64,000 nucleotides of DNA. Origin: an uncultured Acidimicrobiaceae bacterium. GTDB lineage: Bacteria > Actinomycetota > Acidimicrobiia > Acidimicrobiales > Bog-793. The DNA lies in NCBI GenBank assembly GCA_963823945.1, contig CAWGNK010000014.1, positions 93,112-157,111 of the forward strand, written 5' to 3'. Of this stretch, positions 1 through 64,000 are shown piece by piece. The translations under genes were made by a program, and so were the position numbers. The stretch's first letter is position 1. The number at the start of each line of letters is the position of its first letter. Below the pieces are notes generated by a model. The model was not told the DNA's origin. It saw only the letters and a list, made by a program, of their open reading frames with translations, and ran no database searches.

Positions 1-183
1 TGGCGCCGGCGCCCGTTCCTGCCGCTGCCGGACCGGGACTGGCTGGCATTCCGCATGGAGCTCGCCTACGGCGACGCCGGCGCGGTCCCGCCCGCCGAGG
101 ACCTCGCCGATTACCTGCAATGGGCCCGCGAGATGCGGATGCTGCGGGGCACGTGGCGCCAGGGGCGGGGGGTCGCGCGCTAG
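1..183 (+). CDS. Hypothetical protein, 3' fragment (truncated by window edge)
   Basis: Open frame from base 1 (WRRRPFLPLPDRDWLAFRMELAYGD...) to TAG at 181-183, GC-rich third positions. Confidence 0.65.
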   Translation, partial: WRRRPFLPLPDRDWLAFRMELAYGDAGAVPPAEDLADYLQWAREMRMLRGTWRQGRGVAR

Positions 184-234
184 CCTCGCCGGAGATGGCG
201 GGGAAGGGCCCTTCCGGGCCGCAGGCGGCCTGAC

Positions 235-747
235 GTGGACGGCAGATCACTCGTCCTCAACGCGACCTACGAGCCGATCTGCGTCGTGTCGTCGAGGCGT
301 GCGCTCGTTCTCGTGATCGAGGAGAAGGCCGAGCTCGTGCACGACACGGGCCGGCGCTACCACTCCGAGCGGGTCGCCTTCCCCGAGCCGTCGGTCGTGC
401 GGCTGGCGCACTACGTGCGGCTGCCGCGCACGGCGCGGATCGCCATCACCCGGCGCAGTGTCTTCGCCCGGGACGGCCACCGCTGCCAGTACTGCGGTGG
501 CCAGGCCGAGAACATCGACCATGTCACGCCGCGCAGCCGTGGCGGGGCCCACATCTGGGAGAACGTCGTCGCGGCGTGCCGGCGCTGCAACGCGCTGAAA
601 GAGGACCGGCTGCTCGAGGAGACGGGGTTCACCCTGCACCGCATGCCGCACGCCCCGAGATCGCGCGTCTGGCTGCTCGCCGCGAGCGGGGACGTGCGCG
701 CCGAGTGGGAGCCCTACGTGGCGCCGCTCCTCGAGCGCGCCGGCTAG
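235..747 (+). CDS. HNH endonuclease (actinobacterial McrA-like family)
   Basis: LVLNATYEP N-terminus; RD..RCQYCG...IDHV.PRSRGG.H.WENVVAACRRCN..K HNH/zinc motif. Confidence 0.92.
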   Translation: MDGRSLVLNATYEPICVVSSRRALVLVIEEKAELVHDTGRRYHSERVAFPEPSVVRLAHYVRLPRTARIAITRRSVFARDGHRCQYCGGQAENIDHVTPRSRGGAHIWENVVAACRRCNALKEDRLLEETGFTLHRMPHAPRSRVWLLAASGDVRAEWEPYVAPLLERAG

Positions 748-757
748 CACCGGCGAC

Positions 758-1501
758 GTGCCGGGCCGGTCGCCGCCCTGGCGTGGCGGCTGGCACCTCG
801 TCGAGCGGCACGGCCCCCCGTCGGCGTTCGTCGCCCCGGGGCCCGTCACCGGGGGGAGGGTCGCGCGCCTCGGGCATCCGACCTCGCCCGCCGTCGTCTT
901 GGGGAGCGCGCAGCCGGGCGGGGACTTCGACGCCGGGCGCTGTTCTGAGCTGGGCCTCGAGATCGTGCGCCGCCGCAGCGGCGGTGGCGCCGTCCTCGTC
1001 GTGCCGGGTGCGCAGGTCTGGCTGGACCTCTACGTGCCGGCGGGCGACGAGTTATGGCGAGCCGACCTCATCGCCGCAGCGGCGTGGGTCGGCGAGTTCT
1101 GGCGGGAGGCGCTGCGGGCGACCGGTAATGGGGAGGATCTCGCCGTCCACGCCGGGCGGCTCGTGGCGACGCCGTGGTCGGGCCGCATCTGCTTCGCGGG
1201 GCTCGGTCCCGGCGAGGTGACGGCCGGGCGGCGCAAGGTGACCGGGCTCGCCCAGCGGCGGGACCGTTCCGGGGCCTGGTTCTTCACGATGGCGCTCGTC
1301 CGACCCGAACAGCACCGGCTGGCGAGGCTGCTGGCGGCGGGCGAATCCGCCGAGCTCGAGGCGCAGCTGCGCGCCGGGACCCGGGCCGCGGGCTGCCCCG
1401 CCGCCGCCCTCGAAGAGGCGCTCGCGGGAGGGCTCGGCGGGGTCTGGTCAGCGGGCGAAGACGTGCCAGCCGAGCCACATCCAGCCGAGCGCGAGCACTA
1501 G
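758..1501 (+). CDS. Lipoate-protein ligase A family protein
   Basis: VVLGSAQ, RRRSGGGAV and RKVTGLAQRR motifs of the BPL/LplA catalytic domain. Confidence 0.8.
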   Translation: MPGRSPPWRGGWHLVERHGPPSAFVAPGPVTGGRVARLGHPTSPAVVLGSAQPGGDFDAGRCSELGLEIVRRRSGGGAVLVVPGAQVWLDLYVPAGDELWRADLIAAAAWVGEFWREALRATGNGEDLAVHAGRLVATPWSGRICFAGLGPGEVTAGRRKVTGLAQRRDRSGAWFFTMALVRPEQHRLARLLAAGESAELEAQLRAGTRAAGCPAAALEEALAGGLGGVWSAGEDVPAEPHPAEREH

Positions 1502-1645
1502 CCGTCCGGCCGGCGGACGGGCGAGGCGGCTGAGCGTGGCGCCGACCCCGGCGAGACGACGGGTTGCCACCGCGACGGCCTCGAGGCCGAGGGCGACGAG
1601 CGCGAGCGCGACCCAGACGACGATCGTCGCGAGGCGGTCGCTCAT
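1448..1645 (-). CDS. Small membrane protein (DUF6186-like)
   Basis: 65 aa, two hydrophobic helices, ends GRLVLALGWMWLGWHVFAR; ATG overlaps the upstream stop (ATGA). Confidence 0.7.
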   Translation of the reverse strand: MSDRLATIVVWVALALVALGLEAVAVATRRLAGVGATLSRLARPPAGRLVLALGWMWLGWHVFAR

Positions 1646-2016
1646 CGGCTGACGAGCCAGCCACCGAGGGTGAGCCAGGCGGCGAACAGGAGCCCGCGCG
1701 ACCAGGGTTGCCCGGCGACGGCCGAGACGAAGTAGCTGAGCGTCGGGTGGGCAGCTCGCGGGCCGGCGAGGTAGTTCCAGAGTTCGAAGGCGAGTACCGT
1801 CCCGCCGAGCGCGCCCCAGGTGGCGCCGGCGCGCCATCCCGGGAGCGCCTGCCGGGGGGCGCGGGGCCCGTGTCGAACGGCGGCGAGTTCGGCGGCGAGG
1901 AACGCGCCGATGGCGAGGGCGGTCGCGATCTCGGCGCCGGTCGTGAAGGGGGTGGTGAAGCTCGCCGCGACCGCCAACGCCCCCCCGAGCCCGACGAGTC
2001 CGAGACGGCGCCGCAC
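1642..2016 (-). CDS. Hypothetical membrane protein
   Basis: Hydrophobic 124 aa with ELWNY...PRAAHPTLS motif; GTG start 6 nt after a -10-like CACAAT (leaderless). Confidence 0.7.
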   Translation of the reverse strand: MRRRLGLVGLGGALAVAASFTTPFTTGAEIATALAIGAFLAAELAAVRHGPRAPRQALPGWRAGATWGALGGTVLAFELWNYLAGPRAAHPTLSYFVSAVAGQPWSRGLLFAAWLTLGGWLVSR

Positions 2017-2084
2017 CCGGGCATTGTGCTCGATTGCCCGCCGGGCTGCACCCGCCGGGTGGGGGTCTCGTCGCTGGCGGCGGC

Positions 2085-2858
2085 CTACCCCCCCCAGGAG
2101 TTGGCGGCGACGATGGGCCCGGGGGCGGACAGGGCGTTCACCGCCGCGAGGTTGCGCGCCGTCACGCGGCGCAGGCGGGCGAGTCGCGCCGGCGTCAACC
2201 GCTCGCAGACCCAGTCCCAGTGGAGCGAGACGTCCTCGCCGACGGCCAGATCGCCGAGGATCCCGATGCCGTCCGCCCCCCGGCGGACTTGCTCGAGCCG
2301 GAAACCACCGAGCTCGAGCCGGTCGTCGCGGAACTCGAGCGTGCGGTTCCGCACGATGACAGTGTCGCCGTCGAGGGCCTCCACGCGACCCCAGCGGATG
2401 CGGCAGCGGTCGAGGACGGTGAGGGCGGGACCCTCGGTCCCGGAACGCAGCAGGCCGAGCCACGGGTAGACGCCGAAGACGTGGAAGCTGTGGTGGGCGA
2501 CCCCGCCGAGGGGGACCGCGGTGGCGACGGACTCGAAGTCCCGCCCGGTGCGCCGCGCGAATCGGTGTTCGAGCGAGGCGACGAGCGCCGAGGGCGCCAC
2601 CCGGTCGAGCAGCGAGTTACCGACCCAGTAGGCCTCGACGACGCGCTCGTCGAGGGGGTCGGCGATCCCGTTGCACCCCGCGATCAGCTCGAGATAGGGC
2701 CAGGCACCGTCGAAGCGACTGGCGAGGTGGGTGAGCTCGGCGAGATCGCCCGGTTCGCTCGCCGCGCCGAGCAGCGCGGCGTGGTCCGCTGGGCCGCAGT
2801 AGCCGAGTGCGTTTGGCGGGTAGGCGTACCTGGCGAAAAGGACGGGACCCAGCGTCAC
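2085..2858 (-). CDS. DUF6390-like hydrogenase-associated protein
   Basis: LFARYAYPPNALGYCGP, GAWPYL, VVEAYWVGN, HHSFHVF, LDRCRIRWG, SLHWDWVC; GTGA overlap with upstream gene. Confidence 0.8.
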   Translation of the reverse strand: MTLGPVLFARYAYPPNALGYCGPADHAALLGAASEPGDLAELTHLASRFDGAWPYLELIAGCNGIADPLDERVVEAYWVGNSLLDRVAPSALVASLEHRFARRTGRDFESVATAVPLGGVAHHSFHVFGVYPWLGLLRSGTEGPALTVLDRCRIRWGRVEALDGDTVIVRNRTLEFRDDRLELGGFRLEQVRRGADGIGILGDLAVGEDVSLHWDWVCERLTPARLARLRRVTARNLAAVNALSAPGPIVAANSWGG

Positions 2859-3841
2859 GCGCGGGCGACTCCGGGCCACGACCGCACGACCGCCGCGATG
2901 CCCGCGGCGAGCAGCGCGACGCCGATCAGATCGGTGGCGACGCCGGTGTTGGCGCCGAGCCCGGTGTGGTGGACGACGGCGTTCAGGGCGAGCGTGACCG
3001 CCGCCGAGGCGACGAGGACCGAGGTGACGTCGATGGCGCGCGCCCTCGAAAGAGCGGTCATCCAGGTGCCGACGTAGCCGCCCAGCAGACAGCCGGTGAG
3101 GAGCGCCCAACCCAGCCCGCCGAGCCCGAGCCCGACGAGCTCGTGGAACTGGCCGGTCACGGCGAGGTAGCCGAGCAGGACGACCGCCCCGCCGCCCATC
3201 CGCACGAGCGCCAGCGACGCCGGGGAGACGCCGGAAAGGAGCCGTTTGGCGATCACCGTCTCGACCGCCCACAGGAGCGTCGCGCCGAGCACGAGGGCGT
3301 TGCCCGAATTGACGGCGAGATGGCCGGCGCCACCCCAGGCCACCGTGATGCCGACGACGAGCAGGGCGATCGCGGCGAGGTTCCAGCGCCCGACCTTCTC
3401 GCCGAGCAGCGGGAGCGCGGCGAGGGCGACCCAGATGACGAGCGTGTCGTGCAGGAACGTGCCGGAGATTGACGTCGTGCGGGCGAGGCCGTCGAAGAAC
3501 AGGATGAAGGCTGCCCCGCCCCCGATGGCGGCGACGTAGGCGAGCCCAACGGCGCGCGAGAAGCCCCGGAGGGGACGCGCCGTGCTCGGCGCGGCGGCCT
3601 GCGGCGCCGATCCCCGCGCGGGCGACCGGCGGCCCGACACCAGCCAGGCGACGGCGACGAAGGCGGCGATGACGAGCGCCGCGGCGATGTTCTTCGCCGT
3701 CGTGTAGACGGCCGGCGAGCTAAAGCTCTTCACGCCGTAACTGTTGACGAAGACAGAGATGCCGCTGATGATCGCCGTGGCGCCGGCGACGTAGAGACCC
3801 GGCAGGCGGGTCTTGTTCTCTGTCCTGGACGAGGTGGCCAT
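2855..3841 (-). CDS. DMT/EamA family transporter
   Basis: About 10 hydrophobic segments in two EamA-like halves (LLGEK loop); GGAG RBS before ATG at 3841. Confidence 0.85.
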   Translation of the reverse strand: MATSSRTENKTRLPGLYVAGATAIISGISVFVNSYGVKSFSSPAVYTTAKNIAAALVIAAFVAVAWLVSGRRSPARGSAPQAAAPSTARPLRGFSRAVGLAYVAAIGGGAAFILFFDGLARTTSISGTFLHDTLVIWVALAALPLLGEKVGRWNLAAIALLVVGITVAWGGAGHLAVNSGNALVLGATLLWAVETVIAKRLLSGVSPASLALVRMGGGAVVLLGYLAVTGQFHELVGLGLGGLGWALLTGCLLGGYVGTWMTALSRARAIDVTSVLVASAAVTLALNAVVHHTGLGANTGVATDLIGVALLAAGIAAVVRSWPGVARA

Positions 3842-3849
3842 TTCTGCTC

Positions 3850-4098
3850 CTAGTTTGGACTGCTGTTGGAATCCTTGCCCGTGCCCGCCCGGTACTCGGC
3901 GAGAATCGCCTCGGCCTCCGCCCGATCGGCGGGGCCGAGGGCGTAGCCGCTGTGCGCGACGACCCAGTCGCCGGGCTGCAGGGGCTCGCCCTCGTAGGCG
4001 AGCAACGACAGCTGGTGCGCGCTCCCGTCGATGTCTGCGGCGACGACCGTGGCATCGTCGGCGACCGAGACGATCCGGTGGAGGCGGCTCATGCACAC
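3850..4098 (-). CDS. hypC: HypC/HybG/HupF-like hydrogenase chaperone (divergent)
   Basis: N-terminal M-C; GDWVVAHSGYAL resembles HypC GDWVLVHVGFAL; 82 aa; inside hydrogenase operon. Confidence 0.75.
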   Translation of the reverse strand: MCMSRLHRIVSVADDATVVAADIDGSAHQLSLLAYEGEPLQPGDWVVAHSGYALGPADRAEAEAILAEYRAGTGKDSNSSPN

Positions 4099-4111
4099 GG
4101 TCGGTCGCCTC

Positions 4112-4558
4112 TCATGACTCCGTGGCGATGAGATCGGCGATGCACCGGGCGGCGCGTGGGACGGCGTCCTCGACGGCGGGGGAGAGCCCCGTCCCGTCGG
4201 AGAAGTCCTCCCCTTCGATGCCGACGATGACGACGCGGTCCGGCGCGGCCTTCAGCACCTGGGCGAGGCGGACGACGCGGTCGAGGCCGATGGCGTGCGT
4301 GCTCGGGCTCGCCGGCCGGTCGGCGGCGTGCCAGTCGACGAGGCGCACCGTCCCCGGGGCCGCGTCCGAGCGGGTCGCGTCGACGAGCACCGCCAGTTCG
4401 GCGGACTCCCAGCGGCCCAGCAGGTCGAGGGGCTCGCCGATCGGGCCGATGTCGACCGCCGGGGTCGAGGCGGCGACGAGCCGGGCGACCGCCGGTCCCG
4501 CCCCGTCGTCACGGCGGAAGTCGTTGCCGATCCCGGCGACGACGACGCGAGAGGTCAC
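4112..4558 (-). CDS. Hydrogenase maturation endopeptidase
   Basis: GIGNDFRRDDGAG, LVDA and STH motifs; GTGA overlap with large subunit gene. Confidence 0.92.
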   Translation of the reverse strand: MTSRVVVAGIGNDFRRDDGAGPAVARLVAASTPAVDIGPIGEPLDLLGRWESAELAVLVDATRSDAAPGTVRLVDWHAADRPASPSTHAIGLDRVVRLAQVLKAAPDRVVIVGIEGEDFSDGTGLSPAVEDAVPRAARCIADLIATES

Positions 4559-5862
4559 GAGCGGTCGATCGACACGTCGAGGAAGTGGGCCGCGCACGAG
4601 ATGCACGGGTCGTGGTTGCGGACGGCGAGCTCGCAACGGGCCGTCAGCTCGGCGTCGCTCAGGTCCAGGCCCGCCTCGACAACCTGGCGGACGTCGGACT
4701 CGATCGAGAGCTGGTTCTGGGAGGTCGGCGGCATGATGCGCGCCGACTTGATCGTCCCGTCGGCCGCGAGCTCGTAGCGCTGCAGGAGCATGCCCCGCGG
4801 CGCCTCGGTCGCCCCCGCGCCGGCGCGCGCCGCCGGTGGGACCGGGACGGCCGCCGGCTCGAACGGCTCGTACTCCTCGGCGAGGCGGAGCGCCTCGTCA
4901 CAGGCGAAGTAGAGCTCGACGGCGCGGACGATCACGCTCTTGAACGGGTTCCGGCACACCGGGCCGAGCCCCGCCTCGGCGGCCGCGTCGCGGGCGGCCT
5001 GCGGCAGTTTCGCCTGGTTCAGCGCGTACCGGGCGAGGGGCCCGGTGAGGTACGGGTCGCGCCCCCGCAGGCGGGCGTGCAGGGCCGAGGAGCGCTGGAC
5101 GTGCTCCTCGACCGAGAGGGCGGCGAACTCCATCGGCGTGGCGTCGATCCCGTCGGAGGACACGATGCGCCCCGCCTCGATGGCGTAGTGGTCGGGGTGT
5201 GACAGGGCGACGAAGCGGTAGTCCGCCTCGATGTCGGGGAAGTCGAACCCGGCGACGAACGAGATCGTCTCGAGCGACTCCTCACGGGCCCTCTTCAGCG
5301 GCTCGATGAACGCCGCGATCTCCTCGCGGCTGGGCGCCCGGTAGAAGCCGCCGATGCGCACGTTGACCGGGTGGATCGCCCGGCCGCCGACCGCCTCCAT
5401 GAGGTGGTTGCCGACCTTCTTGATCCGCAGTCCCCGTTCGACCGCCGCCGGGTTGAGACCGGCGAGCTCGACGGCATCCCGGCAGCCGAAGAAGTCGGGG
5501 GCGTGGAGCAGGTAGATGTGGAGCGCATGGCTCTGGATCCACTCGCCGCAGTACAGAAGGCGCCGCAGCTTGCCGACCTCGGCGGGGACTTCGACGCCGC
5601 AGGCGTCCTCGATCGCCGCGCAGGCGGACATCTGGTAGGCGACGGGGCAGATCCCGCAGATCCTCGCCGTGATGTCCGGCGGCTCCTCGTGGCCGCGACC
5701 GACGAGGAAGGCCTCGAAAAAGCGCGGTGGCTCGAAGATCTCGAGCTCGACGCGTTCGAGCACCCCGTCGCGCAACGCGACGTGCAGCGACCCCTCCCCT
5801 TCGACACGGGCGAGCCCGTGGACGTCGATCGCGCGGTTCGTACCCTGTGCGCTAGGCGTCAT
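4555..5862 (-). CDS. hyhL: Group 3b [NiFe]-hydrogenase large (alpha) subunit
   Basis: ARVEGEG, L1 RICGICP, EAPRG, L2 DPCISCAAH with cleavable C-terminal tail. Confidence 0.95.
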
Positions 5863-6625
5863 GCTCGAGACTCTCCTTTGAGAACTCGGTTGCGGCGGAG
5901 TTGAACGTCCGAAACAGCCGCGAGATCCCTCGTTCGGACGTGCCGAGCCCGGTGAGCCGTCTCGCGAGCGAGGCGGTGTTCGTGGTGTCCGCCGGCCCGA
6001 AGCAGCCGTAGCAGCCGCGGTTGACGGCGGGGCAGAGGGCCCCGCAGCCCGCCCGCGTCACGGGCCCGAGGCAGGGCGTCCCGTGGGCGACGAGGACGCA
6101 GAGGTTGCCGGCCATCTTGCACTCCTCGCAGACGCTGTAACCCGGGATCACCGGGCGGCGGCCCGCCAGGAGCGCCGTGACGACCTCGACGATCTGGTAG
6201 CGGTTGATCGGGCAGCCGCGCAGCTCGAAGTCGACCTTGACGTAGGACGAGATCGGGCTGGACTCGGCGAGGGTCGAGATGTACTCGGGGTGGGCGTAGA
6301 CGGTCGAGGTGTACTCGCCGACGTCGGCGTAGTTGCGGAGCGCCTGGATGCCGCCCGCCGTCGCGCAGGCGCCGATGGTGACGAGGAGGCCGGACGCCTC
6401 GCGTACGGCGAGGATCCGGTCGGCGTCGTCGGGGGTCGTGATCGAGCCCTCGACGAGCGAGACGTCGTAGGGCCCGTCGATGACGGCGCTCGTCATCTCG
6501 GTGAAGCTCGCGACCTGGACGGCGCCCACGAGAGCGAGCAGTTCGTCCTCGAGGTCGAGGATGCCGAGCTGGCAGCCGTCACAGGAGGCGAACTTCCAAA
6601 CGGCCAGTGTCGGTCGCATCGTCAT
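5852..6625 (-). CDS. hyhS: Group 3b [NiFe]-hydrogenase small (delta) subunit
   Basis: [40 protein letters not shown]...RGCYGCFGP. Confidence 0.93.
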
Positions 6626-7470
6626 CTCTCGATCTCCGTGATCAGCTCCGCCGCGAGCGGCGCGTAGGGCACGACAGGCCCGTCCCGGCACAAAAGAAAC
6701 GGTCCGAGCTGGCAGTGCCCGCAGAGTGCGATCCCGCACTGCATGTTGCGCTCGAGCGAGACCCGGATGTTCTCCGGCGAGACGCCGAGGTCGATGAGCG
6801 AACGCGCGCTGAAGCGCATCATGATCTCGGGCCCGCAGACGAGTGCGACCGCCCCGGCGCCGTCGAAGGGCAGCTCGGTGAGGATCTGGGTCACGACGCC
6901 GACGTGGCCCTTCCAGTCGGCGTCGGCGACGTCGACGGTCACCTCGACGTCGACGCCCATCTCCCGCCAGCGTTCCATCTCCTCGGGGAAGACGATCTGG
7001 TCCGGCAGGCGGGCGCCGACGCGCAGCACGACCTTGCGGTCGGGCGCGGGGTTCTCGGCGAGGTAGCGCATCGCGCCGCGCAAGGGCGCCAGGCCGATGC
7101 CGCCGACGACGACGACGACGTTGTGGCCGGCCAGGCTCTCGAGGCCCCAGTCCGTGCCGAACGGGCCACGCAGACCGACGACGGTGCCGATCTCGGACGA
7201 GGCGAGCGCGTGGCTCACCGCACCGACGTCGCGCACCGTGTGCTCGATGGGGCCCGGCGCACCCGGCGCCGAGCTGATCGAGATGGCGACCTCGCCGACC
7301 CCGAAGGCGGTCAGCATGTTGAACTGCCCCGCCTTGTAGGGCGCGATCGGACGGTCGACCGGCTCGAGCCACAGCGTGGTGATGTCCGAGGTCTCGGTCT
7401 TGCGGTCGACGACCCGGTAGCGGGAGGGGACGAACGGCCCCGGCGACGCGTGCTCGGGGCTAGTCATCAA
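6622..7470 (-). CDS. hyhG: Group 3b hydrogenase gamma subunit (FAD/NAD(P)-binding, 2Fe-2S)
   Basis: [42 protein letters not shown]...CRDGPV. Confidence 0.93.
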
Positions 7471-7927
7471 GGCTGTGCCCGTACAGGTCGAGGAGCCGGA
7501 CGCGGGTCGACTGCAGCCGGCTCAGCAGCACGCCGCTGATGCGCTGCAGCAATGCGTAGCCGAAGACGGAATCGGCGTCGGCCTTGGCCCGCAGGCACGT
7601 GCCGTCGATCGCGACGGCGCCGACCGGGTCGATCGCCACGCCGTCGAACTGCCAGCGGTAGGGCGGCACGAGCCAGGACCAGCCCAGCACGCTGTTCGGG
7701 CCGATGGTCTCGATGACGAGCGGCTTGCCCGAGGGGCGCTGCACCTGCAGGGCGACCCGCCCGCGGCGCAGAAGGTACAGCGTGTCGGCCGGCTCGCCTT
7801 CGACGAGGATGCGCGCCCCGGGTTCGAAGGTGACGTTCTGCGCGCAGCCGACGGCGAGCTGGATCGTCGAGTCCGGCAGACCGGCGAACAACGAGTTCTT
7901 GGCGATGAGTTCACTCATCTCTTCCAT
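7460..7927 (-). CDS. Stand-alone cyclic nucleotide-binding domain protein
   Basis: F.PG..I..EGEPADTLYLL..G.V; GWSWLVPPYRW; 155 aa with no C-terminal HTH. Confidence 0.85.
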   Translation of the reverse strand: MEEMSELIAKNSLFAGLPDSTIQLAVGCAQNVTFEPGARILVEGEPADTLYLLRRGRVALQVQRPSGKPLVIETIGPNSVLGWSWLVPPYRWQFDGVAIDPVGAVAIDGTCLRAKADADSVFGYALLQRISGVLLSRLQSTRVRLLDLYGHSLDD

Positions 7928-7932
7928 GACGC

Positions 7933-9084
7933 CTACCTGTCCCGAACCGCGGTGGGTTCGTTCGTCTTGACCGCGCCGTCGCTTGCCGCGATCGCCGCGC
8001 ACTCCTCGGTGATGTCGATACCCGCCGGACACCACGTGATGCAGCGCCCACAGCCGACGCAGCCCGAGTTCCCGAACTGGTCGACCCAGGTCGAAAGCTT
8101 GTGCGTCATCCACTGGCGGTACCGGGAGCGTGTCGACACGCGCACCGAGCCGCCGTGGAGGTAGGAGTGGGCGAGGTCGAAGCAGGTGTCCCAGCGCCGG
8201 GTCTGCTCGACCGTGCCGGCGAGGTCCGTCTTCTCCTCGACGGCGGCGCAGAAGCAGGTCGGGCACACGAGCGTGCAGTTGCCGCAGGCGAGGCAACGCC
8301 CGGCGACGTCGTCCCAGCGGGGGTGCTCGAGGTTGCGGGCGAGCAGTCCCGGTGCCGCGTCGGCGTCGAGCGTCCGGCTGATCGCCGCCACCGCCTGGCC
8401 GAGGACCTCGTCACGGGCCCGGTGGTCGTCGGCCGTGGCGGGCCGGGAGGCGACGCCGGAGAGCACGGCCGCGCCTCGCTCGGAACCCACCCGCACGAGG
8501 AAGCGCCCGGCGGGACCGGCGAGCTCCGTCAGGGCGAGGTCGAAGTCCGCCTCCGCCCCGGGGCCGCTGCCCATCGAGGTGCAAAAGCACGTCGACGCCG
8601 GCCGGCCACACTCGACGGTGACGACGAAGGCGGTCCCGCGCCGGCGCGTGAAGACGGGGTCGGGACTCGCCGCCCCGGCGAGCACCCCGCCGAGGACTCG
8701 CAGCGCCGCGACCTCGCAGGGACGGGCCCCGAAGAAGGCCTCGGGCGCGGCGTCGTCGACGGGGGCTTCGACTTGACGCTCCTGGCCGTCGGTTCGGGCC
8801 CGCCAGAGCACCGCCCGGGAGGGGAAAACGGACTGCTTGAACGACTCGGGTCCGACCGCCCATCCGAACATCTCACCGTCGTCGCCGTGGCTCAGCCGGT
8901 ACGAACCCGGCTCCTGCCAGTCGTGCCAGCCGACCGGGAGCTGCTCGGCAGCCCGGATCTCGCGATGGACGATGGCACCGTTGGCGACAACCGGGCCCAT
9001 GACACGGAAGCCCTGGGCCCGAAGCGACGTGATGAGCGAGTCGACCCCGTTCGCATCGATGACGACAGCGTCGGGGGAAGGCAC
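7933..9084 (-). CDS. hyhB: Group 3b hydrogenase beta subunit (AsrA-like 4Fe-4S dicluster)
   Basis: CLACGNCTLVCPTCFC and GCVGCGRCITWCP; RYRQWMTHKL. Confidence 0.92.
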   Translation of the reverse strand: MPSPDAVVIDANGVDSLITSLRAQGFRVMGPVVANGAIVHREIRAAEQLPVGWHDWQEPGSYRLSHGDDGEMFGWAVGPESFKQSVFPSRAVLWRARTDGQERQVEAPVDDAAPEAFFGARPCEVAALRVLGGVLAGAASPDPVFTRRRGTAFVVTVECGRPASTCFCTSMGSGPGAEADFDLALTELAGPAGRFLVRVGSERGAAVLSGVASRPATADDHRARDEVLGQAVAAISRTLDADAAPGLLARNLEHPRWDDVAGRCLACGNCTLVCPTCFCAAVEEKTDLAGTVEQTRRWDTCFDLAHSYLHGGSVRVSTRSRYRQWMTHKLSTWVDQFGNSGCVGCGRCITWCPAGIDITEECAAIAASDGAVKTNEPTAVRDR

Positions 9085-9090
9085 GCCGAC

Positions 9091-9215
9091 ACGTTAGGGC
9101 GCCGCCTCGCCGGGTGGAAGGGCCGGTCGACCCATTTGCGGCACAGTTTGCGGGCCAAAGACCGGGGGGCTTGTGACCATCGACCCTGGAGGGCAGGGCG
9201 GTCCGACGCGACCAT
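9091..9215. promoter_or_regulatory. Divergent promoters with three DosR/DevR-like boxes
   Basis: Boxes GGGCCGGTCGACCC (9120-9133), CGGGCCAAAGACCG (9151-9164), GTGACCATCGACCC (9173-9186); -10-like TAACGT (minus, 9096-9091) and GACCAT (plus, 9210-9215). Confidence 0.6.
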
Positions 9216-9287
9216 CAGAGCAGCGAGTGACCAGGCCGTGGGCGGGTGCTCGGTGAAGCGTCCGGTGGACGGACAGCGAGGCTGGCG

Positions 9288-9899
9288 ATGTTCCAGGTTC
9301 GGATCCATGGGCGGGGCGGACAGGGCGTGGTCACGGCGGCGGAGCTGCTCGCCGTGGCGGCGTTCAACGACGGTCGGCACGCCCAGGCCTTCCCGAGCTT
9401 CGGTTCCGAGAGGACCGGTGCCCCGGTCGTCTCGTTCTGCCGCATCAGCGAGCGCGAGATCCGGACGCGTGCGCCGATCGACGAACCCGACGCGCTCGTG
9501 ATCCAGGACGCGACGCTGCTCCGCCAGGTGGGCCTGTTCGCCGGTCTAAGGCCCCAGGGCTGGGTGCTCGTCAACACGACGAAGTCCCTCGCGTCGACCG
9601 GCGTCGCGGGATCCGTGTCCGGACTGCCCGCCAACCACGTGCTCGAGCTGCGGGCGACGGAGATCGCCCTGCGGCACCTCGGCCGGCCGTTGCCGAACGC
9701 GGTGCTCCTCGGCGGCTTTGCCGCGCTCACCGGGGCGGTCTCGCTCGCGGCCGTCGTCACCGCGATCGAGGACCGCTTCTCGGGGGCGATGCGTGACGGG
9801 AATGTCGCCGCCGTGACCGAGGCGTTCAACCTGACCCGCGAGATGGTGGGGGCATGTGCGACTCGCGAGAGGAGTGCCGTCGGTGCTCCGCCAGATTGA
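9288..9899 (+). CDS. porC: Pyruvate/2-oxoacid:acceptor oxidoreductase gamma subunit
   Basis: MFQVRIHGRGGQGVVTAAE, QAFPSFGSERTGAPV. Confidence 0.93.
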   Translation: MFQVRIHGRGGQGVVTAAELLAVAAFNDGRHAQAFPSFGSERTGAPVVSFCRISEREIRTRAPIDEPDALVIQDATLLRQVGLFAGLRPQGWVLVNTTKSLASTGVAGSVSGLPANHVLELRATEIALRHLGRPLPNAVLLGGFAALTGAVSLAAVVTAIEDRFSGAMRDGNVAAVTEAFNLTREMVGACATRERSAVGAPPD

Positions 9900-11136
9900 G
9901 GGGTCGCGGGCCGTCGCCGAGGCGGTGGCGCTGTGCCGCCCGCGGGTGGTCTGCGCCTACCCGATCTCGCCGCAGACGCACATCATCGAGGGCGTCGGTT
10001 CGCTCGTGCGATCGGGGCGGCTAAAGCCCTGTGAGTTCATCAACGTCGAGTCGGAGTTCGCCGCGATGTCGGTCTCGATCGGCGCCGTCGCGACCGGGGC
10101 CCGGGCCTACACGGCGACGTCGAGCCAGGGGCTGCTCTACATGGCGGAGGCCGTCTTCAACGCCTCCGGTCTCGGACTGCCGATCGTGATGACGGTGGCG
10201 AACCGGGCACTCGGCGCGCCGATCAACATCTGGAACGACCATTCGGACGCGATGGCGCTGCGCGACTCGGGGTGGGTCCAGCTCTTCGCCGAGACGAATC
10301 AGCACGCCGTCGACCTGCACATCCAGGCCTTCCGGCTTGCCGAGCAGCTCAGCGTGCCGGTGATGGTCTGCATGGACGGTTTCATCCTCACCCACGCCGT
10401 GGAACGGGTCGAGATCCCGACCCAGGAGCAGGTCGACCGCTACCTGCCCCCGTTCGTGCCGCAACAGATCCTCGATCCGGCCGCACCGGTCTCGATCGGC
10501 GCGATGGTCGGGCCGGAGGCCTACACCGAGGTCCGCTACCTCGCCCACTGCCGCCAGCTCGAGGCGCTCGTCCGTATCCCGGAGAACGCGGCCGAGTTCG
10601 CGCGCGTCGTGGGGCGTCCGAGCGGCGGGCTCGTCTCGGCCTACCGGTGCGAGGACGCCGAGACGATCGTCGTCGCGCTCGGATCGGTCGTCGGCACCGT
10701 GAAAGACGTCGTCGACCAGCTGCGCGAGGAGGGCCTGAAGATCGGCGTCGCCGCCGTGACGACCTTCCGGCCGTTCCCCGAGCAGGCGCTGGGGCTGGCG
10801 CTCGAGGGGGCGCACCGCGTCGTCGTCATCGAGAAGGCCTTCGCCGTCGGCGGTCGCGGGATCCTCGGTGCCCAGGTCGAGGCGCTCGTCTCGGACCGTG
10901 GCACGAGGACCTACACGGTTGTCGCCGGCCTCGGCGGCCGGCCGATCCCGGAGGCGTCGCTGCGACGGGTCTTCGGCGAGGCGATCCGGGGCGAGCTCGG
11001 CGCAGTGAGCTTCCTCGATCTCGACCGGGGTGTCGTCGACCGGGAGCTCGCCCGCAGGGCGGAGGACCCCCGCAGGGAACCGAGCGCTACGCGGGTCGAG
11101 CGCGCGGCAGCCGAGCACGCGGCGCGGATCGTCTAG
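9883..11136 (+). CDS. porA: Pyruvate/2-oxoacid:acceptor oxidoreductase alpha subunit
   Basis: AYPISPQT, VESEFAA, TATSSQGL, NRALGAPINIWNDHSD; AGGAG RBS. Confidence 0.93.
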   Translation: MLRQIEGSRAVAEAVALCRPRVVCAYPISPQTHIIEGVGSLVRSGRLKPCEFINVESEFAAMSVSIGAVATGARAYTATSSQGLLYMAEAVFNASGLGLPIVMTVANRALGAPINIWNDHSDAMALRDSGWVQLFAETNQHAVDLHIQAFRLAEQLSVPVMVCMDGFILTHAVERVEIPTQEQVDRYLPPFVPQQILDPAAPVSIGAMVGPEAYTEVRYLAHCRQLEALVRIPENAAEFARVVGRPSGGLVSAYRCEDAETIVVALGSVVGTVKDVVDQLREEGLKIGVAAVTTFRPFPEQALGLALEGAHRVVVIEKAFAVGGRGILGAQVEALVSDRGTRTYTVVAGLGGRPIPEASLRRVFGEAIRGELGAVSFLDLDRGVVDRELARRAEDPRREPSATRVERAAAEHAARIV

Positions 11137-11146
11137 GGATCCCGCC

Positions 11147-12157
11147 GTGACCGAGCAGACGACGTTCTACCAGGTGGGCAGCCTCGCGGTGGGCAACCGC
11201 CTCGTCGACCCGCACCTGCGCACGGTGCAGTCCGACCGCCTCCGCCCGAACGCGCTCACCTCGGGCCACCGGGCCTGCCAGGGGTGCGGCGAGGCGCTCG
11301 GCGCCCGCTTCGTCCTCGACGCGGCGATGGCCGTGACCGACGGGCAGTTGATCGTCGTCAACGCCACGGGGTGCCTGGAGGTCTTCTCGACGCCGTATCC
11401 CGAGACCTCGTGGCAGGTCGCCTGGATGCACTCGCTGTTCGGCAACACCGCCGCCGTCGCCACCGGCGTCGCCGCGGCCCTCAAGGTGCGTGGCGACACC
11501 GCCACCCGGGTCGTCGCCCAGGCGGGCGACGGGGGAACCGTCGACATCGGTTTCGGCTGCCTCTCGGGGATGTTCGAACGCAACGACGACGTCCTGTTCG
11601 TCTGCTACGACAACCAGGCCTACATGAACACCGGGGTGCAGCGCTCCGGATCGACGCCCGCCGCGGCGCGCACCGCCACCACCGAGGCCCGGGGCCGCGA
11701 GCCCGGCAACGCCTTCGGCCAGGGCAAGAACCTCCCGGCCCTCGCCGTGGCGCACGAGATCCCGTACGTCGCGACCGCCTCCGTCGCCTACCTCCACGAC
11801 CTCGAGGCGAAAGTCGGCCGGGCGATGGCGCTGCACGGCGCGCGCTACCTGCACGTCCTCGTGCCGTGCCCGCTCGGCTGGGGTGCGGCGTCCCGGGACA
11901 CGATCCGCCTCGCCCGCCTCGCCTGCGAGACGGGTCTGTTCCCCCTCTTCGAGGCGGCCGACGGGGAGATCCTCTCGGCGACGCCGATCCGGCACCGCGA
12001 GCCCGTCGAGGCGTACCTGCGTCCCCAGCGGCGTTTCGCCCACCTCTTCGCCGACCCGCCGCGCACCGACGACATCGCCCGCATCCAGGCGATCGCCGAC
12101 CGCAACATCCGCCGTTTCGACCTGCTGGGCGAGCGGGCCGGCAAGGGGTCGCGGTGA
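11147..12157 (+). CDS. porB: Pyruvate/2-oxoacid:acceptor oxidoreductase beta subunit (TPP-binding)
   Basis: GHRACQGCG, ATGCLEV, GDGG...DNQAYMNTGVQRS TPP motif, PCPLGW. Confidence 0.93.
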   Translation: MTEQTTFYQVGSLAVGNRLVDPHLRTVQSDRLRPNALTSGHRACQGCGEALGARFVLDAAMAVTDGQLIVVNATGCLEVFSTPYPETSWQVAWMHSLFGNTAAVATGVAAALKVRGDTATRVVAQAGDGGTVDIGFGCLSGMFERNDDVLFVCYDNQAYMNTGVQRSGSTPAAARTATTEARGREPGNAFGQGKNLPALAVAHEIPYVATASVAYLHDLEAKVGRAMALHGARYLHVLVPCPLGWGAASRDTIRLARLACETGLFPLFEAADGEILSATPIRHREPVEAYLRPQRRFAHLFADPPRTDDIARIQAIADRNIRRFDLLGERAGKGSR

Positions 12158-13781
12158 GCGAGCACCCGTTCGCGATCACGCTCGACGCCGGGTCGAGCCG
12201 GGAGAACCGCACCGGGTCGTGGCGGGTCGAGCGGCCCGTCTACGCCGACCGCCTGCCGCCGTGCAACGACGCCTGCCCGGCCGGCGAGAACATCCAGCGC
12301 TGGCTGTACGAAGCCGGGGCCGGGGACTACGAGGCGGCGTGGCGCGGGCTCGTCGAGGACAACCCGCTGCCCGCGACCTGCGGGCGGGTCTGCTTCCACC
12401 CCTGCGAGGCGGCCTGCAACCGGGGCCAGCTCGACGAGGCCGTCGGCATCCACGCCGTCGAGCGGTTCCTTGGCGACACGGCGATCGCGCACGGCTGGCG
12501 GCTGCCCGAGTGCGTCCCCGCGACGGGACGGCGGGTGCTCGTCGTCGGGTCCGGCCCGTCGGGGCTCTCCGCCGCCTACCACCTCCGCCGGGCCGGGCAC
12601 GAGGTCGTCGTGCGCGAGGCGGCGCCCAGGCCGGGGGGATGCTGCGTTACGGCATCCCGAAGTACCGGCTGCCCCGCGAGGTGATCGACGCCGAGATCTC
12701 GGCGATTCAGGACCTCGGGGTCGAGATCCGCTGCGATGCGGGCGTGGCCGACATCGCCGCGGCGATGGCGGAGGGCTCTTTCGACGCGGTGTACCTCGCC
12801 CTCGGCGCCCAGCTGTCGCACCGCGTGCAGATCCCGGCCGCCGACTCGGCCCGCCTGCTGGACGCGCTCGCCTTCCTGGCGGGCACGGAGACGGCGGAGC
12901 CGGCGGCGATCGGCCGCCGCGTCGTCGTCTACGGCGGCGGCGACACCGCGATGGACGCGGCCCGCAGCGCCAAGCGGCTCGGCGCGACCGACGCCGTGAT
13001 CGTCTACCGGCGCAACCGCCAGAAGATGCCCGCCCACGCCGCCGAGGTCGCCGAGGCGCTCGCCGAGGGGGTGACGGTGCGCTGGATGTCGACGATCTCG
13101 CGAGTGGACGGCCACAAGGTCCTCGTCGAGAAGATGGAGCTCGATTCCGCCGGTTTCCCGCAGCCGACCGGAGAGTTCGCCGACCTCGACGCCGACTGCG
13201 TGATCCTGGCGCTCGGCCAGGACGCCGATCTCGCGCCGCTCGCGGCCCTCGAGGGCGTCGAGGTGCGCGACGGCCTCGTGGTGGTCGACGCCCAGATGAT
13301 GACCGGCCGCCCCGGCGTCTTCGCCGGGGGCGACATGGTCCCGGCCGAGCGCACCGTCACCGTCGCCGTCGGGCACGGCAAGCGCGCCGCCCGCAACATC
13401 GACCGTTGGCTCGGGGGCGAAGCCGAGGGGCCGACGCCCCGTCACGAGCTCGCCTCGTTCGAGACGCTGAACACGTGGTACTACGCGGACGCCCCCCGCA
13501 CGGCCCAGCCCGAGCTGGACGCCGAGCTGCGCCAGGCCGGGTTCGAGGAGGTCGTGGGCGGGCTCGACGACTCCAAGGCGCTTTTCGAGGCGCGCCGCTG
13601 CCTGTCGTGCGGCAACTGTTTCGAGTGCGACAACTGCTATGGAATCTGCCCCGACAACGCGGTGTCTAAGCTCGGGCCCGGCGAGCGGTACGCGTTCGAC
13701 TACGACTACTGCAAGGGCTGCGGCATCTGCGTCGCCGAATGCCCCTGCGGCGCGATCGTCATGGTGCCGGAGCTGATCTGA
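12154..13781 (+). CDS. PorD-like ferredoxin domain fused to GltD/SudA-like FAD/NAD(P) oxidoreductase; 1-nt frameshift near 12633-12638
   Basis: TGSWRVERPV, PCNDACP, GRVCFHPCE, GSGPSGLSAA in one frame; GGMLRYGIP, GGGDTAMD, YRR, CFECDNCYGICP, DYDYCKGCGICVAECP in the next; break at a G6 run. Confidence 0.85.
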
Positions 13782-13905
13782 ATCACGTATCGGCTGCGGC
13801 GCGACCGGCCGCTCTGGATCGATTGGACGGGGGTCGGCGGCGCCCGGGTGCGCCGACGGCCCCTCTGGTGGGTGCCGAGGTGACTCGGGCCACCCAAGGA
13901 GGAAG

Positions 13906-15144
13906 ATGATGGCTGATCGGGCGGAACCGTCCGCGGCGTCACAGGCGCCAAAGAAGGGCCCCACGGAAGCCGCCGAGCCTTCGGTGGCCGTCGTGCGCGA
14001 GGCGGCCGAAGGTGAGCGGCGGGTCGCAGTCGTCCCCGACGACGTCGGCAAGCTCCACCAGGCGGGCTTCGCCGTCATGGTCGAGAAGAACGCGGGCCGG
14101 CAGGCGTGGTTCTTCGATGACGCCTACGTCCAGGCGGGGGCGACCGTCGCCGACCGGGCGAAGTGCCTGGCGAAATCCGACGTCGTCCTCTACGTGGGGC
14201 GGCCCTCGGCCGCCGACGTGAAGAAGCTGCGTCCCGGCCAGGTCGTCGTCGGCCTGCTCGCCCCGCTGGTCGACCCGGGGTGCGCGGGCCTGCTCGCGGG
14301 ACACGGCGTCACCGCCGTGAGCCTCGACAACCTGCCGCGCACCCTCAGCCGCGCCCAGTCGATGGACGCGCTGAGCTCACAGGCGAACATCGCCGGCTAC
14401 AAGGCCGCCCTCGTGGCGGCGGGCGCCTACGGGCGCTACTTCCCGCTCCTCATGACGGCGGCCGGGACCGCCCGTCCCGCCGAGGTGCTCGTGCTCGGCG
14501 CCGGGGTGGCGGGGCTGCAGGCGATCGCGACCTGCCACCGGCTCGGCGCCATCGTCCGTGGCTACGACGTGCGTCCCGAGGCGAAGGAGCAGGTCGAGTC
14601 GCTCGGTGGTCGCTTCGTCGAGCTGAAATCGGTCGGCGAGGCGGTCGGCGAGGGCGGCTACGCCCGGGCCCTCACCGCCGAGGAGACCAAGGCGCAGCAG
14701 GAGGAGCTGAACGGGCACATCGCCCAGCACGACGTCGTCATCACGACGGCGCAGGTGCCGGGCCGGCGCCCGCCGTTGCTCGTCACGGCGGGGGCCGTGG
14801 GGGCGATGCGTGCCGGGTCGGTGATCGTCGACATGGCGGCGAGCGAGCTCGGCGGCAACGTCGAGGGGTCCCGTCCCGACGACACGGTCGTCACGGAGCA
14901 CGGGGTGACGATCATCGGGGCCGGCAGCCTTCCCTCGACGATGGCGGGCGCGGCGTCGACGGCGTACTCGCACAACATCTGCGCGCTTGTCGCCCACCTC
15001 GCCGCCGACGGGAAGGTGGCCATCGACCTCACCGACGAGATCCAGGCCGGTGTGGTCATCACCCACGCAGGAAAGGTGGTCAACCCCGCGACCGCGGAAC
15101 TGGCGGGGGCGGCCACCGGCAAACCACTAGCGAACGGAGCCTGA
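13906..15144 (+). CDS. pntA: NAD(P) transhydrogenase alpha subunit part 1
   Basis: GERRVA, RAQSMDALSSQANIAGY, GAGVAGLQA, GEGGYAR, DMAASELGGN. Confidence 0.95.
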   Translation: MMADRAEPSAASQAPKKGPTEAAEPSVAVVREAAEGERRVAVVPDDVGKLHQAGFAVMVEKNAGRQAWFFDDAYVQAGATVADRAKCLAKSDVVLYVGRPSAADVKKLRPGQVVVGLLAPLVDPGCAGLLAGHGVTAVSLDNLPRTLSRAQSMDALSSQANIAGYKAALVAAGAYGRYFPLLMTAAGTARPAEVLVLGAGVAGLQAIATCHRLGAIVRGYDVRPEAKEQVESLGGRFVELKSVGEAVGEGGYARALTAEETKAQQEELNGHIAQHDVVITTAQVPGRRPPLLVTAGAVGAMRAGSVIVDMAASELGGNVEGSRPDDTVVTEHGVTIIGAGSLPSTMAGAASTAYSHNICALVAHLAADGKVAIDLTDEIQAGVVITHAGKVVNPATAELAGAATGKPLANGA

Positions 15145-15148
15145 GTCG

Positions 15149-15475
15149 ATGGATACGAGTCTCATCACTGACGTCACGATCTTCGTGCTCAGTCTTCTCG
15201 TGGGGTTCGAGGTGATCTCCAAGGTCCCCCAGACGCTCCACACGCCGTTGATGTCGGCCGCGAACTCCATTCACGGGGTCGTGATCGTGGGCGCCTTCCT
15301 CATCGCCTCGACGGCGCACAACACGGTCGGCTACGTGCTCGCCTTCATCGCGGCGGCGTTCGCGGGCATGAACGTCGTCGGCGGCTACACGGTCACCGAC
15401 CGGATGCTCCAGATGTTCCAGCGTCGTCCGGCCCCGGCCGCCAAGGAAGCGACCGAGAAGGGGGGTAACTCCTGA
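15149..15475 (+). CDS. pntA: NAD(P) transhydrogenase alpha subunit part 2
   Basis: LHTPLMSAANSIHG, NVVGGYTVTDRMLQMF. Confidence 0.95.
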   Translation: MDTSLITDVTIFVLSLLVGFEVISKVPQTLHTPLMSAANSIHGVVIVGAFLIASTAHNTVGYVLAFIAAAFAGMNVVGGYTVTDRMLQMFQRRPAPAAKEATEKGGNS

Positions 15476-16946
15476 TGGGCGCCCTCACCGCATCTCTCAC
15501 GTTGCACCTCGCCTCCCCGTCGTACGCCTTCGAGGACGGCATCACGCTCATCTTGTTGCTCGCCGCGACGTGCTTCGTCATCGGCCTCCACCTGATGAAC
15601 GCGCCACCGACGGCGAACCACGGGAACCGGCTGTCGGCGCTCGGCATGGCCGTCGCCGTCGCGGCGACCCTCGCCCTCATCGCCCACGACGGGACGATCA
15701 CGACGACCGGCTGGCTGATGCTGGCCGTGGGCGGCGTCCTCGGCTCCGCCATCGGGCTGTACCTCGCGCGCTCGGTCGAGATGACGGCGATGCCGCAGCT
15801 GGTGAGCCTGTTCAACGCCGTCGGCGGCGGCGCGGCGGCGCTCGTCGCGATCGCCGACTTCGTGCGCCTCGCGGGGATCGCCGGCGCGCCGACGATCGCG
15901 GCGAGGATCTCGGTGACGAGCGTCCTCGACGTCGTGATCGGCGCCGTGACGCTGTCGGGCTCGATCGTGGCGGCGGGCAAGCTGCAGGGCTTCATCCCGT
16001 CGAACCCGGTCGTCATCCCCGGCGGCCGCTTCATCAACCTCGTGCTGGCCCTCGGGCTGTGCGCCGGGACCGGGTACATCCTGTCGGGGGCGAACAGCGA
16101 CATCACGCTGATCGGGATCGCCGTCGCCGCCCTCGTCATGGGCGTGATCATGGTCATGCCGATCGGCGGCGCGGACATGCCGGTCGTGATCTCGCTGCTG
16201 AACGCCTTCACCGGGACGGCCGTCGCGATGGCGGGGTTCGTCATCAACAGCCTCGGGCTGATCATCGCCGGCGCCCTCGTCGGCGCCTCCGGCAGCATCC
16301 TCACGAAGCTGATGGCCGACGCGATGAACCGCTCGATCCTCAACATCGTCGCCGGCGGGTTCGGCACCGGCGACACGGCGAGCGTGATCGGCGCCGGTGC
16401 CACGGGCCAGGTGCGCTCGGTCGGGGCGGACGACGTCGCGATCCAGCTCGCCTACGCGCAGAAGGTGATCATCGTCCCGGGCTACGGGTTGGCCGCCGCC
16501 CACGCCCAGCACTCGGTGAAGGAGCTGGCGGACCTGTTGGAAAAGCGCGGGGTCGAGGTGTCCTACGCCATCCACCCGGTAGCCGGCCGGATGCCGGGCC
16601 ACATGAACGTCCTGCTCGCCGAGGCCGAGGTTCCCTACCAGGAACTGAAGACGATGGAGGAGATCAACCCGGAGTTCCCCGCGCCGACGTCGCCCTGGTG
16701 ATCGGGGCGAACGACGTGACGAATCCGGCCGCCCGCCGGCCCGGCAACGCCGTCTCGGGCATGCCGATCCTCGACGTCGACAAGGCGAAGAGCATCATCG
16801 TCATCAAGCGCTCGATGGGCTACGGCTACGCCGGCATCGACAACGAGCTCTACACCGACCCGAAGACGGGCATGTTCTTCGCCGACGCGCAGGCCGGCCT
16901 GCGGGCCATCACCGCGGCGGTGAAGACCCTGGTGGGGGTGGACTGA
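15475..16946 (+). CDS. pntB: NAD(P) transhydrogenase beta subunit; 1-nt frameshift near 16677-16680
   Basis: MPQLVSLFN, GGADMPVVISLLN, HPVAGRMPGHMNVLLAEA; C-terminus ADVALVIGANDVTNPAA...GYAGIDNELY continues in shifted frame after a C4 run. Confidence 0.92.
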
Positions 16947-16964
16947 CCTTTCGCGCTGCCGTCA

Positions 16965-16998
16965 CGGCACCGGCGGGACGAACGACCCGCCGGTGCCG
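16965..16998. terminator. Stem-loop, probable terminator between convergent genes
   Basis: CGGCACCGGCGGG / CCCGCCGGTGCCG perfect 13-bp stem with 8-nt loop, no U-tract. Confidence 0.65.
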
Positions 16999-17075
16999 GG
17001 ACGGCGCGCGCCGCGGTCATTCCCCGGTGAGGTCGCGCCCGCCCGCCCGGCGACGGGCGATGCCGCGTCGCCGGG

Positions 17076-18038
17076 TCAGCCGCCTCGGGCCAGGGTGATC
17101 TCCTGGATGTTGCCGTAGCCGGGCGTCCCGACGAAGTCGTAGAGGGTGCGGCCGTCAGGCGAGAGGGCGAGCGCGACGGAGTCGAGGGCGGCGGGGATCA
17201 CACGCTCGACGTCCTCGGTGGCGGACGTGATGATCGAGACGTTCATCGTCGTGGCCGTCCGTTTCAGGACGTAGATGCGGTCACCGTCGGGCGAGGCGGC
17301 CACCGCGACGGCCGGGTTCCCCGTGGAGAAGGCGGCGAGCGTCCCGCCCGAGGCGAGCGAGGTCTCCTCGAGGACACCCGAGCGCTGCAGGGTCCAGACG
17401 GCTGTCTCGGACCGGTCGGGGACGATCCCGATGGGGTCGCGGGGCACGCCGACCGCACCGGCGACGCGGAATGACGAGGTGCTGAGGCGTGTGACCTCCA
17501 TCGAGGCCGCCGTGCCGTTGAGCACGTAGAGCGTCTTGCCGCCGTAGCCGAAAGCGAGCGCCCGCACGGGGCCCCTGACGGCGACCGAGCGGATCCGGCG
17601 ACCCGTCGTCGCATCGAGAAACACGACCGCACCGGTTGTCGGCCGCGCAAGCCCGAGGGCGAGGAGGCCCCGCGACGACCCGGCGACGCACGTCGCCGTG
17701 GGGCTCACCGCGACGGAGTGCCACTTCTCGCCCGTCGAGGGCGCGAACCGGCCGAGCCGCATCGCCGACCGGTTCCCGTAGAGGGCCCAGATGGCACCGC
17801 CGGGCAGGGGCGCAGTCCCGTCGACGAGAGCCCTGGGAGCCGGGATGATCCTCACCGGTTTGACCGGCGCGGTGGCGGGCGCCCGCCGCGCACCGGAGGC
17901 GGCAGGGGCAACGCACGCCAGCGCGAGCAGCGTCGCCGTGAGGATCACACCCGCCCGCCGCCGTGGTGGCGTGGCGACGAGATGGCGGTGTCGGCCACCC
18001 GCCCGTGGCGGAACAACGAGAGATCCTGGTTCCCCCAT
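17076..18038 (-). CDS. Secreted YncE/YVTN-like beta-propeller protein (start uncertain)
   Basis: Signal-like VILTATLLALACVAPAA; repeated A.SPDG..LYV blades. Confidence 0.7.
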   Translation of the reverse strand: MGEPGSLVVPPRAGGRHRHLVATPPRRRAGVILTATLLALACVAPAASGARRAPATAPVKPVRIIPAPRALVDGTAPLPGGAIWALYGNRSAMRLGRFAPSTGEKWHSVAVSPTATCVAGSSRGLLALGLARPTTGAVVFLDATTGRRIRSVAVRGPVRALAFGYGGKTLYVLNGTAASMEVTRLSTSSFRVAGAVGVPRDPIGIVPDRSETAVWTLQRSGVLEETSLASGGTLAAFSTGNPAVAVAASPDGDRIYVLKRTATTMNVSIITSATEDVERVIPAALDSVALALSPDGRTLYDFVGTPGYGNIQEITLARGG

Positions 18039-18312
18039 GCCGCAGCCGACTGTACGACGAATCGCCCGGCCGCTGCCTGGCCGGCGGGACGGACCCGGTT
18101 GCGTCCCGCCATCGCCCGCCGGCGCCCCGGTCTCCCACCTCGCGCCACTGCCCCCGGGCCGGCTCCCGGCGGGCGCCGCGACGGTTTCTTCCCTCATCGG
18201 GCCTCTCGCGCCCAACGACGTAACTGCAGGGGAGCCGGCGGGCCCGAGGAGGGCGGCCCAGGTGGGGGACGCTCCCGCGTCAGGGCAGGCCGGGAGGGTG
18301 AGCGAACGGAAT

Positions 18313-18367
18313 GTGGTTGACGGTGGAGGGATCGACACGTAGAGTGGCGCGAAGTGGAGGGCAGGGG
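18313..18367 (+). promoter_or_regulatory. dcw/mraZ sigma-A promoter with MraZ-type GTGG repeats
   Basis: TTGACG (18317-18322)-N17-TAGAGT (18340-18345); GTGG at 18313, 18323, 18344, 18354 and GGGG at 18364 with about 10-bp spacing. Confidence 0.75.
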
Positions 18368-18420
18368 AGCGGAGTCACCCCAACGGCGACCCGTGGTGAT
18401 CAGAAGGAAGGACAACCACG

Positions 18421-18843
18421 TTGGGCCCCGAGAGCAGCTTCTTTGGAAGGTTCGAGCACTCTCTCGACTCTAAGTGCCGGCTGATTCTCCCTGCACGCTT
18501 CCGCAACCGCCTCGGCAACTACTGCTTCCTGACCCCGCATCTCGAGAACTGTGTCGCGATCTGGACGCCGGAGACCTTCCAGGCCGAGATCGAACTCCGG
18601 GAGAAGTCCGCCGTCGACACCTGGTCGCGCAACCAGGTGCGCGAGTGGTCCTCGGCCATCGACGAGATGGCGATCGACGGCCAGGGCCGGATCCTCGTCG
18701 CCCCGGACCTGCGGGACCACGCCGGTCTCGTCCGCGAGGTGCTGGTCGTCGGGGTCATCGACCACGTCGAGTTGTGGTCCCCGGCGAAGTGGAACGCCAA
18801 GGAGCTCGCGCCGGACGGCGCGGGTGTCGCGACCGACGCGTGA
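18421..18843 (+). CDS. mraZ: Division/cell wall cluster transcriptional repressor MraZ
   Basis: FFGRFEHSLDSKCRLILPARFR and IDGQGRI..GVIDHVELWS duplicated AbrB-type motifs. Confidence 0.93.
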   Translation: MGPESSFFGRFEHSLDSKCRLILPARFRNRLGNYCFLTPHLENCVAIWTPETFQAEIELREKSAVDTWSRNQVREWSSAIDEMAIDGQGRILVAPDLRDHAGLVREVLVVGVIDHVELWSPAKWNAKELAPDGAGVATDA

Positions 18844-18926
18844 TCGTGCCGGTGACCGACCGTGTCCGCCTGCATCCTCATCGTGGGGTGCGCACGCCTC
18901 CGCACCACGTCTGCCCGCTATCGAAC

Positions 18927-19069
18927 AACGTCCCCTGGCCCATCCGCAGCCTCCCGGCTGCGGCCAAGGATGGCCAGCATCAACCCCTCTCCGCCGATCT
19001 CCATCCGTTCTGCAGGGCGACCTTCGCCCGGCCAGCGGTCGGGGGGCTGCGGATGAGCCAGGGGACGTT
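18927..19069 (+). repeat. Long imperfect inverted repeat covering the rsmH RBS and start codon
   Basis: 18927-18965 is complementary to 19030-19069 (about 38 pairs including G-U, one mismatch, one bulge). Confidence 0.85.
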
Positions 19070-20027
19070 CCACACACCGGTCATGGTCGACGAGGTCGTC
19101 GATCTCCTCGCCCCCGTGCCGGCCGGCGTCATCGTCGACGCGACGCTCGGCGGCGCCGGACACGCCGTGGCGATTCTCGCCAGTCGCGCCGACCTGGTTC
19201 TCGTGGGCATCGACCGTGACGGCGACGCCGTCGCCGAGGCGACGAGCCGGCTCGCCGGGTTCGGTGCCCGCGCCAGGGTGTACCACGCCCGGTTCGACGC
19301 ACTCGACCAGGTGCTCGCGGCCGCCTTCCCCAAAGGCGCCGAGGCAGCGGGCGGCGTGTCGGCGGTCCTTTTCGACCTGGGGGTGAGCTCGCACCAGCTG
19401 GACGACCCGGCACGCGGGTTCTCGTACCGGGTCACCGCGCCGCTCGACATGCGCATGGACCGCGAGCTCTCAGTGAGCGCGCGGGACCTCGTGAACACCC
19501 TCGACGCCGACGCGCTCGCGCGCCTGTTCGCGGCGCACGGTGAGGAGCGCTTCGCCCATCGCATCGCCCGTGCGATCGTGCGCGAGCGCCCGCTCGACAC
19601 GACGAGCGCCCTCGCGCAGCTGGTCGCGCAGTCCGTGCCGCCGGGGGCGCGGCGTCGGGGCAATCCCGCCGGCCGCGTGTTCCAGGCGCTGCGGGTCGCG
19701 GTCAACGAGGAGCTCGACCAGCTTCCCGTCGCCCTCGGAAAGGCCTTCGACGCGCTCGGCACCGGGGGCCGCATCGTCACCCTCGCCTACCACTCCGGGG
19801 AGGACCGCCTCGTGAAGGAACGCTTCCGCACCTGGTCGAGCGGGGGCTGCACGTGCCCACCGGGCCTTCCCTGCGTCTGTGGGGCGCGCCCGACCGGTCG
19901 TCTGGTCACCCGGGGCGCGCGCCGCCCGTCGGCGGATGAGGTCGCGCGCAATCCCCGCGCCGCGGCCGCCCGATTGCGTGGCGTCGAGCGCCTGGCGGGC
20001 GACGACGCCGGGGCGGTGCGGCGATGA
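19053..20027 (+). CDS. rsmH: 16S rRNA m4C1402 methyltransferase RsmH (MraW)
   Basis: HTPVM, DATLGGAGH, DLGVSSHQLD..RGFSY, PLDMRMD, FQALRVAVNEEL, YHSGEDRLVK. Confidence 0.96.
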   Translation: MSQGTFHTPVMVDEVVDLLAPVPAGVIVDATLGGAGHAVAILASRADLVLVGIDRDGDAVAEATSRLAGFGARARVYHARFDALDQVLAAAFPKGAEAAGGVSAVLFDLGVSSHQLDDPARGFSYRVTAPLDMRMDRELSVSARDLVNTLDADALARLFAAHGEERFAHRIARAIVRERPLDTTSALAQLVAQSVPPGARRRGNPAGRVFQALRVAVNEELDQLPVALGKAFDALGTGGRIVTLAYHSGEDRLVKERFRTWSSGGCTCPPGLPCVCGARPTGRLVTRGARRPSADEVARNPRAAAARLRGVERLAGDDAGAVRR

Positions 20028-20464
20028 CGCCGGCCAGTGCCGCCCGGCTCGTCGCGCCGGCTCCCGGCGCGCAACCGGTTTCTGGCGCGCACGACGCCAA
20101 CCGGGCCGGCCTGACGGTCCTCGGCCGAGCCGAGCTCGCCCAGCGCCGCCTGCGCCGCCGGGCGCGACTGGTCGTCGTCCTGGCGGTGACCGTCGTCGCC
20201 GTCGCGCTCCTCGTCGTCGCCGCCGGGCAGGCCTTCGTCGCCACGCAGCAGGTCCGTCTGGACCGGCTCGATCGGGGGCTCGCCACCGCCGTCGCCCGGG
20301 ACCAGAACCTGCAGCTCACACGGGCGCAGCTCGCCTCGCCGTCGCGCATCCTGCGCGTCGCCGAGCACGAGCTCGGCATGGTTGTGCCGAGGAACGTCAC
20401 CTACCTCGTTCCTGTCAATCCCGACCGGTCCACCGCGCCCTCGGCGTCAAGGGCCGCGACGTGA
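20024..20464 (+). CDS. ftsL: Cell division protein FtsL-like
   Basis: Single TM plus coiled coil, L.SP.RI...A..ELGM; position between rsmH and ftsI. Confidence 0.75.
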   Translation: MTPASAARLVAPAPGAQPVSGAHDANRAGLTVLGRAELAQRRLRRRARLVVVLAVTVVAVALLVVAAGQAFVATQQVRLDRLDRGLATAVARDQNLQLTRAQLASPSRILRVAEHELGMVVPRNVTYLVPVNPDRSTAPSASRAAT

Positions 20465-22212
20465 CGAGGCAGGTGCGGCGGGGGGGCGACCGACGTAGTC
20501 CGGCGGCGCCGATCCGCCGGGCGCGCGTGCGCGTCCTCACGGTGCTGATGTCGCTCGCGGCGGTCGGTCTCGCGATCCGCCTCAGTGTCGTCCAGGTGGT
20601 CGACGCCGCCCGCTACACGGCCGGCGCGAGAAGCGAGGTCGAGCGGACGGTTGAGCTGCCCGCGACGCGGGGCACGATCTACGACAGCGCCGGCGACGTC
20701 CTTGCCGTCTCGGTCCCGCGTGCCACGCTGCTCGCCGATGACCTGCAGATCACCGCGCCCGCCTCCGAGGCGAGAAGGCTCGGGCACCTGCTCGGCGTTC
20801 CCACCGCCCGGCTGACGGCCGAACTGAGCGAGCGGAACGGGCACGTCGTCCTCGCCCGCGGCCTGGACGACGCCGTCGTGGCCGGGATCGAGAAGCACGA
20901 CTTCGCGGGTCTCGCCTTCGTCGCCGACAGCGTGCGCGTCTCCACGGGCGGCGACGTCTTCCAACCGCTGCTCGGCGTGGTGAACACCACCGGGGTGGGT
21001 TACGAAGGGATCGAGGAGGCGGACAACGGCCTGCTGGCCGGGCGGGCCGGCCGCGAGACCGTCGCGCTCGCGCCGGGGCGGTACGCGCTCCCCGGCAGGC
21101 CGACGCACCTGCTCGCCGCCCGACCGGGCACCGGGATCGTCCTCACGATCGACGAGCCGTTGCAGGTCGAGGTGACCAAGGACCTCGCCGCCCAGATACT
21201 CGCCACGCACGCCAGATCCGGCGTCGCCATCGTGATGGACGTCCACAGCGGGGCGATCCTCGCGATGGTGGACCTCGTAGTCGGGGCGCGCGGGCGGGTC
21301 GAGCCGGCGGCGACGAACCTCGCCGCCACGGCCGTCTACCAGCCCGGCTCCGTGATGAAGCTCGTCACGGTGATGGCCGCCCTGCAGGCCGGGCTGATCA
21401 CGCCCTCGACGGTGTTCACCGTCCCCGACTCGATCGACGTCGGCGGCTACCGCTTCGCCGACGCCGAGGTCCACCCGACCGAGCAGCTCACGGTGGCCCA
21501 GATCCTCGCGGTGTCCTCGAACGTCGGCACGATCGAGATCGCACAACGCCTCGGGCTCGCCCGGCTCGCCGCCGCGCTGTCGGCCCTCGGCTTCGGCCAC
21601 CCGACCGGCCTCGGCTGGCCGGGGGAGTCAGCGGGGATCGTCGGTTCGCCGGCGACGTGGTTCGGCTCGGCCGCGGCGTCGGTGCCGATCGGCACCGGCA
21701 TCGCGGTGACGCCGCTCCAGGTGCTCGACGCCTACAACACGATCGCCAACGGCGGCGTGTCGGTGGCGCCGCATCTCGTCGCCGACACGGTGGGCGCCGG
21801 CGGGGCGGAGCGGGTGCTCGCGCCGGCAGCTGGCGTGCGGAAGGTGTCGGCCGCGACGGCCGCCGCGCTGGTGCCGATGCTGGAGGGGGTCGTCCAGGAT
21901 GGAACGGCCGTGCTGGCGAACATCCCGGGGTACACGGTCGCCGGCAAGACGGGCACCGCGCAGGTCCCCGAGACGACGGGGCGCGGCTACGTCGCCGGCG
22001 ATTGGAACGCGACGTTCGTCGGATTCGTGCCCGCAAAGCACCCGCAACTCTCGGGGATCGTCGTACTGAACCACCCGACACCGATCTACGGTGGACTCGT
22101 GTCCGCCCCCGTCTTTTCTCAGATCATGCGGTACGCACTGCGCCGCTTCGACATCCCGCCCTCGTCCGGGGCAACGCTCGTCGCGAACGTGAGCCCCACC
22201 CCGAAGCGGTGA
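20461..22212 (+). CDS. ftsI: Penicillin-binding protein (FtsI-type transpeptidase)
   Basis: RGTIYD, PGSVMK (SxxK), SSNVG (SxN), GKTGTAQ (KTG). Confidence 0.93.
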   Translation: MTRQVRRGGDRRSPAAPIRRARVRVLTVLMSLAAVGLAIRLSVVQVVDAARYTAGARSEVERTVELPATRGTIYDSAGDVLAVSVPRATLLADDLQITAPASEARRLGHLLGVPTARLTAELSERNGHVVLARGLDDAVVAGIEKHDFAGLAFVADSVRVSTGGDVFQPLLGVVNTTGVGYEGIEEADNGLLAGRAGRETVALAPGRYALPGRPTHLLAARPGTGIVLTIDEPLQVEVTKDLAAQILATHARSGVAIVMDVHSGAILAMVDLVVGARGRVEPAATNLAATAVYQPGSVMKLVTVMAALQAGLITPSTVFTVPDSIDVGGYRFADAEVHPTEQLTVAQILAVSSNVGTIEIAQRLGLARLAAALSALGFGHPTGLGWPGESAGIVGSPATWFGSAAASVPIGTGIAVTPLQVLDAYNTIANGGVSVAPHLVADTVGAGGAERVLAPAAGVRKVSAATAAALVPMLEGVVQDGTAVLANIPGYTVAGKTGTAQVPETTGRGYVAGDWNATFVGFVPAKHPQLSGIVVLNHPTPIYGGLVSAPVFSQIMRYALRRFDIPPSSGATLVANVSPTPKR

Positions 22213-23728
22213 CGAGACCGACGACGCAGGGCGTGGACGCCGACCTCGTGGTCGCGCGGATCATCGAACGGGTCGCGCCGCTCGTCACGCTGGGCGGCCG
22301 TCGGCGCATGGCGATCAGCGGCGTCGTGTTCGACGACCGCGAGGCGGTCCCGGGGTCGCTGTTCTGCTGTCTCCCGGGCGCCCGGCGCGACGGGCACGAC
22401 TTCGCCGGCCTCGCGGCGGCGGCGGGTGCCGTGGCGTTCATCTGCGAGCACACGCTCGGCGCCGAGGTCGGCGATGCCCTTCAGCTCGTGGTCCCGCCCG
22501 GCACGGCGCGGATCGCGATGGCGCGGGCCGCCTGCGCCTTCTACGGCGACCCGGCATCAGCCCTCCACACCGTCGGGATCACCGGCACGAACGGCAAGAC
22601 GACGACGACGTACCTCCTGCAGTCGATTCTCGAGCGGGCCGGCTGGCCGACCGGGGTGATCGGGACGCTCGACGGGGCGCGCACGACGCCCGAGTCGCCC
22701 CACCTGCAGCGGTCTCTGGCGGAGATGCGCGGCGCCGGTATGGCCGCGAGCGTCATGGAGGTGAGCTCACACGCCCTCGTGCAGCACCGGGTCGACGGGA
22801 TCCGGTTCGACGTGGCGGTCTTCACGAACCTCTCGCGGGACCACCTCGACTACCACGAGACGCTCGAGGCGTACTTCGCGGCCAAAGCGAGGCTGTTCAC
22901 CTCGGAACGGGCCCGTTTCGCCGTCGTCAACCGCGACGACGAGTTCGGCCGGCGTCTTTTCGACCGCGCCGAGATCCCGACGGTCTCGTTCTCACTGGAC
23001 GACGTGCGTGATCTCCAGCTGGGCCTGACCGAGAGCAGCTTCCGGCTGGGCAAGCGGCTGGTGCAGCTCCACCTCGGCGGCGATTTCAACGTCTCGAACG
23101 CGCTCGCCGCGGCGAGCGCGGCCCGGGCCCTCGGTGTCGAACCGGACGCCATCGTCGAGGGGCTCGGGCAGATGGAGGGGGTTCCCGGCCGGTTCGAGGC
23201 CATCGAGGGCGCGGGCGGGGTGATCGCGATCGTCGACTACGCCCACACCCCGGCCGGCCTCGAGAAGGTGCTGACCACGGTGCGCGCCGAACGCGCCGGG
23301 GCGGACGTGTCCCACCAGCCGGGCGTCATCGTCGTGTTCGGTTGCGGCGGGGACCGGGATCGCGGCAAGCGGCCCGTGATGGGCGCGGTCGCCTCGCGCC
23401 TCGCCGACGTCGTCGTGCTGACGACCGACAATCCGCGCAGCGAGGATCCGATCGCAGTCATCGAGGAGATCCGCGCCGGGATGTCCGGACCCGCCAAGCT
23501 CGTCGTCGAGCCGAACCGCCGGACGGCGATCGCCGGGGCGCTGCGCGCCGCCCGGCCCGGCGACGTCGTGGTCGTGGCGGGCAAGGGCCACGAGACGACG
23601 CAGCAGTTCGCCGACGTGACCCTGCACTTCAACGACCGGGAGGTCGTGCGCGCCGAGCTGGAGTGGGTCGAACGGCACCTCCGACACTCGGCAGGAGAGG
23701 CCAGACCGCGGGGCGTGGGGCGGCCTGA
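22209..23728 (+). CDS. murE: UDP-MurNAc-tripeptide synthetase MurE; likely 1-nt frameshift in the C-terminal tail (~23690-23725)
   Basis: GITGTNGKTTT, MEVSSH, TNLSRDHLDYH, VDYAHTP, DNPR (meso-DAP), GKGHE; probable stop is the TGA overlapping the mraY ATG, one base out of frame. Confidence 0.92.
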
Positions 23729-24762
23729 TGATCGCGATCTTCATGGCCGGCACCCTGGCCCTGCTGATTTCGGGCTTCGGGACCCCGATCCTGCTGCGGG
23801 CGCTGGCGGACCGTCGCATCGGCCAGCAGATCAGACCGGACGGCCCGGCGATCCACATCGTGAAGGAAGGCACGCCGACGATGGGCGGGCTCGCGATCAT
23901 CGTCGCCGCGACCACCGGGTACGTCCTCGGGCACCTCGACGGCAACGCGCCGTTCACCTGGGCGGGCGGATTCGTCATGTTCGCGCTCGTCGCCGCCGGG
24001 GCGATCGGCTTCGCCGACGACTGGCTGAAGGTGCGGCGCCAGCGCAGTCTCGGGCTGAACAAGCGCGGCAAGATCGTCCTGCAGCTGCTCCTCGGCGTCG
24101 CCTTCGCGCTCGCGGTCCAGCACTTCGCCCACGCCGACACGGTGATCTCGTTCACGCGCGCGAGTGTGCCGGGGGTCGCCCTCGGCACCGCGCTGTGGTT
24201 GGTCTGGGTGACCTTCATCCTGACGGCCGGGGCGAACGCCGTGAACCTGACCGACGGCCTCGACGGGCTCGCCGCGGGCGCCTGCGCCTTCACCTTCGCC
24301 GGGCTCACACTCATCGGCTACTGGCAGTACCGCCACGTGCAGATCTACCACGTGCACGCCGCCCTCGACCTCGCGCTCGTCGCCATCGCGATGGCCGGCG
24401 CCTGCGTGGGTTTCCTCTGGTGGAACGCGGCCCCGGCGCGCATCTTCATGGGGGACACGGGATCGCTGGCGATCGGGACCGCGCTCGCCTGCCTCGCCCT
24501 CGAGATGAACGTGCAGCTGCTCCTGCCCATCCTCGGCGGCCTGTTCGTCGTCGTCACGCTGTCGGTCGTCATCCAGGTGATCAGCTTCCGGGTCTTCCAC
24601 ACCCGGGTGTTCCGGATGGCGCCCATCCACCACCACTTCGAGCTCGCCGGTTGGCCCGAGACGACCGTGATCGTGCGGTTCTGGATCTTCTCGGCCCTGT
24701 GCACGGCGGTCGGGCTCGGCATCTTCTACGCCGACTTCCTCGGCGTGCGGGCGCTGCTGTGA
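23728..24762 (+). CDS. mraY: Phospho-N-acetylmuramoyl-pentapeptide transferase MraY
   Basis: KEGTPTMGG, GFADDWLK, NAVNLTDGLDGLA, FMGDTGSL, MAPIHHHFEL. Confidence 0.96.
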   Translation: MIAIFMAGTLALLISGFGTPILLRALADRRIGQQIRPDGPAIHIVKEGTPTMGGLAIIVAATTGYVLGHLDGNAPFTWAGGFVMFALVAAGAIGFADDWLKVRRQRSLGLNKRGKIVLQLLLGVAFALAVQHFAHADTVISFTRASVPGVALGTALWLVWVTFILTAGANAVNLTDGLDGLAAGACAFTFAGLTLIGYWQYRHVQIYHVHAALDLALVAIAMAGACVGFLWWNAAPARIFMGDTGSLAIGTALACLALEMNVQLLLPILGGLFVVVTLSVVIQVISFRVFHTRVFRMAPIHHHFELAGWPETTVIVRFWIFSALCTAVGLGIFYADFLGVRALL

Positions 24763-26141
24763 GCGGGCTCCACCCGGCCGGACCGGCCGTCGCGGGGCCG
24801 GTCGCGGTGATCGGCTTCGCCGTCACAGGCCAGGCGGTGGCGCGCGCGCTCGGGGCGATGGGCGTCGAGGTCGTGGCGGTCGAGGACGCGCCGACCCCGG
24901 CACGGGATGCGGCGGCGCACGAGCTCGGCGTCGAACTCGTCACGGCGCCGGACGCCGACAAGCTCGCCGCCACGGTGGGGCGCTGCGAGCTCGTCGTCGT
25001 CTCGCCCGGCGTTCCGCCGCGCCACCCGGTGTTCTCGCTCGTTGCCGCCGACCGGCTCGTCTCGGAGATCGAGCTCGCCTGGCGGATCTCGCCCATCCCG
25101 GTCGTGGCGGTGACGGGGACGAACGGCAAGACGACGGTGACGGACCTTGTGACGGCGATGCTCGTCGCCTCGGGGGTGCGCGCCGAAGCCTCCGGCAACA
25201 TCGGCCGGCCGCTGATCGCGACCGTGACCGCCGGCCAGGCCGCGCTCGCGGTGGCGGAGGTCTCCTCGTTCCAGCTCGCGCTGAGCTCGTCGTTCCGTCC
25301 CCACGTCGCGACGTGGCTGAACGTCGCCGAGAACCATCTCGACTGGCACCGGTCGTTCGACGACTACGTGGCCGCCAAGGCCCGGATCTGGGCGAACCAG
25401 GACGCCACCGACGTCGCGTTGGCGAACGCCGACGATGCCGTCGTCATGGCCGCGGCGAGGGCGTCGCGAGCGCGGGTCGTCACGTTCGGCTCGACCGGCG
25501 ACGGCTACCGGGTCGAGGGCACGTCTCTCGTCGCCCCCGACGGGACGCTGCTCGCGACGAGCGGCGATCTCGTGCGGGACCTGCCCCATGACCGCCTGAA
25601 CGCCCTGGCGGCGCTGGCGACCGCCCTCGAGGCGGGCGGCTCGCCCGACGGGTGCCGCCGCGCCCTGCGGGTGACGGGCCCGCCGGCCCACCGCCTGACC
25701 CACGTCGCCACGGTCGACGGGGTGGAGTACTACGACGACTCGAAGGCGACCACCCCCGCCGCCGTGGCGGCCGCGGTGCGGGGCTTCTCCTCGGTGGTGC
25801 TCATCCTCGGCGGCCGCAACAAGGGGCTCGACCTGTCCGAGGTGCGGCGCGCCGTCGAGGGGACCCCGGGGCTGCGGGTGCGCGGCATCGTCGCGACCGG
25901 CGAGGCGGCGCCCGACGTCGCGGCGTTGTTCGCCCACGGCTACGAGGTCGCGACGGCCTCGTCGATGGGCGAGGCGGTCTCGGCCGCGGCGGGGCTGGCG
26001 CGACCCGGTGACGCGGTGCTGCTGTCGCCCGCCTGCGCGTCTTTCGACTCGTACGAGTCGTACGAGGCCCGTGGCGACGACTTCACGGCGACCGTGCGCG
26101 AGCTGGCGGCGCGCGCCGGCGCCCACCGCGTGGGGGCCTGA
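24759..26141 (+). CDS. murD: UDP-MurNAc-L-Ala-D-Glu ligase MurD
   Basis: SPGVP, VTGTNGKTT, GNIG, EVSSFQL, NHLDWH, DDSKAT, LLSPACASFD. Confidence 0.95.
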   Translation: MSGLHPAGPAVAGPVAVIGFAVTGQAVARALGAMGVEVVAVEDAPTPARDAAAHELGVELVTAPDADKLAATVGRCELVVVSPGVPPRHPVFSLVAADRLVSEIELAWRISPIPVVAVTGTNGKTTVTDLVTAMLVASGVRAEASGNIGRPLIATVTAGQAALAVAEVSSFQLALSSSFRPHVATWLNVAENHLDWHRSFDDYVAAKARIWANQDATDVALANADDAVVMAAARASRARVVTFGSTGDGYRVEGTSLVAPDGTLLATSGDLVRDLPHDRLNALAALATALEAGGSPDGCRRALRVTGPPAHRLTHVATVDGVEYYDDSKATTPAAVAAAVRGFSSVVLILGGRNKGLDLSEVRRAVEGTPGLRVRGIVATGEAAPDVAALFAHGYEVATASSMGEAVSAAAGLARPGDAVLLSPACASFDSYESYEARGDDFTATVRELAARAGAHRVGA

Positions 26142-26143
26142 CC

Positions 26144-27463
26144 ATGGCGACGGGTGTCATCGAGCGGCGCGCGGCTCCCCGGCCGGCGGGGCGCGAGCAC
26201 CCCGGGGCCGGCCGGTTGCGCCTCGTCTCGGGTGCGGCCGCCGCGCCCCGCGGCGATGTCGAGACGGCCCGGACGAGCCCGGCGCCCGCGCGCCCGCGCC
26301 CACGGCCGGCGGTTCTGGCGGCGCGGCGGGACGCGACGGCGCTCACCGCCCTCGTCATCGGGTTCTGCGTCCTCGGTCTCGTGATGGTGCTGTCGTCGTC
26401 GGTCGAGTCGATCGCGGACGACGGCTCGGCCTGGTCGGTCTTCGCCCACCAGGCGATGTGGATGAGCCTCGGTGCCGCCGTGTTCGTCGCGGCGACGCGT
26501 CTGCCGCTGCAGCTGTGGCGGCGGGCCGCGGTCCCGTTCCTTGTCTGCACGGTCCTCGCGCTGGTCGCGGTGCTCGTGCGAGGGATCGGCACCGTGCGGG
26601 CCGGATCCGCCCGCTGGATCGACCTCGGGCCGCTGCGCCTGCAGCCGTCGGAGTTCGCGAAGCTCGCCGCGGTCGTGTTCATCGCCGACCTGCTGGCGCG
26701 GCGCCTCGGCCACGCGGGGGCGCAGGCGGAGGTCGTGCGCCCGGTGCTCATCGTGCTGGGCGTGCTCGCGATCCTCGTCGGCATCCAGCCCGACCTCGGG
26801 ACGACGGCGGTCATCGTCGCGATCGGGGCGGTGCTGCTGTTCGCGGCGGGCGTGCCGGTGCGCCGAGTCCTCGGGATCGGGGGACTGTTCGCCATCGTCG
26901 GCGCCGGGCTGCTGTACCACACGTCGTACGGCAGGGCCCGGATCGAGGCGTTCCTGAACCCGTCGGCCCACGCCTCGACGACCGGCTACCAGGTCGCCCA
27001 GTCCCTTCTCGCTCTCGGTTCCGGGCACTGGTTCGGGAGCGGGATCGGCAGCTCGCCGGCCGCGTGGGGCTACCTGCCGAACGCGAACTCCGATTTCATC
27101 TACGCGATCATCGGCAACAACTTCGGCCTCGTCGGGGCGATGGGCGTCCTGTGCGGGTTCTTGGCGCTCGGCTGGCTCGGTTTCCGGATCGCCCGCCGCA
27201 CCGAGGACCGCTTCGCCTCGCTCGTCGTCATCGGCGTCACGACCTGGATCGTCGTCCAGGCGTTCGTCAACATCGGCGGGGTCATCGGCGCCCTGCCGGA
27301 GACGGGCATCCCGTTGCCGTTCGTCTCCGCGGGGGGCTCCTCGCTCGTCGTTTTGCTCGCCGCGATGGGGTTGGTTGTCCGCATCGCCCGCCAGCCCGCG
27401 GCGAAGACTCTGGCGACCGCCGACGTGCGGCGCGCGCGACGACGTCTGCCGGCGGGGCGGTGA
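26144..27463 (+). CDS. ftsW: SEDS peptidoglycan polymerase FtsW
   Basis: RWIDLG..LQPSEFAK, QPDLGT, GYQVAQS, DFIYAII, GIPLPFVSAGGSS. Confidence 0.94.
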   Translation: MATGVIERRAAPRPAGREHPGAGRLRLVSGAAAAPRGDVETARTSPAPARPRPRPAVLAARRDATALTALVIGFCVLGLVMVLSSSVESIADDGSAWSVFAHQAMWMSLGAAVFVAATRLPLQLWRRAAVPFLVCTVLALVAVLVRGIGTVRAGSARWIDLGPLRLQPSEFAKLAAVVFIADLLARRLGHAGAQAEVVRPVLIVLGVLAILVGIQPDLGTTAVIVAIGAVLLFAAGVPVRRVLGIGGLFAIVGAGLLYHTSYGRARIEAFLNPSAHASTTGYQVAQSLLALGSGHWFGSGIGSSPAAWGYLPNANSDFIYAIIGNNFGLVGAMGVLCGFLALGWLGFRIARRTEDRFASLVVIGVTTWIVVQAFVNIGGVIGALPETGIPLPFVSAGGSSLVVLLAAMGLVVRIARQPAAKTLATADVRRARRRLPAGR

Positions 27464-28647
27464 CGACGACCCGAGCCGAGGTGGTGATCACCGGCGGTGC
27501 GACCGCCGGTCATGTCCTGCCGGCAATCGCGGTGGCCCGCGCGCTCGTCGCCGCGGGGCTGGCGCCGGGGGCGATTCGTTTCGTGGGGGTGCGACGGGGG
27601 ATTGAACGGCGCCTCGTGCCGGAGGCCGGCTTCTCGCTGACACTGCTGCCCGGACGTGGCTTCGTCCGGCGCGCGAGCCTGCGCAACGTGGCGGCGTTCG
27701 CCGGCATCGTGGCGGCGTTCGCCGCCTCCCTCGTCCAGCTCGGGCGGGCCCGGCCCCGCGTGGTCGTCGCCGTCGGCGGTTTCGGGTCGGTGGCCTGCTC
27801 GCTCGCCGCGGTGGTGTGGCGGGTGCCGGTCGTCGTCGTCAACGTCGACTCGGTCCCGGGCGCGGCGAACCGGATGATCGGGCGCTTCGCCACCGCCTGC
27901 GCCGTCGCCTTCCCGGGAACGGCGCTCCCGCGGGCGGTCGTCACCGGGGCCCCGGTCCGGCCCGAGGTGCTGAGCGTCGACCGGACCGCGACCGGTCGGG
28001 CGCGCGCGCGGGCCGCCCTCGGGATCGCCGGACGGGGCCCGCTCGTGGGCGTCGTCGGGGGCTCGTTGGGGGCTCGTCGCCTGAACGAGGCGGCGATCGG
28101 GCTCGCCGGGCTGATGGGCGGGCGCGGCGACGCCGTCGTCTACCACGTCTGCGGGCGGCGTTCGCTGGCCGCGGTGACGGCCGCCGCCGCAGCGGCGGGG
28201 CTCACCGACCGCCCGGGGCTCGAGTACCGGGTCGTCGCCTACGAGGACCATCTGGCCGAGCTGTTCGCCGCCGCCGATCTGGTCGTCGGGCGCGCCGGGG
28301 CCTCGACGGTCGCCGAGCTGGCGGCGATCGGCACGCCGAGCATCCTCGTGCCGCTGCCGGGGGCGCCGTCGGACCACCAGGCCAAGAACGCCGCCTGGCT
28401 GTGCGAGGCGGGCGCGGCGGTGCTCGTCAGAGACGACGAGGCGACGCCGGAGCGCGTGTTCGGCGCGGTCGTCGCGCTGCTCGACGACCCGGCGCGCCTT
28501 GGCGCGATGGGTGAGGCCGCGCGCCGCGCCGGCCGGCGCGACGCGGCCGGCGCCGTGGCGTCGCTGGTCTGTGACGTCGCCGCCGGCAGGTGGACGAACA
28601 AGGGCGCGACCGCCCGGGGTGGCGCCGGACCTGAGGAGGGCCAGTGA
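27460..28647 (+). CDS. murG: Undecaprenyl-PP-MurNAc-pentapeptide GlcNAc transferase MurG
   Basis: TGGATAGHVLP, GGSLGA, RAGASTVAEL, HQAKNA. Confidence 0.94.
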   Translation: MTTTRAEVVITGGATAGHVLPAIAVARALVAAGLAPGAIRFVGVRRGIERRLVPEAGFSLTLLPGRGFVRRASLRNVAAFAGIVAAFAASLVQLGRARPRVVVAVGGFGSVACSLAAVVWRVPVVVVNVDSVPGAANRMIGRFATACAVAFPGTALPRAVVTGAPVRPEVLSVDRTATGRARARAALGIAGRGPLVGVVGGSLGARRLNEAAIGLAGLMGGRGDAVVYHVCGRRSLAAVTAAAAAAGLTDRPGLEYRVVAYEDHLAELFAAADLVVGRAGASTVAELAAIGTPSILVPLPGAPSDHQAKNAAWLCEAGAAVLVRDDEATPERVFGAVVALLDDPARLGAMGEAARRAGRRDAAGAVASLVCDVAAGRWTNKGATARGGAGPEEGQ

Positions 28648-30008
28648 GCGAGCCGGATCTTTCCCGTCCCCGGCGGGTGCACATCGTCGGCGTCGGCGGC
28701 GCCGGGATGAGCGCGATCGCCACGGTGCTCGTCGCGATGGGGCACGAGGTGAGTGGCAGCGACCTGAAAGACGGCGTGCCGCTGGACCGGCTGCGCGCGC
28801 TGGGCGTGCGGATCGCGATCGGGCACGACCCGGCGAACATCGGCACCGCCGAGTTCCTGGCGATCTCGAGCGCGGTGGCCCCCACGAACGTCGAGGTCGT
28901 GGCGGCGAATGAGCGCCTGATCACCGTGCACCGCCGCGCCGAGCTGCTGCGGGCGATCAGCCGGCTGAAGCGCACGGTCGCCGTGTCCGGGACCCACGGC
29001 AAGACGACGACGAGCTCGATGCTCGCCCTCATCCTCGTCGAGGCGGGCCTGTCGCCGTCGTTCATCATCGGCGGGGAGATCAACGAGATCGGCTCCGGGG
29101 CGGTGTGGGACGAGGGCGAGTGGCTCGTCATCGAGGCCGACGAGAGCGACGGGACGTTCCTCGAGCTGGCGGCGGAGATCGCCGTCGTGACGAGCGTCGA
29201 GCGGGACCACCTCGACCACTACGGGTCGTTCTCGGCCCTGACGGAGGCGTTCGCGGCCTTTCTCGCCGCCGCGGCGCGCGCCGTCGTGTACGGCGACGAC
29301 CCGCTCGTGGCCGGACTCGCGCCGCCCGGTGCCACGAGCTACGGGTTCGCCGACAGCTCGGCCTGGCGGATCAGCGAGTTCGCCGGCGGACGCTCGGACG
29401 TGAGCTTCGTGCTGACCGGCCCGCAAGGGTCGGGCGCGCTCTCGCTGCCGGTGCCGGGGCGGCACAACGCCCTGAACGCCGCCGGAGCCGCGGCGGCAGC
29501 CGCCGCCGTCGGCGTCGACGCCGACGCGGTGCGCCGGGCGCTGGCGCGCTTCGGCGGCGTCGCGCGCCGGTTCGAGTTCCGCGGGGAGGCGCAGGGGGCG
29601 ACCCTCGTCGACGACTACGCCCACCTGCCGGGCGAGGTCGCGGCGGCGCTCGCCACGGCGAGGCGGGGCGGTTGGCGCCGGATCGTCTGCGTCTTCCAGC
29701 CGCACCGCTACTCGCGGATCGCGGCGCTGGCGGGCGAGTTCGCCGACTCCTTCGTCGATGCCGACGAGCTGTACGTCACCGACATCTACGGGGCCGGCGA
29801 GGCCCCCCGGCCCGGGGTCTCCGGCCGGCTCGTCGTCGACGCCGTGCTGGCCGCTCATCCCGGGGCCACCGTCTCCTACGTTCCCCAGCGCGCCGAGCTC
29901 ATCGGGCACCTGCGCCGGACGCTGCGTCCGGGCGACTGCTGCCTCACGCTCGGCGCCGGCGACGTGACGAGCCTCGCCGGCGACCTGCTCGCCGGGAAGG
30001 CCGACTAG
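28644..30008 (+). CDS. murC: UDP-N-acetylmuramate-L-alanine ligase MurC
   Basis: GVGGAGMS, GTHGKTTTS, EADESDG, DHLDHY, DDYAHLP, FQPHRYSR. Confidence 0.96.
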   Translation: MSEPDLSRPRRVHIVGVGGAGMSAIATVLVAMGHEVSGSDLKDGVPLDRLRALGVRIAIGHDPANIGTAEFLAISSAVAPTNVEVVAANERLITVHRRAELLRAISRLKRTVAVSGTHGKTTTSSMLALILVEAGLSPSFIIGGEINEIGSGAVWDEGEWLVIEADESDGTFLELAAEIAVVTSVERDHLDHYGSFSALTEAFAAFLAAAARAVVYGDDPLVAGLAPPGATSYGFADSSAWRISEFAGGRSDVSFVLTGPQGSGALSLPVPGRHNALNAAGAAAAAAAVGVDADAVRRALARFGGVARRFEFRGEAQGATLVDDYAHLPGEVAAALATARRGGWRRIVCVFQPHRYSRIAALAGEFADSFVDADELYVTDIYGAGEAPRPGVSGRLVVDAVLAAHPGATVSYVPQRAELIGHLRRTLRPGDCCLTLGAGDVTSLAGDLLAGKAD

Positions 30009-30015
30009 GAGGGCC

Positions 30016-30948
30016 GTGGTGCCCCCGCCCGTCCGGCCCGCCGGCGATCCGGCCGTCGAGGCCGCCGCGGCGCGCCTCGGCGGGGCGGCGCGGTTCGCCG
30101 CGCCGCTCGGCGCGCGCACGACCTACCGGCTCGGCGGAACCGCGGCGCTGCTGACGGTCGTCGACGACGAGGACGACCTGGCGGCCGTGGTCGCGGCGGT
30201 CGCCGCGAGCGGGATCGAGGTGCTCGTTGTCGGGCGGGGATCGAACCTGCTCGTCGCCGAGGCGGGGTTCCCGGGGCTCTGCGTCGTGCTCGGTGAGAGC
30301 TTCGCCGGCTGGCGGGCCGACAAGGACCGTGTCGTCGCCGGCGGGGCGGTCGCCTACCCGGCGCTGGCCCGGGCGACGGCCGAGGCCGGACTGGCCGGCA
30401 TGGAGTGGGCGGTCGGCATCCCCGGCTCGGTCGGCGGGGCCGTGCGGATGAACGCCGGCGGCCACGGTTGCCAGACCGCCGACCGTCTCGTCTCAGCCCG
30501 GCTCGTGGACCTGCGGACGGGGTCGGACCGGACGGTCGGGCGAGACGCACTCGCCCTTTCCTACCGCCACTCCTGTGTGCGCCCCGACGAGGTCGTGGTG
30601 CAGGCCTGCTTCGCCCTCGAGGCGGGAGACCGGGACGAGTCGGCCGCCCGCATCGCGGAGATCGTCGCCTGGCGGCGGGAGAACCAGCCGGGGGGGCGCA
30701 ACGCCGGGTCGGTCTTCCAGAACCCGCCGGGGGACTCGGCGGGGCGGCTGATCGAGGCTGCGGGCCTGAAGGACCTGCGCATCGGCGGCGCGCGGGTCTC
30801 CGCGGCGCACGCCAACTTCATCGAGGTCGAGCCGGGCGCCTCGGCCGACCAGGTCTACGGCCTCATCTGCGAGGTGCGCCGGCTCGTCGCCGAACGGTGC
30901 GGTGTCGAGCTCGAGCCCGAGATCTGCCTCGTGGGGTTCGCCCCGTGA
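30016..30948 (+). CDS. murB: UDP-N-acetylenolpyruvoylglucosamine reductase MurB
   Basis: GRGSNLL, GIPGSVGGAVRMNAG, NAGSVFQNP, HANFI, LEPEI. Confidence 0.95.
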   Translation: MVPPPVRPAGDPAVEAAAARLGGAARFAAPLGARTTYRLGGTAALLTVVDDEDDLAAVVAAVAASGIEVLVVGRGSNLLVAEAGFPGLCVVLGESFAGWRADKDRVVAGGAVAYPALARATAEAGLAGMEWAVGIPGSVGGAVRMNAGGHGCQTADRLVSARLVDLRTGSDRTVGRDALALSYRHSCVRPDEVVVQACFALEAGDRDESAARIAEIVAWRRENQPGGRNAGSVFQNPPGDSAGRLIEAAGLKDLRIGGARVSAAHANFIEVEPGASADQVYGLICEVRRLVAERCGVELEPEICLVGFAP

Positions 30949-31748
30949 CGGCCCCAGGCCGGCCGGCGCCGCCGGGGCGGCCCGACGGGGACCGCCACCA
31001 GGAGATCGACCGGCGGATCAGCGCGCGTCGTGCCGGGGTCGCCCGCCAGGCGGGCCGGAGGCGACTGAAGGGACTGATCGGCGTCCTCCTCGTCGTCGCG
31101 ATCGCCGGAGGGCTGTTCGCCATCGCGCACTCGCCGCTCGTCTCGGCGCGCCACGTCACCGTCAGGGGCGCGCAGCACACGACAAGGGCGGCGATCCTCG
31201 CGGCGGGTGGCCTCGCCGGTGACCCGCCGCTCATCGACGTCAACACCCTGGCCGACGCCCACGCCATCGAGCGGTTGCCGTGGGTGAAGACGGCGTCGGT
31301 CAGCGTGTCGTTCCCGTCGAGCGCCCGCGTCGTCGTGACGGAGCGCCACGCCGTGGCGGTCGTGCGGCTCGAGTCGGGTGGTGGCGCCCTCCTCGACGTC
31401 ACCGGGCGGGTCCTCGCCGACGTGCCGGGGCACCCGTCCGGGCTCGTCACCGTCGAGGGGCTGGCCCCGCCGCCGGCGCCGGGCGGGAGGGAGCGGGGTG
31501 CGGCGGCGCTGCTGGTCACGGCGGCGGCACTGCCGCCGAGTCTGGCCGCCCGGGTGGCGGCGCTGAAGACGGAGCCGGGCCTCGGGGTCGTCGCCGTGCT
31601 GCGCGGGGCGCCGCAGGTGATCTTCGGGTCCGACAGCGGTCTCGCCGAGAAGATGGTGGCGCTCGCGACGGTGCTTTCGAAGGTTTCACTGCAAGGTATT
31701 GCCACAATCGACCTGCGCGCACCGTCTGATCCGGTCTTGACCCCATGA
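30945..31748 (+). CDS. ftsQ: Cell division protein FtsQ/DivIB
   Basis: TM plus POTRA domain (LPWVKTASVSVSFP), ends IDLRAPSDPV; GTGA overlap. Confidence 0.88.
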   Translation: MTAPGRPAPPGRPDGDRHQEIDRRISARRAGVARQAGRRRLKGLIGVLLVVAIAGGLFAIAHSPLVSARHVTVRGAQHTTRAAILAAGGLAGDPPLIDVNTLADAHAIERLPWVKTASVSVSFPSSARVVVTERHAVAVVRLESGGGALLDVTGRVLADVPGHPSGLVTVEGLAPPPAPGGRERGAAALLVTAAALPPSLAARVAALKTEPGLGVVAVLRGAPQVIFGSDSGLAEKMVALATVLSKVSLQGIATIDLRAPSDPVLTP

Positions 31749-31765
31749 GGTGCCGGTCCTATGGT
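31737..31765 (+). promoter_or_regulatory. Sigma-A-type promoter upstream of ftsZ
   Basis: TTGACC (31737-31742)-N17-TATGGT (31760-31765); a second TATGGT at 31846-31851. Confidence 0.6.
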
Positions 31766-31965
31766 CGGCCTCGCTCACGCGTGCCTGAGACGCTCCGGTG
31801 GCCCGGGTCCGGTCCGCAGTTGGTCAGATGGGGGCGGTGACGGCGTATGGTCGCCAGGGAGATGTTCGGGGGACCACAGACGGCGGGGCTCGGGACCTCT
31901 GGGTCGCCGTCGGGGGCGTAGTCCCCGACGCTGGCGTGGTTCGCGGCAGGAAGGCAGCGTCACAG

Positions 31966-33087
31966 ATGTCCGAGGCAGCGCAGAGTTTCATCGCCGTCAT
32001 CAAGGTCGTCGGGATCGGCGGCGGCGGCGTCAACGCCGTGAACCGCATGATCGACTCGGAGCTGCGCGGCGTCGAGTTCGTCGCCGTGAACACGGACGCG
32101 CAGGCGTTGCTGCTGAGCGAGGCGGATCTCAAGCTCGACATCGGCCGCCAGCTGACGCGCGGGCTCGGTGCCGGTAGCGACCCGGAGGTCGGGCGCGCCG
32201 CCGCGCTCGACCACGTCGAGGAGATCGGCGAGGCCCTGAAAGGCGCCGACATGGTGTTCATCGCCGCCGGGGAAGGGGGCGGCACCGGCACCGGCGGAGC
32301 GCCCGTCGTCGCCGAGGTGGCGCGCGAGCTCGGCGCGCTGACCGTGGCGATCGTGACGAAGCCGTTCGCCTTCGAGGGGCGTCGGCGCGCGATGCAGGCG
32401 GAGAAAGGGATCGAGCGGTTGCGCGAGCAGGTCGACACGTTGATCGTCATCCCGAACGACCGCCTGCTGACGCTCGCCGACTCCAACACGACGATGGTGG
32501 AAGCCTTCAAAATGGCCGACAATATCCTGTTGCAGGGTGTGAAGGGCATCACCGATCTCATCAACATGCCGGGGCTCATCAACACCGACTTCGCCGACGT
32601 GCGCACGATCATGCACGACGCCGGCTCGGCGATCATGGGCGTCGGCATCGCCTCGGGCGAGGGGCGGGCGCTCACCGCCGCCCACCACGCGATCACGAGC
32701 CCGCTGCTCTCGTCGGCCTCGATCGACGGCGCGCGCGGCATCGTGCTCAACATCGCCGGCGGGAGCAATCTCGGGCTGTTCGAGGTGAACGAGGCGGCCG
32801 AGGCGATCCATGCGATCGCCCACCCGGACGCGAACATCATCTTCGGCAGCGTCATCGACGAGGAGCTGGGCGACGCGGTGCGCGTGACGGTCATCGCCGC
32901 GGGCTTCGACACCTTCGACGAGTCGAGCTTCGGCCCGCCGGGGCGCGAGACGGAGGAGAGCTCCCCCTACGGCGCCCAGTACCCGCACCCACCGGAGGGC
33001 TACCACACGACGGAGTCGTTCGCCGTCGACGACGACGATCTCGACCTCGGTGACGACGAGTTCGACGTCCCGTCGTTCCTGCGCTGA
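31966..33087 (+). CDS. ftsZ: Cell division protein FtsZ
   Basis: [34 protein letters not shown]-terminal DVPSFLR. Confidence 0.98.
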
Positions 33088-33114
33088 GGGGCCGATTCGC
33101 CGGCGCGCCACCAC

Positions 33115-33771
33115 CTGACCGGAAACGCCGTCGTCGCGACGACCTCGGCCGCCGACGGTGACGCCCGTCCGGCGCGCCTCGGCGGGAGACCCGGTGACCC
33201 GGTCGCGGCGGCGCTCGTGGCCCTGCCGTGGACCTTTGTCCGCCAGGTGCACGGGGCGGCCGTGCTCGTGGTCGGCGGCGCCGTGGCCGAGCCCGCCTGC
33301 GCGGACGCCATCGTCACGACCGCCGCCTCGACGGCGCTCGGCGTGCTCGGCGCCGACTGCCCGCTGGTGGGGCTCGCCAGCCCGGAGGGCGTGATCGGTG
33401 TCGCCCACGCCGGCTGGCGGGGACTCGCCGCCGGGGTGGTCGAGGAGGCGGCGGCGGCGATGCGCCGGTTGGGGGCGTCGACGATCGAGGCGGTCGTCTC
33501 GGCGTGCATCCACGCCGAGTGCTACCCGTTCGGCGCGGCCGAGCTCGCCGCGCTGGGCCACCGTCTCGGCCCCGGCGTGGTGGCCGAGACGGCCGACGGA
33601 TCGCCCGCACTCGACCTGCCGGCGGCCGTGCGGGGCCGGCTCGCCGGCGCCGGAGTCGACCTCGTCGGCGAGGTGGGGGAGTGCACGGCGTGCTCGGGGG
33701 CGTACTTCAGCTACCGCAAGCGACGCGACACGGCCCGCCACCTGCTCGGCGTGTGGCTGGAGTCGCCGTGA
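33115..33771 (+). CDS. pgeF: PgeF/YfiH family protein (start uncertain: CTG 33115 or GTG 33217)
   Basis: QVHG, ADC, HAGWRG, CT...YFSYR; position after ftsZ. Confidence 0.85.
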   Translation: MTGNAVVATTSAADGDARPARLGGRPGDPVAAALVALPWTFVRQVHGAAVLVVGGAVAEPACADAIVTTAASTALGVLGADCPLVGLASPEGVIGVAHAGWRGLAAGVVEEAAAAMRRLGASTIEAVVSACIHAECYPFGAAELAALGHRLGPGVVAETADGSPALDLPAAVRGRLAGAGVDLVGEVGECTACSGAYFSYRKRRDTARHLLGVWLESP

Positions 33772-34463
33772 CGGGCCCCGGCGGGACCGGCTTCGGTGAC
33801 GTCGGCGCGCGTCTGGCCGAGCTGCGCCGGCGGATCGCGGCCGCCGGCGGCGACGCCGCGAGGGTGCGGATCGTCGCCGTCACCAAGGGGTTCGCGCCGG
33901 GGGCCGCCGAGGCGGCGCTAGCGGCGGGCTGTCGCGACCTCGGCGAGAACTACGCCGACGAGCTCGTCGCCAAGGCGGCCCGGCTTCAGGCGGCGGGGCG
34001 GGACGCCGGAGTGTGCTGGCACCTCATCGGTGGCATCCAGCGCCGCAGCGTGGCGCGGCTGGCGCCCTACGTCGGGCTGTACGAGACGGTGGACCGCCTC
34101 GAGGAGGGGGTCGCGCTCGCCCGCCACGCGCCGGGCGCCGCCGTGCTCGTCGAGGTCGACACGACGGGACTGCCGGGGCGGGGGGGCGTCGCGCCCGACG
34201 CGGCGGGCCGGCTCGTCGAGGGGCTCGTCGGGCTGGGCCTCGACGTGCAGGGACTGATGACCGTGGCCGCGCCGGGTGACGCCGACGGCGCGCGGCGTTG
34301 CTTCGCCGCCGTCTCTAGCCTCGTGGCGGAACTCGGGCTGGCCGAGGCGTCGATGGGGATGAGCGACGACTTCGAGATCGCCGTGGCGGAGGGCTCGACG
34401 ATGGTCCGTGTCGGACGGGCGCTGTTCGGTCCACGTGCCGCGCGAGCAGCGATGCGAGAATAG
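33768..34463 (+). CDS. yggS: PLP homeostasis protein YggS/PLPBP
   Basis: VAVTK, GENY, WHLIG, GLMT, SMGMSDDFEIAVAEGSTMVRVGRALFG. Confidence 0.94.
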   Translation: MTGPGGTGFGDVGARLAELRRRIAAAGGDAARVRIVAVTKGFAPGAAEAALAAGCRDLGENYADELVAKAARLQAAGRDAGVCWHLIGGIQRRSVARLAPYVGLYETVDRLEEGVALARHAPGAAVLVEVDTTGLPGRGGVAPDAAGRLVEGLVGLGLDVQGLMTVAAPGDADGARRCFAAVSSLVAELGLAEASMGMSDDFEIAVAEGSTMVRVGRALFGPRAARAAMRE

Positions 34464-34484
34464 GCTCGGCCAAGAAGGAGACCG

Positions 34485-34985
34485 ATGTCGTCGTTCATGA
34501 ACAGAGCACTCGCCTACCTCGGCCTGCGGGACATCGAGGAGGAGGAGTTCTACTCCGAGGGCGCAACGACCGGCGCGCCGTCCTCGCTGGGGGACAGGGC
34601 GGTCTACCCCGACGCACCCGGCGACGAGGCCGAGAGCCGCGGCCCCACGGCGACGGTCCGCCCGATCGGCGGCGCCGCGGTCCGGCCGCTCGCCGCCGGG
34701 ACGTTCGCGGCCAGCAAGGTCCACGTCGTCGCGCCGGTGCACTTCCGCGACGCCCAGGAGATCGGCGATCTCGTGAAGCAGGGGAGCCCGGTGATCGTCA
34801 ATCTGCAGGTGAGCGAGCGCGATCTGGCGCGGCGCATGATCGACTTCTGCTCCGGGCTGACCTACGCGCTCGACGGCCAGATGGAGAAGGTCGCCGACCA
34901 GGTCTTCCTGCTCGCCCCCTCCAACGTCGAGGTTTCACCCGAGGAGCGGCTGCGCCTGCAGCAGCGTGGCCTCTACCGGCCCTAG
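34485..34985 (+). CDS. sepF: Cell division protein SepF
   Basis: YLGL amphipathic N-terminus, PVIVNL, RRMIDFCSGLTYALDG, FLLAPSNVEV. Confidence 0.95.
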   Translation: MSSFMNRALAYLGLRDIEEEEFYSEGATTGAPSSLGDRAVYPDAPGDEAESRGPTATVRPIGGAAVRPLAAGTFAASKVHVVAPVHFRDAQEIGDLVKQGSPVIVNLQVSERDLARRMIDFCSGLTYALDGQMEKVADQVFLLAPSNVEVSPEERLRLQQRGLYRP

Positions 34986-35021
34986 GCCCGAGGCGGGCGC
35001 GGGCAGGCTCGGAGGGCGGCG

Positions 35022-35285
35022 GTGATCCTCCACATCGTCGTCGAGGTGATCCAGCTCTACATCCTGGTGCTGTTCGTCCGCATCATGCTCACCTGGTTCC
35101 CGACGAACCCGTGGTCGGGGATGGGGCGCTTCGAGCGGGTGCTGGGCAGGTTCACGGACCCGGTCCTCGCGCCGGTCCGGCGCGTGCTGCCGCCGCTGCG
35201 CGTCGGCGGCGGGGCGGTCGACCTGTCGCCGCTCGTCGTCCTCGTCGGGCTGGAGATCCTCGTCTCGGTGCTGGCGAGGCGCTGA
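35022..35285 (+). CDS. yggT: YggT/YlmG family membrane protein
   Basis: TWFP, TDPVLAPVRRVLPPLRVGGGAVDLSPL. Confidence 0.92.
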   Translation: MILHIVVEVIQLYILVLFVRIMLTWFPTNPWSGMGRFERVLGRFTDPVLAPVRRVLPPLRVGGGAVDLSPLVVLVGLEILVSVLARR

Positions 35286-35349
35286 GGCGCGGGCCGCGGC
35301 GGGTGGCGGTATCCACCAGCTGCGGTTATTGGCCGCGTACCATGCTGAC

Positions 35350-36279
35350 ATGGAAATATCCGGACAAGTCCTGCGCGACGTGGAGTTCGTCACGCGATTG
35401 CGCGGGTACGACACCGACGAGGTCGACGAGTTCCTGGAACGGGTCGCCGTCGCGATCGACGACCTCAAGGCCCAGCTGGGCGCGGTCCGCGAGAAGCCGG
35501 AGCACGCCGAGGGCCCGGACCTTGACGACGAGAGCCTGCGCCGCACGCTCGTGCTGGCCCAGCGCACCGCCGACCTCGCCGTGCGCGAGGCCCGCGAGGA
35601 GGCCGCGACCCTGCTCGAGGACGCGCGCCAGGAGGCCGCGGCGCTGGCCGCCTCGACCCGCGAGGAGGCCGGCCGCCTCCGTTCGGACGCCGAGCGGGAT
35701 GCCCGCCAGCGGATCATCGACCTCGAGGCGCGCCAGGCCCAGCTCGAGAGGGAGATCGAGGAGCTCGGCCGGTTCGCCCTCGCCGAGCGGGGAAGGATTT
35801 CGGCGGCGCTGTCCGCCGCGCTCGAGAGCCTCGGCAGCATGCTGAGCATCGACCGCGAGCCCCTCGTCCGGTCGGTCGAGCCGGCCGACGTGCCGGCCGA
35901 CGACACGGTCGCGATGCCGACGGCACCGGAGCCCGGGCCGGTCGACGACGAAGCCGGCGACGGCCTGGATGACGACGAGGACACCGGCGAGGCGCCGGCC
36001 GTCTTCCGGCCGGCGGCCGAGGAGCGCCCGCACCGCCAGAGCCTCGCCGCCCAGCTCGGGCTGACCGACGACGACGCCGGCCGCGACGAGCCTCCCCGGC
36101 CGCCCAACGGGCGGAACCTGCACGCGGTGGACTCGGCGGAGAGCGACGACCCGGACGAGGCGCTGTGGCAGCGCTGGGCCCGCGGCGCCGACCTCGACGC
36201 CTCACCGGGCAGCGGCCGGCGTTCGATGCGGTCGACCCCGCCCCGGCCGGGCCACCGCGATGGCGGTTGGACGGCCTGA
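35350..36279 (+). CDS. divIVA: DivIVA domain protein
   Basis: F...LRGYDTDEVDEFLERV, RTLVLAQRTAD coiled coil; TACCAT 6 nt before ATG suggests leaderless start. Confidence 0.9.
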   Translation: MEISGQVLRDVEFVTRLRGYDTDEVDEFLERVAVAIDDLKAQLGAVREKPEHAEGPDLDDESLRRTLVLAQRTADLAVREAREEAATLLEDARQEAAALAASTREEAGRLRSDAERDARQRIIDLEARQAQLEREIEELGRFALAERGRISAALSAALESLGSMLSIDREPLVRSVEPADVPADDTVAMPTAPEPGPVDDEAGDGLDDDEDTGEAPAVFRPAAEERPHRQSLAAQLGLTDDDAGRDEPPRPPNGRNLHAVDSAESDDPDEALWQRWARGADLDASPGSGRRSMRSTPPRPGHRDGGWTA

Positions 36280-36412
36280 GCGGATCCGCGGGCCGCATCG
36301 GACGAAGGTCTCCCCCCCAACGACTGGCGTCGCGTCGGCGTTGAGTCCTCGGGGGTGGGCCCGCACCGGGGAGCCGGGGTGGATGGTGTGAACCGGCCGC
36401 GCCGGTAGGTCT

Positions 36413-36604
36413 GTCGACCACAGCGGTCGTTCCCTTCTCGGGACGCTCCCAGGACGCGCGGCACCGGCGAGCACCCAGGTGTGCTCGCTGGCTTGGACCG
36501 GGGCACGATCTAGCCCTAGGGCTCGAAGCCCTGGCGGAACCAGTGCTCACCGGTCGGTGGCTCGGTTGACCAGCCTCGCTCGTTGATCAGGCGAGGTGGT
36601 CGAT
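36413..36604. ncRNA. Candidate structured non-coding RNA between convergent divIVA and ileS
   Basis: End-to-end helix 36414-36421/36596-36603 enclosing helices 36464-36474/36481-36491, 36496-36506/36543-36555 and 36516-36523/36527-36534; no credible ORF. Confidence 0.35.
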
Positions 36605-36609
36605 CCCGA

Positions 36610-39600
36610 TTAGGCGGGTGGAGCTCCCGCGCCGGTGGCGCGCCCGAGACAGACCGTGACCGTCCGGCCGTCGGGGAGTTCGTACTCGCCCTGGAACGCG
36701 CCGTCCGGCGCCCCGGCGCCGCCGTCGGCGGTGACGACGGCGAGTGACTCCGCCAGTGTCTGGCGGCGGAGCTCGGCGCCCCAGACCGACAGCACGGCGC
36801 CGACGTCGCCCGGCACGGTGAGGACGAGATCGATCCGGTCGCTGATCACGAGATCGGCGTCCCGGCGGGCCTGCTGGACGAGGCGCACGAGGTCGCGCGC
36901 CGTGCCCTCGGCCTCGAGCTCAGGGGTGGGCTCCGTGTCGAGGACGACGACGCCACGCTCGTCGTCGATGACGCGCCCGGCGGCCGGATCCCGCGGCACG
37001 TGGCGCAGGTCGAACTCGCCGGGCTCGAGGACGACCCCGGCGACGGCGATCCTGCCGTCGCCCAGCGCCTCCCACTCGCCGGCGCGGACCGCCCGGATCA
37101 CCTGCTGGGTGGCGGCACCGAGACGTGGTCCGATCGCCGCGGGGACGACGGCGAGCGACGTCGCGGCGTACGCCTCGGGGTCCGGTGTGAGCGTGACCGC
37201 CTTCACGTTGACCTCCTCGGCGATGAGGTCGGTGAAGGGCCCGAGCCCGGCGGCCCCGTGGTGGGCGACGGTGACCCGCGCCAGCGGCAGGCGGGCGCGC
37301 AGTCCCGCCGCCTTGCGCACCGAGTGGATGGCCGAGCACACCTCGCGGACGAGATCCATCGACTCGACGAGGGCGGGATCGGCGGGGAGCTCCTCGGGGT
37401 CGGGCCAGTCGGCGAGGTGGACGCTGCGGGCGCCAGAGAGCTGCCGGTAGATCTCCTCGGCGAGGAAGGGCAGCAGCGGCGCGGCGACGCGGCAGAGCAC
37501 CTCGAGCACGGTGTGGAGCGTGTCGTAGGCGTCGGTCTTGTCGGCGTCGGCCGCGATGTCGCCGGAGAACGACCGCCAGAACCGTTCCCGGCTGCGGCGG
37601 ATGTACCAGTTCGTGAGGGCGTCGAGGAAGCCCGAGTAGGCCGCCGCCGCGCCGGCAAGGTCGTAGGCGTCAAACGCCGCCGTCACGGTCTCGAGAAAGA
37701 CCCGCGTCTTGGCGAGGATGTAGCGGTCGAGCAGCCCCTGTTGATCGCGCCGCACGCACCCGACGACGCCGTCGCTGCGGCCGTAGAGGGAGAGGAAGTG
37801 CCACGAGTTCCAGATCGGGTTGAGCACCACGCGCACCGGCTCCGACATCGCGGCTTCCTCGATGACGGCGTCGAGCCCGCGTAGCACCGGCGAGGAGAGC
37901 AGGTACCAGCGCATCGTGTCGGCGCCGTCGCTGGCGAAGAACTCCTCGGGGTCGGGGAAGTTCTTGAGGCGCTTCGACAGCTTCCGGCCGTCGTTGCCGA
38001 GAAGGATCCCGTGGGCGATGCAGTGCGCAAAGGCCGGCCGGTCGAACAGCGCCGTCGCCAGCACGTGCATCGTGTAGAACCAGCCCCGGGTCTGGCCGAC
38101 GTACTCGCAGATGAGGTCGGCCGGGAAGTGCTCCTCGAAACGCACCGCGTTCTCGAACGGATAGTGCAGCTGCGCGAAAGGCATCGAGCCGGATTCGAAC
38201 CAGCAGTCGAGGACGTCCTCGACCCGCCGCATCGTCGAGCGCCCCGTCGGGTCGTCGGGGTTCGGCCGCGTGAGCGCGTCGATCCCCGGGCGGTGGAGGT
38301 CAGCGGGGCGGACGCCGAAGTCGGCCTCCAGCTCGTCGAGGCTGCCGTAGACGTCGACGCGGGGGTAGGCGGGGTCGTCGCTCTTCCAGACCGGGATGGG
38401 GGTCCCCCAGAAGCGGTTGCGCGAGATCGACCAGTCCCGTGTCCCCTCGAGCCAGTTGCCGAAAGCTCCCGGACCGACATGCTCGGGAACCCAGTGGATC
38501 CGCCGGTTCAGCTCGACCATCCGGTCCTTGATGGCGGTGACCTCGACGAAGAACGAGCTCATCGCGCGGTAGATGAGCGGCGTGTCGGATCGCCAGCAGT
38601 GCGGGTAGTTGTGGACGTACTCCTCGCGCCGCACGAGGGAACCGGATTCGCCGAGACGCTCGATGACTCGCTCGTTCGCCTCGAAGACCTGCGTCCCGGC
38701 GAGCTCGGGGATGGTCTCGTCGAAGCAACCCCGGTCGTCGACCGGGCAGACGACGGCGATCCCCGCCGACTCGCAGAGCCGCTGGTCGTCCTCGCCGAAG
38801 CCGGGCGCCATGTGGACGATGCCCGTCCCCTCCTCGGTGGTGACGAAGTCGGCTGCGAGCACGCGGAAGGCGTTCGGCTCGGCGGCGAAGTAGCCGAAGA
38901 GCGGGCGGTAGGTCCGCCCGACGAGCTCGGCGCCCGCCACCGTGCCGACGAGCTCGGCACCGGCGAGCTCGGGGCCGTACTCGGCGGCCCGGGACTCACC
39001 GATCAGGTAGCGCACGCCGTCGCGTTCGTAGACCGCGTACGTGATCGACGCGCCCACCGCGAGCGCGAGGTTCGACGGCAGCGTCCACGGGGTCGTCGTC
39101 CAGGTGAGGGCGCGCACCTCCCCGGCGGCCGGGCCGCTCGTGCCGGGGGCCGGATCGAGCGTGATCGCCACGGTGACGGCCGGGTCGACGCGCTCGCGCA
39201 ACGCGTCGTCCTGGCGCGTCTCGAAGTTCGAAAGCGGCGTCTCGCACTCCCAGCAATAAGGCAGCACGCGCAGGCCTTCGTAGACGAGCCCGCGCTCGTA
39301 GAGCGTCTTGAAGGCCCAGATGACGCTTTCCATGTACGAAGCGTCCATCGTCTTGTAGTCGTTCTCGAAGTCGACCCACCGTCCCTGGCGGGTGACGTAG
39401 CGCTCCCAGGCCGCGGTGTAGCGCAGCACCGAGGTCCTGCAGCGGTCGTTGAAACGGTCGATCCCGTAGGCGGTGATCTGGGCGCGTCCTGAGACGCCGA
39501 GCTCGCGCTCGACCTCGTGCTCGGCGGGCAGACCGTGGCAGTCCCAGCCGAAGCGACGCTCGACACGGCGGCCGCGCATCGTGTGGTAGCGCGGCATCGC

Positions 39601-39822
39601 GTCCTTGACGAATCCCGTGAGGAGGTGCCCGTAGTGGGGCATCCCGTTCGCGAACGGCGGCCCGTCGTAGAAGACGTACTCGTTGTCGACGTCGCGGCAC
39701 TCGACGGAGGCGGCGAAGGTGCCGTCGGTCTGCCAGTAGCGGAGCGTCGCCTCCTCGAGAGCCGGGTAGTCCGGTGTCGCCGGGACAGCGGGGTACGAGT
39801 CCGGCCTCGTTTGTTCTGGCAT
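36610..39822 (-). CDS. ileS: Isoleucine--tRNA ligase (type 2)
   Basis: FYDGPPFANGMPHYGH, GWDCHGLP, WTTTPWTLPSN, DWSISRNRFWGTP, GQTRGWFY, KLSKR. Confidence 0.97.
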   Translation of the reverse strand: MPEQTRPDSYPAVPATPDYPALEEATLRYWQTDGTFAASVECRDVDNEYVFYDGPPFANGMPHYGHLLTGFVKDAMPRYHTMRGRRVERRFGWDCHGLPAEHEVERELGVSGRAQITAYGIDRFNDRCRTSVLRYTAAWERYVTRQGRWVDFENDYKTMDASYMESVIWAFKTLYERGLVYEGLRVLPYCWECETPLSNFETRQDDALRERVDPAVTVAITLDPAPGTSGPAAGEVRALTWTTTPWTLPSNLALAVGASITYAVYERDGVRYLIGESRAAEYGPELAGAELVGTVAGAELVGRTYRPLFGYFAAEPNAFRVLAADFVTTEEGTGIVHMAPGFGEDDQRLCESAGIAVVCPVDDRGCFDETIPELAGTQVFEANERVIERLGESGSLVRREEYVHNYPHCWRSDTPLIYRAMSSFFVEVTAIKDRMVELNRRIHWVPEHVGPGAFGNWLEGTRDWSISRNRFWGTPIPVWKSDDPAYPRVDVYGSLDELEADFGVRPADLHRPGIDALTRPNPDDPTGRSTMRRVEDVLDCWFESGSMPFAQLHYPFENAVRFEEHFPADLICEYVGQTRGWFYTMHVLATALFDRPAFAHCIAHGILLGNDGRKLSKRLKNFPDPEEFFASDGADTMRWYLLSSPVLRGLDAVIEEAAMSEPVRVVLNPIWNSWHFLSLYGRSDGVVGCVRRDQQGLLDRYILAKTRVFLETVTAAFDAYDLAGAAAAYSGFLDALTNWYIRRSRERFWRSFSGDIAADADKTDAYDTLHTVLEVLCRVAAPLLPFLAEEIYRQLSGARSVHLADWPDPEELPADPALVESMDLVREVCSAIHSVRKAAGLRARLPLARVTVAHHGAAGLGPFTDLIAEEVNVKAVTLTPDPEAYAATSLAVVPAAIGPRLGAATQQVIRAVRAGEWEALGDGRIAVAGVVLEPGEFDLRHVPRDPAAGRVIDDERGVVVLDTEPTPELEAEGTARDLVRLVQQARRDADLVISDRIDLVLTVPGDVGAVLSVWGAELRRQTLAESLAVVTADGGAGAPDGAFQGEYELPDGRTVTVCLGRATGAGAPPA

Positions 39823-39841
39823 TGCCCTAGAGTATGCGCCC
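39823..39841. promoter_or_regulatory. Overlapping bidirectional -10 elements for two leaderless genes
   Basis: 19-bp gap; TACTCT (minus, 39834-39829) 6 nt before ileS ATG; TAGAGT (plus, 39828-39833) 8 nt before the DUF167 ATG. Confidence 0.6.
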
Positions 39842-40237
39842 ATGGCAGAGGACCTGTTCGACATCGAGCAGGAGGCGCCGGGCGGGGGATCCAAGGCGAA
39901 AAAGGGCGCCGAGGGGTCGACGATCGTCCTCCGGCTGTATGTGCAGCCCGGCGCAGGCAGAGCCGCCGTGACGGGCACGAGAGGTGACGCGCTCCATGTG
40001 CGGGTCGCCCCGCCACCGGTCGACGGTCGCGCCAACGTCGCTTGCGAGGAGCTCGTCGCCGAGCTGCTCGGGGTCCCGAAGGGGGCAGTCGAACTCGTCG
40101 GCGGGGAACGTAGCCGGATGAAGCGTCTGCGCGTCCGAGGCGTCGAGGTCACCCAGGTCCGGCGCGTGCTCGATGATGCCGTGACGAAGGCCGAAACCCG
40201 CCCCGGTAGCCCGAGGAATGCCCGCGCCAATCGCTGA
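39842..40237 (+). CDS. DUF167/YggU family protein
   Basis: VQPGA, VRVAPPPVDGRAN, GERSRMK. Confidence 0.88.
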   Translation: MAEDLFDIEQEAPGGGSKAKKGAEGSTIVLRLYVQPGAGRAAVTGTRGDALHVRVAPPPVDGRANVACEELVAELLGVPKGAVELVGGERSRMKRLRVRGVEVTQVRRVLDDAVTKAETRPGSPRNARANR

Positions 40238-40311
40238 CGTCACGCGTACGACGGTAGACGTGACGATCGGGTAACCTCATCCCCTCATTCGGAGAGGTGC
40301 ATCAACCCACC

Positions 40312-41382
40312 ATGCCCCACAAGATGACGAAGTCCAGCGGAAGAGCCGACGCAAAGACCGCGACGCACGCCTCGCCGCGGCGTTCGATCGTCGCGCGTGC
40401 GACGAAGGCGGTGGCCAAGACGAGAAAGGCCATCGGCAAGGTCGCGGGTCGCCCCGAGCGACCGGATGCGAAGGCACCCTCGTCGCCCGCGGTGGCGGGC
40501 CGCACGCCGCAACCAGCCCCGGCGAAGGCCGCTGCCCGGGCAGCCGGCCCCGCCCGGAGCGCGCAGAAGAGCGCGACAGGCGCGGCGCCTACTGCGAAGC
40601 GGGCCGCGGCCAAGAAAGTCAGCTCCGCGAGCAAGACGGTCGCGAAGAAGGTCGTCCCCGCGAAGGCGGTCGCGGTGAAGGTCCCAGCCGCGAAGGCGGT
40701 CGCGGTGAAGGCCCCAGCCGCGAAGGCCTCGGCCAAGAAGGTGCCAGCCGCGAAGGCCCCGGCCAAGAAGGCGCCAGTCGCGAAGGCCCCGGCCAAGAAG
40801 GCGCCAGCCGCGAAGGTCCCGGCCAAGAAGGTCCCGGCCAAGAAGGTCCCGGCCAAGAAGTCCGTCGCCGCCGGGGCGAAGTCACCGGCGCGGGGTGGCA
40901 GCCGGACTGCCACGAAGACCGCGGAACTGCCGGCGCGGCGCGCTCCGGGGAAGGTCCCGGCGAAGGCGGCGGCGCGCCCGGCCCCGGTCCGCGCCCCACG
41001 TAAGGGCTACACGGAGGAGCGCTTCCTCAACCACCAGCGCAACGTGCTCGAGCGGGAGCGGGCGACCTACCTCGAACAGGCGAATTCGCTGCAAGAAGAG
41101 GCGGACCTGCTCGTCGCCGAGATGGAGCCGGGGGACATCCAGTTCGACGAGGAGTCAGGCGAGGGCGGGACGGTCGCCGTCGATCGCGAGCGGGATCTCA
41201 CGCTGTCGGCCCAGGCGCTCGAAGGCGTCGTCGAGATAGAGGCGGCGCTGGCGAAGATCGGGAGCGGCAAGTACGGCGTGTGTGAGGGCTGTGGCGAGCT
41301 CATCCCGAAGCCCCGGCTCGAGGCACTGCCGTATGCGCGCCTGTGCATGGCCTGCAAGAGCGGAGGGCTGTCGCGGCGGTGA
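40312..41382 (+). CDS. DksA/TraR C4 zinc-finger protein with histone H1-like Lys/Ala/Pro N-terminus (DdbA-like)
   Basis: PAKK/PAAK repeats, coiled coil, [29 protein letters not shown]; lies between ileS and lspA. Confidence 0.88.
40648..40860 (+). repeat. Coding tandem repeat (about 15-bp units encoding K[AV]PA[AK])
   Basis: Repeated aaggccccggccaag / aaggtcccggccaag / aaggcggtcgcggtg units. Confidence 0.85.
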
Positions 41383-41888
41383 GCGACGCCGAGCGCCCGG
41401 TTTCCGGGGTACGCAGGTCGCACCGCGTCTGGGTCGTCGCTCTCACGGCGGGCGCGGTCGTCGCCGCGGACCAGACGACGAAGTCGGTTGCCCTGGACCG
41501 GCTGCGGAACGGTCCGATCCACCTCCTCGGGCCGCTGTCGTTCGCGCTGTCGTTCAACTCGGGGGTCGCCTTCTCCCTCGGCTCGGGGTTGACGGTTCCG
41601 ATCCTCGTGATTGGTGCCGTGCTCGTCATCGTTCTGATCTGGTTCGCGCGCGCCGCGCCGAGCTACCCGGTCGCCGTCGGGACCGGTCTGATCCTCGGCG
41701 GGGCGTTGGGGAACCTCGCGGACCGGATCTTCCGCGGGCGCCACGGCGCGGTGGTCGACTTCGTCCATTTCGGGTTCTGGCCGACCTTCAACCTCGCGGA
41801 CTTCTCGATCGTGGTCGGGGCGGTGCTGCTCGTCGCGAGCTTCTGGTGGCGCCTGGCGGAGGCCAAGGAGGACGAGGCCGGCGCGTGA
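41379..41888 (+). CDS. lspA: Lipoprotein signal peptidase II
   Basis: [31 protein letters not shown]. Confidence 0.95.
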
Positions 41889-42838
41889 CGACGACGCTGA
41901 TCGTGCCGGCAGCGCTCGACGGGGAACGCGTCGACCGGGCGGTCGCCCTCGTCACCGGGAGGTCGCGCAGCGTCGTCGCCGCGCTCATCGCCGCCGGCGG
42001 CGTGCGGCTCGCGGGCAGGCCCGTGACCTCGCGCCACGCGCGTGTCGCGGCCGGGGAGAGTCTCGAGATCGGTGCCGAACTTCTAGAGGACGAATCGGCA
42101 CTGTCCGCGGCTCCTGCGGGGAGCGTGCCGTTCGCCGTGGTCTGGGAGGACGCCGACCTCATCATCGTCGACAAGCCGGCCGGTGTGGTCGTCCACCCGG
42201 GGGCCGGTCACCGCACCGGGACGCTGGCGGCGGGGCTCGTCGCGCGGTTCCCGGACCTCGTCGGGGCCGCCGAGGAGGGAGCGGGAAGCCCGCGGCGCCC
42301 CGGGATCGTCCACCGGCTCGACAAGGACACCTCCGGCCTGCTCGTCGTGGCGCGAAACCCCGCCGCCTGGCGGGCGCTGACGGGCCAGCTGTCGGCGCGG
42401 ACGATGGGGCGGATCTACACCGCGCTCGTGCTCGGCAGGCTGGTTGCCGACGAGGGCACGATCGACGCGCCGATCGGGCGTTCGACGCGGGACCGGACGC
42501 GCATGGCGGTGACGGTCGGCGGCCGGGCCGCCCGGACGCGCTACCGGGTGCTCACGCGCTACGTCGAGCCGATGGGGGCGACCCTCGCCGAGGTGACGCT
42601 GGAATCGGGTCGGACCCATCAGATCCGGGTCCATTTTGCGGCGATCGGCCACCCGGTGGCGGGGGACTCGCGCTACGGGGGGGCCTTGGCCCCGGCGGTG
42701 CGCGCCGAGACCGGTTTGCAGCGGCCTTTTCTCCACGCCGGGAAACTGCGCCTCATCCACCCCACGACAGGTGAGACCTGCGAGTGGGAGGCGCCGCTGC
42801 CGGCGGACCTGGTGGAGGTGCTGGCCCGCCTGACCTGA
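41885..42838 (+). CDS. rluD: RluA/RluD family pseudouridine synthase
   Basis: S4-like N-terminus, [31 protein letters not shown]. Confidence 0.92.
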
Positions 42839-42846
42839 GCAACCGG

Positions 42847-43725
42847 TCAGGCGGCGGTGTGGAAGGTGCTGACCTCGGGTTGGGCTGCGAGCAGGCGGAG
42901 GGCTGAGGTCTCGAGGCTGCGGACCCGGCGGACGCCGATGCCGAGAGCCCGCGCCGTCGACTCGAGCGAGGCGGGGGGTTGACCGCCGAGACCGAAGCGG
43001 AGTCCGACGACCGAGCGCTCGAGCTCGGGCAGGCGCCCGATGGCCTCCTCCAAGCCTTCGCTGGCGATGGTCTCGACGACGTCGTCGGCGACCGACGTGT
43101 CGTCGGCGGCGATGAGGTCGCCCAACGTCGCGTTGGCGTCGGTCGCGACCGGCTGGTCGAGGCTGGCGACGACGCGGGGCAGGTGCCGCTCGTTGCGCTC
43201 ACCGGCTCGCTCGGCCGCGTTCTCGGCGGCGACGGCGTCCTCGGGCAGGCGGATCGCCCGGCCCTTGGACTGCACGGCCCGCTGCAGGGACTGACGGATC
43301 CACCAGGTCGCGTAGGTGGAGAACTTGAAACCGCGCTTCCAGTCGAACTTCTCGACGGCCCGCATCAGGCCGAAGGTGCCCTCCTGGACAAGGTCGGTGA
43401 GATCGACCCCGCGCCCTTGGTACCGGCGGGCCCAGTGCACGACCAGCCGGAGGTTGCCGGCGATCATCTCGTTCTTCGCTACGGCGTCGCCGTGTTCGAT
43501 CCTCTGGGCCAGCGCGACCTGCTCGGCGGCACCCAACAGCGGGTACCGGCCGATGTCGTCCAGGAAGAGCCGCATGATGTCGGGGCCCCCGCTGGCGTGC
43601 TCAACCGCCTCGTCCGCATATGTCGTGGTGATGGCGTCGTCTCCGTTCCTTGCGCCTGGATCTGAGATTCCCGGTCCTCCAGGACGGGCCGGCACCTTGT
43701 CCAACGCCGCGGGGGGCGGATCCAT
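42847..43725 (-). CDS. RNA polymerase sigma-70 factor, RpoD/SigB-like (start uncertain)
   Basis: Region 1.2 (LFLDDIGRYPLL), NLRLVV, DLVQEGTFGLMRAVEKFD, FSTYATWWIRQ, region 4 HTH; no region 1.1. Confidence 0.9.
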   Translation of the reverse strand: MDPPPAALDKVPARPGGPGISDPGARNGDDAITTTYADEAVEHASGGPDIMRLFLDDIGRYPLLGAAEQVALAQRIEHGDAVAKNEMIAGNLRLVVHWARRYQGRGVDLTDLVQEGTFGLMRAVEKFDWKRGFKFSTYATWWIRQSLQRAVQSKGRAIRLPEDAVAAENAAERAGERNERHLPRVVASLDQPVATDANATLGDLIAADDTSVADDVVETIASEGLEEAIGRLPELERSVVGLRFGLGGQPPASLESTARALGIGVRRVRSLETSALRLLAAQPEVSTFHTAA

Positions 43726-43862
43726 TCCATCGCCAGGTAGGGAGGCGGATCCGGGTGCCTCCGGGGCCGCCGGGAGAGGAAGTGGGGCCGGGGTCGGTGG
43801 TCGCCGCCGCCCGCGAGGAGGCGGGAGGGGCCGCTAGGAGGGAGTTTGCGGTCCGGACCGGG

Positions 43863-44309
43863 TCAGGAGCGTGCCGCGCCGGCCGGGAGCGCGTTGCGGG
43901 CGCGCAGGACCACGTCGCTCAGGCGGAACGAGTCGAGGTGGCGCCGCATGTGCTCGCTGACGTCGGCCCAAAGGTCGAGCAGCACGCACTGACCCTCGTG
44001 GTCGCAGGCGCCGTTCTCATGGGGCAGGCCGAAGTCGCCGACGACGATCGGGCCGTCGACCGCCGAGACGATCTCGCCGAGCGTGATCGCCTCGGCCGGC
44101 CGGGCGAGCACGTAGCCACCGCCGACGCCGCGCTTGGAGCGAACGAGCCCGGCGCCTTTGAGCGCGAGCAGGATCTGTTCGAGGTAGGGCTGGGGCAGCC
44201 CCGTCCGCTGGGCGATGTCGCGCACGGATGTCGGCGTGACGCCGTCGTCGCGCAGCGCGAGTGACAAAAGTGCCCGGCAGGCGTAGTCGCCGCGTGTCGA
44301 AACCCTCAC
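43863..44309 (-). CDS. Rrf2 family transcriptional regulator
   Basis: YLEQILL.LK.AGLVRSKRG.GGGY.LAR; C-terminal CDHEGQC; TACCAT 6 nt upstream (leaderless). Confidence 0.93.
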   Translation of the reverse strand: MRVSTRGDYACRALLSLALRDDGVTPTSVRDIAQRTGLPQPYLEQILLALKGAGLVRSKRGVGGGYVLARPAEAITLGEIVSAVDGPIVVGDFGLPHENGACDHEGQCVLLDLWADVSEHMRRHLDSFRLSDVVLRARNALPAGAARS

Positions 44310-44355
44310 TGGCCCATGGTACGGCGCATCCGAGGGCCGTCGTATGCTCTGGCCA

Positions 44356-45528
44356 GTGAACGGGTCGTCGGCTTATCCGGCTGGCGGCGCGGCGACGTGG
44401 GATGTGGACGGGGACCCGGACGAGCCGCTTCGCCCCGACTACGGCGGGGCGTGCCTGACGGAGGTCGTCCCGACGCTGCTCCGGCTCGACGAGCTGCGCG
44501 GGGCCGACGCGCTTCCGGCGTGGCTGCCCGCGCCACTGGCCGGTGCCGGCAAGGTCGTCCTCCTCGTCCTCGACGGCCTCGGCGCGCGCAATCTCGCTGA
44601 GCACCGCGCAGCCACCCCGGTGATGTCGAGCTGCGCGTCGACGACGATCACCTCGGTGGCGCCGACGACGACGGCCGCCGCCCTCACCTCGCTCACGACC
44701 GGGCGGGCGCCGGCGGACCACGGCGTGCTCGGCTACCGCCTGCGGGCCGGGGGTGACGTGCTGAGCGTCCTGCGGTGGACGACCGGCGCGGGCGACGCCC
44801 GTGCCGAGATCCGTCCCCGGGCGTTCCAGCAGGTCGAGCCGTTCCTCGGCCGACGCGTCCCGGTCGTCTCCCACGCCGCCTTCGCCGGTTCGGGCTTCTC
44901 GCAGGCGCACCTCGGGGCGGCGGAACTCTCCGGCTGGCGGGTGAGCTCGTCGATCGCCGTCTTCGTCCAGCGGGCGCTCGCTGCCGGCGCGCCGTTCGTC
45001 TACGCCTACTACGACGGGATCGACAAGGTCGCCCACTCCGAGGGGCTCGGCGACTGCTACGAGGCCGAGCTCGTCGCGGTGGACCGGCTCGTCGAGGACC
45101 TCGCCAACCGCCTGCCGGCAGGGTGCGGCCTCGCGGTCACCTCGGACCACGGCCAGGTCGAGACGGACTCGCCGTCGCTCAGCCTCGATCCGGGCCTCAT
45201 GGAGGACGTGACGGGGCTCTCCGGCGAGGGGAGGTTCCGCTGGCTCCACGTGGCCGACGGGGCGGCCGAACGGGTGGCAGCCGCCGCCCGGGAGGTCTAC
45301 GGCGGGGTCGCCTGGGTGCGCACGCTCGCGGAGATCGACGACGCCGGTTGGTTCGGCCGGCCGCTCTCGGACGCCTTCCGCCGGCGAGTCGGCGACGTCG
45401 CCCTGGTCGCCCGGGGGACGGTCTCCTTCGCCGACCCGGCCGACCCCGGGGAGTTGCGGCTGCGGTCGCGCCACGGCTCGCTCACCCCGGCCGAGGAGCT
45501 CGTGCCGCTGCTGGGGCTGCTGGCGTGA
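44356..45528 (+). CDS. Alkaline phosphatase superfamily / nucleotide pyrophosphatase-like protein
   Basis: LVLDGLG, PTTTAAALTS, DKVAH, TSDHG, HGSLT; GTG start 7 nt after TATGCT. Confidence 0.85.
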   Translation: MNGSSAYPAGGAATWDVDGDPDEPLRPDYGGACLTEVVPTLLRLDELRGADALPAWLPAPLAGAGKVVLLVLDGLGARNLAEHRAATPVMSSCASTTITSVAPTTTAAALTSLTTGRAPADHGVLGYRLRAGGDVLSVLRWTTGAGDARAEIRPRAFQQVEPFLGRRVPVVSHAAFAGSGFSQAHLGAAELSGWRVSSSIAVFVQRALAAGAPFVYAYYDGIDKVAHSEGLGDCYEAELVAVDRLVEDLANRLPAGCGLAVTSDHGQVETDSPSLSLDPGLMEDVTGLSGEGRFRWLHVADGAAERVAAAAREVYGGVAWVRTLAEIDDAGWFGRPLSDAFRRRVGDVALVARGTVSFADPADPGELRLRSRHGSLTPAEELVPLLGLLA

Positions 45529-46055
45529 GGATCTACACGCGCCGGGGCGACGACGGGACGACGTCGCTGCGTGGCGGCACCCGGGTCCCCAAGTCCCACG
45601 GCCTCGTCGAGGCGCTCGGCGCCCTCGACGAGGCCCAGGCGGCGCTCGGCGTCGCCCGCGCCGAGTGTCCGCGGGGCGGTACCCTTGACGACCTGCTGGC
45701 AGGTCTCGAACGCGACCTGTGGGCCGTGATGGGCGAGGTGGCGGCGCCCGGCGGCGGCAAGGAGACGGTCACGCCGGCGATGGTCGCCGGGCTCGAGGTG
45801 CTGATCGACGCCCACGCGGCGGGACTCGGCCGGATCGACGGGTTCGCCCTGCCGGGCGAGAACCGCCTGGCCGCGGCGCTCGACGCGGCGCGCACGGTGG
45901 TGCGGCGCGCCGAGCGGCGTCTGGTGGCGGTGGAGGGGAACGGGGCGGGTGAGGTCCTCGCCTACGTGAACCGGCTTTCGGATCTGTGTTGGGCACTCGC
46001 CAGGGAGGCCGAAGGCGCCGTCCGGCCCGCCCGTGAGAAGAGGGAAGAGGGCTGA
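45525..46055 (+). CDS. PduO-type cob(I)alamin adenosyltransferase
   Basis: RIYTRRGDDGTT, GALDE, ARTVVRRAERR, YVNRLSD. Confidence 0.92.
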   Translation: MRIYTRRGDDGTTSLRGGTRVPKSHGLVEALGALDEAQAALGVARAECPRGGTLDDLLAGLERDLWAVMGEVAAPGGGKETVTPAMVAGLEVLIDAHAAGLGRIDGFALPGENRLAAALDAARTVVRRAERRLVAVEGNGAGEVLAYVNRLSDLCWALAREAEGAVRPAREKREEG

Positions 46056-46060
46056 GGGCG

Positions 46061-47560
46061 ATGACCCTGGCAGTGGAGGGTGCGGCGGCGGTTCCAGGAG
46101 ATGTCGCGGCGCGGGCGAGGCCGATCTTCACCGGCCCGGTCGCGCCGGACGGGTCGTTGCCGGCCGATGCGACCCCGCTCGCGCGACAGGGGTGCACCGG
46201 CGCGGCGGGCGAGACGGCGACGTTCATCGCTCCCGACGGCGTGCTCGAGGTCGTCGTCGGGATGGGCAAGCTGGGCGAGCTCGACGCCGAGGCGTGCCGC
46301 CGGGCCGGGGCGGCGCTCGCCCTGGCGGCCGAGCACTGCGACTCGGCCGGTTTCGACGTGTCCGGCGTGGCGCGCGGGCCGCTCGATCCGGCCCGGGTCG
46401 GCTGTGCCGTCACCGAGGGGGTGCTCCTCGGCGCGTACCGGTTCAACCGCCTGAAAAGCGAGCCCAAGGTGCCTCGTCTGCGCCGCGTCGTGCTCGCCGG
46501 CCCGGACGCCGCCGGGCTCGGCGCGGGGTGCGCCCGCGGCGAGATCACCGCGGGGGCGGTGGTGTTCTGCCGTGACCTCGTGAACACCCCGGCGGGTGAG
46601 CTCACGCCGGCCGCCTTCGCCGAGATCGCCCGCGGCGAGGGGAGCCGGCAGGGATTCGCGGTCGAGACCTGGGGACCCGAGGAGATCGCCGCGGCGGGTC
46701 TCGGGGGCCTCACGGGCGTCGCGCAGGGCTCGGCGGAGCCGCCGCAGCTCGTGCGGGGCGAGTACCGGCCCGACGACCCCGCGGCGCCCACCGTGGCGCT
46801 TGTCGGCAAGGGGATCACCTTCGACTCCGGGGGGCTGTCGCTGAAGCCGGCCGGGTCGATGATGACGATGAAGTACGACATGAGCGGCGCGGCCGCGGTG
46901 CTCGCCGTGCTCGGCGCCTGCCGCCGTCTCGGCGTCGGCGTGCGCGTGGTCGGCATCATGCCGATGACGGAGAACATGCCTGGCGGGCGGGCGATCAAGC
47001 CCGGCGACGTCGTGCGGATCCGCAACGGCAAGACGATCGAGGTGCTGAACACCGACTGCGAGGGGCGGCTCGTGCTGGCGGACGGCCTCTGCCTGGCGGC
47101 CGAGGAGTCGCCCGACGCGATCGTCGACGTCGCGACGCTCACCGGAGCCGTCGTGGTCGCGCTCGGGAGGCGGATCGCCGGGCTGATGGGCAACGACGAC
47201 CGGCTGCTTGCGGCGATGGAGGTTGCGGCCGCCCGCGCCGGCGAGCCGCTCTGGCGCCTGCCGCTGCCCGCCGGCTACCGCTCGGGCTTCGACTCGGAGG
47301 TGGCCGACATGAAGAACCTCGGCGTCCCCGGTGAGGCTGCCACCCTCGTCGCCGGGCTGCTCCTCGAGGAGTTCGTCGGCGCGACGCCCTGGGCGCACCT
47401 CGACGTCGCCGGTCCGGCCCGCGCCGAGGAGGCCAACGGCTACGTCCGCAAGGGCGGCACGGGGTTCGGCGTGCGGACGCTGCTCGAACTGCTCGCGGCC
47501 TACGAAGCGCTGGGTGGCGCCGCGGGCGCCACGGCCGCCGGGAGGGAGTTGCTGCGATGA
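46061..47560 (+). CDS. pepA: Leucyl aminopeptidase (M17)
   Basis: VGKGITFDSGG, MKYDMSG, NTDCEGRLVLAD, ATLTGA, HLDVAG. Confidence 0.94.
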   Translation: MTLAVEGAAAVPGDVAARARPIFTGPVAPDGSLPADATPLARQGCTGAAGETATFIAPDGVLEVVVGMGKLGELDAEACRRAGAALALAAEHCDSAGFDVSGVARGPLDPARVGCAVTEGVLLGAYRFNRLKSEPKVPRLRRVVLAGPDAAGLGAGCARGEITAGAVVFCRDLVNTPAGELTPAAFAEIARGEGSRQGFAVETWGPEEIAAAGLGGLTGVAQGSAEPPQLVRGEYRPDDPAAPTVALVGKGITFDSGGLSLKPAGSMMTMKYDMSGAAAVLAVLGACRRLGVGVRVVGIMPMTENMPGGRAIKPGDVVRIRNGKTIEVLNTDCEGRLVLADGLCLAAEESPDAIVDVATLTGAVVVALGRRIAGLMGNDDRLLAAMEVAAARAGEPLWRLPLPAGYRSGFDSEVADMKNLGVPGEAATLVAGLLLEEFVGATPWAHLDVAGPARAEEANGYVRKGGTGFGVRTLLELLAAYEALGGAAGATAAGRELLR

Positions 47561-48345
47561 CAAGCGAGGGAAGCGGCGGCGAGACGCCGCACCGGCCGTA
47601 CACGCTGTCGATCGACGCCGGCGGGAGCGGCCTGAAGGCCTCGGTGCTCGACACGGGCGAGCACCTTGTCGCCGACCGGGTGAGCGTGCCGACGCCGTAT
47701 CCGCTGCCGCCGGAGCGGTTTGTCGCCACCCTCGTCGAGCTCGTCCGCCCCCTGCCGGCCCACGACCGCGTCTCGGTCGGGCTCCCCGGGGTCGTGCGGC
47801 GGGGTCGCATGCTCACGGAGCCGCAGTTCGTGACGGAGCGGGGGCTCGGCTCACGGATCGACCCGGACCTCGTCGCCGCCTGGTCGGGGTTCGACCTCGT
47901 GGGGGCGCTCGCCGCGGCCTTCGGGAAGCCGACCCGGGTCGCCAACGACGCCGACCTGCAGGGTCTCGCCGTCGTCGGGGGCACGGGTCTCGAGCTCGTC
48001 GTGACGTTCGGGACCGGGGTCGGGACCGCCCTTTTCTACGAGGGCGTGCTCCTGCCGCACCTCGAGCTCGCCCACCAGCCGTTCCGCAACGGCCAGACCT
48101 ACAACCAGCAGCTCGGCGAGGCGCCGCTCCGGCGCATCGGCCCGCGCAGGTGGCGCCGACGCGTCATGGTTGCGCTCGAGAACTTCCGGGTGCTCACGAA
48201 CTTCGACCACTGCTACCTCGGCGGTGGGAACTCGCGCCACCTGCGGGGGGCCGTGCACGAGCCGTACACCGTCGTCGACAACCTGGCCGGCATCATCGGC
48301 GGGGTGCGCCTCTGGGACGAGACGCGTTGGCTGGAGCGGTTCTAG
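47557..48345 (+). CDS. ROK family kinase (polyphosphate glucokinase-like)
   Basis: IDAGGSGLKA, NDADLQG, FGTGVGTAL, ELAH, LGGGN. Confidence 0.85.
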   Translation: MTSEGSGGETPHRPYTLSIDAGGSGLKASVLDTGEHLVADRVSVPTPYPLPPERFVATLVELVRPLPAHDRVSVGLPGVVRRGRMLTEPQFVTERGLGSRIDPDLVAAWSGFDLVGALAAAFGKPTRVANDADLQGLAVVGGTGLELVVTFGTGVGTALFYEGVLLPHLELAHQPFRNGQTYNQQLGEAPLRRIGPRRWRRRVMVALENFRVLTNFDHCYLGGGNSRHLRGAVHEPYTVVDNLAGIIGGVRLWDETRWLERF

Positions 48346-48367
48346 GGCCCTCCGGCCAGGGCGTGCG

Positions 48368-48928
48368 CTAGGACGCGAGCCAGGCCGGCGCGGCGTCTAG
48401 CAGGAAGCGGCTGACGGCGAGCGTGCGGTCGAAGGCGTCGCACAGGAGCTCCTCGCCGGCCAGCACGCGTGCGAGCGAGACGTCCCGGTGGGCGACGATG
48501 GTCAGCCGTCGCACCGGGGGGTCGGTCACCGAGCCGAAGGAGTCCGTCGCCGAGATCTCGAGGGGGAGCTCGATGCCGCCGACCCCGGCGAGGTCGATCG
48601 CGAGCCGCAACAGGTCCGGCCCGTGCGGCAGCGGTGGGATGCCCCAGGTGAAGGTCAACGGGAAGGTCCACTTGTCCGGCGGCTCGGCGTCGTCGGGCAG
48701 CGCCACGACGGCGTCCTCGAAGTCGAGGAGCGTGCGCGGGTCGACCTCGAGCGCCAGGTGGAGGTCGATCGGACCGCCGCAGCCCTCCTCGGGGTGGAGG
48801 TCGACCTCCCAGAACTGGCGCAGTGAGTAGGTCTCGACGAAGTGCCGCTCGTCGTGCACGTGGAAGCCGTGCTCGACCGCGTGGTCCTTCAGTTCGGCGA
48901 CGTAGCCGGCGACATCGATGACCGCCAT
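48368..48928 (-). CDS. Hypothetical protein
   Basis: 186-aa ORF with native codon bias (MAVIDVAGYVAELKDHAVEHGFHVHDERHFVETYS...). Confidence 0.75.
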   Translation of the reverse strand: MAVIDVAGYVAELKDHAVEHGFHVHDERHFVETYSLRQFWEVDLHPEEGCGGPIDLHLALEVDPRTLLDFEDAVVALPDDAEPPDKWTFPLTFTWGIPPLPHGPDLLRLAIDLAGVGGIELPLEISATDSFGSVTDPPVRRLTIVAHRDVSLARVLAGEELLCDAFDRTLAVSRFLLDAAPAWLAS

Positions 48929-49031
48929 CGATCTGCGAGTGTAGGCGGCGGGCCGCGGGCGCTCGCCGACCGCCGTCACCCGCCCGGCCGGAGTTCGGAT
49001 CGCCCCCTTCCCAGCCGGTAACCTGCGGGCG

Positions 49032-49796
49032 GTGCAGGCAGAGGAGATTCTCGAGGCGTTGTCGGCGGCTGCCTACGCCGTCGCGCGGGCGGTCGCGGTC
49101 GAAGACGACTGGTCGATGCCGGGGAGCCGGCCGGGTCAGTTCCGCATCGACCTCGCCGCCGACGCCGCCGCCTGCGAGGTGCTCCTCGGCGCCGGCCTCG
49201 GCGTGCTGAGCGAGGAGAGCGGCGTGACCGAGGGGGACCGCCAGTACCTCGCCGTCATCGACCCGGTCGACGGCTCGACGAACGCCTCCCGGGGGCTGCA
49301 CTGGTACGCGACGAGCATCTGCGTGCTCGACGAGATGGGCCCGTACGTCGCGCTCGTCGTCAACCAGGCCCGCTTCTCCTGCTACGAGGCCGTGCGGGGC
49401 CACGGCGCGACCCGCGACGGACGCCCGATCGCGCCGTCCAAGGTCACCTCGCTCGCCGACGCGATCGTCAGCGTCTCGGGCTATCCGCCCCGGGACATGG
49501 GCTGGCACCAGCTGCGAAGCCTCGGTGCCGCGGCGCTCGAGCTCTGTGCCGTCGCCGACGGCAGCCTCGACGCCTTCGCCGAGTGGGGGGACAGCGGTCT
49601 CGGGGTCTGGGACTACCTCGGCGGCATGCTCGTCTGCAGCGAAGCGGGCGCCGCGGTGGGGGAGGCGTCGGGGCGGGAGCTCGTCGTGCGGGCCCACGCC
49701 GAGCGGCGCAGCCCGGTCGCCGCGGCGAGCCCGGAACTGCTCACCGAGCTGCTCGCGGCCCGCGCCGGGACCCCCCACCGGCGGCTGCGCCGATGA
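49032..49796 (+). CDS. Inositol monophosphatase family protein
   Basis: SEE, IDPVDGSTN, RSLGAAALEL, WDY.GG; TAACCT 7 nt upstream. Confidence 0.9.
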   Translation: MQAEEILEALSAAAYAVARAVAVEDDWSMPGSRPGQFRIDLAADAAACEVLLGAGLGVLSEESGVTEGDRQYLAVIDPVDGSTNASRGLHWYATSICVLDEMGPYVALVVNQARFSCYEAVRGHGATRDGRPIAPSKVTSLADAIVSVSGYPPRDMGWHQLRSLGAAALELCAVADGSLDAFAEWGDSGLGVWDYLGGMLVCSEAGAAVGEASGRELVVRAHAERRSPVAAASPELLTELLAARAGTPHRRLRR

Positions 49797-50545
49797 CGAC
49801 GGAGACCCCTCCCGAAGGCGGGTCGGCCCACTCGGTCCCGCTCGAGGTGCTGCTCGCCGTGCAGGACGGCGACACGGCCGCCGACCAGCTCCGTCACCGC
49901 CGGGCGCGACTTCCGGAGCGGGACGTGCTCGCCGGGCTCGAGGCGCGGCTCGAGAAGAACGCCACGGAGGCGGCGGAGCTCGACGCCGCGCGCCACGCCC
50001 AGGAGGTGCGCCTCGCCGAGCTGGCGGGGGAGGTCGACGAGCTCGTGGGTCGGACCACCCGGATCGACCACCAGCTGCGCGCCGGTGAGGTGCCCTCGTT
50101 CCGTGACCAGGAGGCGATCGCGATGGAGATGGGCGCCCTCGGGCGCCGCCGCGGCGAGCTCGACGACGAGCAGCTCGTCGTGATGGAGGCCATCGAGGAG
50201 CTGGAGGTGGAGCTCAACCGGCTCGCGGGCGAAAGGGCCGTGCTGGCCGGTGAGATCGCGTCAGTGCGCGCCGCCCTCGGGTCGGCCGAGGCGGCGGTCG
50301 ACACCGAGCTGGCGACGATCGCCATCCGCCGGGCCGACCTCGCGGCGGAGGTGCCGACGGAACTGCTGGACGAGTACGAGCGGCTCCGGGTGCGGCTCGA
50401 CGGTGTCGGGGTGGCCCGGCTCGTCAACGCCTCCTGCAGCGGCTGTCACCTGGCGCTGTCGGCCACGGAGCTCGACCACAGCCGGCACGCGCCCGCGGGC
50501 GAGGTCGTCCACTGCGCGCAGTGCGGGCGGATCCTCGTCGCCTGA
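49793..50545 (+). CDS. C4-type zinc ribbon coiled-coil protein (DUF164)
   Basis: Long coiled coil, YERLR...GVA, CSGCH...CAQCGRIL. Confidence 0.9.
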   Translation: MTTETPPEGGSAHSVPLEVLLAVQDGDTAADQLRHRRARLPERDVLAGLEARLEKNATEAAELDAARHAQEVRLAELAGEVDELVGRTTRIDHQLRAGEVPSFRDQEAIAMEMGALGRRRGELDDEQLVVMEAIEELEVELNRLAGERAVLAGEIASVRAALGSAEAAVDTELATIAIRRADLAAEVPTELLDEYERLRVRLDGVGVARLVNASCSGCHLALSATELDHSRHAPAGEVVHCAQCGRILVA

Positions 50546-50581
50546 GCACCAGGGCCGGCGGGCCGGAGGCGGTCGGTTGGG

Positions 50582-50854
50582 TCAGGCAGCGGGCTTGTGG
50601 TCGCGCTCGTGGTGCTGTACGGCCAGCACGATCATTGCCGTGCAGCCCACCGCGAGCAGGAAGCCGAGCCCGAACGAGTAGCCGTACCGCCACCCGAAGA
50701 CGAGCCGGCCGAGCAGCCCTCCGAGGAACGTCCCGGCGAGCCCGACGGCGATCGTCGCGCCGATGCCCATCGGGTTCGGGCCGGGAACGACGAGGCGGCC
50801 GAGCGCCCCGACCACGAGGCCCGTAACGATCAGCTCGATCACCAACCAGAACAC
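50582..50854 (-). CDS. GlsB/YeaQ/YmgE family membrane protein
   Basis: GLVVGALGRLVVPGPNPMG...GTFLGG. Confidence 0.85.
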   Translation of the reverse strand: MFWLVIELIVTGLVVGALGRLVVPGPNPMGIGATIAVGLAGTFLGGLLGRLVFGWRYGYSFGLGFLLAVGCTAMIVLAVQHHERDHKPAA

Positions 50855-51009
50855 GCCGCGAGTCTCGCACACCTCCCGGCGGGCGGCGGGTCGCCGGACG
50901 GTGCCCCGGGCGACGCGGAACGGTCCGAGCACGAGGCTCGGACCGTTCCAAGTTGCCTCCCGGCGGTCCCGTCCCTGCGGGCGGGTCGGTCAGGTGGTGC
51001 CGGGGTGCC

Positions 51010-53427
51010 CTAGTGGGCGGCCTTGTGACCGCTCGGGGCCTTGCCGAGCTTGCGCTCGAGCTCCAGGACGACCTCGGTCGTCTTCAGCACCGTGTCGGGG
51101 TTGAGGCTCATCGAGTCGATGCCGATCTCGACGAGGTACTCGGCCATCTCCGGGTAGTCCGAGGGCGCCTGCCCGCAGATGCCGGAGTGGATCTTGTTGC
51201 GGTGGCATCCCTCGACGGAGAGGCGCAGCATCTCTTTCACGCCGTCGTCGCGCTCTTCGTAGTCGAACGCCACGATCTCGCTGTCACGGTCGACGCCGAG
51301 GCAGAGCTGCGTGAGGTCGTTCGAGCCGATCGAGTAGCCGTCGAAGAGGGGAGCGAACTGGTCCACGAGGATGACGTTGTTCGGGATCTCGCACATCGCG
51401 TAGATCTTCAGGCCGTTCTCCCCGCGGGACAGTCCGAGCTTGGCCATCTGGGCCAGCACCGCCTCCGCCTCCTTCACCCGGCGGACGAAGGGGATCATGA
51501 GGATGACGTTCGTGAGCCCCATGTCCTCGCGGACCCGCTTCATCGCCTTGCACTCGAGCGCGAAGCCTTCGACATAGGCCGGGTGTGCGTAGCGGGAGGC
51601 TCCGCGCCAGCCGATCATCGGGTTGCTCTCGTCGGGCTCGAAGCCGGCGCCGCCGAGCAGGCTCGCGTACTCGTTGGTCTTGAAGTCGCTCATGCGCACG
51701 ACAACGGGCTTGGGCCAGAACGCCGCGGCGATGGTGCCGATCCCCTCGGAGAGCCGCTCGACGAAGAACGTCTCGCCGTCGGGGTAGCCGCGGGTGAGCC
51801 GGGCGATCGTGGCGGTCGCCTCGGGATCCGTGACCTTCTCCGGGTGGAGAAGCGCCATCGGGTGGGCCCGGATCGACTCGCTGATGATGAACTCCATCCG
51901 GGCGAGCCCGACACCGTCGTTCGGCAGGAACGACGTCTTGAAGGCGAGGTCCGGGTTGCCGAGGTTGATCATGATGTCGGTCTCAGGGCGCTCCAGGCCC
52001 TCGACCTCGGTGCGCACGACGTGGAACGGGATCTCACCGTTGTAGATGCGCCCGGAGTCGCCCTCGGCGCACGAGGCGGTGACGAGGGCGCCCTGCGGCA
52101 CGGCCGTGGTGCAGTCTCCCGTGCCGATGATCGCCGGGATGCCGAGCTCGCGGGCGATGATCGCCGCGTGGCAGGTCCTGCCACCCCGGTTGGTGACGAT
52201 CGCGGCGGCGGTCTTCATGACGGGCTCCCAGTCCGGGGTCGTCATGTCCGTGATCAGCACCTCGCCGGCGTTGAAGTCCGCCAGGTGGGAGACGTCGACG
52301 ATGACGCGGGCGTTGCCCGTGGCGATCTTCTCGCCGACGCTGCGGCCGGTGGTGAGGATCTCGCCGGTTCCGTCGAGGACGTAGGTCTCGAGGCTCGTCG
52401 CCTTGCGCTGCGAGGCGACCGTCTCGGGACGGGCCTGCACGAGGTAGAGGAGCCCGTCGATCCCGTCCTTGGCCCATTCCATGTCCATCGGCCGGTTGTA
52501 GTGCTTCTCGATCGCGATCGCGTACCCGGCGAGCTCGAGGACGTCCTCGTCGGTCAGGCAGAACCGCTCGCGGTCGGCCTTGGGAGTCGGGACGTTCCGG
52601 GTGGCGACGCGCTGCTCGCCCTCGACGAAGATCATCTTGATCGCCTTGTCGCCGATGAGGCGGCGCAGCACGGCGCGGTGGCCCTGCTCGAAGGTGGTCT
52701 TGAAGACGTAGTACTCGTCGGGGTCGACGGCGCCCTGGACGACGTTCTCGCCGAGGCCGTAGGCGCCGGTGACGAAGACGACGTCCCGGAAGCCGGACTC
52801 GGTGTCGAGCGAGAACATGACGCCCGACGAGGCGAGGTCCGAGCGCACCATCTTCATGATGCCGATCGACAGTGCCACGTCGAAGTGGTCGAATCCCTGG
52901 TCGACGCGGTAGTGGATGGCACGGTCGGTGAACAGGCTGGCGAAGCAGCGCCGGCAGGCGTCGAGGAGGTTCTCGTCGCCGTGGACGTTGAGGTAGGTGT
53001 CCTGCTGGCCGGCGAAGCTCGCCGTCGGCAGGTCCTCGGCCGTCGCCGACGACCGAACCGCCAGGCTGACCTCGTTCCCGTACTCCTCCTGGAGCTTGCG
53101 GTAGGCGGCGATGATCTCGTCGGCGAGGTCCTTGGGCAGCCCGGCGCCGTAGACGATCTCCCGGGCGCGCTTGCCACAGCGCGCGAGGTCGGCGACGTCC
53201 TCGGGGTCGAGCTTGTCGATCGCCTCGTGGAGGGGCGCGAGCGCGCCGGCTTCCTTCAGCATGTGGCGGTAGCCCTCGGCCGTGATGGCGAAGCCGTTGG
53301 GGATGCGGACGCCCTCGTGGGACAGTTTCTGGTACATCTCGCCGAGGGAGGCGTTCTTGCCGCCGACGATGGGCACGTCCTCGATCCCGATCTCCTCGAA
53401 AAAGCGGACGTATTTGAAGCCGGTCAT
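51010..53427 (-). CDS. ppsA: Phosphoenolpyruvate synthase
   Basis: VGGKNASLGEM, AVRSSATAED, GGRTCHAAI (phospho-His), GVGLARMEF, DFKTNEY, SIGSNDLTQ. Confidence 0.96.
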   Translation of the reverse strand: MTGFKYVRFFEEIGIEDVPIVGGKNASLGEMYQKLSHEGVRIPNGFAITAEGYRHMLKEAGALAPLHEAIDKLDPEDVADLARCGKRAREIVYGAGLPKDLADEIIAAYRKLQEEYGNEVSLAVRSSATAEDLPTASFAGQQDTYLNVHGDENLLDACRRCFASLFTDRAIHYRVDQGFDHFDVALSIGIMKMVRSDLASSGVMFSLDTESGFRDVVFVTGAYGLGENVVQGAVDPDEYYVFKTTFEQGHRAVLRRLIGDKAIKMIFVEGEQRVATRNVPTPKADRERFCLTDEDVLELAGYAIAIEKHYNRPMDMEWAKDGIDGLLYLVQARPETVASQRKATSLETYVLDGTGEILTTGRSVGEKIATGNARVIVDVSHLADFNAGEVLITDMTTPDWEPVMKTAAAIVTNRGGRTCHAAIIARELGIPAIIGTGDCTTAVPQGALVTASCAEGDSGRIYNGEIPFHVVRTEVEGLERPETDIMINLGNPDLAFKTSFLPNDGVGLARMEFIISESIRAHPMALLHPEKVTDPEATATIARLTRGYPDGETFFVERLSEGIGTIAAAFWPKPVVVRMSDFKTNEYASLLGGAGFEPDESNPMIGWRGASRYAHPAYVEGFALECKAMKRVREDMGLTNVILMIPFVRRVKEAEAVLAQMAKLGLSRGENGLKIYAMCEIPNNVILVDQFAPLFDGYSIGSNDLTQLCLGVDRDSEIVAFDYEERDDGVKEMLRLSVEGCHRNKIHSGICGQAPSDYPEMAEYLVEIGIDSMSLNPDTVLKTTEVVLELERKLGKAPSGHKAAH

Positions 53428-54311
53428 ATCTGGTCCTCTCTTAGCTGATCGAACTGTAAATGGTCGAGCAATTGGGCGGCGTCGAGACCCCGCCAGGTGT
53501 CCCGCAACGTCGAGATCGCGAAGTGCCGCGCCCCGAGCCCACCGTCGGCGCGTTGCAGGTCGCCCAGACAGTCGCCGACTGCGTCGGGGTAGCTCGGCTT
53601 GAACCGCAGCGCCTGGGCTAGTTCGAGGCCACCCCATAGGGCACCAACGAAGGTCGCGCCGGAGTCGGGCTGGAGCCGCATGCCGAGCACCCGGTTCTCA
53701 CAGTGTCGCACGAACTCCGAGGTGATGGCGCGCACCTCGGCCGAGAGGCTGGAAGAACCCGCCAGCGAGACGGCGACAGCGGTGGTCTCGAGGTCCGGTC
53801 CGGGTGTCGCCCAGCCCCCGTGCGGGTCGCGGGTCTCGGCGAGGAGCTCGGCGAAGGGATTGCGTCCGGCATCGAGGGGAGCCGCGACGCCGAGCCGGTG
53901 CAGCTCGGCGACGTGGAGCGCCCCGCGCAGCGCGCCCTGCCAGTCGCGGGCCCGGTGCGAGCGCGCGAGCGCCGCCTCCCGCTCCGCCAGCCACCGGTCC
54001 GGCGAGCGGTCCGGCACCCGGCCGAGCAGGGCGAGCGCGCGCAGCGCGGCCCAGCCGATCGTGAGGGTCGGGTAGCCGCCCTCCTGGTCCTGCAGCCCAC
54101 GCAGCCAGCCCGCCGTCAGCTCGGGCTCGGGGAACGGGATGCCAAGGAGGCGCAGGCACTCGAGGGCGGCGAGGGTGTCTGGCGCGTTCGGTTCCTCGAC
54201 ACCCCACTCCGGGGTCCGGTAGAAGGAGTACCCGCCGAGTGGGGTGCGGCGACTGAGGACGTAACGTCCGGCTGCCTCGGTGTCGAGACAGGCGGTCCGG
54301 AAACGGGACAC
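53424..54311 (-). CDS. Hypothetical protein, prenyltransferase/squalene-cyclase repeat-like
   Basis: Repeated (L)Q..DGG[YW]-type motifs (LQDQEGGY, RDPHGGW, LQRADGGL); coupled to ppsA by ATGA overlap. Confidence 0.65.
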   Translation of the reverse strand: MSRFRTACLDTEAAGRYVLSRRTPLGGYSFYRTPEWGVEEPNAPDTLAALECLRLLGIPFPEPELTAGWLRGLQDQEGGYPTLTIGWAALRALALLGRVPDRSPDRWLAEREAALARSHRARDWQGALRGALHVAELHRLGVAAPLDAGRNPFAELLAETRDPHGGWATPGPDLETTAVAVSLAGSSSLSAEVRAITSEFVRHCENRVLGMRLQPDSGATFVGALWGGLELAQALRFKPSYPDAVGDCLGDLQRADGGLGARHFAISTLRDTWRGLDAAQLLDHLQFDQLREDQI

Positions 54312-54315
54312 GTCG

Positions 54316-55575
54316 CTAGGCCAGTCCGTAGGGGAGTGCCGTCCCGGCCTCGATCTCGATCAACCGGTTGTACTTGGCGACGCGCTCGCCCCTGGCGGGC
54401 GCACCGGTCTTGATCTGACCGCAGCCGGTGCCGACGGCGAGGTCGGCGATGAAGGTGTCCTCGGTCTCGCCCGAACGGTGGGAGACCATCTGTGACCACC
54501 CCGCCTCGCGGCAGAGCCGCATCGCCTCGAGCGTCTCGGAGACCGAGCCGATCTGGTTGAGCTTGATGAGCGCCGCGTTCGCCGCCCCCGTCGAGATCGC
54601 CTCGGCGATGATCGTCGGGTTCGTCACGAGGAGGTCGTCGCCGACGAGCTGGACGCGCTCGCCGAGACGGGTCGTCAACCGCCGCCAGCCGTCCCAGTCC
54701 CCCTCGGCGAGCCCGTCCTCGATGCTCCAGACGGGGAAGTCCGTAGTGATCGCCTCGTAGCGCGTGATCATCTCGTCGCTCGAGAGTGCTTCCCCGGCGA
54801 CGTGGTAACGACCGTCGCGGTAGAACTCGCTGGCGGCGGGGTCGAGGGCGATGGCGACGCCCTCGCGGCCCGGTGTGTAGCCGGCCGCCGTGATTGCGGC
54901 GACGAGTACGCCGAGGACTTCCTCGGGCCTGTCGATCTGCGGCGCGAAACCGCCCTCGTCACCGAGTCCGGTCGCGAAGCCCTTGTCGGCGAGGAGGCGG
55001 CGGAGGGCGGCGTAGACCTCGGCGCCGGCGCGCACCGCCTCGGCGAGGGTCGGTGCACCGATGGGCGCGATCATGAACTCCTGGAAGTCGAGGTTGTTCG
55101 CGGCGTGCGCGCCGCCGTTTACGACGTTGAAGTGGGGAACGGGGAGGCGCGGCGCCACACCCTCGGGTCCGAGTGCACGCCAGAGGGGTTCCCCGGCGGC
55201 CAGCGCACCGGCCCGCGCCAGGGCCATCGACACGCCGACGATGGCGTTGGCGCCCAGACGGGACTTCGTCTCGGTCCCGTCGAGTTCGATGAGCGCGCGG
55301 TCGAGTTCCGCGAGATCGGCGAAGGATCGCCCGACGAGCAGCTTGGCGATCTCGCCCTTCACGTTCGCGACCGCGGTGCGGACGCCTTGGCCCGAGAAGC
55401 GGCTGCGGTCTCCGTCGCGCAGCTCATGGGCCTCACGCGATCCCGTCGAGGCGCCTGAGGGGACACCGGCGCGGGCGCTCGTGCCGTCGGCGAGAGTCAC
55501 GGTCACTGCGAGGGTCGGCCGGGCGCGGGAGTCGAGAATCTCGACCGCATCGAGGGTTGCCACTTGCAAAGACAT
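54316..55575 (-). CDS. eno: Enolase
   Basis: EILDSR, VPSGASTG, GDEGGFAP, LIKLNQIGS, SHRSGETED, RGERVAKYNRL. Confidence 0.96.
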   Translation of the reverse strand: MSLQVATLDAVEILDSRARPTLAVTVTLADGTSARAGVPSGASTGSREAHELRDGDRSRFSGQGVRTAVANVKGEIAKLLVGRSFADLAELDRALIELDGTETKSRLGANAIVGVSMALARAGALAAGEPLWRALGPEGVAPRLPVPHFNVVNGGAHAANNLDFQEFMIAPIGAPTLAEAVRAGAEVYAALRRLLADKGFATGLGDEGGFAPQIDRPEEVLGVLVAAITAAGYTPGREGVAIALDPAASEFYRDGRYHVAGEALSSDEMITRYEAITTDFPVWSIEDGLAEGDWDGWRRLTTRLGERVQLVGDDLLVTNPTIIAEAISTGAANAALIKLNQIGSVSETLEAMRLCREAGWSQMVSHRSGETEDTFIADLAVGTGCGQIKTGAPARGERVAKYNRLIEIEAGTALPYGLA

Positions 55576-55602
55576 GGAGGTCCTTTCGGGATCGGTGAGG
55601 AA

Positions 55603-55753
55603 AGCTTTCTTCGCGAACACGCTGCGCACCAGGGCACAACGTCACCATCCACCAGGAACTGCGGCCCAGTTTCCAGGCGGCGATTCTCGTGCGCCGCCGC
55701 CTCCGACCCTCGGTCGGGGCCCGTTGGGCCGCGGGTCGGGAGACGGTAGGCCG
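55603..55753 (-). promoter_or_regulatory. Putative DosR/DevR-like boxes upstream of eno
   Basis: Degenerate boxes at 55632-55645 and 55654-55667 (22-bp spacing) and 55740-55753; -10-like AAAGCT at 55608-55603. Confidence 0.35.
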
Positions 55754-55897
55754 ATCGTGCGCAATACATCTTCGTGACCTGGTGTTTTCCGTTCGGTCGC
55801 GGCGAAAGAGCAGTCCGACGGCTCGCGGGGTCGTCGCCGGCGGGCCGGCAAGCTTCGTAGCAAGGTCACAGCGGGCTCACGACCAGCTCCCAGCTCC

Positions 55898-57409
55898 GTG
55901 GCATACGACATCACCGTGACCACATCCGCCCTGCCCGTCGTCGAATCCCGTGCCCGTGCCGGCTCGTCCACGCGTCTCGCGCAGGTGATGTCGATCGTCC
56001 GCGCCCACGGTGAGGGCCTTGGCGCCGCGGCCGTGTACGCCGCCTTCGCCCTCTGGGCGCTCGTCCCGGCGGCGAAGATGCTCGAGCCGGACGACTACGC
56101 CTACCGGGCGTCGATCATCGCGTTGAGCCAGGGCCACTTCTGGCTCACCAACACGCAGTACACCGCCTTGGCCAAGAGCCTCTCCGGCGGTATCCAGCAG
56201 TGGGTCCACCTCGCGAACGGACACTGGATCAGCGAGAAGAACCCGGGATACCCGTTCTTCGCCGTCGTGTTCCAGTGGCTCCGGATCGTGCGGTTGACGC
56301 CGCTCTTCTACGGTGCGATCGGGAGTGCCGCGCTCTACTGCGGTGCCCGGCGCTGGCTCGGACGCCGGGGCGGGCTCTTCGCGGTCGTCCTTTACTGTTC
56401 GGCGGGGGCGGCAATGGTCTTTGCCTGGCGGGCGACGATGCCGACCTTCACGGACGCCTCGCTGATCGCGGCGGGCGCGGGCGCGCTGCTCTGGACACTC
56501 CTCGCCGTGGAGGCGTCGGCCCGTCGGCGCACTGTTGTCGGCCTGATGGGTTTCGTCGCCCTCGAGGGGGCGACGTTCATCCGCTACACGGACGTCGTCG
56601 AGCTCGCCGTCGCCGTCGCCGCGGTGTGCGTCTTCGCCCGGTCAGCCCGGCTGCGCTGGCGGAACGTTGTGTGGTGGTTGTCGTCGGTCGCGCTCTTCGG
56701 CGGGCTTGTTCTCGTGTTTGACGCGCTCGTCTACGGCGGCGCGACGAGAACGGGGTACTCGTCGGGCGAGATCACCTTCTCCACCTCGGCGCTGGTGCCG
56801 AACCTCGAGAACATGCCGCTGCATCTGCTGCGCGCGATGCCGCTCGCGCTCATCGCCGCGGGCGCGGTGATCTGGATCGTCGCCCGCCTCGTCATGGCGC
56901 GGCGTGCCGAGACGGGCGAGGCGTCGCTGCGCCGTCGGGACGCCAGCGTCGCGGGGTCACTCCTGGCGGGCTGGCTCGGGATCTGGGGCCTATACGCGGC
57001 CTACAACTGGACCGTGACGATGGGCGCCGGCGGCGTTGGCTCGGATGTCCACGTCGTGCGCTTCTACGTGCCTGCGCTTGGCCTGATGGCGCTGCTGGGC
57101 GCGTGGCTGCTGACGCGGATCCCGGGATGGTTCGCGCTCGGCATCGTGGCGGTGCTCGTCACCTCGGGCGGCTACACCTACCAGCAGATGGCGACATCCG
57201 GTCTCGGCCCCGGGGGCGGGTTCCCCGGTGGCGGCCCCGGCGGTTCAGGCGGCCGGCTGCCCGGCGGCGGCCGGGGCGGGCCGCCCGGCGGTATTCCTGG
57301 CGGCAGACCGCCAGGCGGTGGTCGCGGCCGTTTGCCCGGCGGCGCACCCGGCACCAAGGCGCCCGGAGGTGCTCACGCCGCGTCAAGCCGGGCCGGGGAT
57401 GCCAGGTGA
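55898..57409 (+). CDS. Multi-pass membrane protein, GT-C glycosyltransferase-like, Gly/Pro-rich tail
   Basis: N-terminal TM followed by EPDD, EKNPGYP, about 11 TM segments, RFYVP; GGPGG-rich C-terminus. Confidence 0.65.
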   Translation: MAYDITVTTSALPVVESRARAGSSTRLAQVMSIVRAHGEGLGAAAVYAAFALWALVPAAKMLEPDDYAYRASIIALSQGHFWLTNTQYTALAKSLSGGIQQWVHLANGHWISEKNPGYPFFAVVFQWLRIVRLTPLFYGAIGSAALYCGARRWLGRRGGLFAVVLYCSAGAAMVFAWRATMPTFTDASLIAAGAGALLWTLLAVEASARRRTVVGLMGFVALEGATFIRYTDVVELAVAVAAVCVFARSARLRWRNVVWWLSSVALFGGLVLVFDALVYGGATRTGYSSGEITFSTSALVPNLENMPLHLLRAMPLALIAAGAVIWIVARLVMARRAETGEASLRRRDASVAGSLLAGWLGIWGLYAAYNWTVTMGAGGVGSDVHVVRFYVPALGLMALLGAWLLTRIPGWFALGIVAVLVTSGGYTYQQMATSGLGPGGGFPGGGPGGSGGRLPGGGRGGPPGGIPGGRPPGGGRGRLPGGAPGTKAPGGAHAASSRAGDAR

Positions 57410-57465
57410 GGCCCGCTCGCCAAACGGGGCGGGACGTACCGCCGTCGCAGTAATGGTTTGTGGCG

Positions 57466-58164
57466 CTAGGAGACGTGGATCGCGGTCAGCGTGTACGTCT
57501 GCTCGAAGGTGTCGCGGTGGTACGGACTGCCGCCCTTGATCGGGACCGTGTAGGGGTGCCCTCTGGTCCTGAATAGGCCGATCGGCAGGCGTGCCGTGTA
57601 GGCGGAAGTCCACCCGGTGTCCTCGCCGGGCCACCCGTACTGCTGGCCGATGGGCCACGATGCTGAGTCCGAACCGCACGTCCGGGTGTACTTGGCGGGT
57701 GAGCCTTTCCAGCCCGTCCAGTCGTTGTACGAGGAGTTCACCGAGACGAACACCTCTGATCCGTGGACGAAGCCTGGCGCGCCCAGATCGCTCTGGCTGC
57801 TATTGAGCTTCCCGAGGGCCGCGCTGAAGCTCAGGGTCCACGAGCGAGGTGAGTCGGAGCAGCCCTTGCCGGGGGTGAAGACGATGTTGTCGGCCATCGT
57901 CTCGGATCCGCGCACCTGGTCGGCTCCGTCGACCGTGACGGACCATGTTCCAGTGAGAGTCACGAGGCATCGCTTGGTGACGCAGTTGTTCACGCCCGAC
58001 ATCCGGACGGTCCCGGAGTACACACCGGGCGGAATCGCCGGTGAGGTCGTCCGTGGCGGCGCGCCGAGCGCGGTGGGGGCCCAGAATCCCAGCCCCAACA
58101 GGATTGCCACACACCCGACAATTGCACCCGTCGTCTTCGGGAGCTGTCTCACGACCTCTCCCAT
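57466..58164 (-). CDS. Secreted hypothetical protein
   Basis: Signal-like N-terminus, Ser/Thr-rich beta-type sequence with Cys pairs. Confidence 0.6.
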   Translation of the reverse strand: MGEVVRQLPKTTGAIVGCVAILLGLGFWAPTALGAPPRTTSPAIPPGVYSGTVRMSGVNNCVTKRCLVTLTGTWSVTVDGADQVRGSETMADNIVFTPGKGCSDSPRSWTLSFSAALGKLNSSQSDLGAPGFVHGSEVFVSVNSSYNDWTGWKGSPAKYTRTCGSDSASWPIGQQYGWPGEDTGWTSAYTARLPIGLFRTRGHPYTVPIKGGSPYHRDTFEQTYTLTAIHVS

Positions 58165-58263
58165 CTTTGCGTCCTTCCCGAGAGATGGACGCGGACACGG
58201 ATCGAGGTTCTGGTTGGAACTCTTGTTCACCTGTGGCGCGCACCCGGATGAGTTGGACACCGA

Positions 58264-58854
58264 TCAGAGGCGGGCCGACGTGGGCTCCACGCACACTCTC
58301 GGATGCCAGTACACCTCGACCGCGACGAGCACATCGGTCACCTTCGGCGCTGCAGGGGACATCAGGAGGTTATACGACAGTCGCGTGAACGAAGCGTTCA
58401 GACGGCAATGCGGAGAAAAGGGCAAACTTGCGTCCGTGACGCCGCCGAGGTAATAGCCGCTCGCGTTGGGGCTCAGGTCTATGTTCGGTGTCTCTTCCTG
58501 TGAGAGACCGGGCGGCGCGTTCCGCTCGAAGTATGAGGCCGCCTCGTTGATCCCCTCGGGGACACGCCAGAACCGGCCCGAGTAAACGACGCCCTCTCCC
58601 TCCTGGTTGTACCCGTAGAAGTCGAGATCCGCGGCGCGTCGGGTGCCGATCCTCGCCAGTGCCACGGGCTCGGATCCGCCTGGAAGTCGGACCTCCCGGA
58701 GCACTCCGATGGCAGTCGCGGAGGCCGCGGCTTTCGTGTGCACCGCAAGGTCCACGGGTGATCCGGGGCCTGATCTCACGCTTACCGTGATGCCGATGCC
58801 GACGCCGATCGCCGCCAACACGGCCGCTGCCACCAACGCGAAGCGACGTATCAC
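58264..58854 (-). CDS. Membrane-anchored hypothetical protein
   Basis: GTG start overlapping upstream stop (GTGA), N-terminal TM RRFALVAAAVLAAIGVGIG. Confidence 0.55.
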   Translation of the reverse strand: MIRRFALVAAAVLAAIGVGIGITVSVRSGPGSPVDLAVHTKAAASATAIGVLREVRLPGGSEPVALARIGTRRAADLDFYGYNQEGEGVVYSGRFWRVPEGINEAASYFERNAPPGLSQEETPNIDLSPNASGYYLGGVTDASLPFSPHCRLNASFTRLSYNLLMSPAAPKVTDVLVAVEVYWHPRVCVEPTSARL

Positions 58855-59288
58855 TCGGAATCTCGCGCCAAGGAAACAGCGAGCTGGGTCGTGAAACTCA
58901 TGGAGCCGACAGTCATGTGCTGCGGGATGATTGGATGCCTGGCACGGCGCATCGCATCGGTCCACAGAGCCAGGGCGGAGGAATTGGTAGGTCGTCGTGG
59001 GAAGTTGTACTCCGCGAGCTGTTGTGCTGTTGCCGTGAACGGGTTGAATCCGGCTGGTGGAACGGTGACGTAAGTAGGCGCTCCAGGGGTGTTGTACCGA
59101 TATACGGTGCCGCCGCCTGGCATTGCGGAGGCGGACGCCTGGGGTATTTCGGTTGTGGATCCCGTCGCTCCCGTCGCTCCGGTCGATCCGGTCGATCCGG
59201 TCGCCCCGGTCGTGACAAGGAGTACTAGTAGTCCAGCAAGACAAGCAGCGGATGCGGAGGCGAGCATCGCTCGGTTGCGACGATACAA
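58851..59288 (-). CDS. Short secreted protein with TG[AS] repeats and a peptidase-propeptide-like motif
   Basis: Signal peptide, TGATGSTGSTGATGATGS, VPPAGFNPFTATAQQLAEYNFPRRP. Confidence 0.55.
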   Translation of the reverse strand: MYRRNRAMLASASAACLAGLLVLLVTTGATGSTGSTGATGATGSTTEIPQASASAMPGGGTVYRYNTPGAPTYVTVPPAGFNPFTATAQQLAEYNFPRRPTNSSALALWTDAMRRARHPIIPQHMTVGSMSFTTQLAVSLARDSE

Positions 59289-59430
59289 GAGTATGCACCC
59301 CCCTCAATCGGTAGTACAGGCACAATACAGTGATGATCCATGTGCAGCCTGTAGTGGTGTCGTAGGTGGCTCTCCTAGCTGAGCGTGTGACTTGCTATGT
59401 TCTTTTCTGCGCGACCTCTTCATGCGAGTA

Positions 59431-60009
59431 TTACCGTGAAGTAACTCGGATGGGCACGCACATCCGGTATGTCCCTGCACCGAGGGTCTTCGAGTCCACA
59501 CGAATCGAGATCCCGAAAGGAACCGAGAAGTCGAAGGTTATCCAGTAGACACCGCCCCGCACGTCGGGCACCTCGACAACGAAGGGTGCATCGCTAAGGC
59601 CAACTCCGAGGGTGTCATCCGGGCTTGTTACTGGTGTGTCCGGAACGTGATGAGCTTTGGGTGGAGCCTGCCCCTCGACCGAATAGCTGGCCTGAACCCG
59701 TCCGCGAACACTCCGCCCGAAGATTCCAGGGCTCTCTATCGCGCTTTCTCGCCAACCTGATCCCGTCCGACCCGCGCCGGTCGCGACAAGGCGCACAAGA
59801 CTTCCGGCGGGTGCGCTGTCGGGCGTAACGGACAGTCGCAGTATTCGCGAGCAGCCCGCTGGCATTGCACCGCTCGCTGGCTCACTACAGCCGGCACAAG
59901 CAATCGCGCCGGCCAGCAGCAACACGGCTGCACCAGTCCAGATACAGCCACATCCGCTTCGATGGCCTGACGCTTCGTAGCTCTTGGATTCACCCGCGCC
60001 TGTGCGCAT
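59431..60009 (-). CDS. Putative lipoprotein
   Basis: Hydrophobic stretch ending in lipobox-like IACAGC; G-rich RBS before ATG. Confidence 0.55.
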   Translation of the reverse strand: MRTGAGESKSYEASGHRSGCGCIWTGAAVLLLAGAIACAGCSEPASGAMPAGCSRILRLSVTPDSAPAGSLVRLVATGAGRTGSGWRESAIESPGIFGRSVRGRVQASYSVEGQAPPKAHHVPDTPVTSPDDTLGVGLSDAPFVVEVPDVRGGVYWITFDFSVPFGISIRVDSKTLGAGTYRMCVPIRVTSR

Positions 60010-60194
60010 CAGATCCCCCTCTTTTTGCTACCTAACCGATCTCTACTGTCTCCTCCGGTAGTGGCTGTATACGAATCACGGCAAGTCTCTATTCGACCAT
60101 CCCGCCGACGACACGCAGCATTGCCGCGTTCCGTAAGCCCGAAACTGCGGCAGTCCCCGTGCGTTCATCAATCCGCGCTCAGACATCTAGCCCA

Positions 60195-61514
60195 TCATTC
60201 GGAGAGTATTGTCGTGTTTGAGGAACTCTCTGCTTCGCCGATCTCGAAGGCATAGCAATCAGTCGAGGAGCCGAGGTCGATTTCCCCAACTGCATTCACA
60301 GTGCCCGTGTCATCAATGTGGACATAAACTGGGCCACCACTATCTCCACCTTGACATATGGTGTTGCTGTCAGTTCCCTCGATGAGATGGCATGTCTCTA
60401 TGCCTCCGACAACCTGACAGAGGTCGTTGTCGCCGACCGAGGCGCCCCTTACCTCACCCGTGACGCTGCCGTCGAATGTCATCTTTGATCCTTGGGCCGG
60501 AATCTCGGTGCCCGCAATTATGAATGAAGCTCCATCATTGCCCCAGACCCCCTCGCCGGCAGATGACGATCCGTGCGGCAATGTGTAGATTGTCTCGAAG
60601 TCGTCGTGCTGCGAATCTTGAAAGTAGTTCGTGGCAGTACTTCCCATGTCGACGTCGTCACCAGTCAGATCCCACGCGCTAGTCGTCCCACAATGTCCTG
60701 CCGTCAGCATAAAGTCGTGGCCGCTCGCGTTACCGCTGACCCCGAAGCCGCCAGTACACTCCGTATATACTCCACCGCCAACTGGATGCGAGATCTGGTC
60801 CCCACCAAGGAATGGCGAGCAGTCGTTATACCGATCGTTGCAGGTAGAGTCCATGAAGGTTAGCGGCGCTCCATATGCGCCTGCGATGCTCAATCCAGGA
60901 CCATAGGACGCCTCCAGTACTTGCCCGGCGAGCTGTTGGTAATTGGCACCAGAAACCGCCGTCGTGATCCCGGGAGGGGCTACCGCAGATCGGAGTGTCG
61001 ATGCGAGCTGAGCAATCTGTGTGGATGTCGGAGCGCTGAGGGTAACGAGAACCGAATCCGTCGCAGGATTGGGGCCCCATCCCCTCAACGATACGCCCTC
61101 CGCTGTTATCGTGCTGTATGCAGAGGCCAATGTCGAGGTCAAGCCCGCCATTGCTGCCCAACTCGTCGTTACCTGGGTAGTAGTATATGGCACTTCCGAA
61201 GAGTCGGCAGAACTCACGGCTTGAAGGAATGCGGCGGTATTGGAATTCTCAACAATGAAAATCGAAAGATTACATCCGGAGATCATCGTTCCCGCAAAGC
61301 TGCCGGAGTATGCCGCCTCGCCCAATTGATTCACAGTGGCGCCAAATTCATCCAACGGTGAGCCTTCAGTATTACAAGAATTGCTTTGCGCAGGTATGGT
61401 GCTAGCTGCAACTGGCGCCGCTGTCGCGCCTCTGGGAGCGCTCAATGCGAACCCGGCAACCGCGAATCCGGCCAGACTGAGAACTGCTCCAAAGCGGAGC
61501 AACGTTCGCTTCAT
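60195..61514 (-). CDS. Secreted S1 family serine protease (alpha-lytic/streptogrisin-like) with prodomain
   Basis: Signal peptide, CTGGF, LTAGHC (His), HDDFE (Asp), GDSGGP (Ser). Confidence 0.88.
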   Translation of the reverse strand: MKRTLLRFGAVLSLAGFAVAGFALSAPRGATAAPVAASTIPAQSNSCNTEGSPLDEFGATVNQLGEAAYSGSFAGTMISGCNLSIFIVENSNTAAFLQAVSSADSSEVPYTTTQVTTSWAAMAGLTSTLASAYSTITAEGVSLRGWGPNPATDSVLVTLSAPTSTQIAQLASTLRSAVAPPGITTAVSGANYQQLAGQVLEASYGPGLSIAGAYGAPLTFMDSTCNDRYNDCSPFLGGDQISHPVGGGVYTECTGGFGVSGNASGHDFMLTAGHCGTTSAWDLTGDDVDMGSTATNYFQDSQHDDFETIYTLPHGSSSAGEGVWGNDGASFIIAGTEIPAQGSKMTFDGSVTGEVRGASVGDNDLCQVVGGIETCHLIEGTDSNTICQGGDSGGPVYVHIDDTGTVNAVGEIDLGSSTDCYAFEIGEAESSSNTTILSE

Positions 61515-62105
61515 GAGGTACCCCCCGGTATTGTATTGTGCCGCCCGAATAGAATCTGAAGCAGAAACAATGCTACACCCGATGAAGGAGCGCGGCAGCG
61601 CGCGGGCATCGAGAGACCGGCCGCCTAAATGAGACTGGAGTTCAGCGGGTCACTCGCGTCGCCGAAGTCGCTGGCTTCGCGGCGCGTGGGTATTGTTCCG
61701 TTTTCAAAGTTGGGTTATGCCGACCCGCCAGCCACTTACGGGGACTCACGTCGCTACGAGAAGAACCGGTCAATGGCACGGAAAGGTGGGGGCAGGTCGC
61801 CGACGCGGTTCGGCTGTCACAGCCGTCAGAGAACGCGAGTGTCCGATCTGGGGGTTGTTGTGCCCAAGCGCGAGCCGTGCCCAGTGACAAGCAGAACGAA
61901 GGATCGAGTGCTGGGTCGCGAGTCCCACAGTAATGAGGCGAGGAGGGCCGCCGCTGTCACGTCCCCTGACACGGGGCCTGCGTCGGACACTCAGCCCGTG
62001 AGCGGCGAGGCTCCGGTAGCCCGACTGCGAGAGCGGAGTCGTCCGCTTTATTTCCCGGACTCACGTGACCCCGTCGGTTCGGGTTGCCGAAGAACCCGGA
62101 TCGTT

Positions 62106-62213
62106 GGATCTGACGCGGATCTGACGCGGCACACCGGAAAATGAATGAAGGCCACCAGGGGTCAATGACGGAGAGCTAACATAGCACGTCAAGGGCCATT
62201 TTGGCTCTCCGTC
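62106..62213. repeat. Direct repeat plus inverted repeat next to the rnpB 3' end (att-like relic or terminator)
   Basis: GGATCTGACGC x2 (62106-62127); GACGGAGAGC (62167-62176) / GCTCTCCGTC (62204-62213). Confidence 0.6.
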
Positions 62214-62221
62214 CGAGGCGG

Positions 62222-62576
<355 letters not shown>

Positions 62577-62661
62577 ATGCCATTGTCGCACCCGGAGCCT
62601 GTGAGCGCGGGCGCGTCGGCGGTCCGCGTCGCCGGAGGAGCCCACGGGTAGCCTTCATCTC

Positions 62662-64000
62662 GTGGTGCCCGACGGCGTGGCCGAGGAGCAGCGCTTCGAT
62701 TTCGCGCCCGACGGGTCTCCGGCCGGGGGTGCCGGCGCCGAGCTGAAACGACGGATCGAGGACGTGCTCGCGGCAGCCCAGCGTGCCGAGGCGCGTCGTG
62801 GGGCGACGGGTTCTCCTGATCGGGCACCGCGGCGTCGCACCTCGGCCGCCCCCCGGGCCCGGCCCACCGCAGAAGGCACCGGGGTTGGGACCGCCGCCGA
62901 TCCGGGTGGGGCGCCCGTCGACGGGGCGCTCTCGGTCACCGAGTTCTACGAACGTGTGAAGGGCGCGCTCGCCCGCGAGTTCACCGACGACGTGTGGGTC
63001 GTGGGCGAGATCCGCGGTCTGAAAGAGAGCCGGGGACATCACTACATCGAGCTCGCCGACGAGTCGGCGGACCGGGCGGAGCGCGCCGGTGTCGCCCAGC
63101 TCGAGGTCGTCTGCTGGGCCCGCGAGTGGCCGAGAATCGCGGCCGCGCTGGCCGGGGTCGGCATCGCGCTCGAAGTCGGCCGAGTCGTGCGCGTGCGGGG
63201 CCGCGTCTCGGTCTGGGAAGGCGGAAGCAAGCTGCGCTTCACGCTTGCCGAGCTCGACGTCGAGGCGATGCTCGGTGGGATCGCGGCGGCGCGCCGGCAG
63301 CTGCTCCACGCCCTCGAGGTGGAGGGTCTGCTCCACGCCAACCAGCGTCTCGGACTGCCCCTCGTGCCGCTGCGAATCGGGGTTGTGACGAGTCCCGGCT
63401 CTGAGGCGCACCGGGACTTCGTCGGACAGCTCGACCGTTCCGGCTTCGCCTTCGAGGTCTTTTTCGAGCCGACGCTCGTCCAGGGCGCCGAGGCGCCCGA
63501 GCAGATCTCGGCCGCGCTCGGGCGGCTCGGGCTGGCGCCGATCGACCTCGCCGTCGTCGTGCGCGGCGGCGGAGCCCGCGGTGACCTGGCCGCCTTCGAC
63601 GCCGAGGCGGTCGCGCGCGCGATTGCCACCGCTCCGTTCCCGGTGTGGACCGGGATCGGGCACACTGGCGACCGTTCGGTCGCCGACGAGGTTGCGCACC
63701 GGGCGATGATCACGCCGACACAGTGCGGCGAGGCCGTCGTGGCCCGGGTCGCCGAGTACCTCGGTGAGATCGGGCAGAAGGCGGGCGCGCTCACCGGTCT
63801 CGCCCGGGCGCGGCTCGACTCGGCGGCCTACCAGCTCGCGGCCGGTGCCGCGGGACTGGGTCGCGCCAGCCGCCACCAGTTCGAGCGGCGATTGGTCGAG
63901 CTCGGGACGGCCGGGATGGGGCTGACGAGAGTCGTCACGGTAGGGCTGCGGCGCGAGGCCGACGGGCTGACGGAGCAGGTGGCGCTGCTCGGGGCGGTGA
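62662..64000 (+). CDS. xseA: Exodeoxyribonuclease VII large subunit, 5' part (runs off window)
   Basis: ALSV.EF, VWVVGEI, GHHY..L.D, RIGVVTS, VQG, VVRGGG..DLAAFD, TGIGH..D.SVAD, TPT; TAGCCT 7 nt before GTG. Confidence 0.92.
   Translation, partial: MVPDGVAEEQRFDFAPDGSPAGGAGAELKRRIEDVLAAAQRAEARRGATGSPDRAPRRRTSAAPRARPTAEGTGVGTAADPGGAPVDGALSVTEFYERVKGALAREFTDDVWVVGEIRGLKESRGHHYIELADESADRAERAGVAQLEVVCWAREWPRIAAALAGVGIALEVGRVVRVRGRVSVWEGGSKLRFTLAELDVEAMLGGIAAARRQLLHALEVEGLLHANQRLGLPLVPLRIGVVTSPGSEAHRDFVGQLDRSGFAFEVFFEPTLVQGAEAPEQISAALGRLGLAPIDLAVVVRGGGARGDLAAFDAEAVARAIATAPFPVWTGIGHTGDRSVADEVAHRAMITPTQCGEAVVARVAEYLGEIGQKAGALTGLARARLDSAAYQLAAGAAGLGRASRHQFERRLVELGTAGMGLTRVVTVGLRREADGLTEQVALLGAV

What the first reader, a model, noticed from the sequence alone, without database searches (positions are those of the whole stretch)
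2085..16946. Divergent regulon predicted to form a ferredoxin-free pyruvate to NADPH to H2 fermentation module
Seen: one ~200-bp intergenic region separates a complete group 3b [NiFe]-hydrogenase operon (leftward) from porCAB, a PorD-flavoprotein fusion and pntAB (rightward). Established: group 3b hydrogenases couple NAD(P)H to H2; Mycobacterium smegmatis uses a DosR-controlled 3b enzyme for fermentative H2 release under hypoxia; PntAB interconverts NADH and NADPH across the membrane. Inference: pyruvate electrons pass through the fused flavoprotein to NADP+ and then to H2, while PntAB channels glycolytic NADH into the same pool. Run in reverse, the module could support H2-driven pyruvate synthesis. 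I do not know of this compact arrangement being characterised in Acidimicrobiia.
Basis: partly seen in the sequence, partly recalled or inferred. Interest (0 to 1): 0.75.

Follow-up and report, generated by a model that had tools for sequence, protein, structure and literature searches.

The report
Pyruvate-NADPH-hydrogenase gene island lacking maturation genes
An uncultured soil and peat actinobacterium places a pyruvate-type enzyme with a built-in NADPH module back to back with an NADPH-linked hydrogenase, probably as a low-oxygen electron-disposal unit, yet its genome lacks the genes thought essential for building such a hydrogenase.

Summary
A 203-bp spacer (9085-9287) separates hyhB-cNMP-hyhG-hyhS-hyhL-protease-hypC'-EamA-DUF6390 (leftward) from porC-porA-porB-(PorD split by a GltD/Nfn-like FAD-NADPH module)-pntAA-pntAB-pntB (rightward). 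Two apparent frameshifts (12633-12638, 16677-16680) are homopolymer assembly errors, because independent contigs carry the missing base.

The four-gene por unit occurs in at least 533 relatives. The 3b hydrogenase lies within 10 kb of it in 18 of 80 loci, in four gene orders, and ADP-forming acetyl-CoA synthetase and GAPDH genes are frequent neighbours. A DosR-like box lies upstream of hyhB in 21 of 44 independent loci and of porC in 8 of 66, against 0 in coding controls. The exact divergent layout with pntAB is confined to two genera. H2-driven pyruvate synthesis is unlikely on energetic grounds.

The main caveat is that no hypD, hypE or hypF was found in this genome or in most of its genus. 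Across the order, an EamA permease inside the operon and absence of HypD coincide (20 with EamA and no HypD, 28 the reverse). Six well-supported independent contrasts on the HyhL tree mostly agree, and none goes the opposite way.

This scan had already noted the chimeric subunit, the cNMP gene and the EamA-DUF6390 pair in other genomes. No biochemistry exists for any of them.

The parts
2085..2858 (-). DUF6390 protein (257 aa). It has an N-terminal helical domain and a HypC-like C-terminal OB domain. Cys25, His127, Cys156 and His217 are invariant.
   Evidence: Pfam PF19927 at 3.6e-92. The GTG start overlaps the EamA stop. 24-sequence alignment. hhalign to the HypC-like set gives E 2e-4 and probability 46%. 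The best of 48,161 chains is HypC 2z1c_A, with Z 5.5 and rmsd 1.8 A over 71 residues.
2855..3841 (-). EamA/DMT-family permease (328 aa) inserted between the HypC-like gene and DUF6390.
   Evidence: Pfam PF00892, two stretches. ATG at 3841 with a Shine-Dalgarno sequence 8 nt after the hypC' stop. Its presence coincides with absence of HypD.
3850..4098 (-). HypC-like chaperone (82 aa). It starts Met-Cys.
   Evidence: PF01455 at 1.2e-09 and 38.6 bits. TIGR00074 scores 30.9 bits, below its cut-off of 48. Alignment.
4112..4558 (-). Hydrogenase maturation endopeptidase.
   Evidence: TIGR00072 at 1.9e-30 and 105.8 bits, over its cut-off. The GTG at 4558 overlaps the hyhL stop.
4555..5862 (-). [NiFe]-hydrogenase large subunit, 3b type (435 aa). 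It holds [10 protein letters not shown] and DPCISCAAH followed by a 9-residue tail.
   Evidence: The best NCBIfam families are ShyA and HydA. The best solved relatives are sulfhydrogenase I alpha 9nez (1.4e-58, full length) and 5yxy. Sequence. The motifs are identical in the 7 genomes of the genus that were compared (G000-G004, G006, G007).
5852..6625 (-). Hydrogenase small (delta) subunit.
   Evidence: ShyD and HydD are the best families. PF01058. ATGA overlap with the hyhG stop (frames).
6622..7467 (-). Gamma subunit (AsrB/PyrK-like, FAD, [2Fe-2S], NAD(P)H).
   Evidence: AsrB, PRK08345, ShyC and HydG families. The start ATG overlaps the cNMP gene stop.
7460..7927 (-). Stand-alone cNMP-binding-domain protein (155 aa, no DNA-binding domain found). 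It is the most conserved gene of the operon.
   Evidence: PF00027 at 4.4e-11. Own ATG 5 nt after the hyhB stop. dN/dS 0.03-0.12. It lies between hyhB and hyhG in 28 of 32 order-wide loci that show both neighbours.
7933..9084 (-). Beta subunit (AsrA-like iron-sulfur protein).
   Evidence: ShyB, HydB and AsrA families. PF17179.
9085..9287 (.). 203-bp divergent control region. It holds a TAACGT -10 element (9091-9096, minus strand) 6 nt from the hyhB GTG, which suggests a leaderless transcript. The weak hyh-side box is at 9118-9133 (minus strand) and the strong por-side box at 9173-9188 (plus strand). A GACCAT -10 candidate lies at 9210-9215.
   Evidence: Sequence. Conserved blocks in 9 genomes. 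Under a matrix built only from 6 boxes of other genera, the por-side box scores 18.0 bits and ranks 4th in the genome. The hyh-side box scores 8.4 bits, a value that 453 genome positions reach.
9288..9899 (+). porC (gamma subunit of a pyruvate/2-ketoisovalerate-type 2-oxoacid oxidoreductase).
   Evidence: TIGR02175 scores 188 bits, over its cut-off of 81. The PorC equivalogs score below their cut-offs. The start MFQVRIHGRGGQG is conserved.
9856..11136 (+). porA (alpha subunit). The start lies between 9856 and 9883.
   Evidence: PorA_Arch scores 440 bits against a cut-off of 550. PF01855 and PF17147.
11147..12157 (+). porB (beta, TPP and [4Fe-4S] subunit). The start is approximate.
   Evidence: PRK11865 PorB scores 319.6 bits against a cut-off of 405. 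Matches in relatives begin at residue 40-46 of the long ORF. GTG at 11147.
12154..13781 (+). Chimeric delta subunit. In order it has a PorD N-terminal arm, an Fe-S domain, an FAD/NADP(H) module of the GltD/Nfn/Stn type, and a PorD two-cluster ferredoxin core. The record lacks one G in the run 12633-12638.
   Evidence: NF009410 scores 222.6 bits (N part) and 503.6 bits (C part). PorD_Arch positions 6-31 match residues 7-32, and positions 27-84 match the C-terminus. The best solved relatives are 9bov, 9n5u, 8oh5 and 5jca_L. The extra G appears in all covering contigs. The gene is in one frame in 15 relatives.
13906..15144 (+). pntAA. A 124-nt spacer containing a GC-rich hairpin precedes it.
   Evidence: NF006942 scores 387.9 bits, over its cut-off of 383. 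Spacer sequence.
15149..15475 (+). pntAB (4-TM part of the alpha subunit).
   Evidence: PF12769 at 7.6e-33.
15475..16946 (+). pntB. The record lacks one C in the run 16677-16680. A 12-bp GC hairpin follows at 16966-16997.
   Evidence: PF02233 profile positions 3-375 and 374-455 fall in two frames. An extra C behind 16676 appears in contigs of 4 runs. The gene is contiguous in relatives. Hairpin.

Best explanation
The locus is a redox-overflow (low-oxygen type) module of an uncultured Acidimicrobiales bacterium from soil and peat.

The rightward operon encodes a pyruvate-type 2-oxoacid oxidoreductase. Its small two-cluster delta subunit has been opened and a GltD/Nfn-like Fe-S/FAD/NADP(H) module inserted. 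Electrons from the TPP site would then run through an unbroken chain of iron-sulfur clusters to FAD and on to NADP+, without free ferredoxin. This path is inferred from the architecture.

PntAB, encoded downstream, equilibrates this NADPH pool with NADH across the membrane. Its direction is not known.

The leftward operon encodes a five-protein NAD(P)H-linked group 3b [NiFe]-hydrogenase that can vent NADPH electrons as H2, as shown for Mycobacterium smegmatis Hyh. Both promoters carry a box resembling the DosR site, so the two arms are probably switched on together.

How the hydrogenase gets its Fe(CN)2CO centre here is unexplained. hypCDEF were not found, and an EamA permease plus DUF6390 sit in their place.
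For: - **Subunit families and the 3b type:**
- **Metal ligands:** the NiFe cysteines and the cleavable tail are intact, and dN/dS is 0.12-0.23, like its neighbours.
- **PorD split by the flavin module:**. The NADPH-site motif is shared with Nfn and Stn modules.
- **porCAB-chimera unit:** it is seen wherever the flank allows among the best 80 of at least 533 relatives.
- **Linkage to hyh:** within 10 kb in 18 of 80 loci. Four loci are divergent, five are co-directional upstream, eight are convergent downstream and one is co-directional downstream.
- **Other neighbours:** ADP-forming acetyl-CoA synthetase-like genes in 11 of 80 loci and GAPDH in 7 of 80.
- **Layout:** conserved in 9 genomes of 2 genera.
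- **Regulatory box:** it lies 22-23 nt upstream of a -10 element on both sides. A matrix built from 6 boxes of other genera finds it (10 bits or more) upstream of hyhB in 21 of 44 independent loci and of porC in 8 of 66, against 0 of 44 and 0 of 66 in coding controls. In reverse orientation the same upstream stretches score in 8 of 44 and 6 of 66. The published DosR motif is given.
- **Precedent:** M. smegmatis Hyh is fermentative and DosR-controlled (passages).
- **Alternative pyruvate route:** G000 also has lipoamide-type 2-oxoacid dehydrogenase genes, so the por enzyme need not be the aerobic route.
Against: - No hypD, hypE, hypF or hypA was found in G000 (92.5% complete). The same holds for G001, G004 (2 contigs) and G010, and no hypD was found in G040, whose record is titled 'chromosome: 1'.
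- The hyh-side box of this window is weak under the independent matrix: 8.4 bits, a score that 453 genome positions reach.
- Other top-scoring boxes in G000 lie near unrelated genes (a solute-binding protein, prepilin peptidase with a PLP decarboxylase, Nramp) or inside coding sequence, so no regulon could be defined.
- No DosR/DosS orthologue was identified. The genome has only 3 HisKA_3 kinases and 4 GerE regulators.
- Linkage is not universal: 62 of 80 loci show no hydrogenase within reach. Many of those contigs are short, and many are proteobacterial.
- All NCBIfam equivalog scores for PorA, PorB and PorC are below their cut-offs, so the 2-oxoacid substrate is not settled.
- NADP versus NAD preference is inferred only from motif similarity.
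Confidence: 0.55

Rival explanations
1. The hydrogenase arm is not an active H2-evolving enzyme in this organism. Without HypCDEF the large subunit cannot receive Fe(CN)2CO. The complex would then be either a relic or used for another NADPH-linked reaction of its AsrA/AsrB-like beta and gamma subunits, for example reduction of a sulfur compound, with the EamA permease moving that compound.
For: HypD, HypE and HypF were not found in G000, G001, G004 or G010. In an evenly drawn sample of the order, 12 of 39 genomes with HyhL have no HypD. The beta and gamma subunits match anaerobic sulfite reductase AsrA and AsrB. EamA-family proteins are metabolite carriers; this is family knowledge, not tested here.
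Against: All four metal-ligand cysteines, the C-terminal tail, the specific endopeptidase and a Met-Cys HypC-like gene are kept. dN/dS of hyhL (0.12-0.23) matches its neighbours, and it is no higher against HypD-less genomes than against the HypD-bearing sister species G002. G002 has a 93% identical HyhL, a full hypF/hypE-hypD-hypC island and no other [NiFe] large subunit, so the enzyme type is a true Hyp client.
Confidence: 0.2
2. The two arms are neighbours without a special functional tie. Each is an independent hypoxia or redox gene set that shares only the cellular NADPH pool, and the divergent layout is a lineage-specific accident.
For: The exact layout is limited to genus g1 and G010. 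The three other genomes that hold both a Fus-family gene and the hydrogenase (G009, G021, G023) keep them on different contigs, and only G021 shows porCAB-Fus there. Four genomes have por without hyh and four have hyh without a Fus orthologue. The proteobacterial por units show no hydrogenase nearby.
Against: Linkage recurs in four different gene orders across Acidimicrobiales, Solirubrobacterales/Thermoleophilia and other Actinomycetota (18 of 80 loci). This is hard to explain by inheritance of a single accident. Both arms also carry the same kind of box.
Confidence: 0.15
3. The por-pnt operon is mainly an energy-conserving route. NADPH made at very low potential from pyruvate drives PntAB backwards (NADPH to NAD+), pumping protons out and feeding NADH to respiration. 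The hydrogenase is only a safety valve.
For: pntAB follows the chimera gene in the same orientation in the 9 genomes with the full layout, although the G005 contig ends early in pntB. It lies next to por in two Streptomyces-type loci that have no hydrogenase in reach (L100 and L108). PntAB is reversible (recalled textbook knowledge).
Against: pntAB is adjacent in only 5 of 80 loci. A 124-nt spacer with a GC-rich hairpin separates it from the chimera gene, so co-transcription is not shown. Direction cannot be read from sequence.
Confidence: 0.12
4. The flavin of the chimeric subunit bifurcates or confurcates electrons as in Nfn and Stn enzymes, with a second branch to another partner such as the PyrK-like HyhG. 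The module would then couple pyruvate, NAD(P)H and H2 in one energy-coupled reaction, and could also run towards pyruvate synthesis.
For: The closest solved relatives of the flavin module are bifurcating enzymes: 9n5u NfnA, 8oh5, 5jca_L NfnI, and also 9bov. HyhG belongs to the same PyrK/NfnA-like family as the Nfn small subunit.
Against: No NfnA-like gene lies in the por operon. The por unit works without a hydrogenase nearby in most genomes. GltD-like modules in glutamate synthase and dihydropyrimidine dehydrogenase do not bifurcate (review passages).
Confidence: 0.05

Closest known systems
Mycobacterium smegmatis Hyh (Hyd3), the DosR-controlled fermentative group 3b [NiFe]-hydrogenase
   Same: It is a cytosolic 3b enzyme used to dispose of reductant as H2 when oxygen runs out, under a DosS/T-DosR switch (bioRxiv 10.1101/2023.09.11.557286, passages read). 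A DosR-like box is present here and upstream of many related hyhB genes.
   Different: In the passages read, that work does not mention a pyruvate oxidoreductase or a transhydrogenase. Here the hydrogenase is tied to an NADP-wired oxidoreductase and PntAB, hypCDEF were not found, and EamA-DUF6390 sit in the operon. Whether M. smegmatis has these genes was not checked here.
Pyrococcus furiosus sulfhydrogenase I (PDB 9nez, 9e15) and Thermococcus kodakarensis cytosolic NiFe hydrogenase (5yxy)
   Same: These are the best solved relatives of the large subunit (E 1.4e-58 to 4.9e-56, aligned end to end). They share the alpha, delta, beta and gamma families.
   Different: They are archaeal. All scores here are far below the equivalog cut-offs (235 bits against 700). 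The operon here has an extra cNMP-domain protein.
Four-subunit (archaeal-type) pyruvate:ferredoxin oxidoreductase PorABCD
   Same: The alpha, beta and gamma subunits match PorA, PorB and PorC best. Both ends of the fourth protein are PorD.
   Different: The delta subunit is interrupted by about 450 residues of Fe-S/FAD/NADP(H) module. The gene order is C-A-B-delta. A 2026 review of PFOR diversity (PMC13768988) has no occurrence of 'glutamate synthase' or 'flavoprotein' in its main text, by term search rather than a full read.
GltD-like NADPH modules of Nfn/Stn transhydrogenases (PDB 5jca_L, 8oh5_C, 9n5u_A, 9bov_A)
   Same: These are the closest solved relatives of the inserted module. The GGG-x-TAMDAAR...YRR motif stretch aligns, and as in 9bov, 8oh5 and 9n5u the cysteine segment lies behind the flavin domain.
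   Different: No NfnA/StnB-type partner is present and the module is wired into an oxidoreductase subunit. Bifurcation is not implied.
2-Oxoglutarate:NADP+ oxidoreductase of Azoarcus evansii, and pyruvate:NADP+ oxidoreductase of Euglena and Cryptosporidium
   Same: A 2-oxoacid oxidoreductase hands its electrons to NADP+ through an attached flavoprotein. These cases are recalled from memory, and the first is also named in earlier scan notes. Neither paper was seen here.
   Different: They use other flavoprotein types and other fusion architectures, as far as I recall. No sequence comparison was made here.
Frankia group 3b hydrogenase synton (hyhG-cNMP gene-hyhB-hupS-hupL-protease; PMC11879354)
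   Same: The cNMP-domain gene sits between the two diaphorase genes, and the synton carries no genes for Fe(CN)2CO or Ni insertion (passages read).
   Different: In Frankia this synton was never the only hydrogenase in a genome, so Hyp proteins can be borrowed. G000 has a single [NiFe] large subunit and no hypD, hypE or hypF. The paper's text does not mention EamA. Its supplementary tables were not read.

Membership tests
Group 3b [NiFe]-hydrogenase (HyhBGSL / sulfhydrogenase type) | The large subunit is closest to 3b references rather than to 3a, 3c, 3d or group 1/2. | tested here: met
   NCBIfam: ShyA 235 bits and HydA 220 bits, against VhuA 137 and FrhA 134. PDB: 9nez at 1.4e-58, against Mvh 5odc at 3.3e-44, Frh at 4.6e-39 and Hox at 1.8e-38. 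No HydDB classifier was available.
Group 3b [NiFe]-hydrogenase (HyhBGSL / sulfhydrogenase type) | Hetero-tetramer genes are present: alpha and delta plus AsrA-like beta and AsrB/PyrK-like gamma. | tested here: met
   All four are present and adjacent. A fifth gene, the cNMP-domain protein, is extra.
Group 3b [NiFe]-hydrogenase (HyhBGSL / sulfhydrogenase type) | Two cysteine pairs ligate Ni-Fe, and there is a C-terminal extension cut by a dedicated endopeptidase. | tested here: met
   [10 protein letters not shown] and DPCISCAAH plus a 9-residue tail. These are identical in the 7 genus genomes compared. Endopeptidase TIGR00072 scores over its cut-off. The canonical motif patterns themselves are recalled from memory.
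Group 3b [NiFe]-hydrogenase (HyhBGSL / sulfhydrogenase type) | HypC, HypD, HypE and HypF are available in the genome for the Fe(CN)2CO centre. | tested here: not met
   Only a HypC-like gene is present. HypD, the HypF finger and HypE over its cut-off were not found in G000. At the syntenic site where G002 has hypF, hypE, hypD and hypC, G000 has a different island of lower G+C. The genome is 92.5% complete, so absence is probable but not proven.
Group 3b [NiFe]-hydrogenase (HyhBGSL / sulfhydrogenase type) | NAD(P)H-coupled H2 evolution or uptake. | not testable with these tools
   This needs an enzyme assay.
Four-subunit pyruvate:ferredoxin oxidoreductase (PorABCD) | Alpha, beta and gamma subunits of the pyruvate/2-ketoisovalerate subfamily. 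| tested here: met
   TIGR02175 scores 188 bits against a cut-off of 81. PorA_Arch, PorB and PorC are the best-scoring families.
Four-subunit pyruvate:ferredoxin oxidoreductase (PorABCD) | Pyruvate as the substrate (equivalog level). | tested here: inconclusive
   PorA_Arch scores 440 against 550, PorB 320 against 405 and PorC 193 against 225. All are below their curated cut-offs.
Four-subunit pyruvate:ferredoxin oxidoreductase (PorABCD) | A free delta subunit of about 80-105 residues that passes electrons to soluble ferredoxin. | tested here: not met
   The delta subunit is split. PorD_Arch positions 6-31 lie at the N-terminus and positions 27-84 at the C-terminus of a protein of about 542 residues.
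NCBIfam NF009410 (PRK12771, 'NAD(P)-binding protein', 566 positions) | A full-length match over the curated cut-off of 516 bits. | tested here: met
   Profile positions 14-171 score 222.6 bits and positions 174-565 score 503.6 bits, in the two frames of the record. The simple sum exceeds the cut-off. The family has no tested function.
Proton-translocating transhydrogenase PntAB (three-gene form) | The dI (pntAA), 4-TM dII part (pntAB) and dII/dIII (pntB) genes are present in a row. | tested here: met
   NF006942 scores 387.9 bits, over its cut-off of 383. PF12769 and PF02233 cover profile positions 3-455 across the repaired frame.
DosR-type hypoxia regulon | A palindromic box like the published DosR motif lies at a promoter-proximal position. 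| tested here: inconclusive
   The por-side box GTGACCATCGACCCTG scores 18 bits and ranks 4th in the genome. The hyh-side box GGGTCGACCGGCCCTT scores 8.4 bits. The boxes share the GGGAC / G-CCC half-sites of the motif printed in PMC2275270 but differ in the right half.
DosR-type hypoxia regulon | A DosR/DosS-like two-component pair is present in the genome, and the genes are induced by hypoxia. | not tested
   Three HisKA_3 kinases and four GerE regulators were located. Their orthology was not resolved. Induction needs RNA data.
Nfn/Stn electron-bifurcating transhydrogenases | A GltD-like subunit is paired with a PyrK-like (NfnA) or equivalent second-branch subunit. | tested here: not met
   There is no such gene in the por operon. 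The only PyrK-like gene nearby is hyhG, in the divergent operon.
HypC/HybG/HupF chaperones (for the C-terminal half of DUF6390) | An OB-fold with a C-terminal helix and a cysteine at the position of HypC Cys2. | tested here: inconclusive
   hhalign aligns DUF6390 residues 156-238 with HypC-like residues 2-74, at E 2e-4 and probability 46%, and Cys156 falls on Cys2. The top structural match is HypC 2z1c_A, with Z 5.5 and rmsd 1.8 A over 71 of 71 residues. Z is in the range the tool calls middling. The cysteine is internal, not N-terminal.

The most novel reading that the evidence does not exclude
Soil Actinomycetota hold a route for building an active [NiFe]-hydrogenase that does not need HypD, HypE or HypF. 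An EamA-family permease encoded inside the hydrogenase operon, acting with the HypC-like protein and DUF6390 (an internal-cysteine HypC-like domain joined to a Cys/His-bearing helical domain), would bring in or handle a precursor that replaces the canonical Fe(CN)2CO pathway.

The comparative signal is as follows:
- 20 operons have EamA and all lack HypD in their genome. 28 operons lack EamA and all have HypD.
- On the HyhL tree there are six independent contrasts on well-supported branches. Over 200 random pairings, HypD followed EamA in 5.5 of them on average, did not differ in 0.5, and never went the opposite way (sign test median p 0.06).
- Inside this genus, the one species with a hypFEDC island (G002) is the one that lacks EamA.

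This rests.
Probability: 0.3. Interest if true: 0.9.

Novelty: new variant of a known kind. Interest (0 to 1): 0.66.

Why it matters
1. **A possible unstudied route from pyruvate to NADPH.** If the chimeric delta subunit does what its architecture says, a widespread but unstudied enzyme turns pyruvate-type 2-oxoacids straight into NADPH. At least 533 relatives were found, including cultured Streptomyces, Kribbella and Aquabacterium and the wastewater organism Accumulibacter. This would change how redox budgets are drawn for many soil and wastewater bacteria.

2. **A testable carbon-side partner for fermentative H2.** Its repeated linkage to the 3b hydrogenase, acetyl-CoA synthetase (ADP-forming) and GAPDH genes gives a concrete partner for the fermentative H2 production known from M. 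smegmatis, in abundant uncultured peat and soil Actinomycetota.

3. **A challenge to a maturation rule.** The coincidence of an operon-borne permease with absence of hypD challenges the rule that HypCDEF are indispensable for every [NiFe]-hydrogenase. It also points to the exact genes to test.

Tried and rejected
- **Pseudogene reading of the flavoprotein gene and pntB.** Rejected, because independent contigs hold the missing G and C and relatives are in frame.
- **cNMP ORF as a shifted tail of hyhB.** Rejected. hyhB ends with TAG and matches its profile to the end, and the cNMP gene has its own ATG.
- **Regulon definition from the box in G000.** The other top hits lie by a solute-binding protein, a prepilin peptidase with a PLP decarboxylase, and Nramp, or inside coding sequence. 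No regulon could be named.
- **Sigma-70 and terminator pattern scan.** It gave 1 promoter-like and 3 terminator-like sites, no more than in shuffles, and was uninformative for this high-G+C DNA.
- **RNA-library run X20.** Its contigs (90-96% alike, so from a related strain) lie on hydrogenase-arm genes and on pntAB/pntB. The por genes have little cover. Contigs cannot show transcription or its absence, so nothing is concluded.
- **Foldseek of the DUF6390 model against the PDB.** Only OB-fold ribosomal proteins appeared, at E 4e-3 or worse. The N-terminal helical domain found no clear relative.
- **Phenylglyoxylate dehydrogenase (Pad) as the closest family.** The Pad subunit models score below the Por models, and PadF scores only 29.8 bits on the ferredoxin core.
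- **H2-driven pyruvate synthesis.** Set aside on recalled textbook potentials: about -500 mV for the acetyl-CoA+CO2/pyruvate couple against -320 mV for NADPH.
- **Literature searches with no hits:** 'DUF6390'; NiFe + hydrogenase + maturation + EamA + HypC; the phrase set for pyruvate NADP+ oxidoreductase with glutamate synthase small subunit.
- **Paper not held.** Andersson and Roger 2002 (PMC118040), which may bear on GltD gene neighbourhoods, is not in the library.
- **Not run:** Complex prediction was not used, because no binding claim is made. No HydDB classification was possible.
- The matrix was then built from stored coordinates instead.

Full report
**What is in the sequence.** The region has 70-75% G+C, so I called genes from third-position G+C and from family matches.

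On the minus strand, in order of transcription, lie:
- hyhB (7933-9084)
- a 155-residue protein that is only a cyclic-nucleotide-binding domain (7460-7927)
- hyhG (6622-7467)
- hyhS (5852-6625)
- hyhL (4555-5862)
- a maturation endopeptidase (4112-4558)
- an 82-residue HypC-like protein (3850-4098)
- an EamA/DMT permease (2855-3841)
- a DUF6390 protein (2085-2858)

Most junctions overlap by 4-11 bases or are a few bases apart.

On the plus strand lie:
- porC (from the conserved ATG at 9288)
- porA
- porB
- a gene of about 542 codons that starts at the GTG at 12154, overlapping the porB stop
- after 124 nt, pntAA, pntAB and pntB, which ends at 16946
- a 12-bp GC hairpin at 16966-16997

The spacer between the arms is 203 bp.

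**Two apparent frameshifts are errors of the record.** The flavoprotein gene changes frame inside a run of six G (12633-12638), and pntB inside a run of four C (16677-16680).
- I laid contigs of four public runs on 2000-17000. Every contig covering the first site in X1 (the possible source), X5 and X6 (other studies) has one more G.
- At the second site, all depth in X1 (18 of 18) and in the RNA-library run X20 (12.9 of 12.9) has one more C. In X5 it is 72.6 of 143.6, and in X6 92.7 of 327.
- In 15 relatives the flavoprotein gene is a single open frame, and pntB is contiguous.

Both genes are intact in nature. The record probably carries other homopolymer errors.

**The organism.** The window is part of a 2.18-Mb, 14-contig genome estimated at 92.5% complete. 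Records of the same genus are titled Acidimicrobiales or Acidimicrobiaceae MAGs (L033 and L057 coincide with G005 and G003). Near-identical DNA is held by soil and peat metagenome runs of 16 studies.

**The hydrogenase arm.**
- The large subunit matches the two Pyrococcus sulfhydrogenase alpha models best (235 and 220 bits, against 137 or less for the 3c and 3a models). Its best solved relatives are sulfhydrogenase I (9nez, 1.4e-58, aligned over residues 12-428) and the Thermococcus cytosolic enzyme 5yxy. Mvh, Frh and Hox follow.
- The small subunit and the AsrA-like and AsrB-like partners match the corresponding sulfhydrogenase subunits. This is the group 3b make-up.
- The metal-binding cysteines ([10 protein letters not shown] and DPCISCAAH) and a nine-residue tail for the endopeptidase are present. 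They are unchanged in the seven genomes of the genus that were compared.
- The cNMP-domain gene is a regular part of such operons. It lies between hyhB and hyhG in all 14 related loci that show the operon, and in 28 of the 32 order-wide loci that show both neighbours.
- It is the most conserved gene of the operon, with dN/dS 0.03-0.12.
- A Frankia study notes the same gene and calls it a small regulator (PMC11879354, passages). Earlier notes of this scan read it as an accessory subunit. I did not test that.

**The por arm.** PorC, PorA and PorB match the archaeal-type pyruvate/2-ketoisovalerate family best, but all equivalog scores are below their cut-offs, so the substrate is not settled.

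The fourth protein matches NF009410 over its whole length across the two frames.
- Its first 32 residues match positions 6-31 of PorD, and its last 60 match positions 27-84 of PorD. It is therefore a PorD into which about 450 residues have been inserted.
- The insert is a GltD-like module. It has an Fe-S domain (PF14691), an FAD site and an NADP(H)-type second dinucleotide fold.
- Its closest solved relatives are 9bov, 9n5u (NfnA), 8oh5 and NfnI 5jca_L. The stretch GGGDTAMDAARSAKRLGA...VYRRNRQKMPA aligns with them, and as in them a cysteine segment lies behind the flavin domain.
- A review describes GltD-like modules as devices that connect NAD(P)H to a partner through low-potential [4Fe-4S] clusters. 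In dihydropyrimidine dehydrogenase such a module works together with a C-terminal eight-iron ferredoxin domain (PMC8097209, passages).

The simplest reading is an unbroken cluster chain from the TPP site to FAD and NADP+. This is inference, because no assay exists. The genome has a second, paralogous GltD-ferredoxin gene next to a 1210-residue single-chain PFOR. It also has lipoamide-type 2-oxoacid dehydrogenase genes.

**Are the two arms tied together?** In 40 relatives, the full layout recurs in all eight genomes of the genus and in one further genus. G002 lacks the EamA gene, and the G005 contig ends within the protease gene and within pntB. Elsewhere in the family:
- three genomes (G009, G021, G023) hold both the hydrogenase and a Fus-family gene, but on different contigs. 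Only G021 shows porCAB-Fus there. G023's copy sits beside a PorA-like gene (29% identical), as the paralogue does in G000, and G009's contig ends at the gene;
- four genomes have por without the hydrogenase;
- four genomes have the hydrogenase without a Fus orthologue.

A scan of one genome per species found at least 533 relatives of the chimera, from Acidimicrobiales, Solirubrobacterales/Thermoleophilia, Streptomyces, Kribbella, Rhodocyclaceae and Alphaproteobacteria. In the best 80 loci:
- the porCAB-chimera unit is present wherever the flank allows;
- the 3b operon lies within 10 kb in 18 loci, of which 4 are divergent, 5 co-directional upstream, 8 convergent downstream and 1 co-directional downstream;
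- pntAB is adjacent in 5 loci;
- an ADP-forming acetyl-CoA synthetase-like gene is adjacent in 11 loci, and GAPDH in 7.

Many contigs are short, so these are lower bounds, and two of the 18 belong to the window's own genus. Linkage kept through several gene orders argues for a shared function. The particular divergent form with pntAB is a lineage trait.

**Shared control.**
- The spacer holds TAACGT six bases before the hyhB GTG, which suggests a leaderless transcript. It also holds two blocks conserved in nine genomes.
- The blocks are one motif in opposite orientations, each 22-23 nt upstream of a -10-like hexamer.
- The same motif lies upstream of unlinked hyhB and porC genes of other genera.
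- It resembles the palindromic DosR site printed in PMC2275270.
- A matrix made only from six boxes of other genera ranks the por-side box (9173-9188) fourth among all positions of the genome. It gives the hyh-side box (9118-9133) only 8.4 bits, which 453 positions reach.
- In loci that did not enter the matrix and are outside the genus, a box of 10 bits or more lies within 250 nt upstream of hyhB in 21 of 44 and of porC in 8 of 66. Coding controls give 0 of 44 and 0 of 66. Scanned in reverse orientation, the same upstream stretches score in 8 of 44 and 6 of 66.
- I could not name the regulator. Other high-scoring sites in G000 do not form a recognisable regulon.

Co-regulation by a DosR-like factor is thus likely for the gene families, and moderately supported for this window.

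**The missing maturation genes.**
- Family searches read in six frames found no HypD, no HypF zinc finger, no HypE over its cut-off and no HypA in G000. Nor were HypD, HypE or HypF found in G001, G004 (two contigs) or G010. G001 does hold a HypA match, beside a second hydrogenase-like fragment.
- G040, a genome whose record is titled 'chromosome: 1', carries the same kind of operon, and no HypD was found in it.
- Only G002 in the genus has hypF, hypE, hypD and hypC. They sit at a site where G000 has a different island of 62-66% G+C, holding a GH15 hydrolase, an LprI-like protein and a heliorhodopsin.
- G002 has no other [NiFe] large subunit, and its HyhL is 93% identical to the window's. The same enzyme is therefore served by Hyp proteins in one species and has none in its sister.
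- In an evenly drawn sample of 301 genomes of the order, 39 have HyhL and 86 have HypD. The latter tally includes five unpublished genomes that play no other part here. 27 genomes have both, and 12 have HyhL alone.
- Of those 12, 11 carry EamA-DUF6390 behind the protease or hypC', and the twelfth contig ends at hyhL. None of the 27 with HypD has EamA there, although seven have DUF6390.
- Over all loci with both traits known, the table is 20 (EamA present, no HypD) against 28 (no EamA, HypD present), with no true exception. One apparent exception, L143, has EamA but fell under a length filter.
- On a HyhL tree of 56 rows the EamA state needs at least 11 changes. On well-supported branches there are six independent pairs. 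Over 200 random pairings, HypD followed EamA in 5.5 of them on average, did not differ in 0.5, and never went the other way (sign test median p 0.06).
- hyhL evolves under the same constraint with or without Hyp (dN/dS 0.12-0.23).
- DUF6390 has a HypC-like rear domain, whose Cys156 falls on HypC Cys2, behind a helical domain with invariant Cys25 and His127.

I cannot explain how the enzyme is matured. The pattern suggests that the permease compensates for the loss of HypDEF, and the rival is that the enzyme is inactive or re-purposed here.

- Pyruvate-type 2-oxoacid to NADPH: likely, inferred from the architecture.
- NADPH to H2 through the 3b enzyme: established for the family in M. smegmatis. 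Here it depends on the unresolved maturation problem.
- PntAB as the link between NADH and NADPH: plausible, but the opposite direction (NADPH to NADH with proton export) fits equally well, and adjacency is rare.
- Reverse operation as an H2-driven pyruvate synthase: unlikely without bifurcation, for which the operon lacks the second-branch subunit.

**Novelty and limits.** Earlier notes of this scan, on other genomes, had already described the chimeric delta subunit, a divergent oxidoreductase/hydrogenase locus in a soil Acidimicrobiales genome, the cNMP gene and the EamA-DUF6390 pair. I re-tested parts of these here. In the held literature I found no description of the chimera or of the EamA/HypD pattern. 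These were the searches and the term look-up in the 2026 PFOR review. Subscription papers, the supplements of PMC11879354 and those of the bioRxiv preprint were not seen and may bear on this. Everything functional here is inference from sequence and gene context.

Noticed in passing
G000:C3:193661-198803 (outside the window; locus L030:3659-8864): A second, paralogous GltD-ferredoxin protein (544 aa, 58% identical to the window's) sits directly upstream of, and overlaps, a 1210-residue single-chain PFOR. An EamA gene lies nearby. The paralogue pair is conserved across the genus.
   Followed up: partly
G000:C14:327554-334410 (outside the window; locus L032): A 6.9-kb island of lower G+C (62-66%) holds a GH15 hydrolase, an LprI-like protein and a heliorhodopsin. 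It occupies the syntenic site where the sister species G002 has hypF, hypE, hypD and hypC.
   Followed up: partly
window 12633-12638 and 16677-16680: Two single-base homopolymer deletions occur within 15 kb of the record. Other genes of the window and genome are likely to carry similar false frameshifts.
   Followed up: yes
window 1642-2016 (minus strand): A 125-146-residue ORF with no family match lies 68 nt after the DUF6390 stop. Homologues (42-58% identical) exist in the genus, but there they lie about 0.2-1.2 kb beyond DUF6390.
   Followed up: no
window 13782-13905: A 124-nt spacer between the chimera gene and pntAA holds a GC-rich hairpin and a strong AAGGAGG ribosome site. It could be an attenuator or a processing site, so co-transcription of pntAB with por is open.
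   Followed up: no
window 18400-22212: This is the start of a cell-division and cell-wall cluster: a 148-codon ORF at 18400-18843 (probably mraZ, not scanned against families), the MraW/RsmH methylase, a small ORF, and an FtsI-type penicillin-binding protein.
   Followed up: no
L019:9457-12279 and L018:13636-16578 (relatives G014, G015): The acetyl-CoA synthetase (ADP-forming)-like genes beside por carry an N-terminal GNAT acetyltransferase domain. A PAS-GAF-HisKA_3 kinase (L019:12490-13965) and an acg-like nitroreductase (L018:11646-12638) are also neighbours of por units.
   Followed up: partly
G001:C5:800526-802817: One genome of the genus has a second, partial hydrogenase-like large-subunit match (42% identical over residues 5-180) with a HypA gene beside it, near a further GltD-like gene.
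   Followed up: no
G000:C8:57561-58211: An ORF made of a collagen-like Gly-Pro-Ser/Thr triplet repeat gave spurious hits to the box matrix.
   Followed up: no
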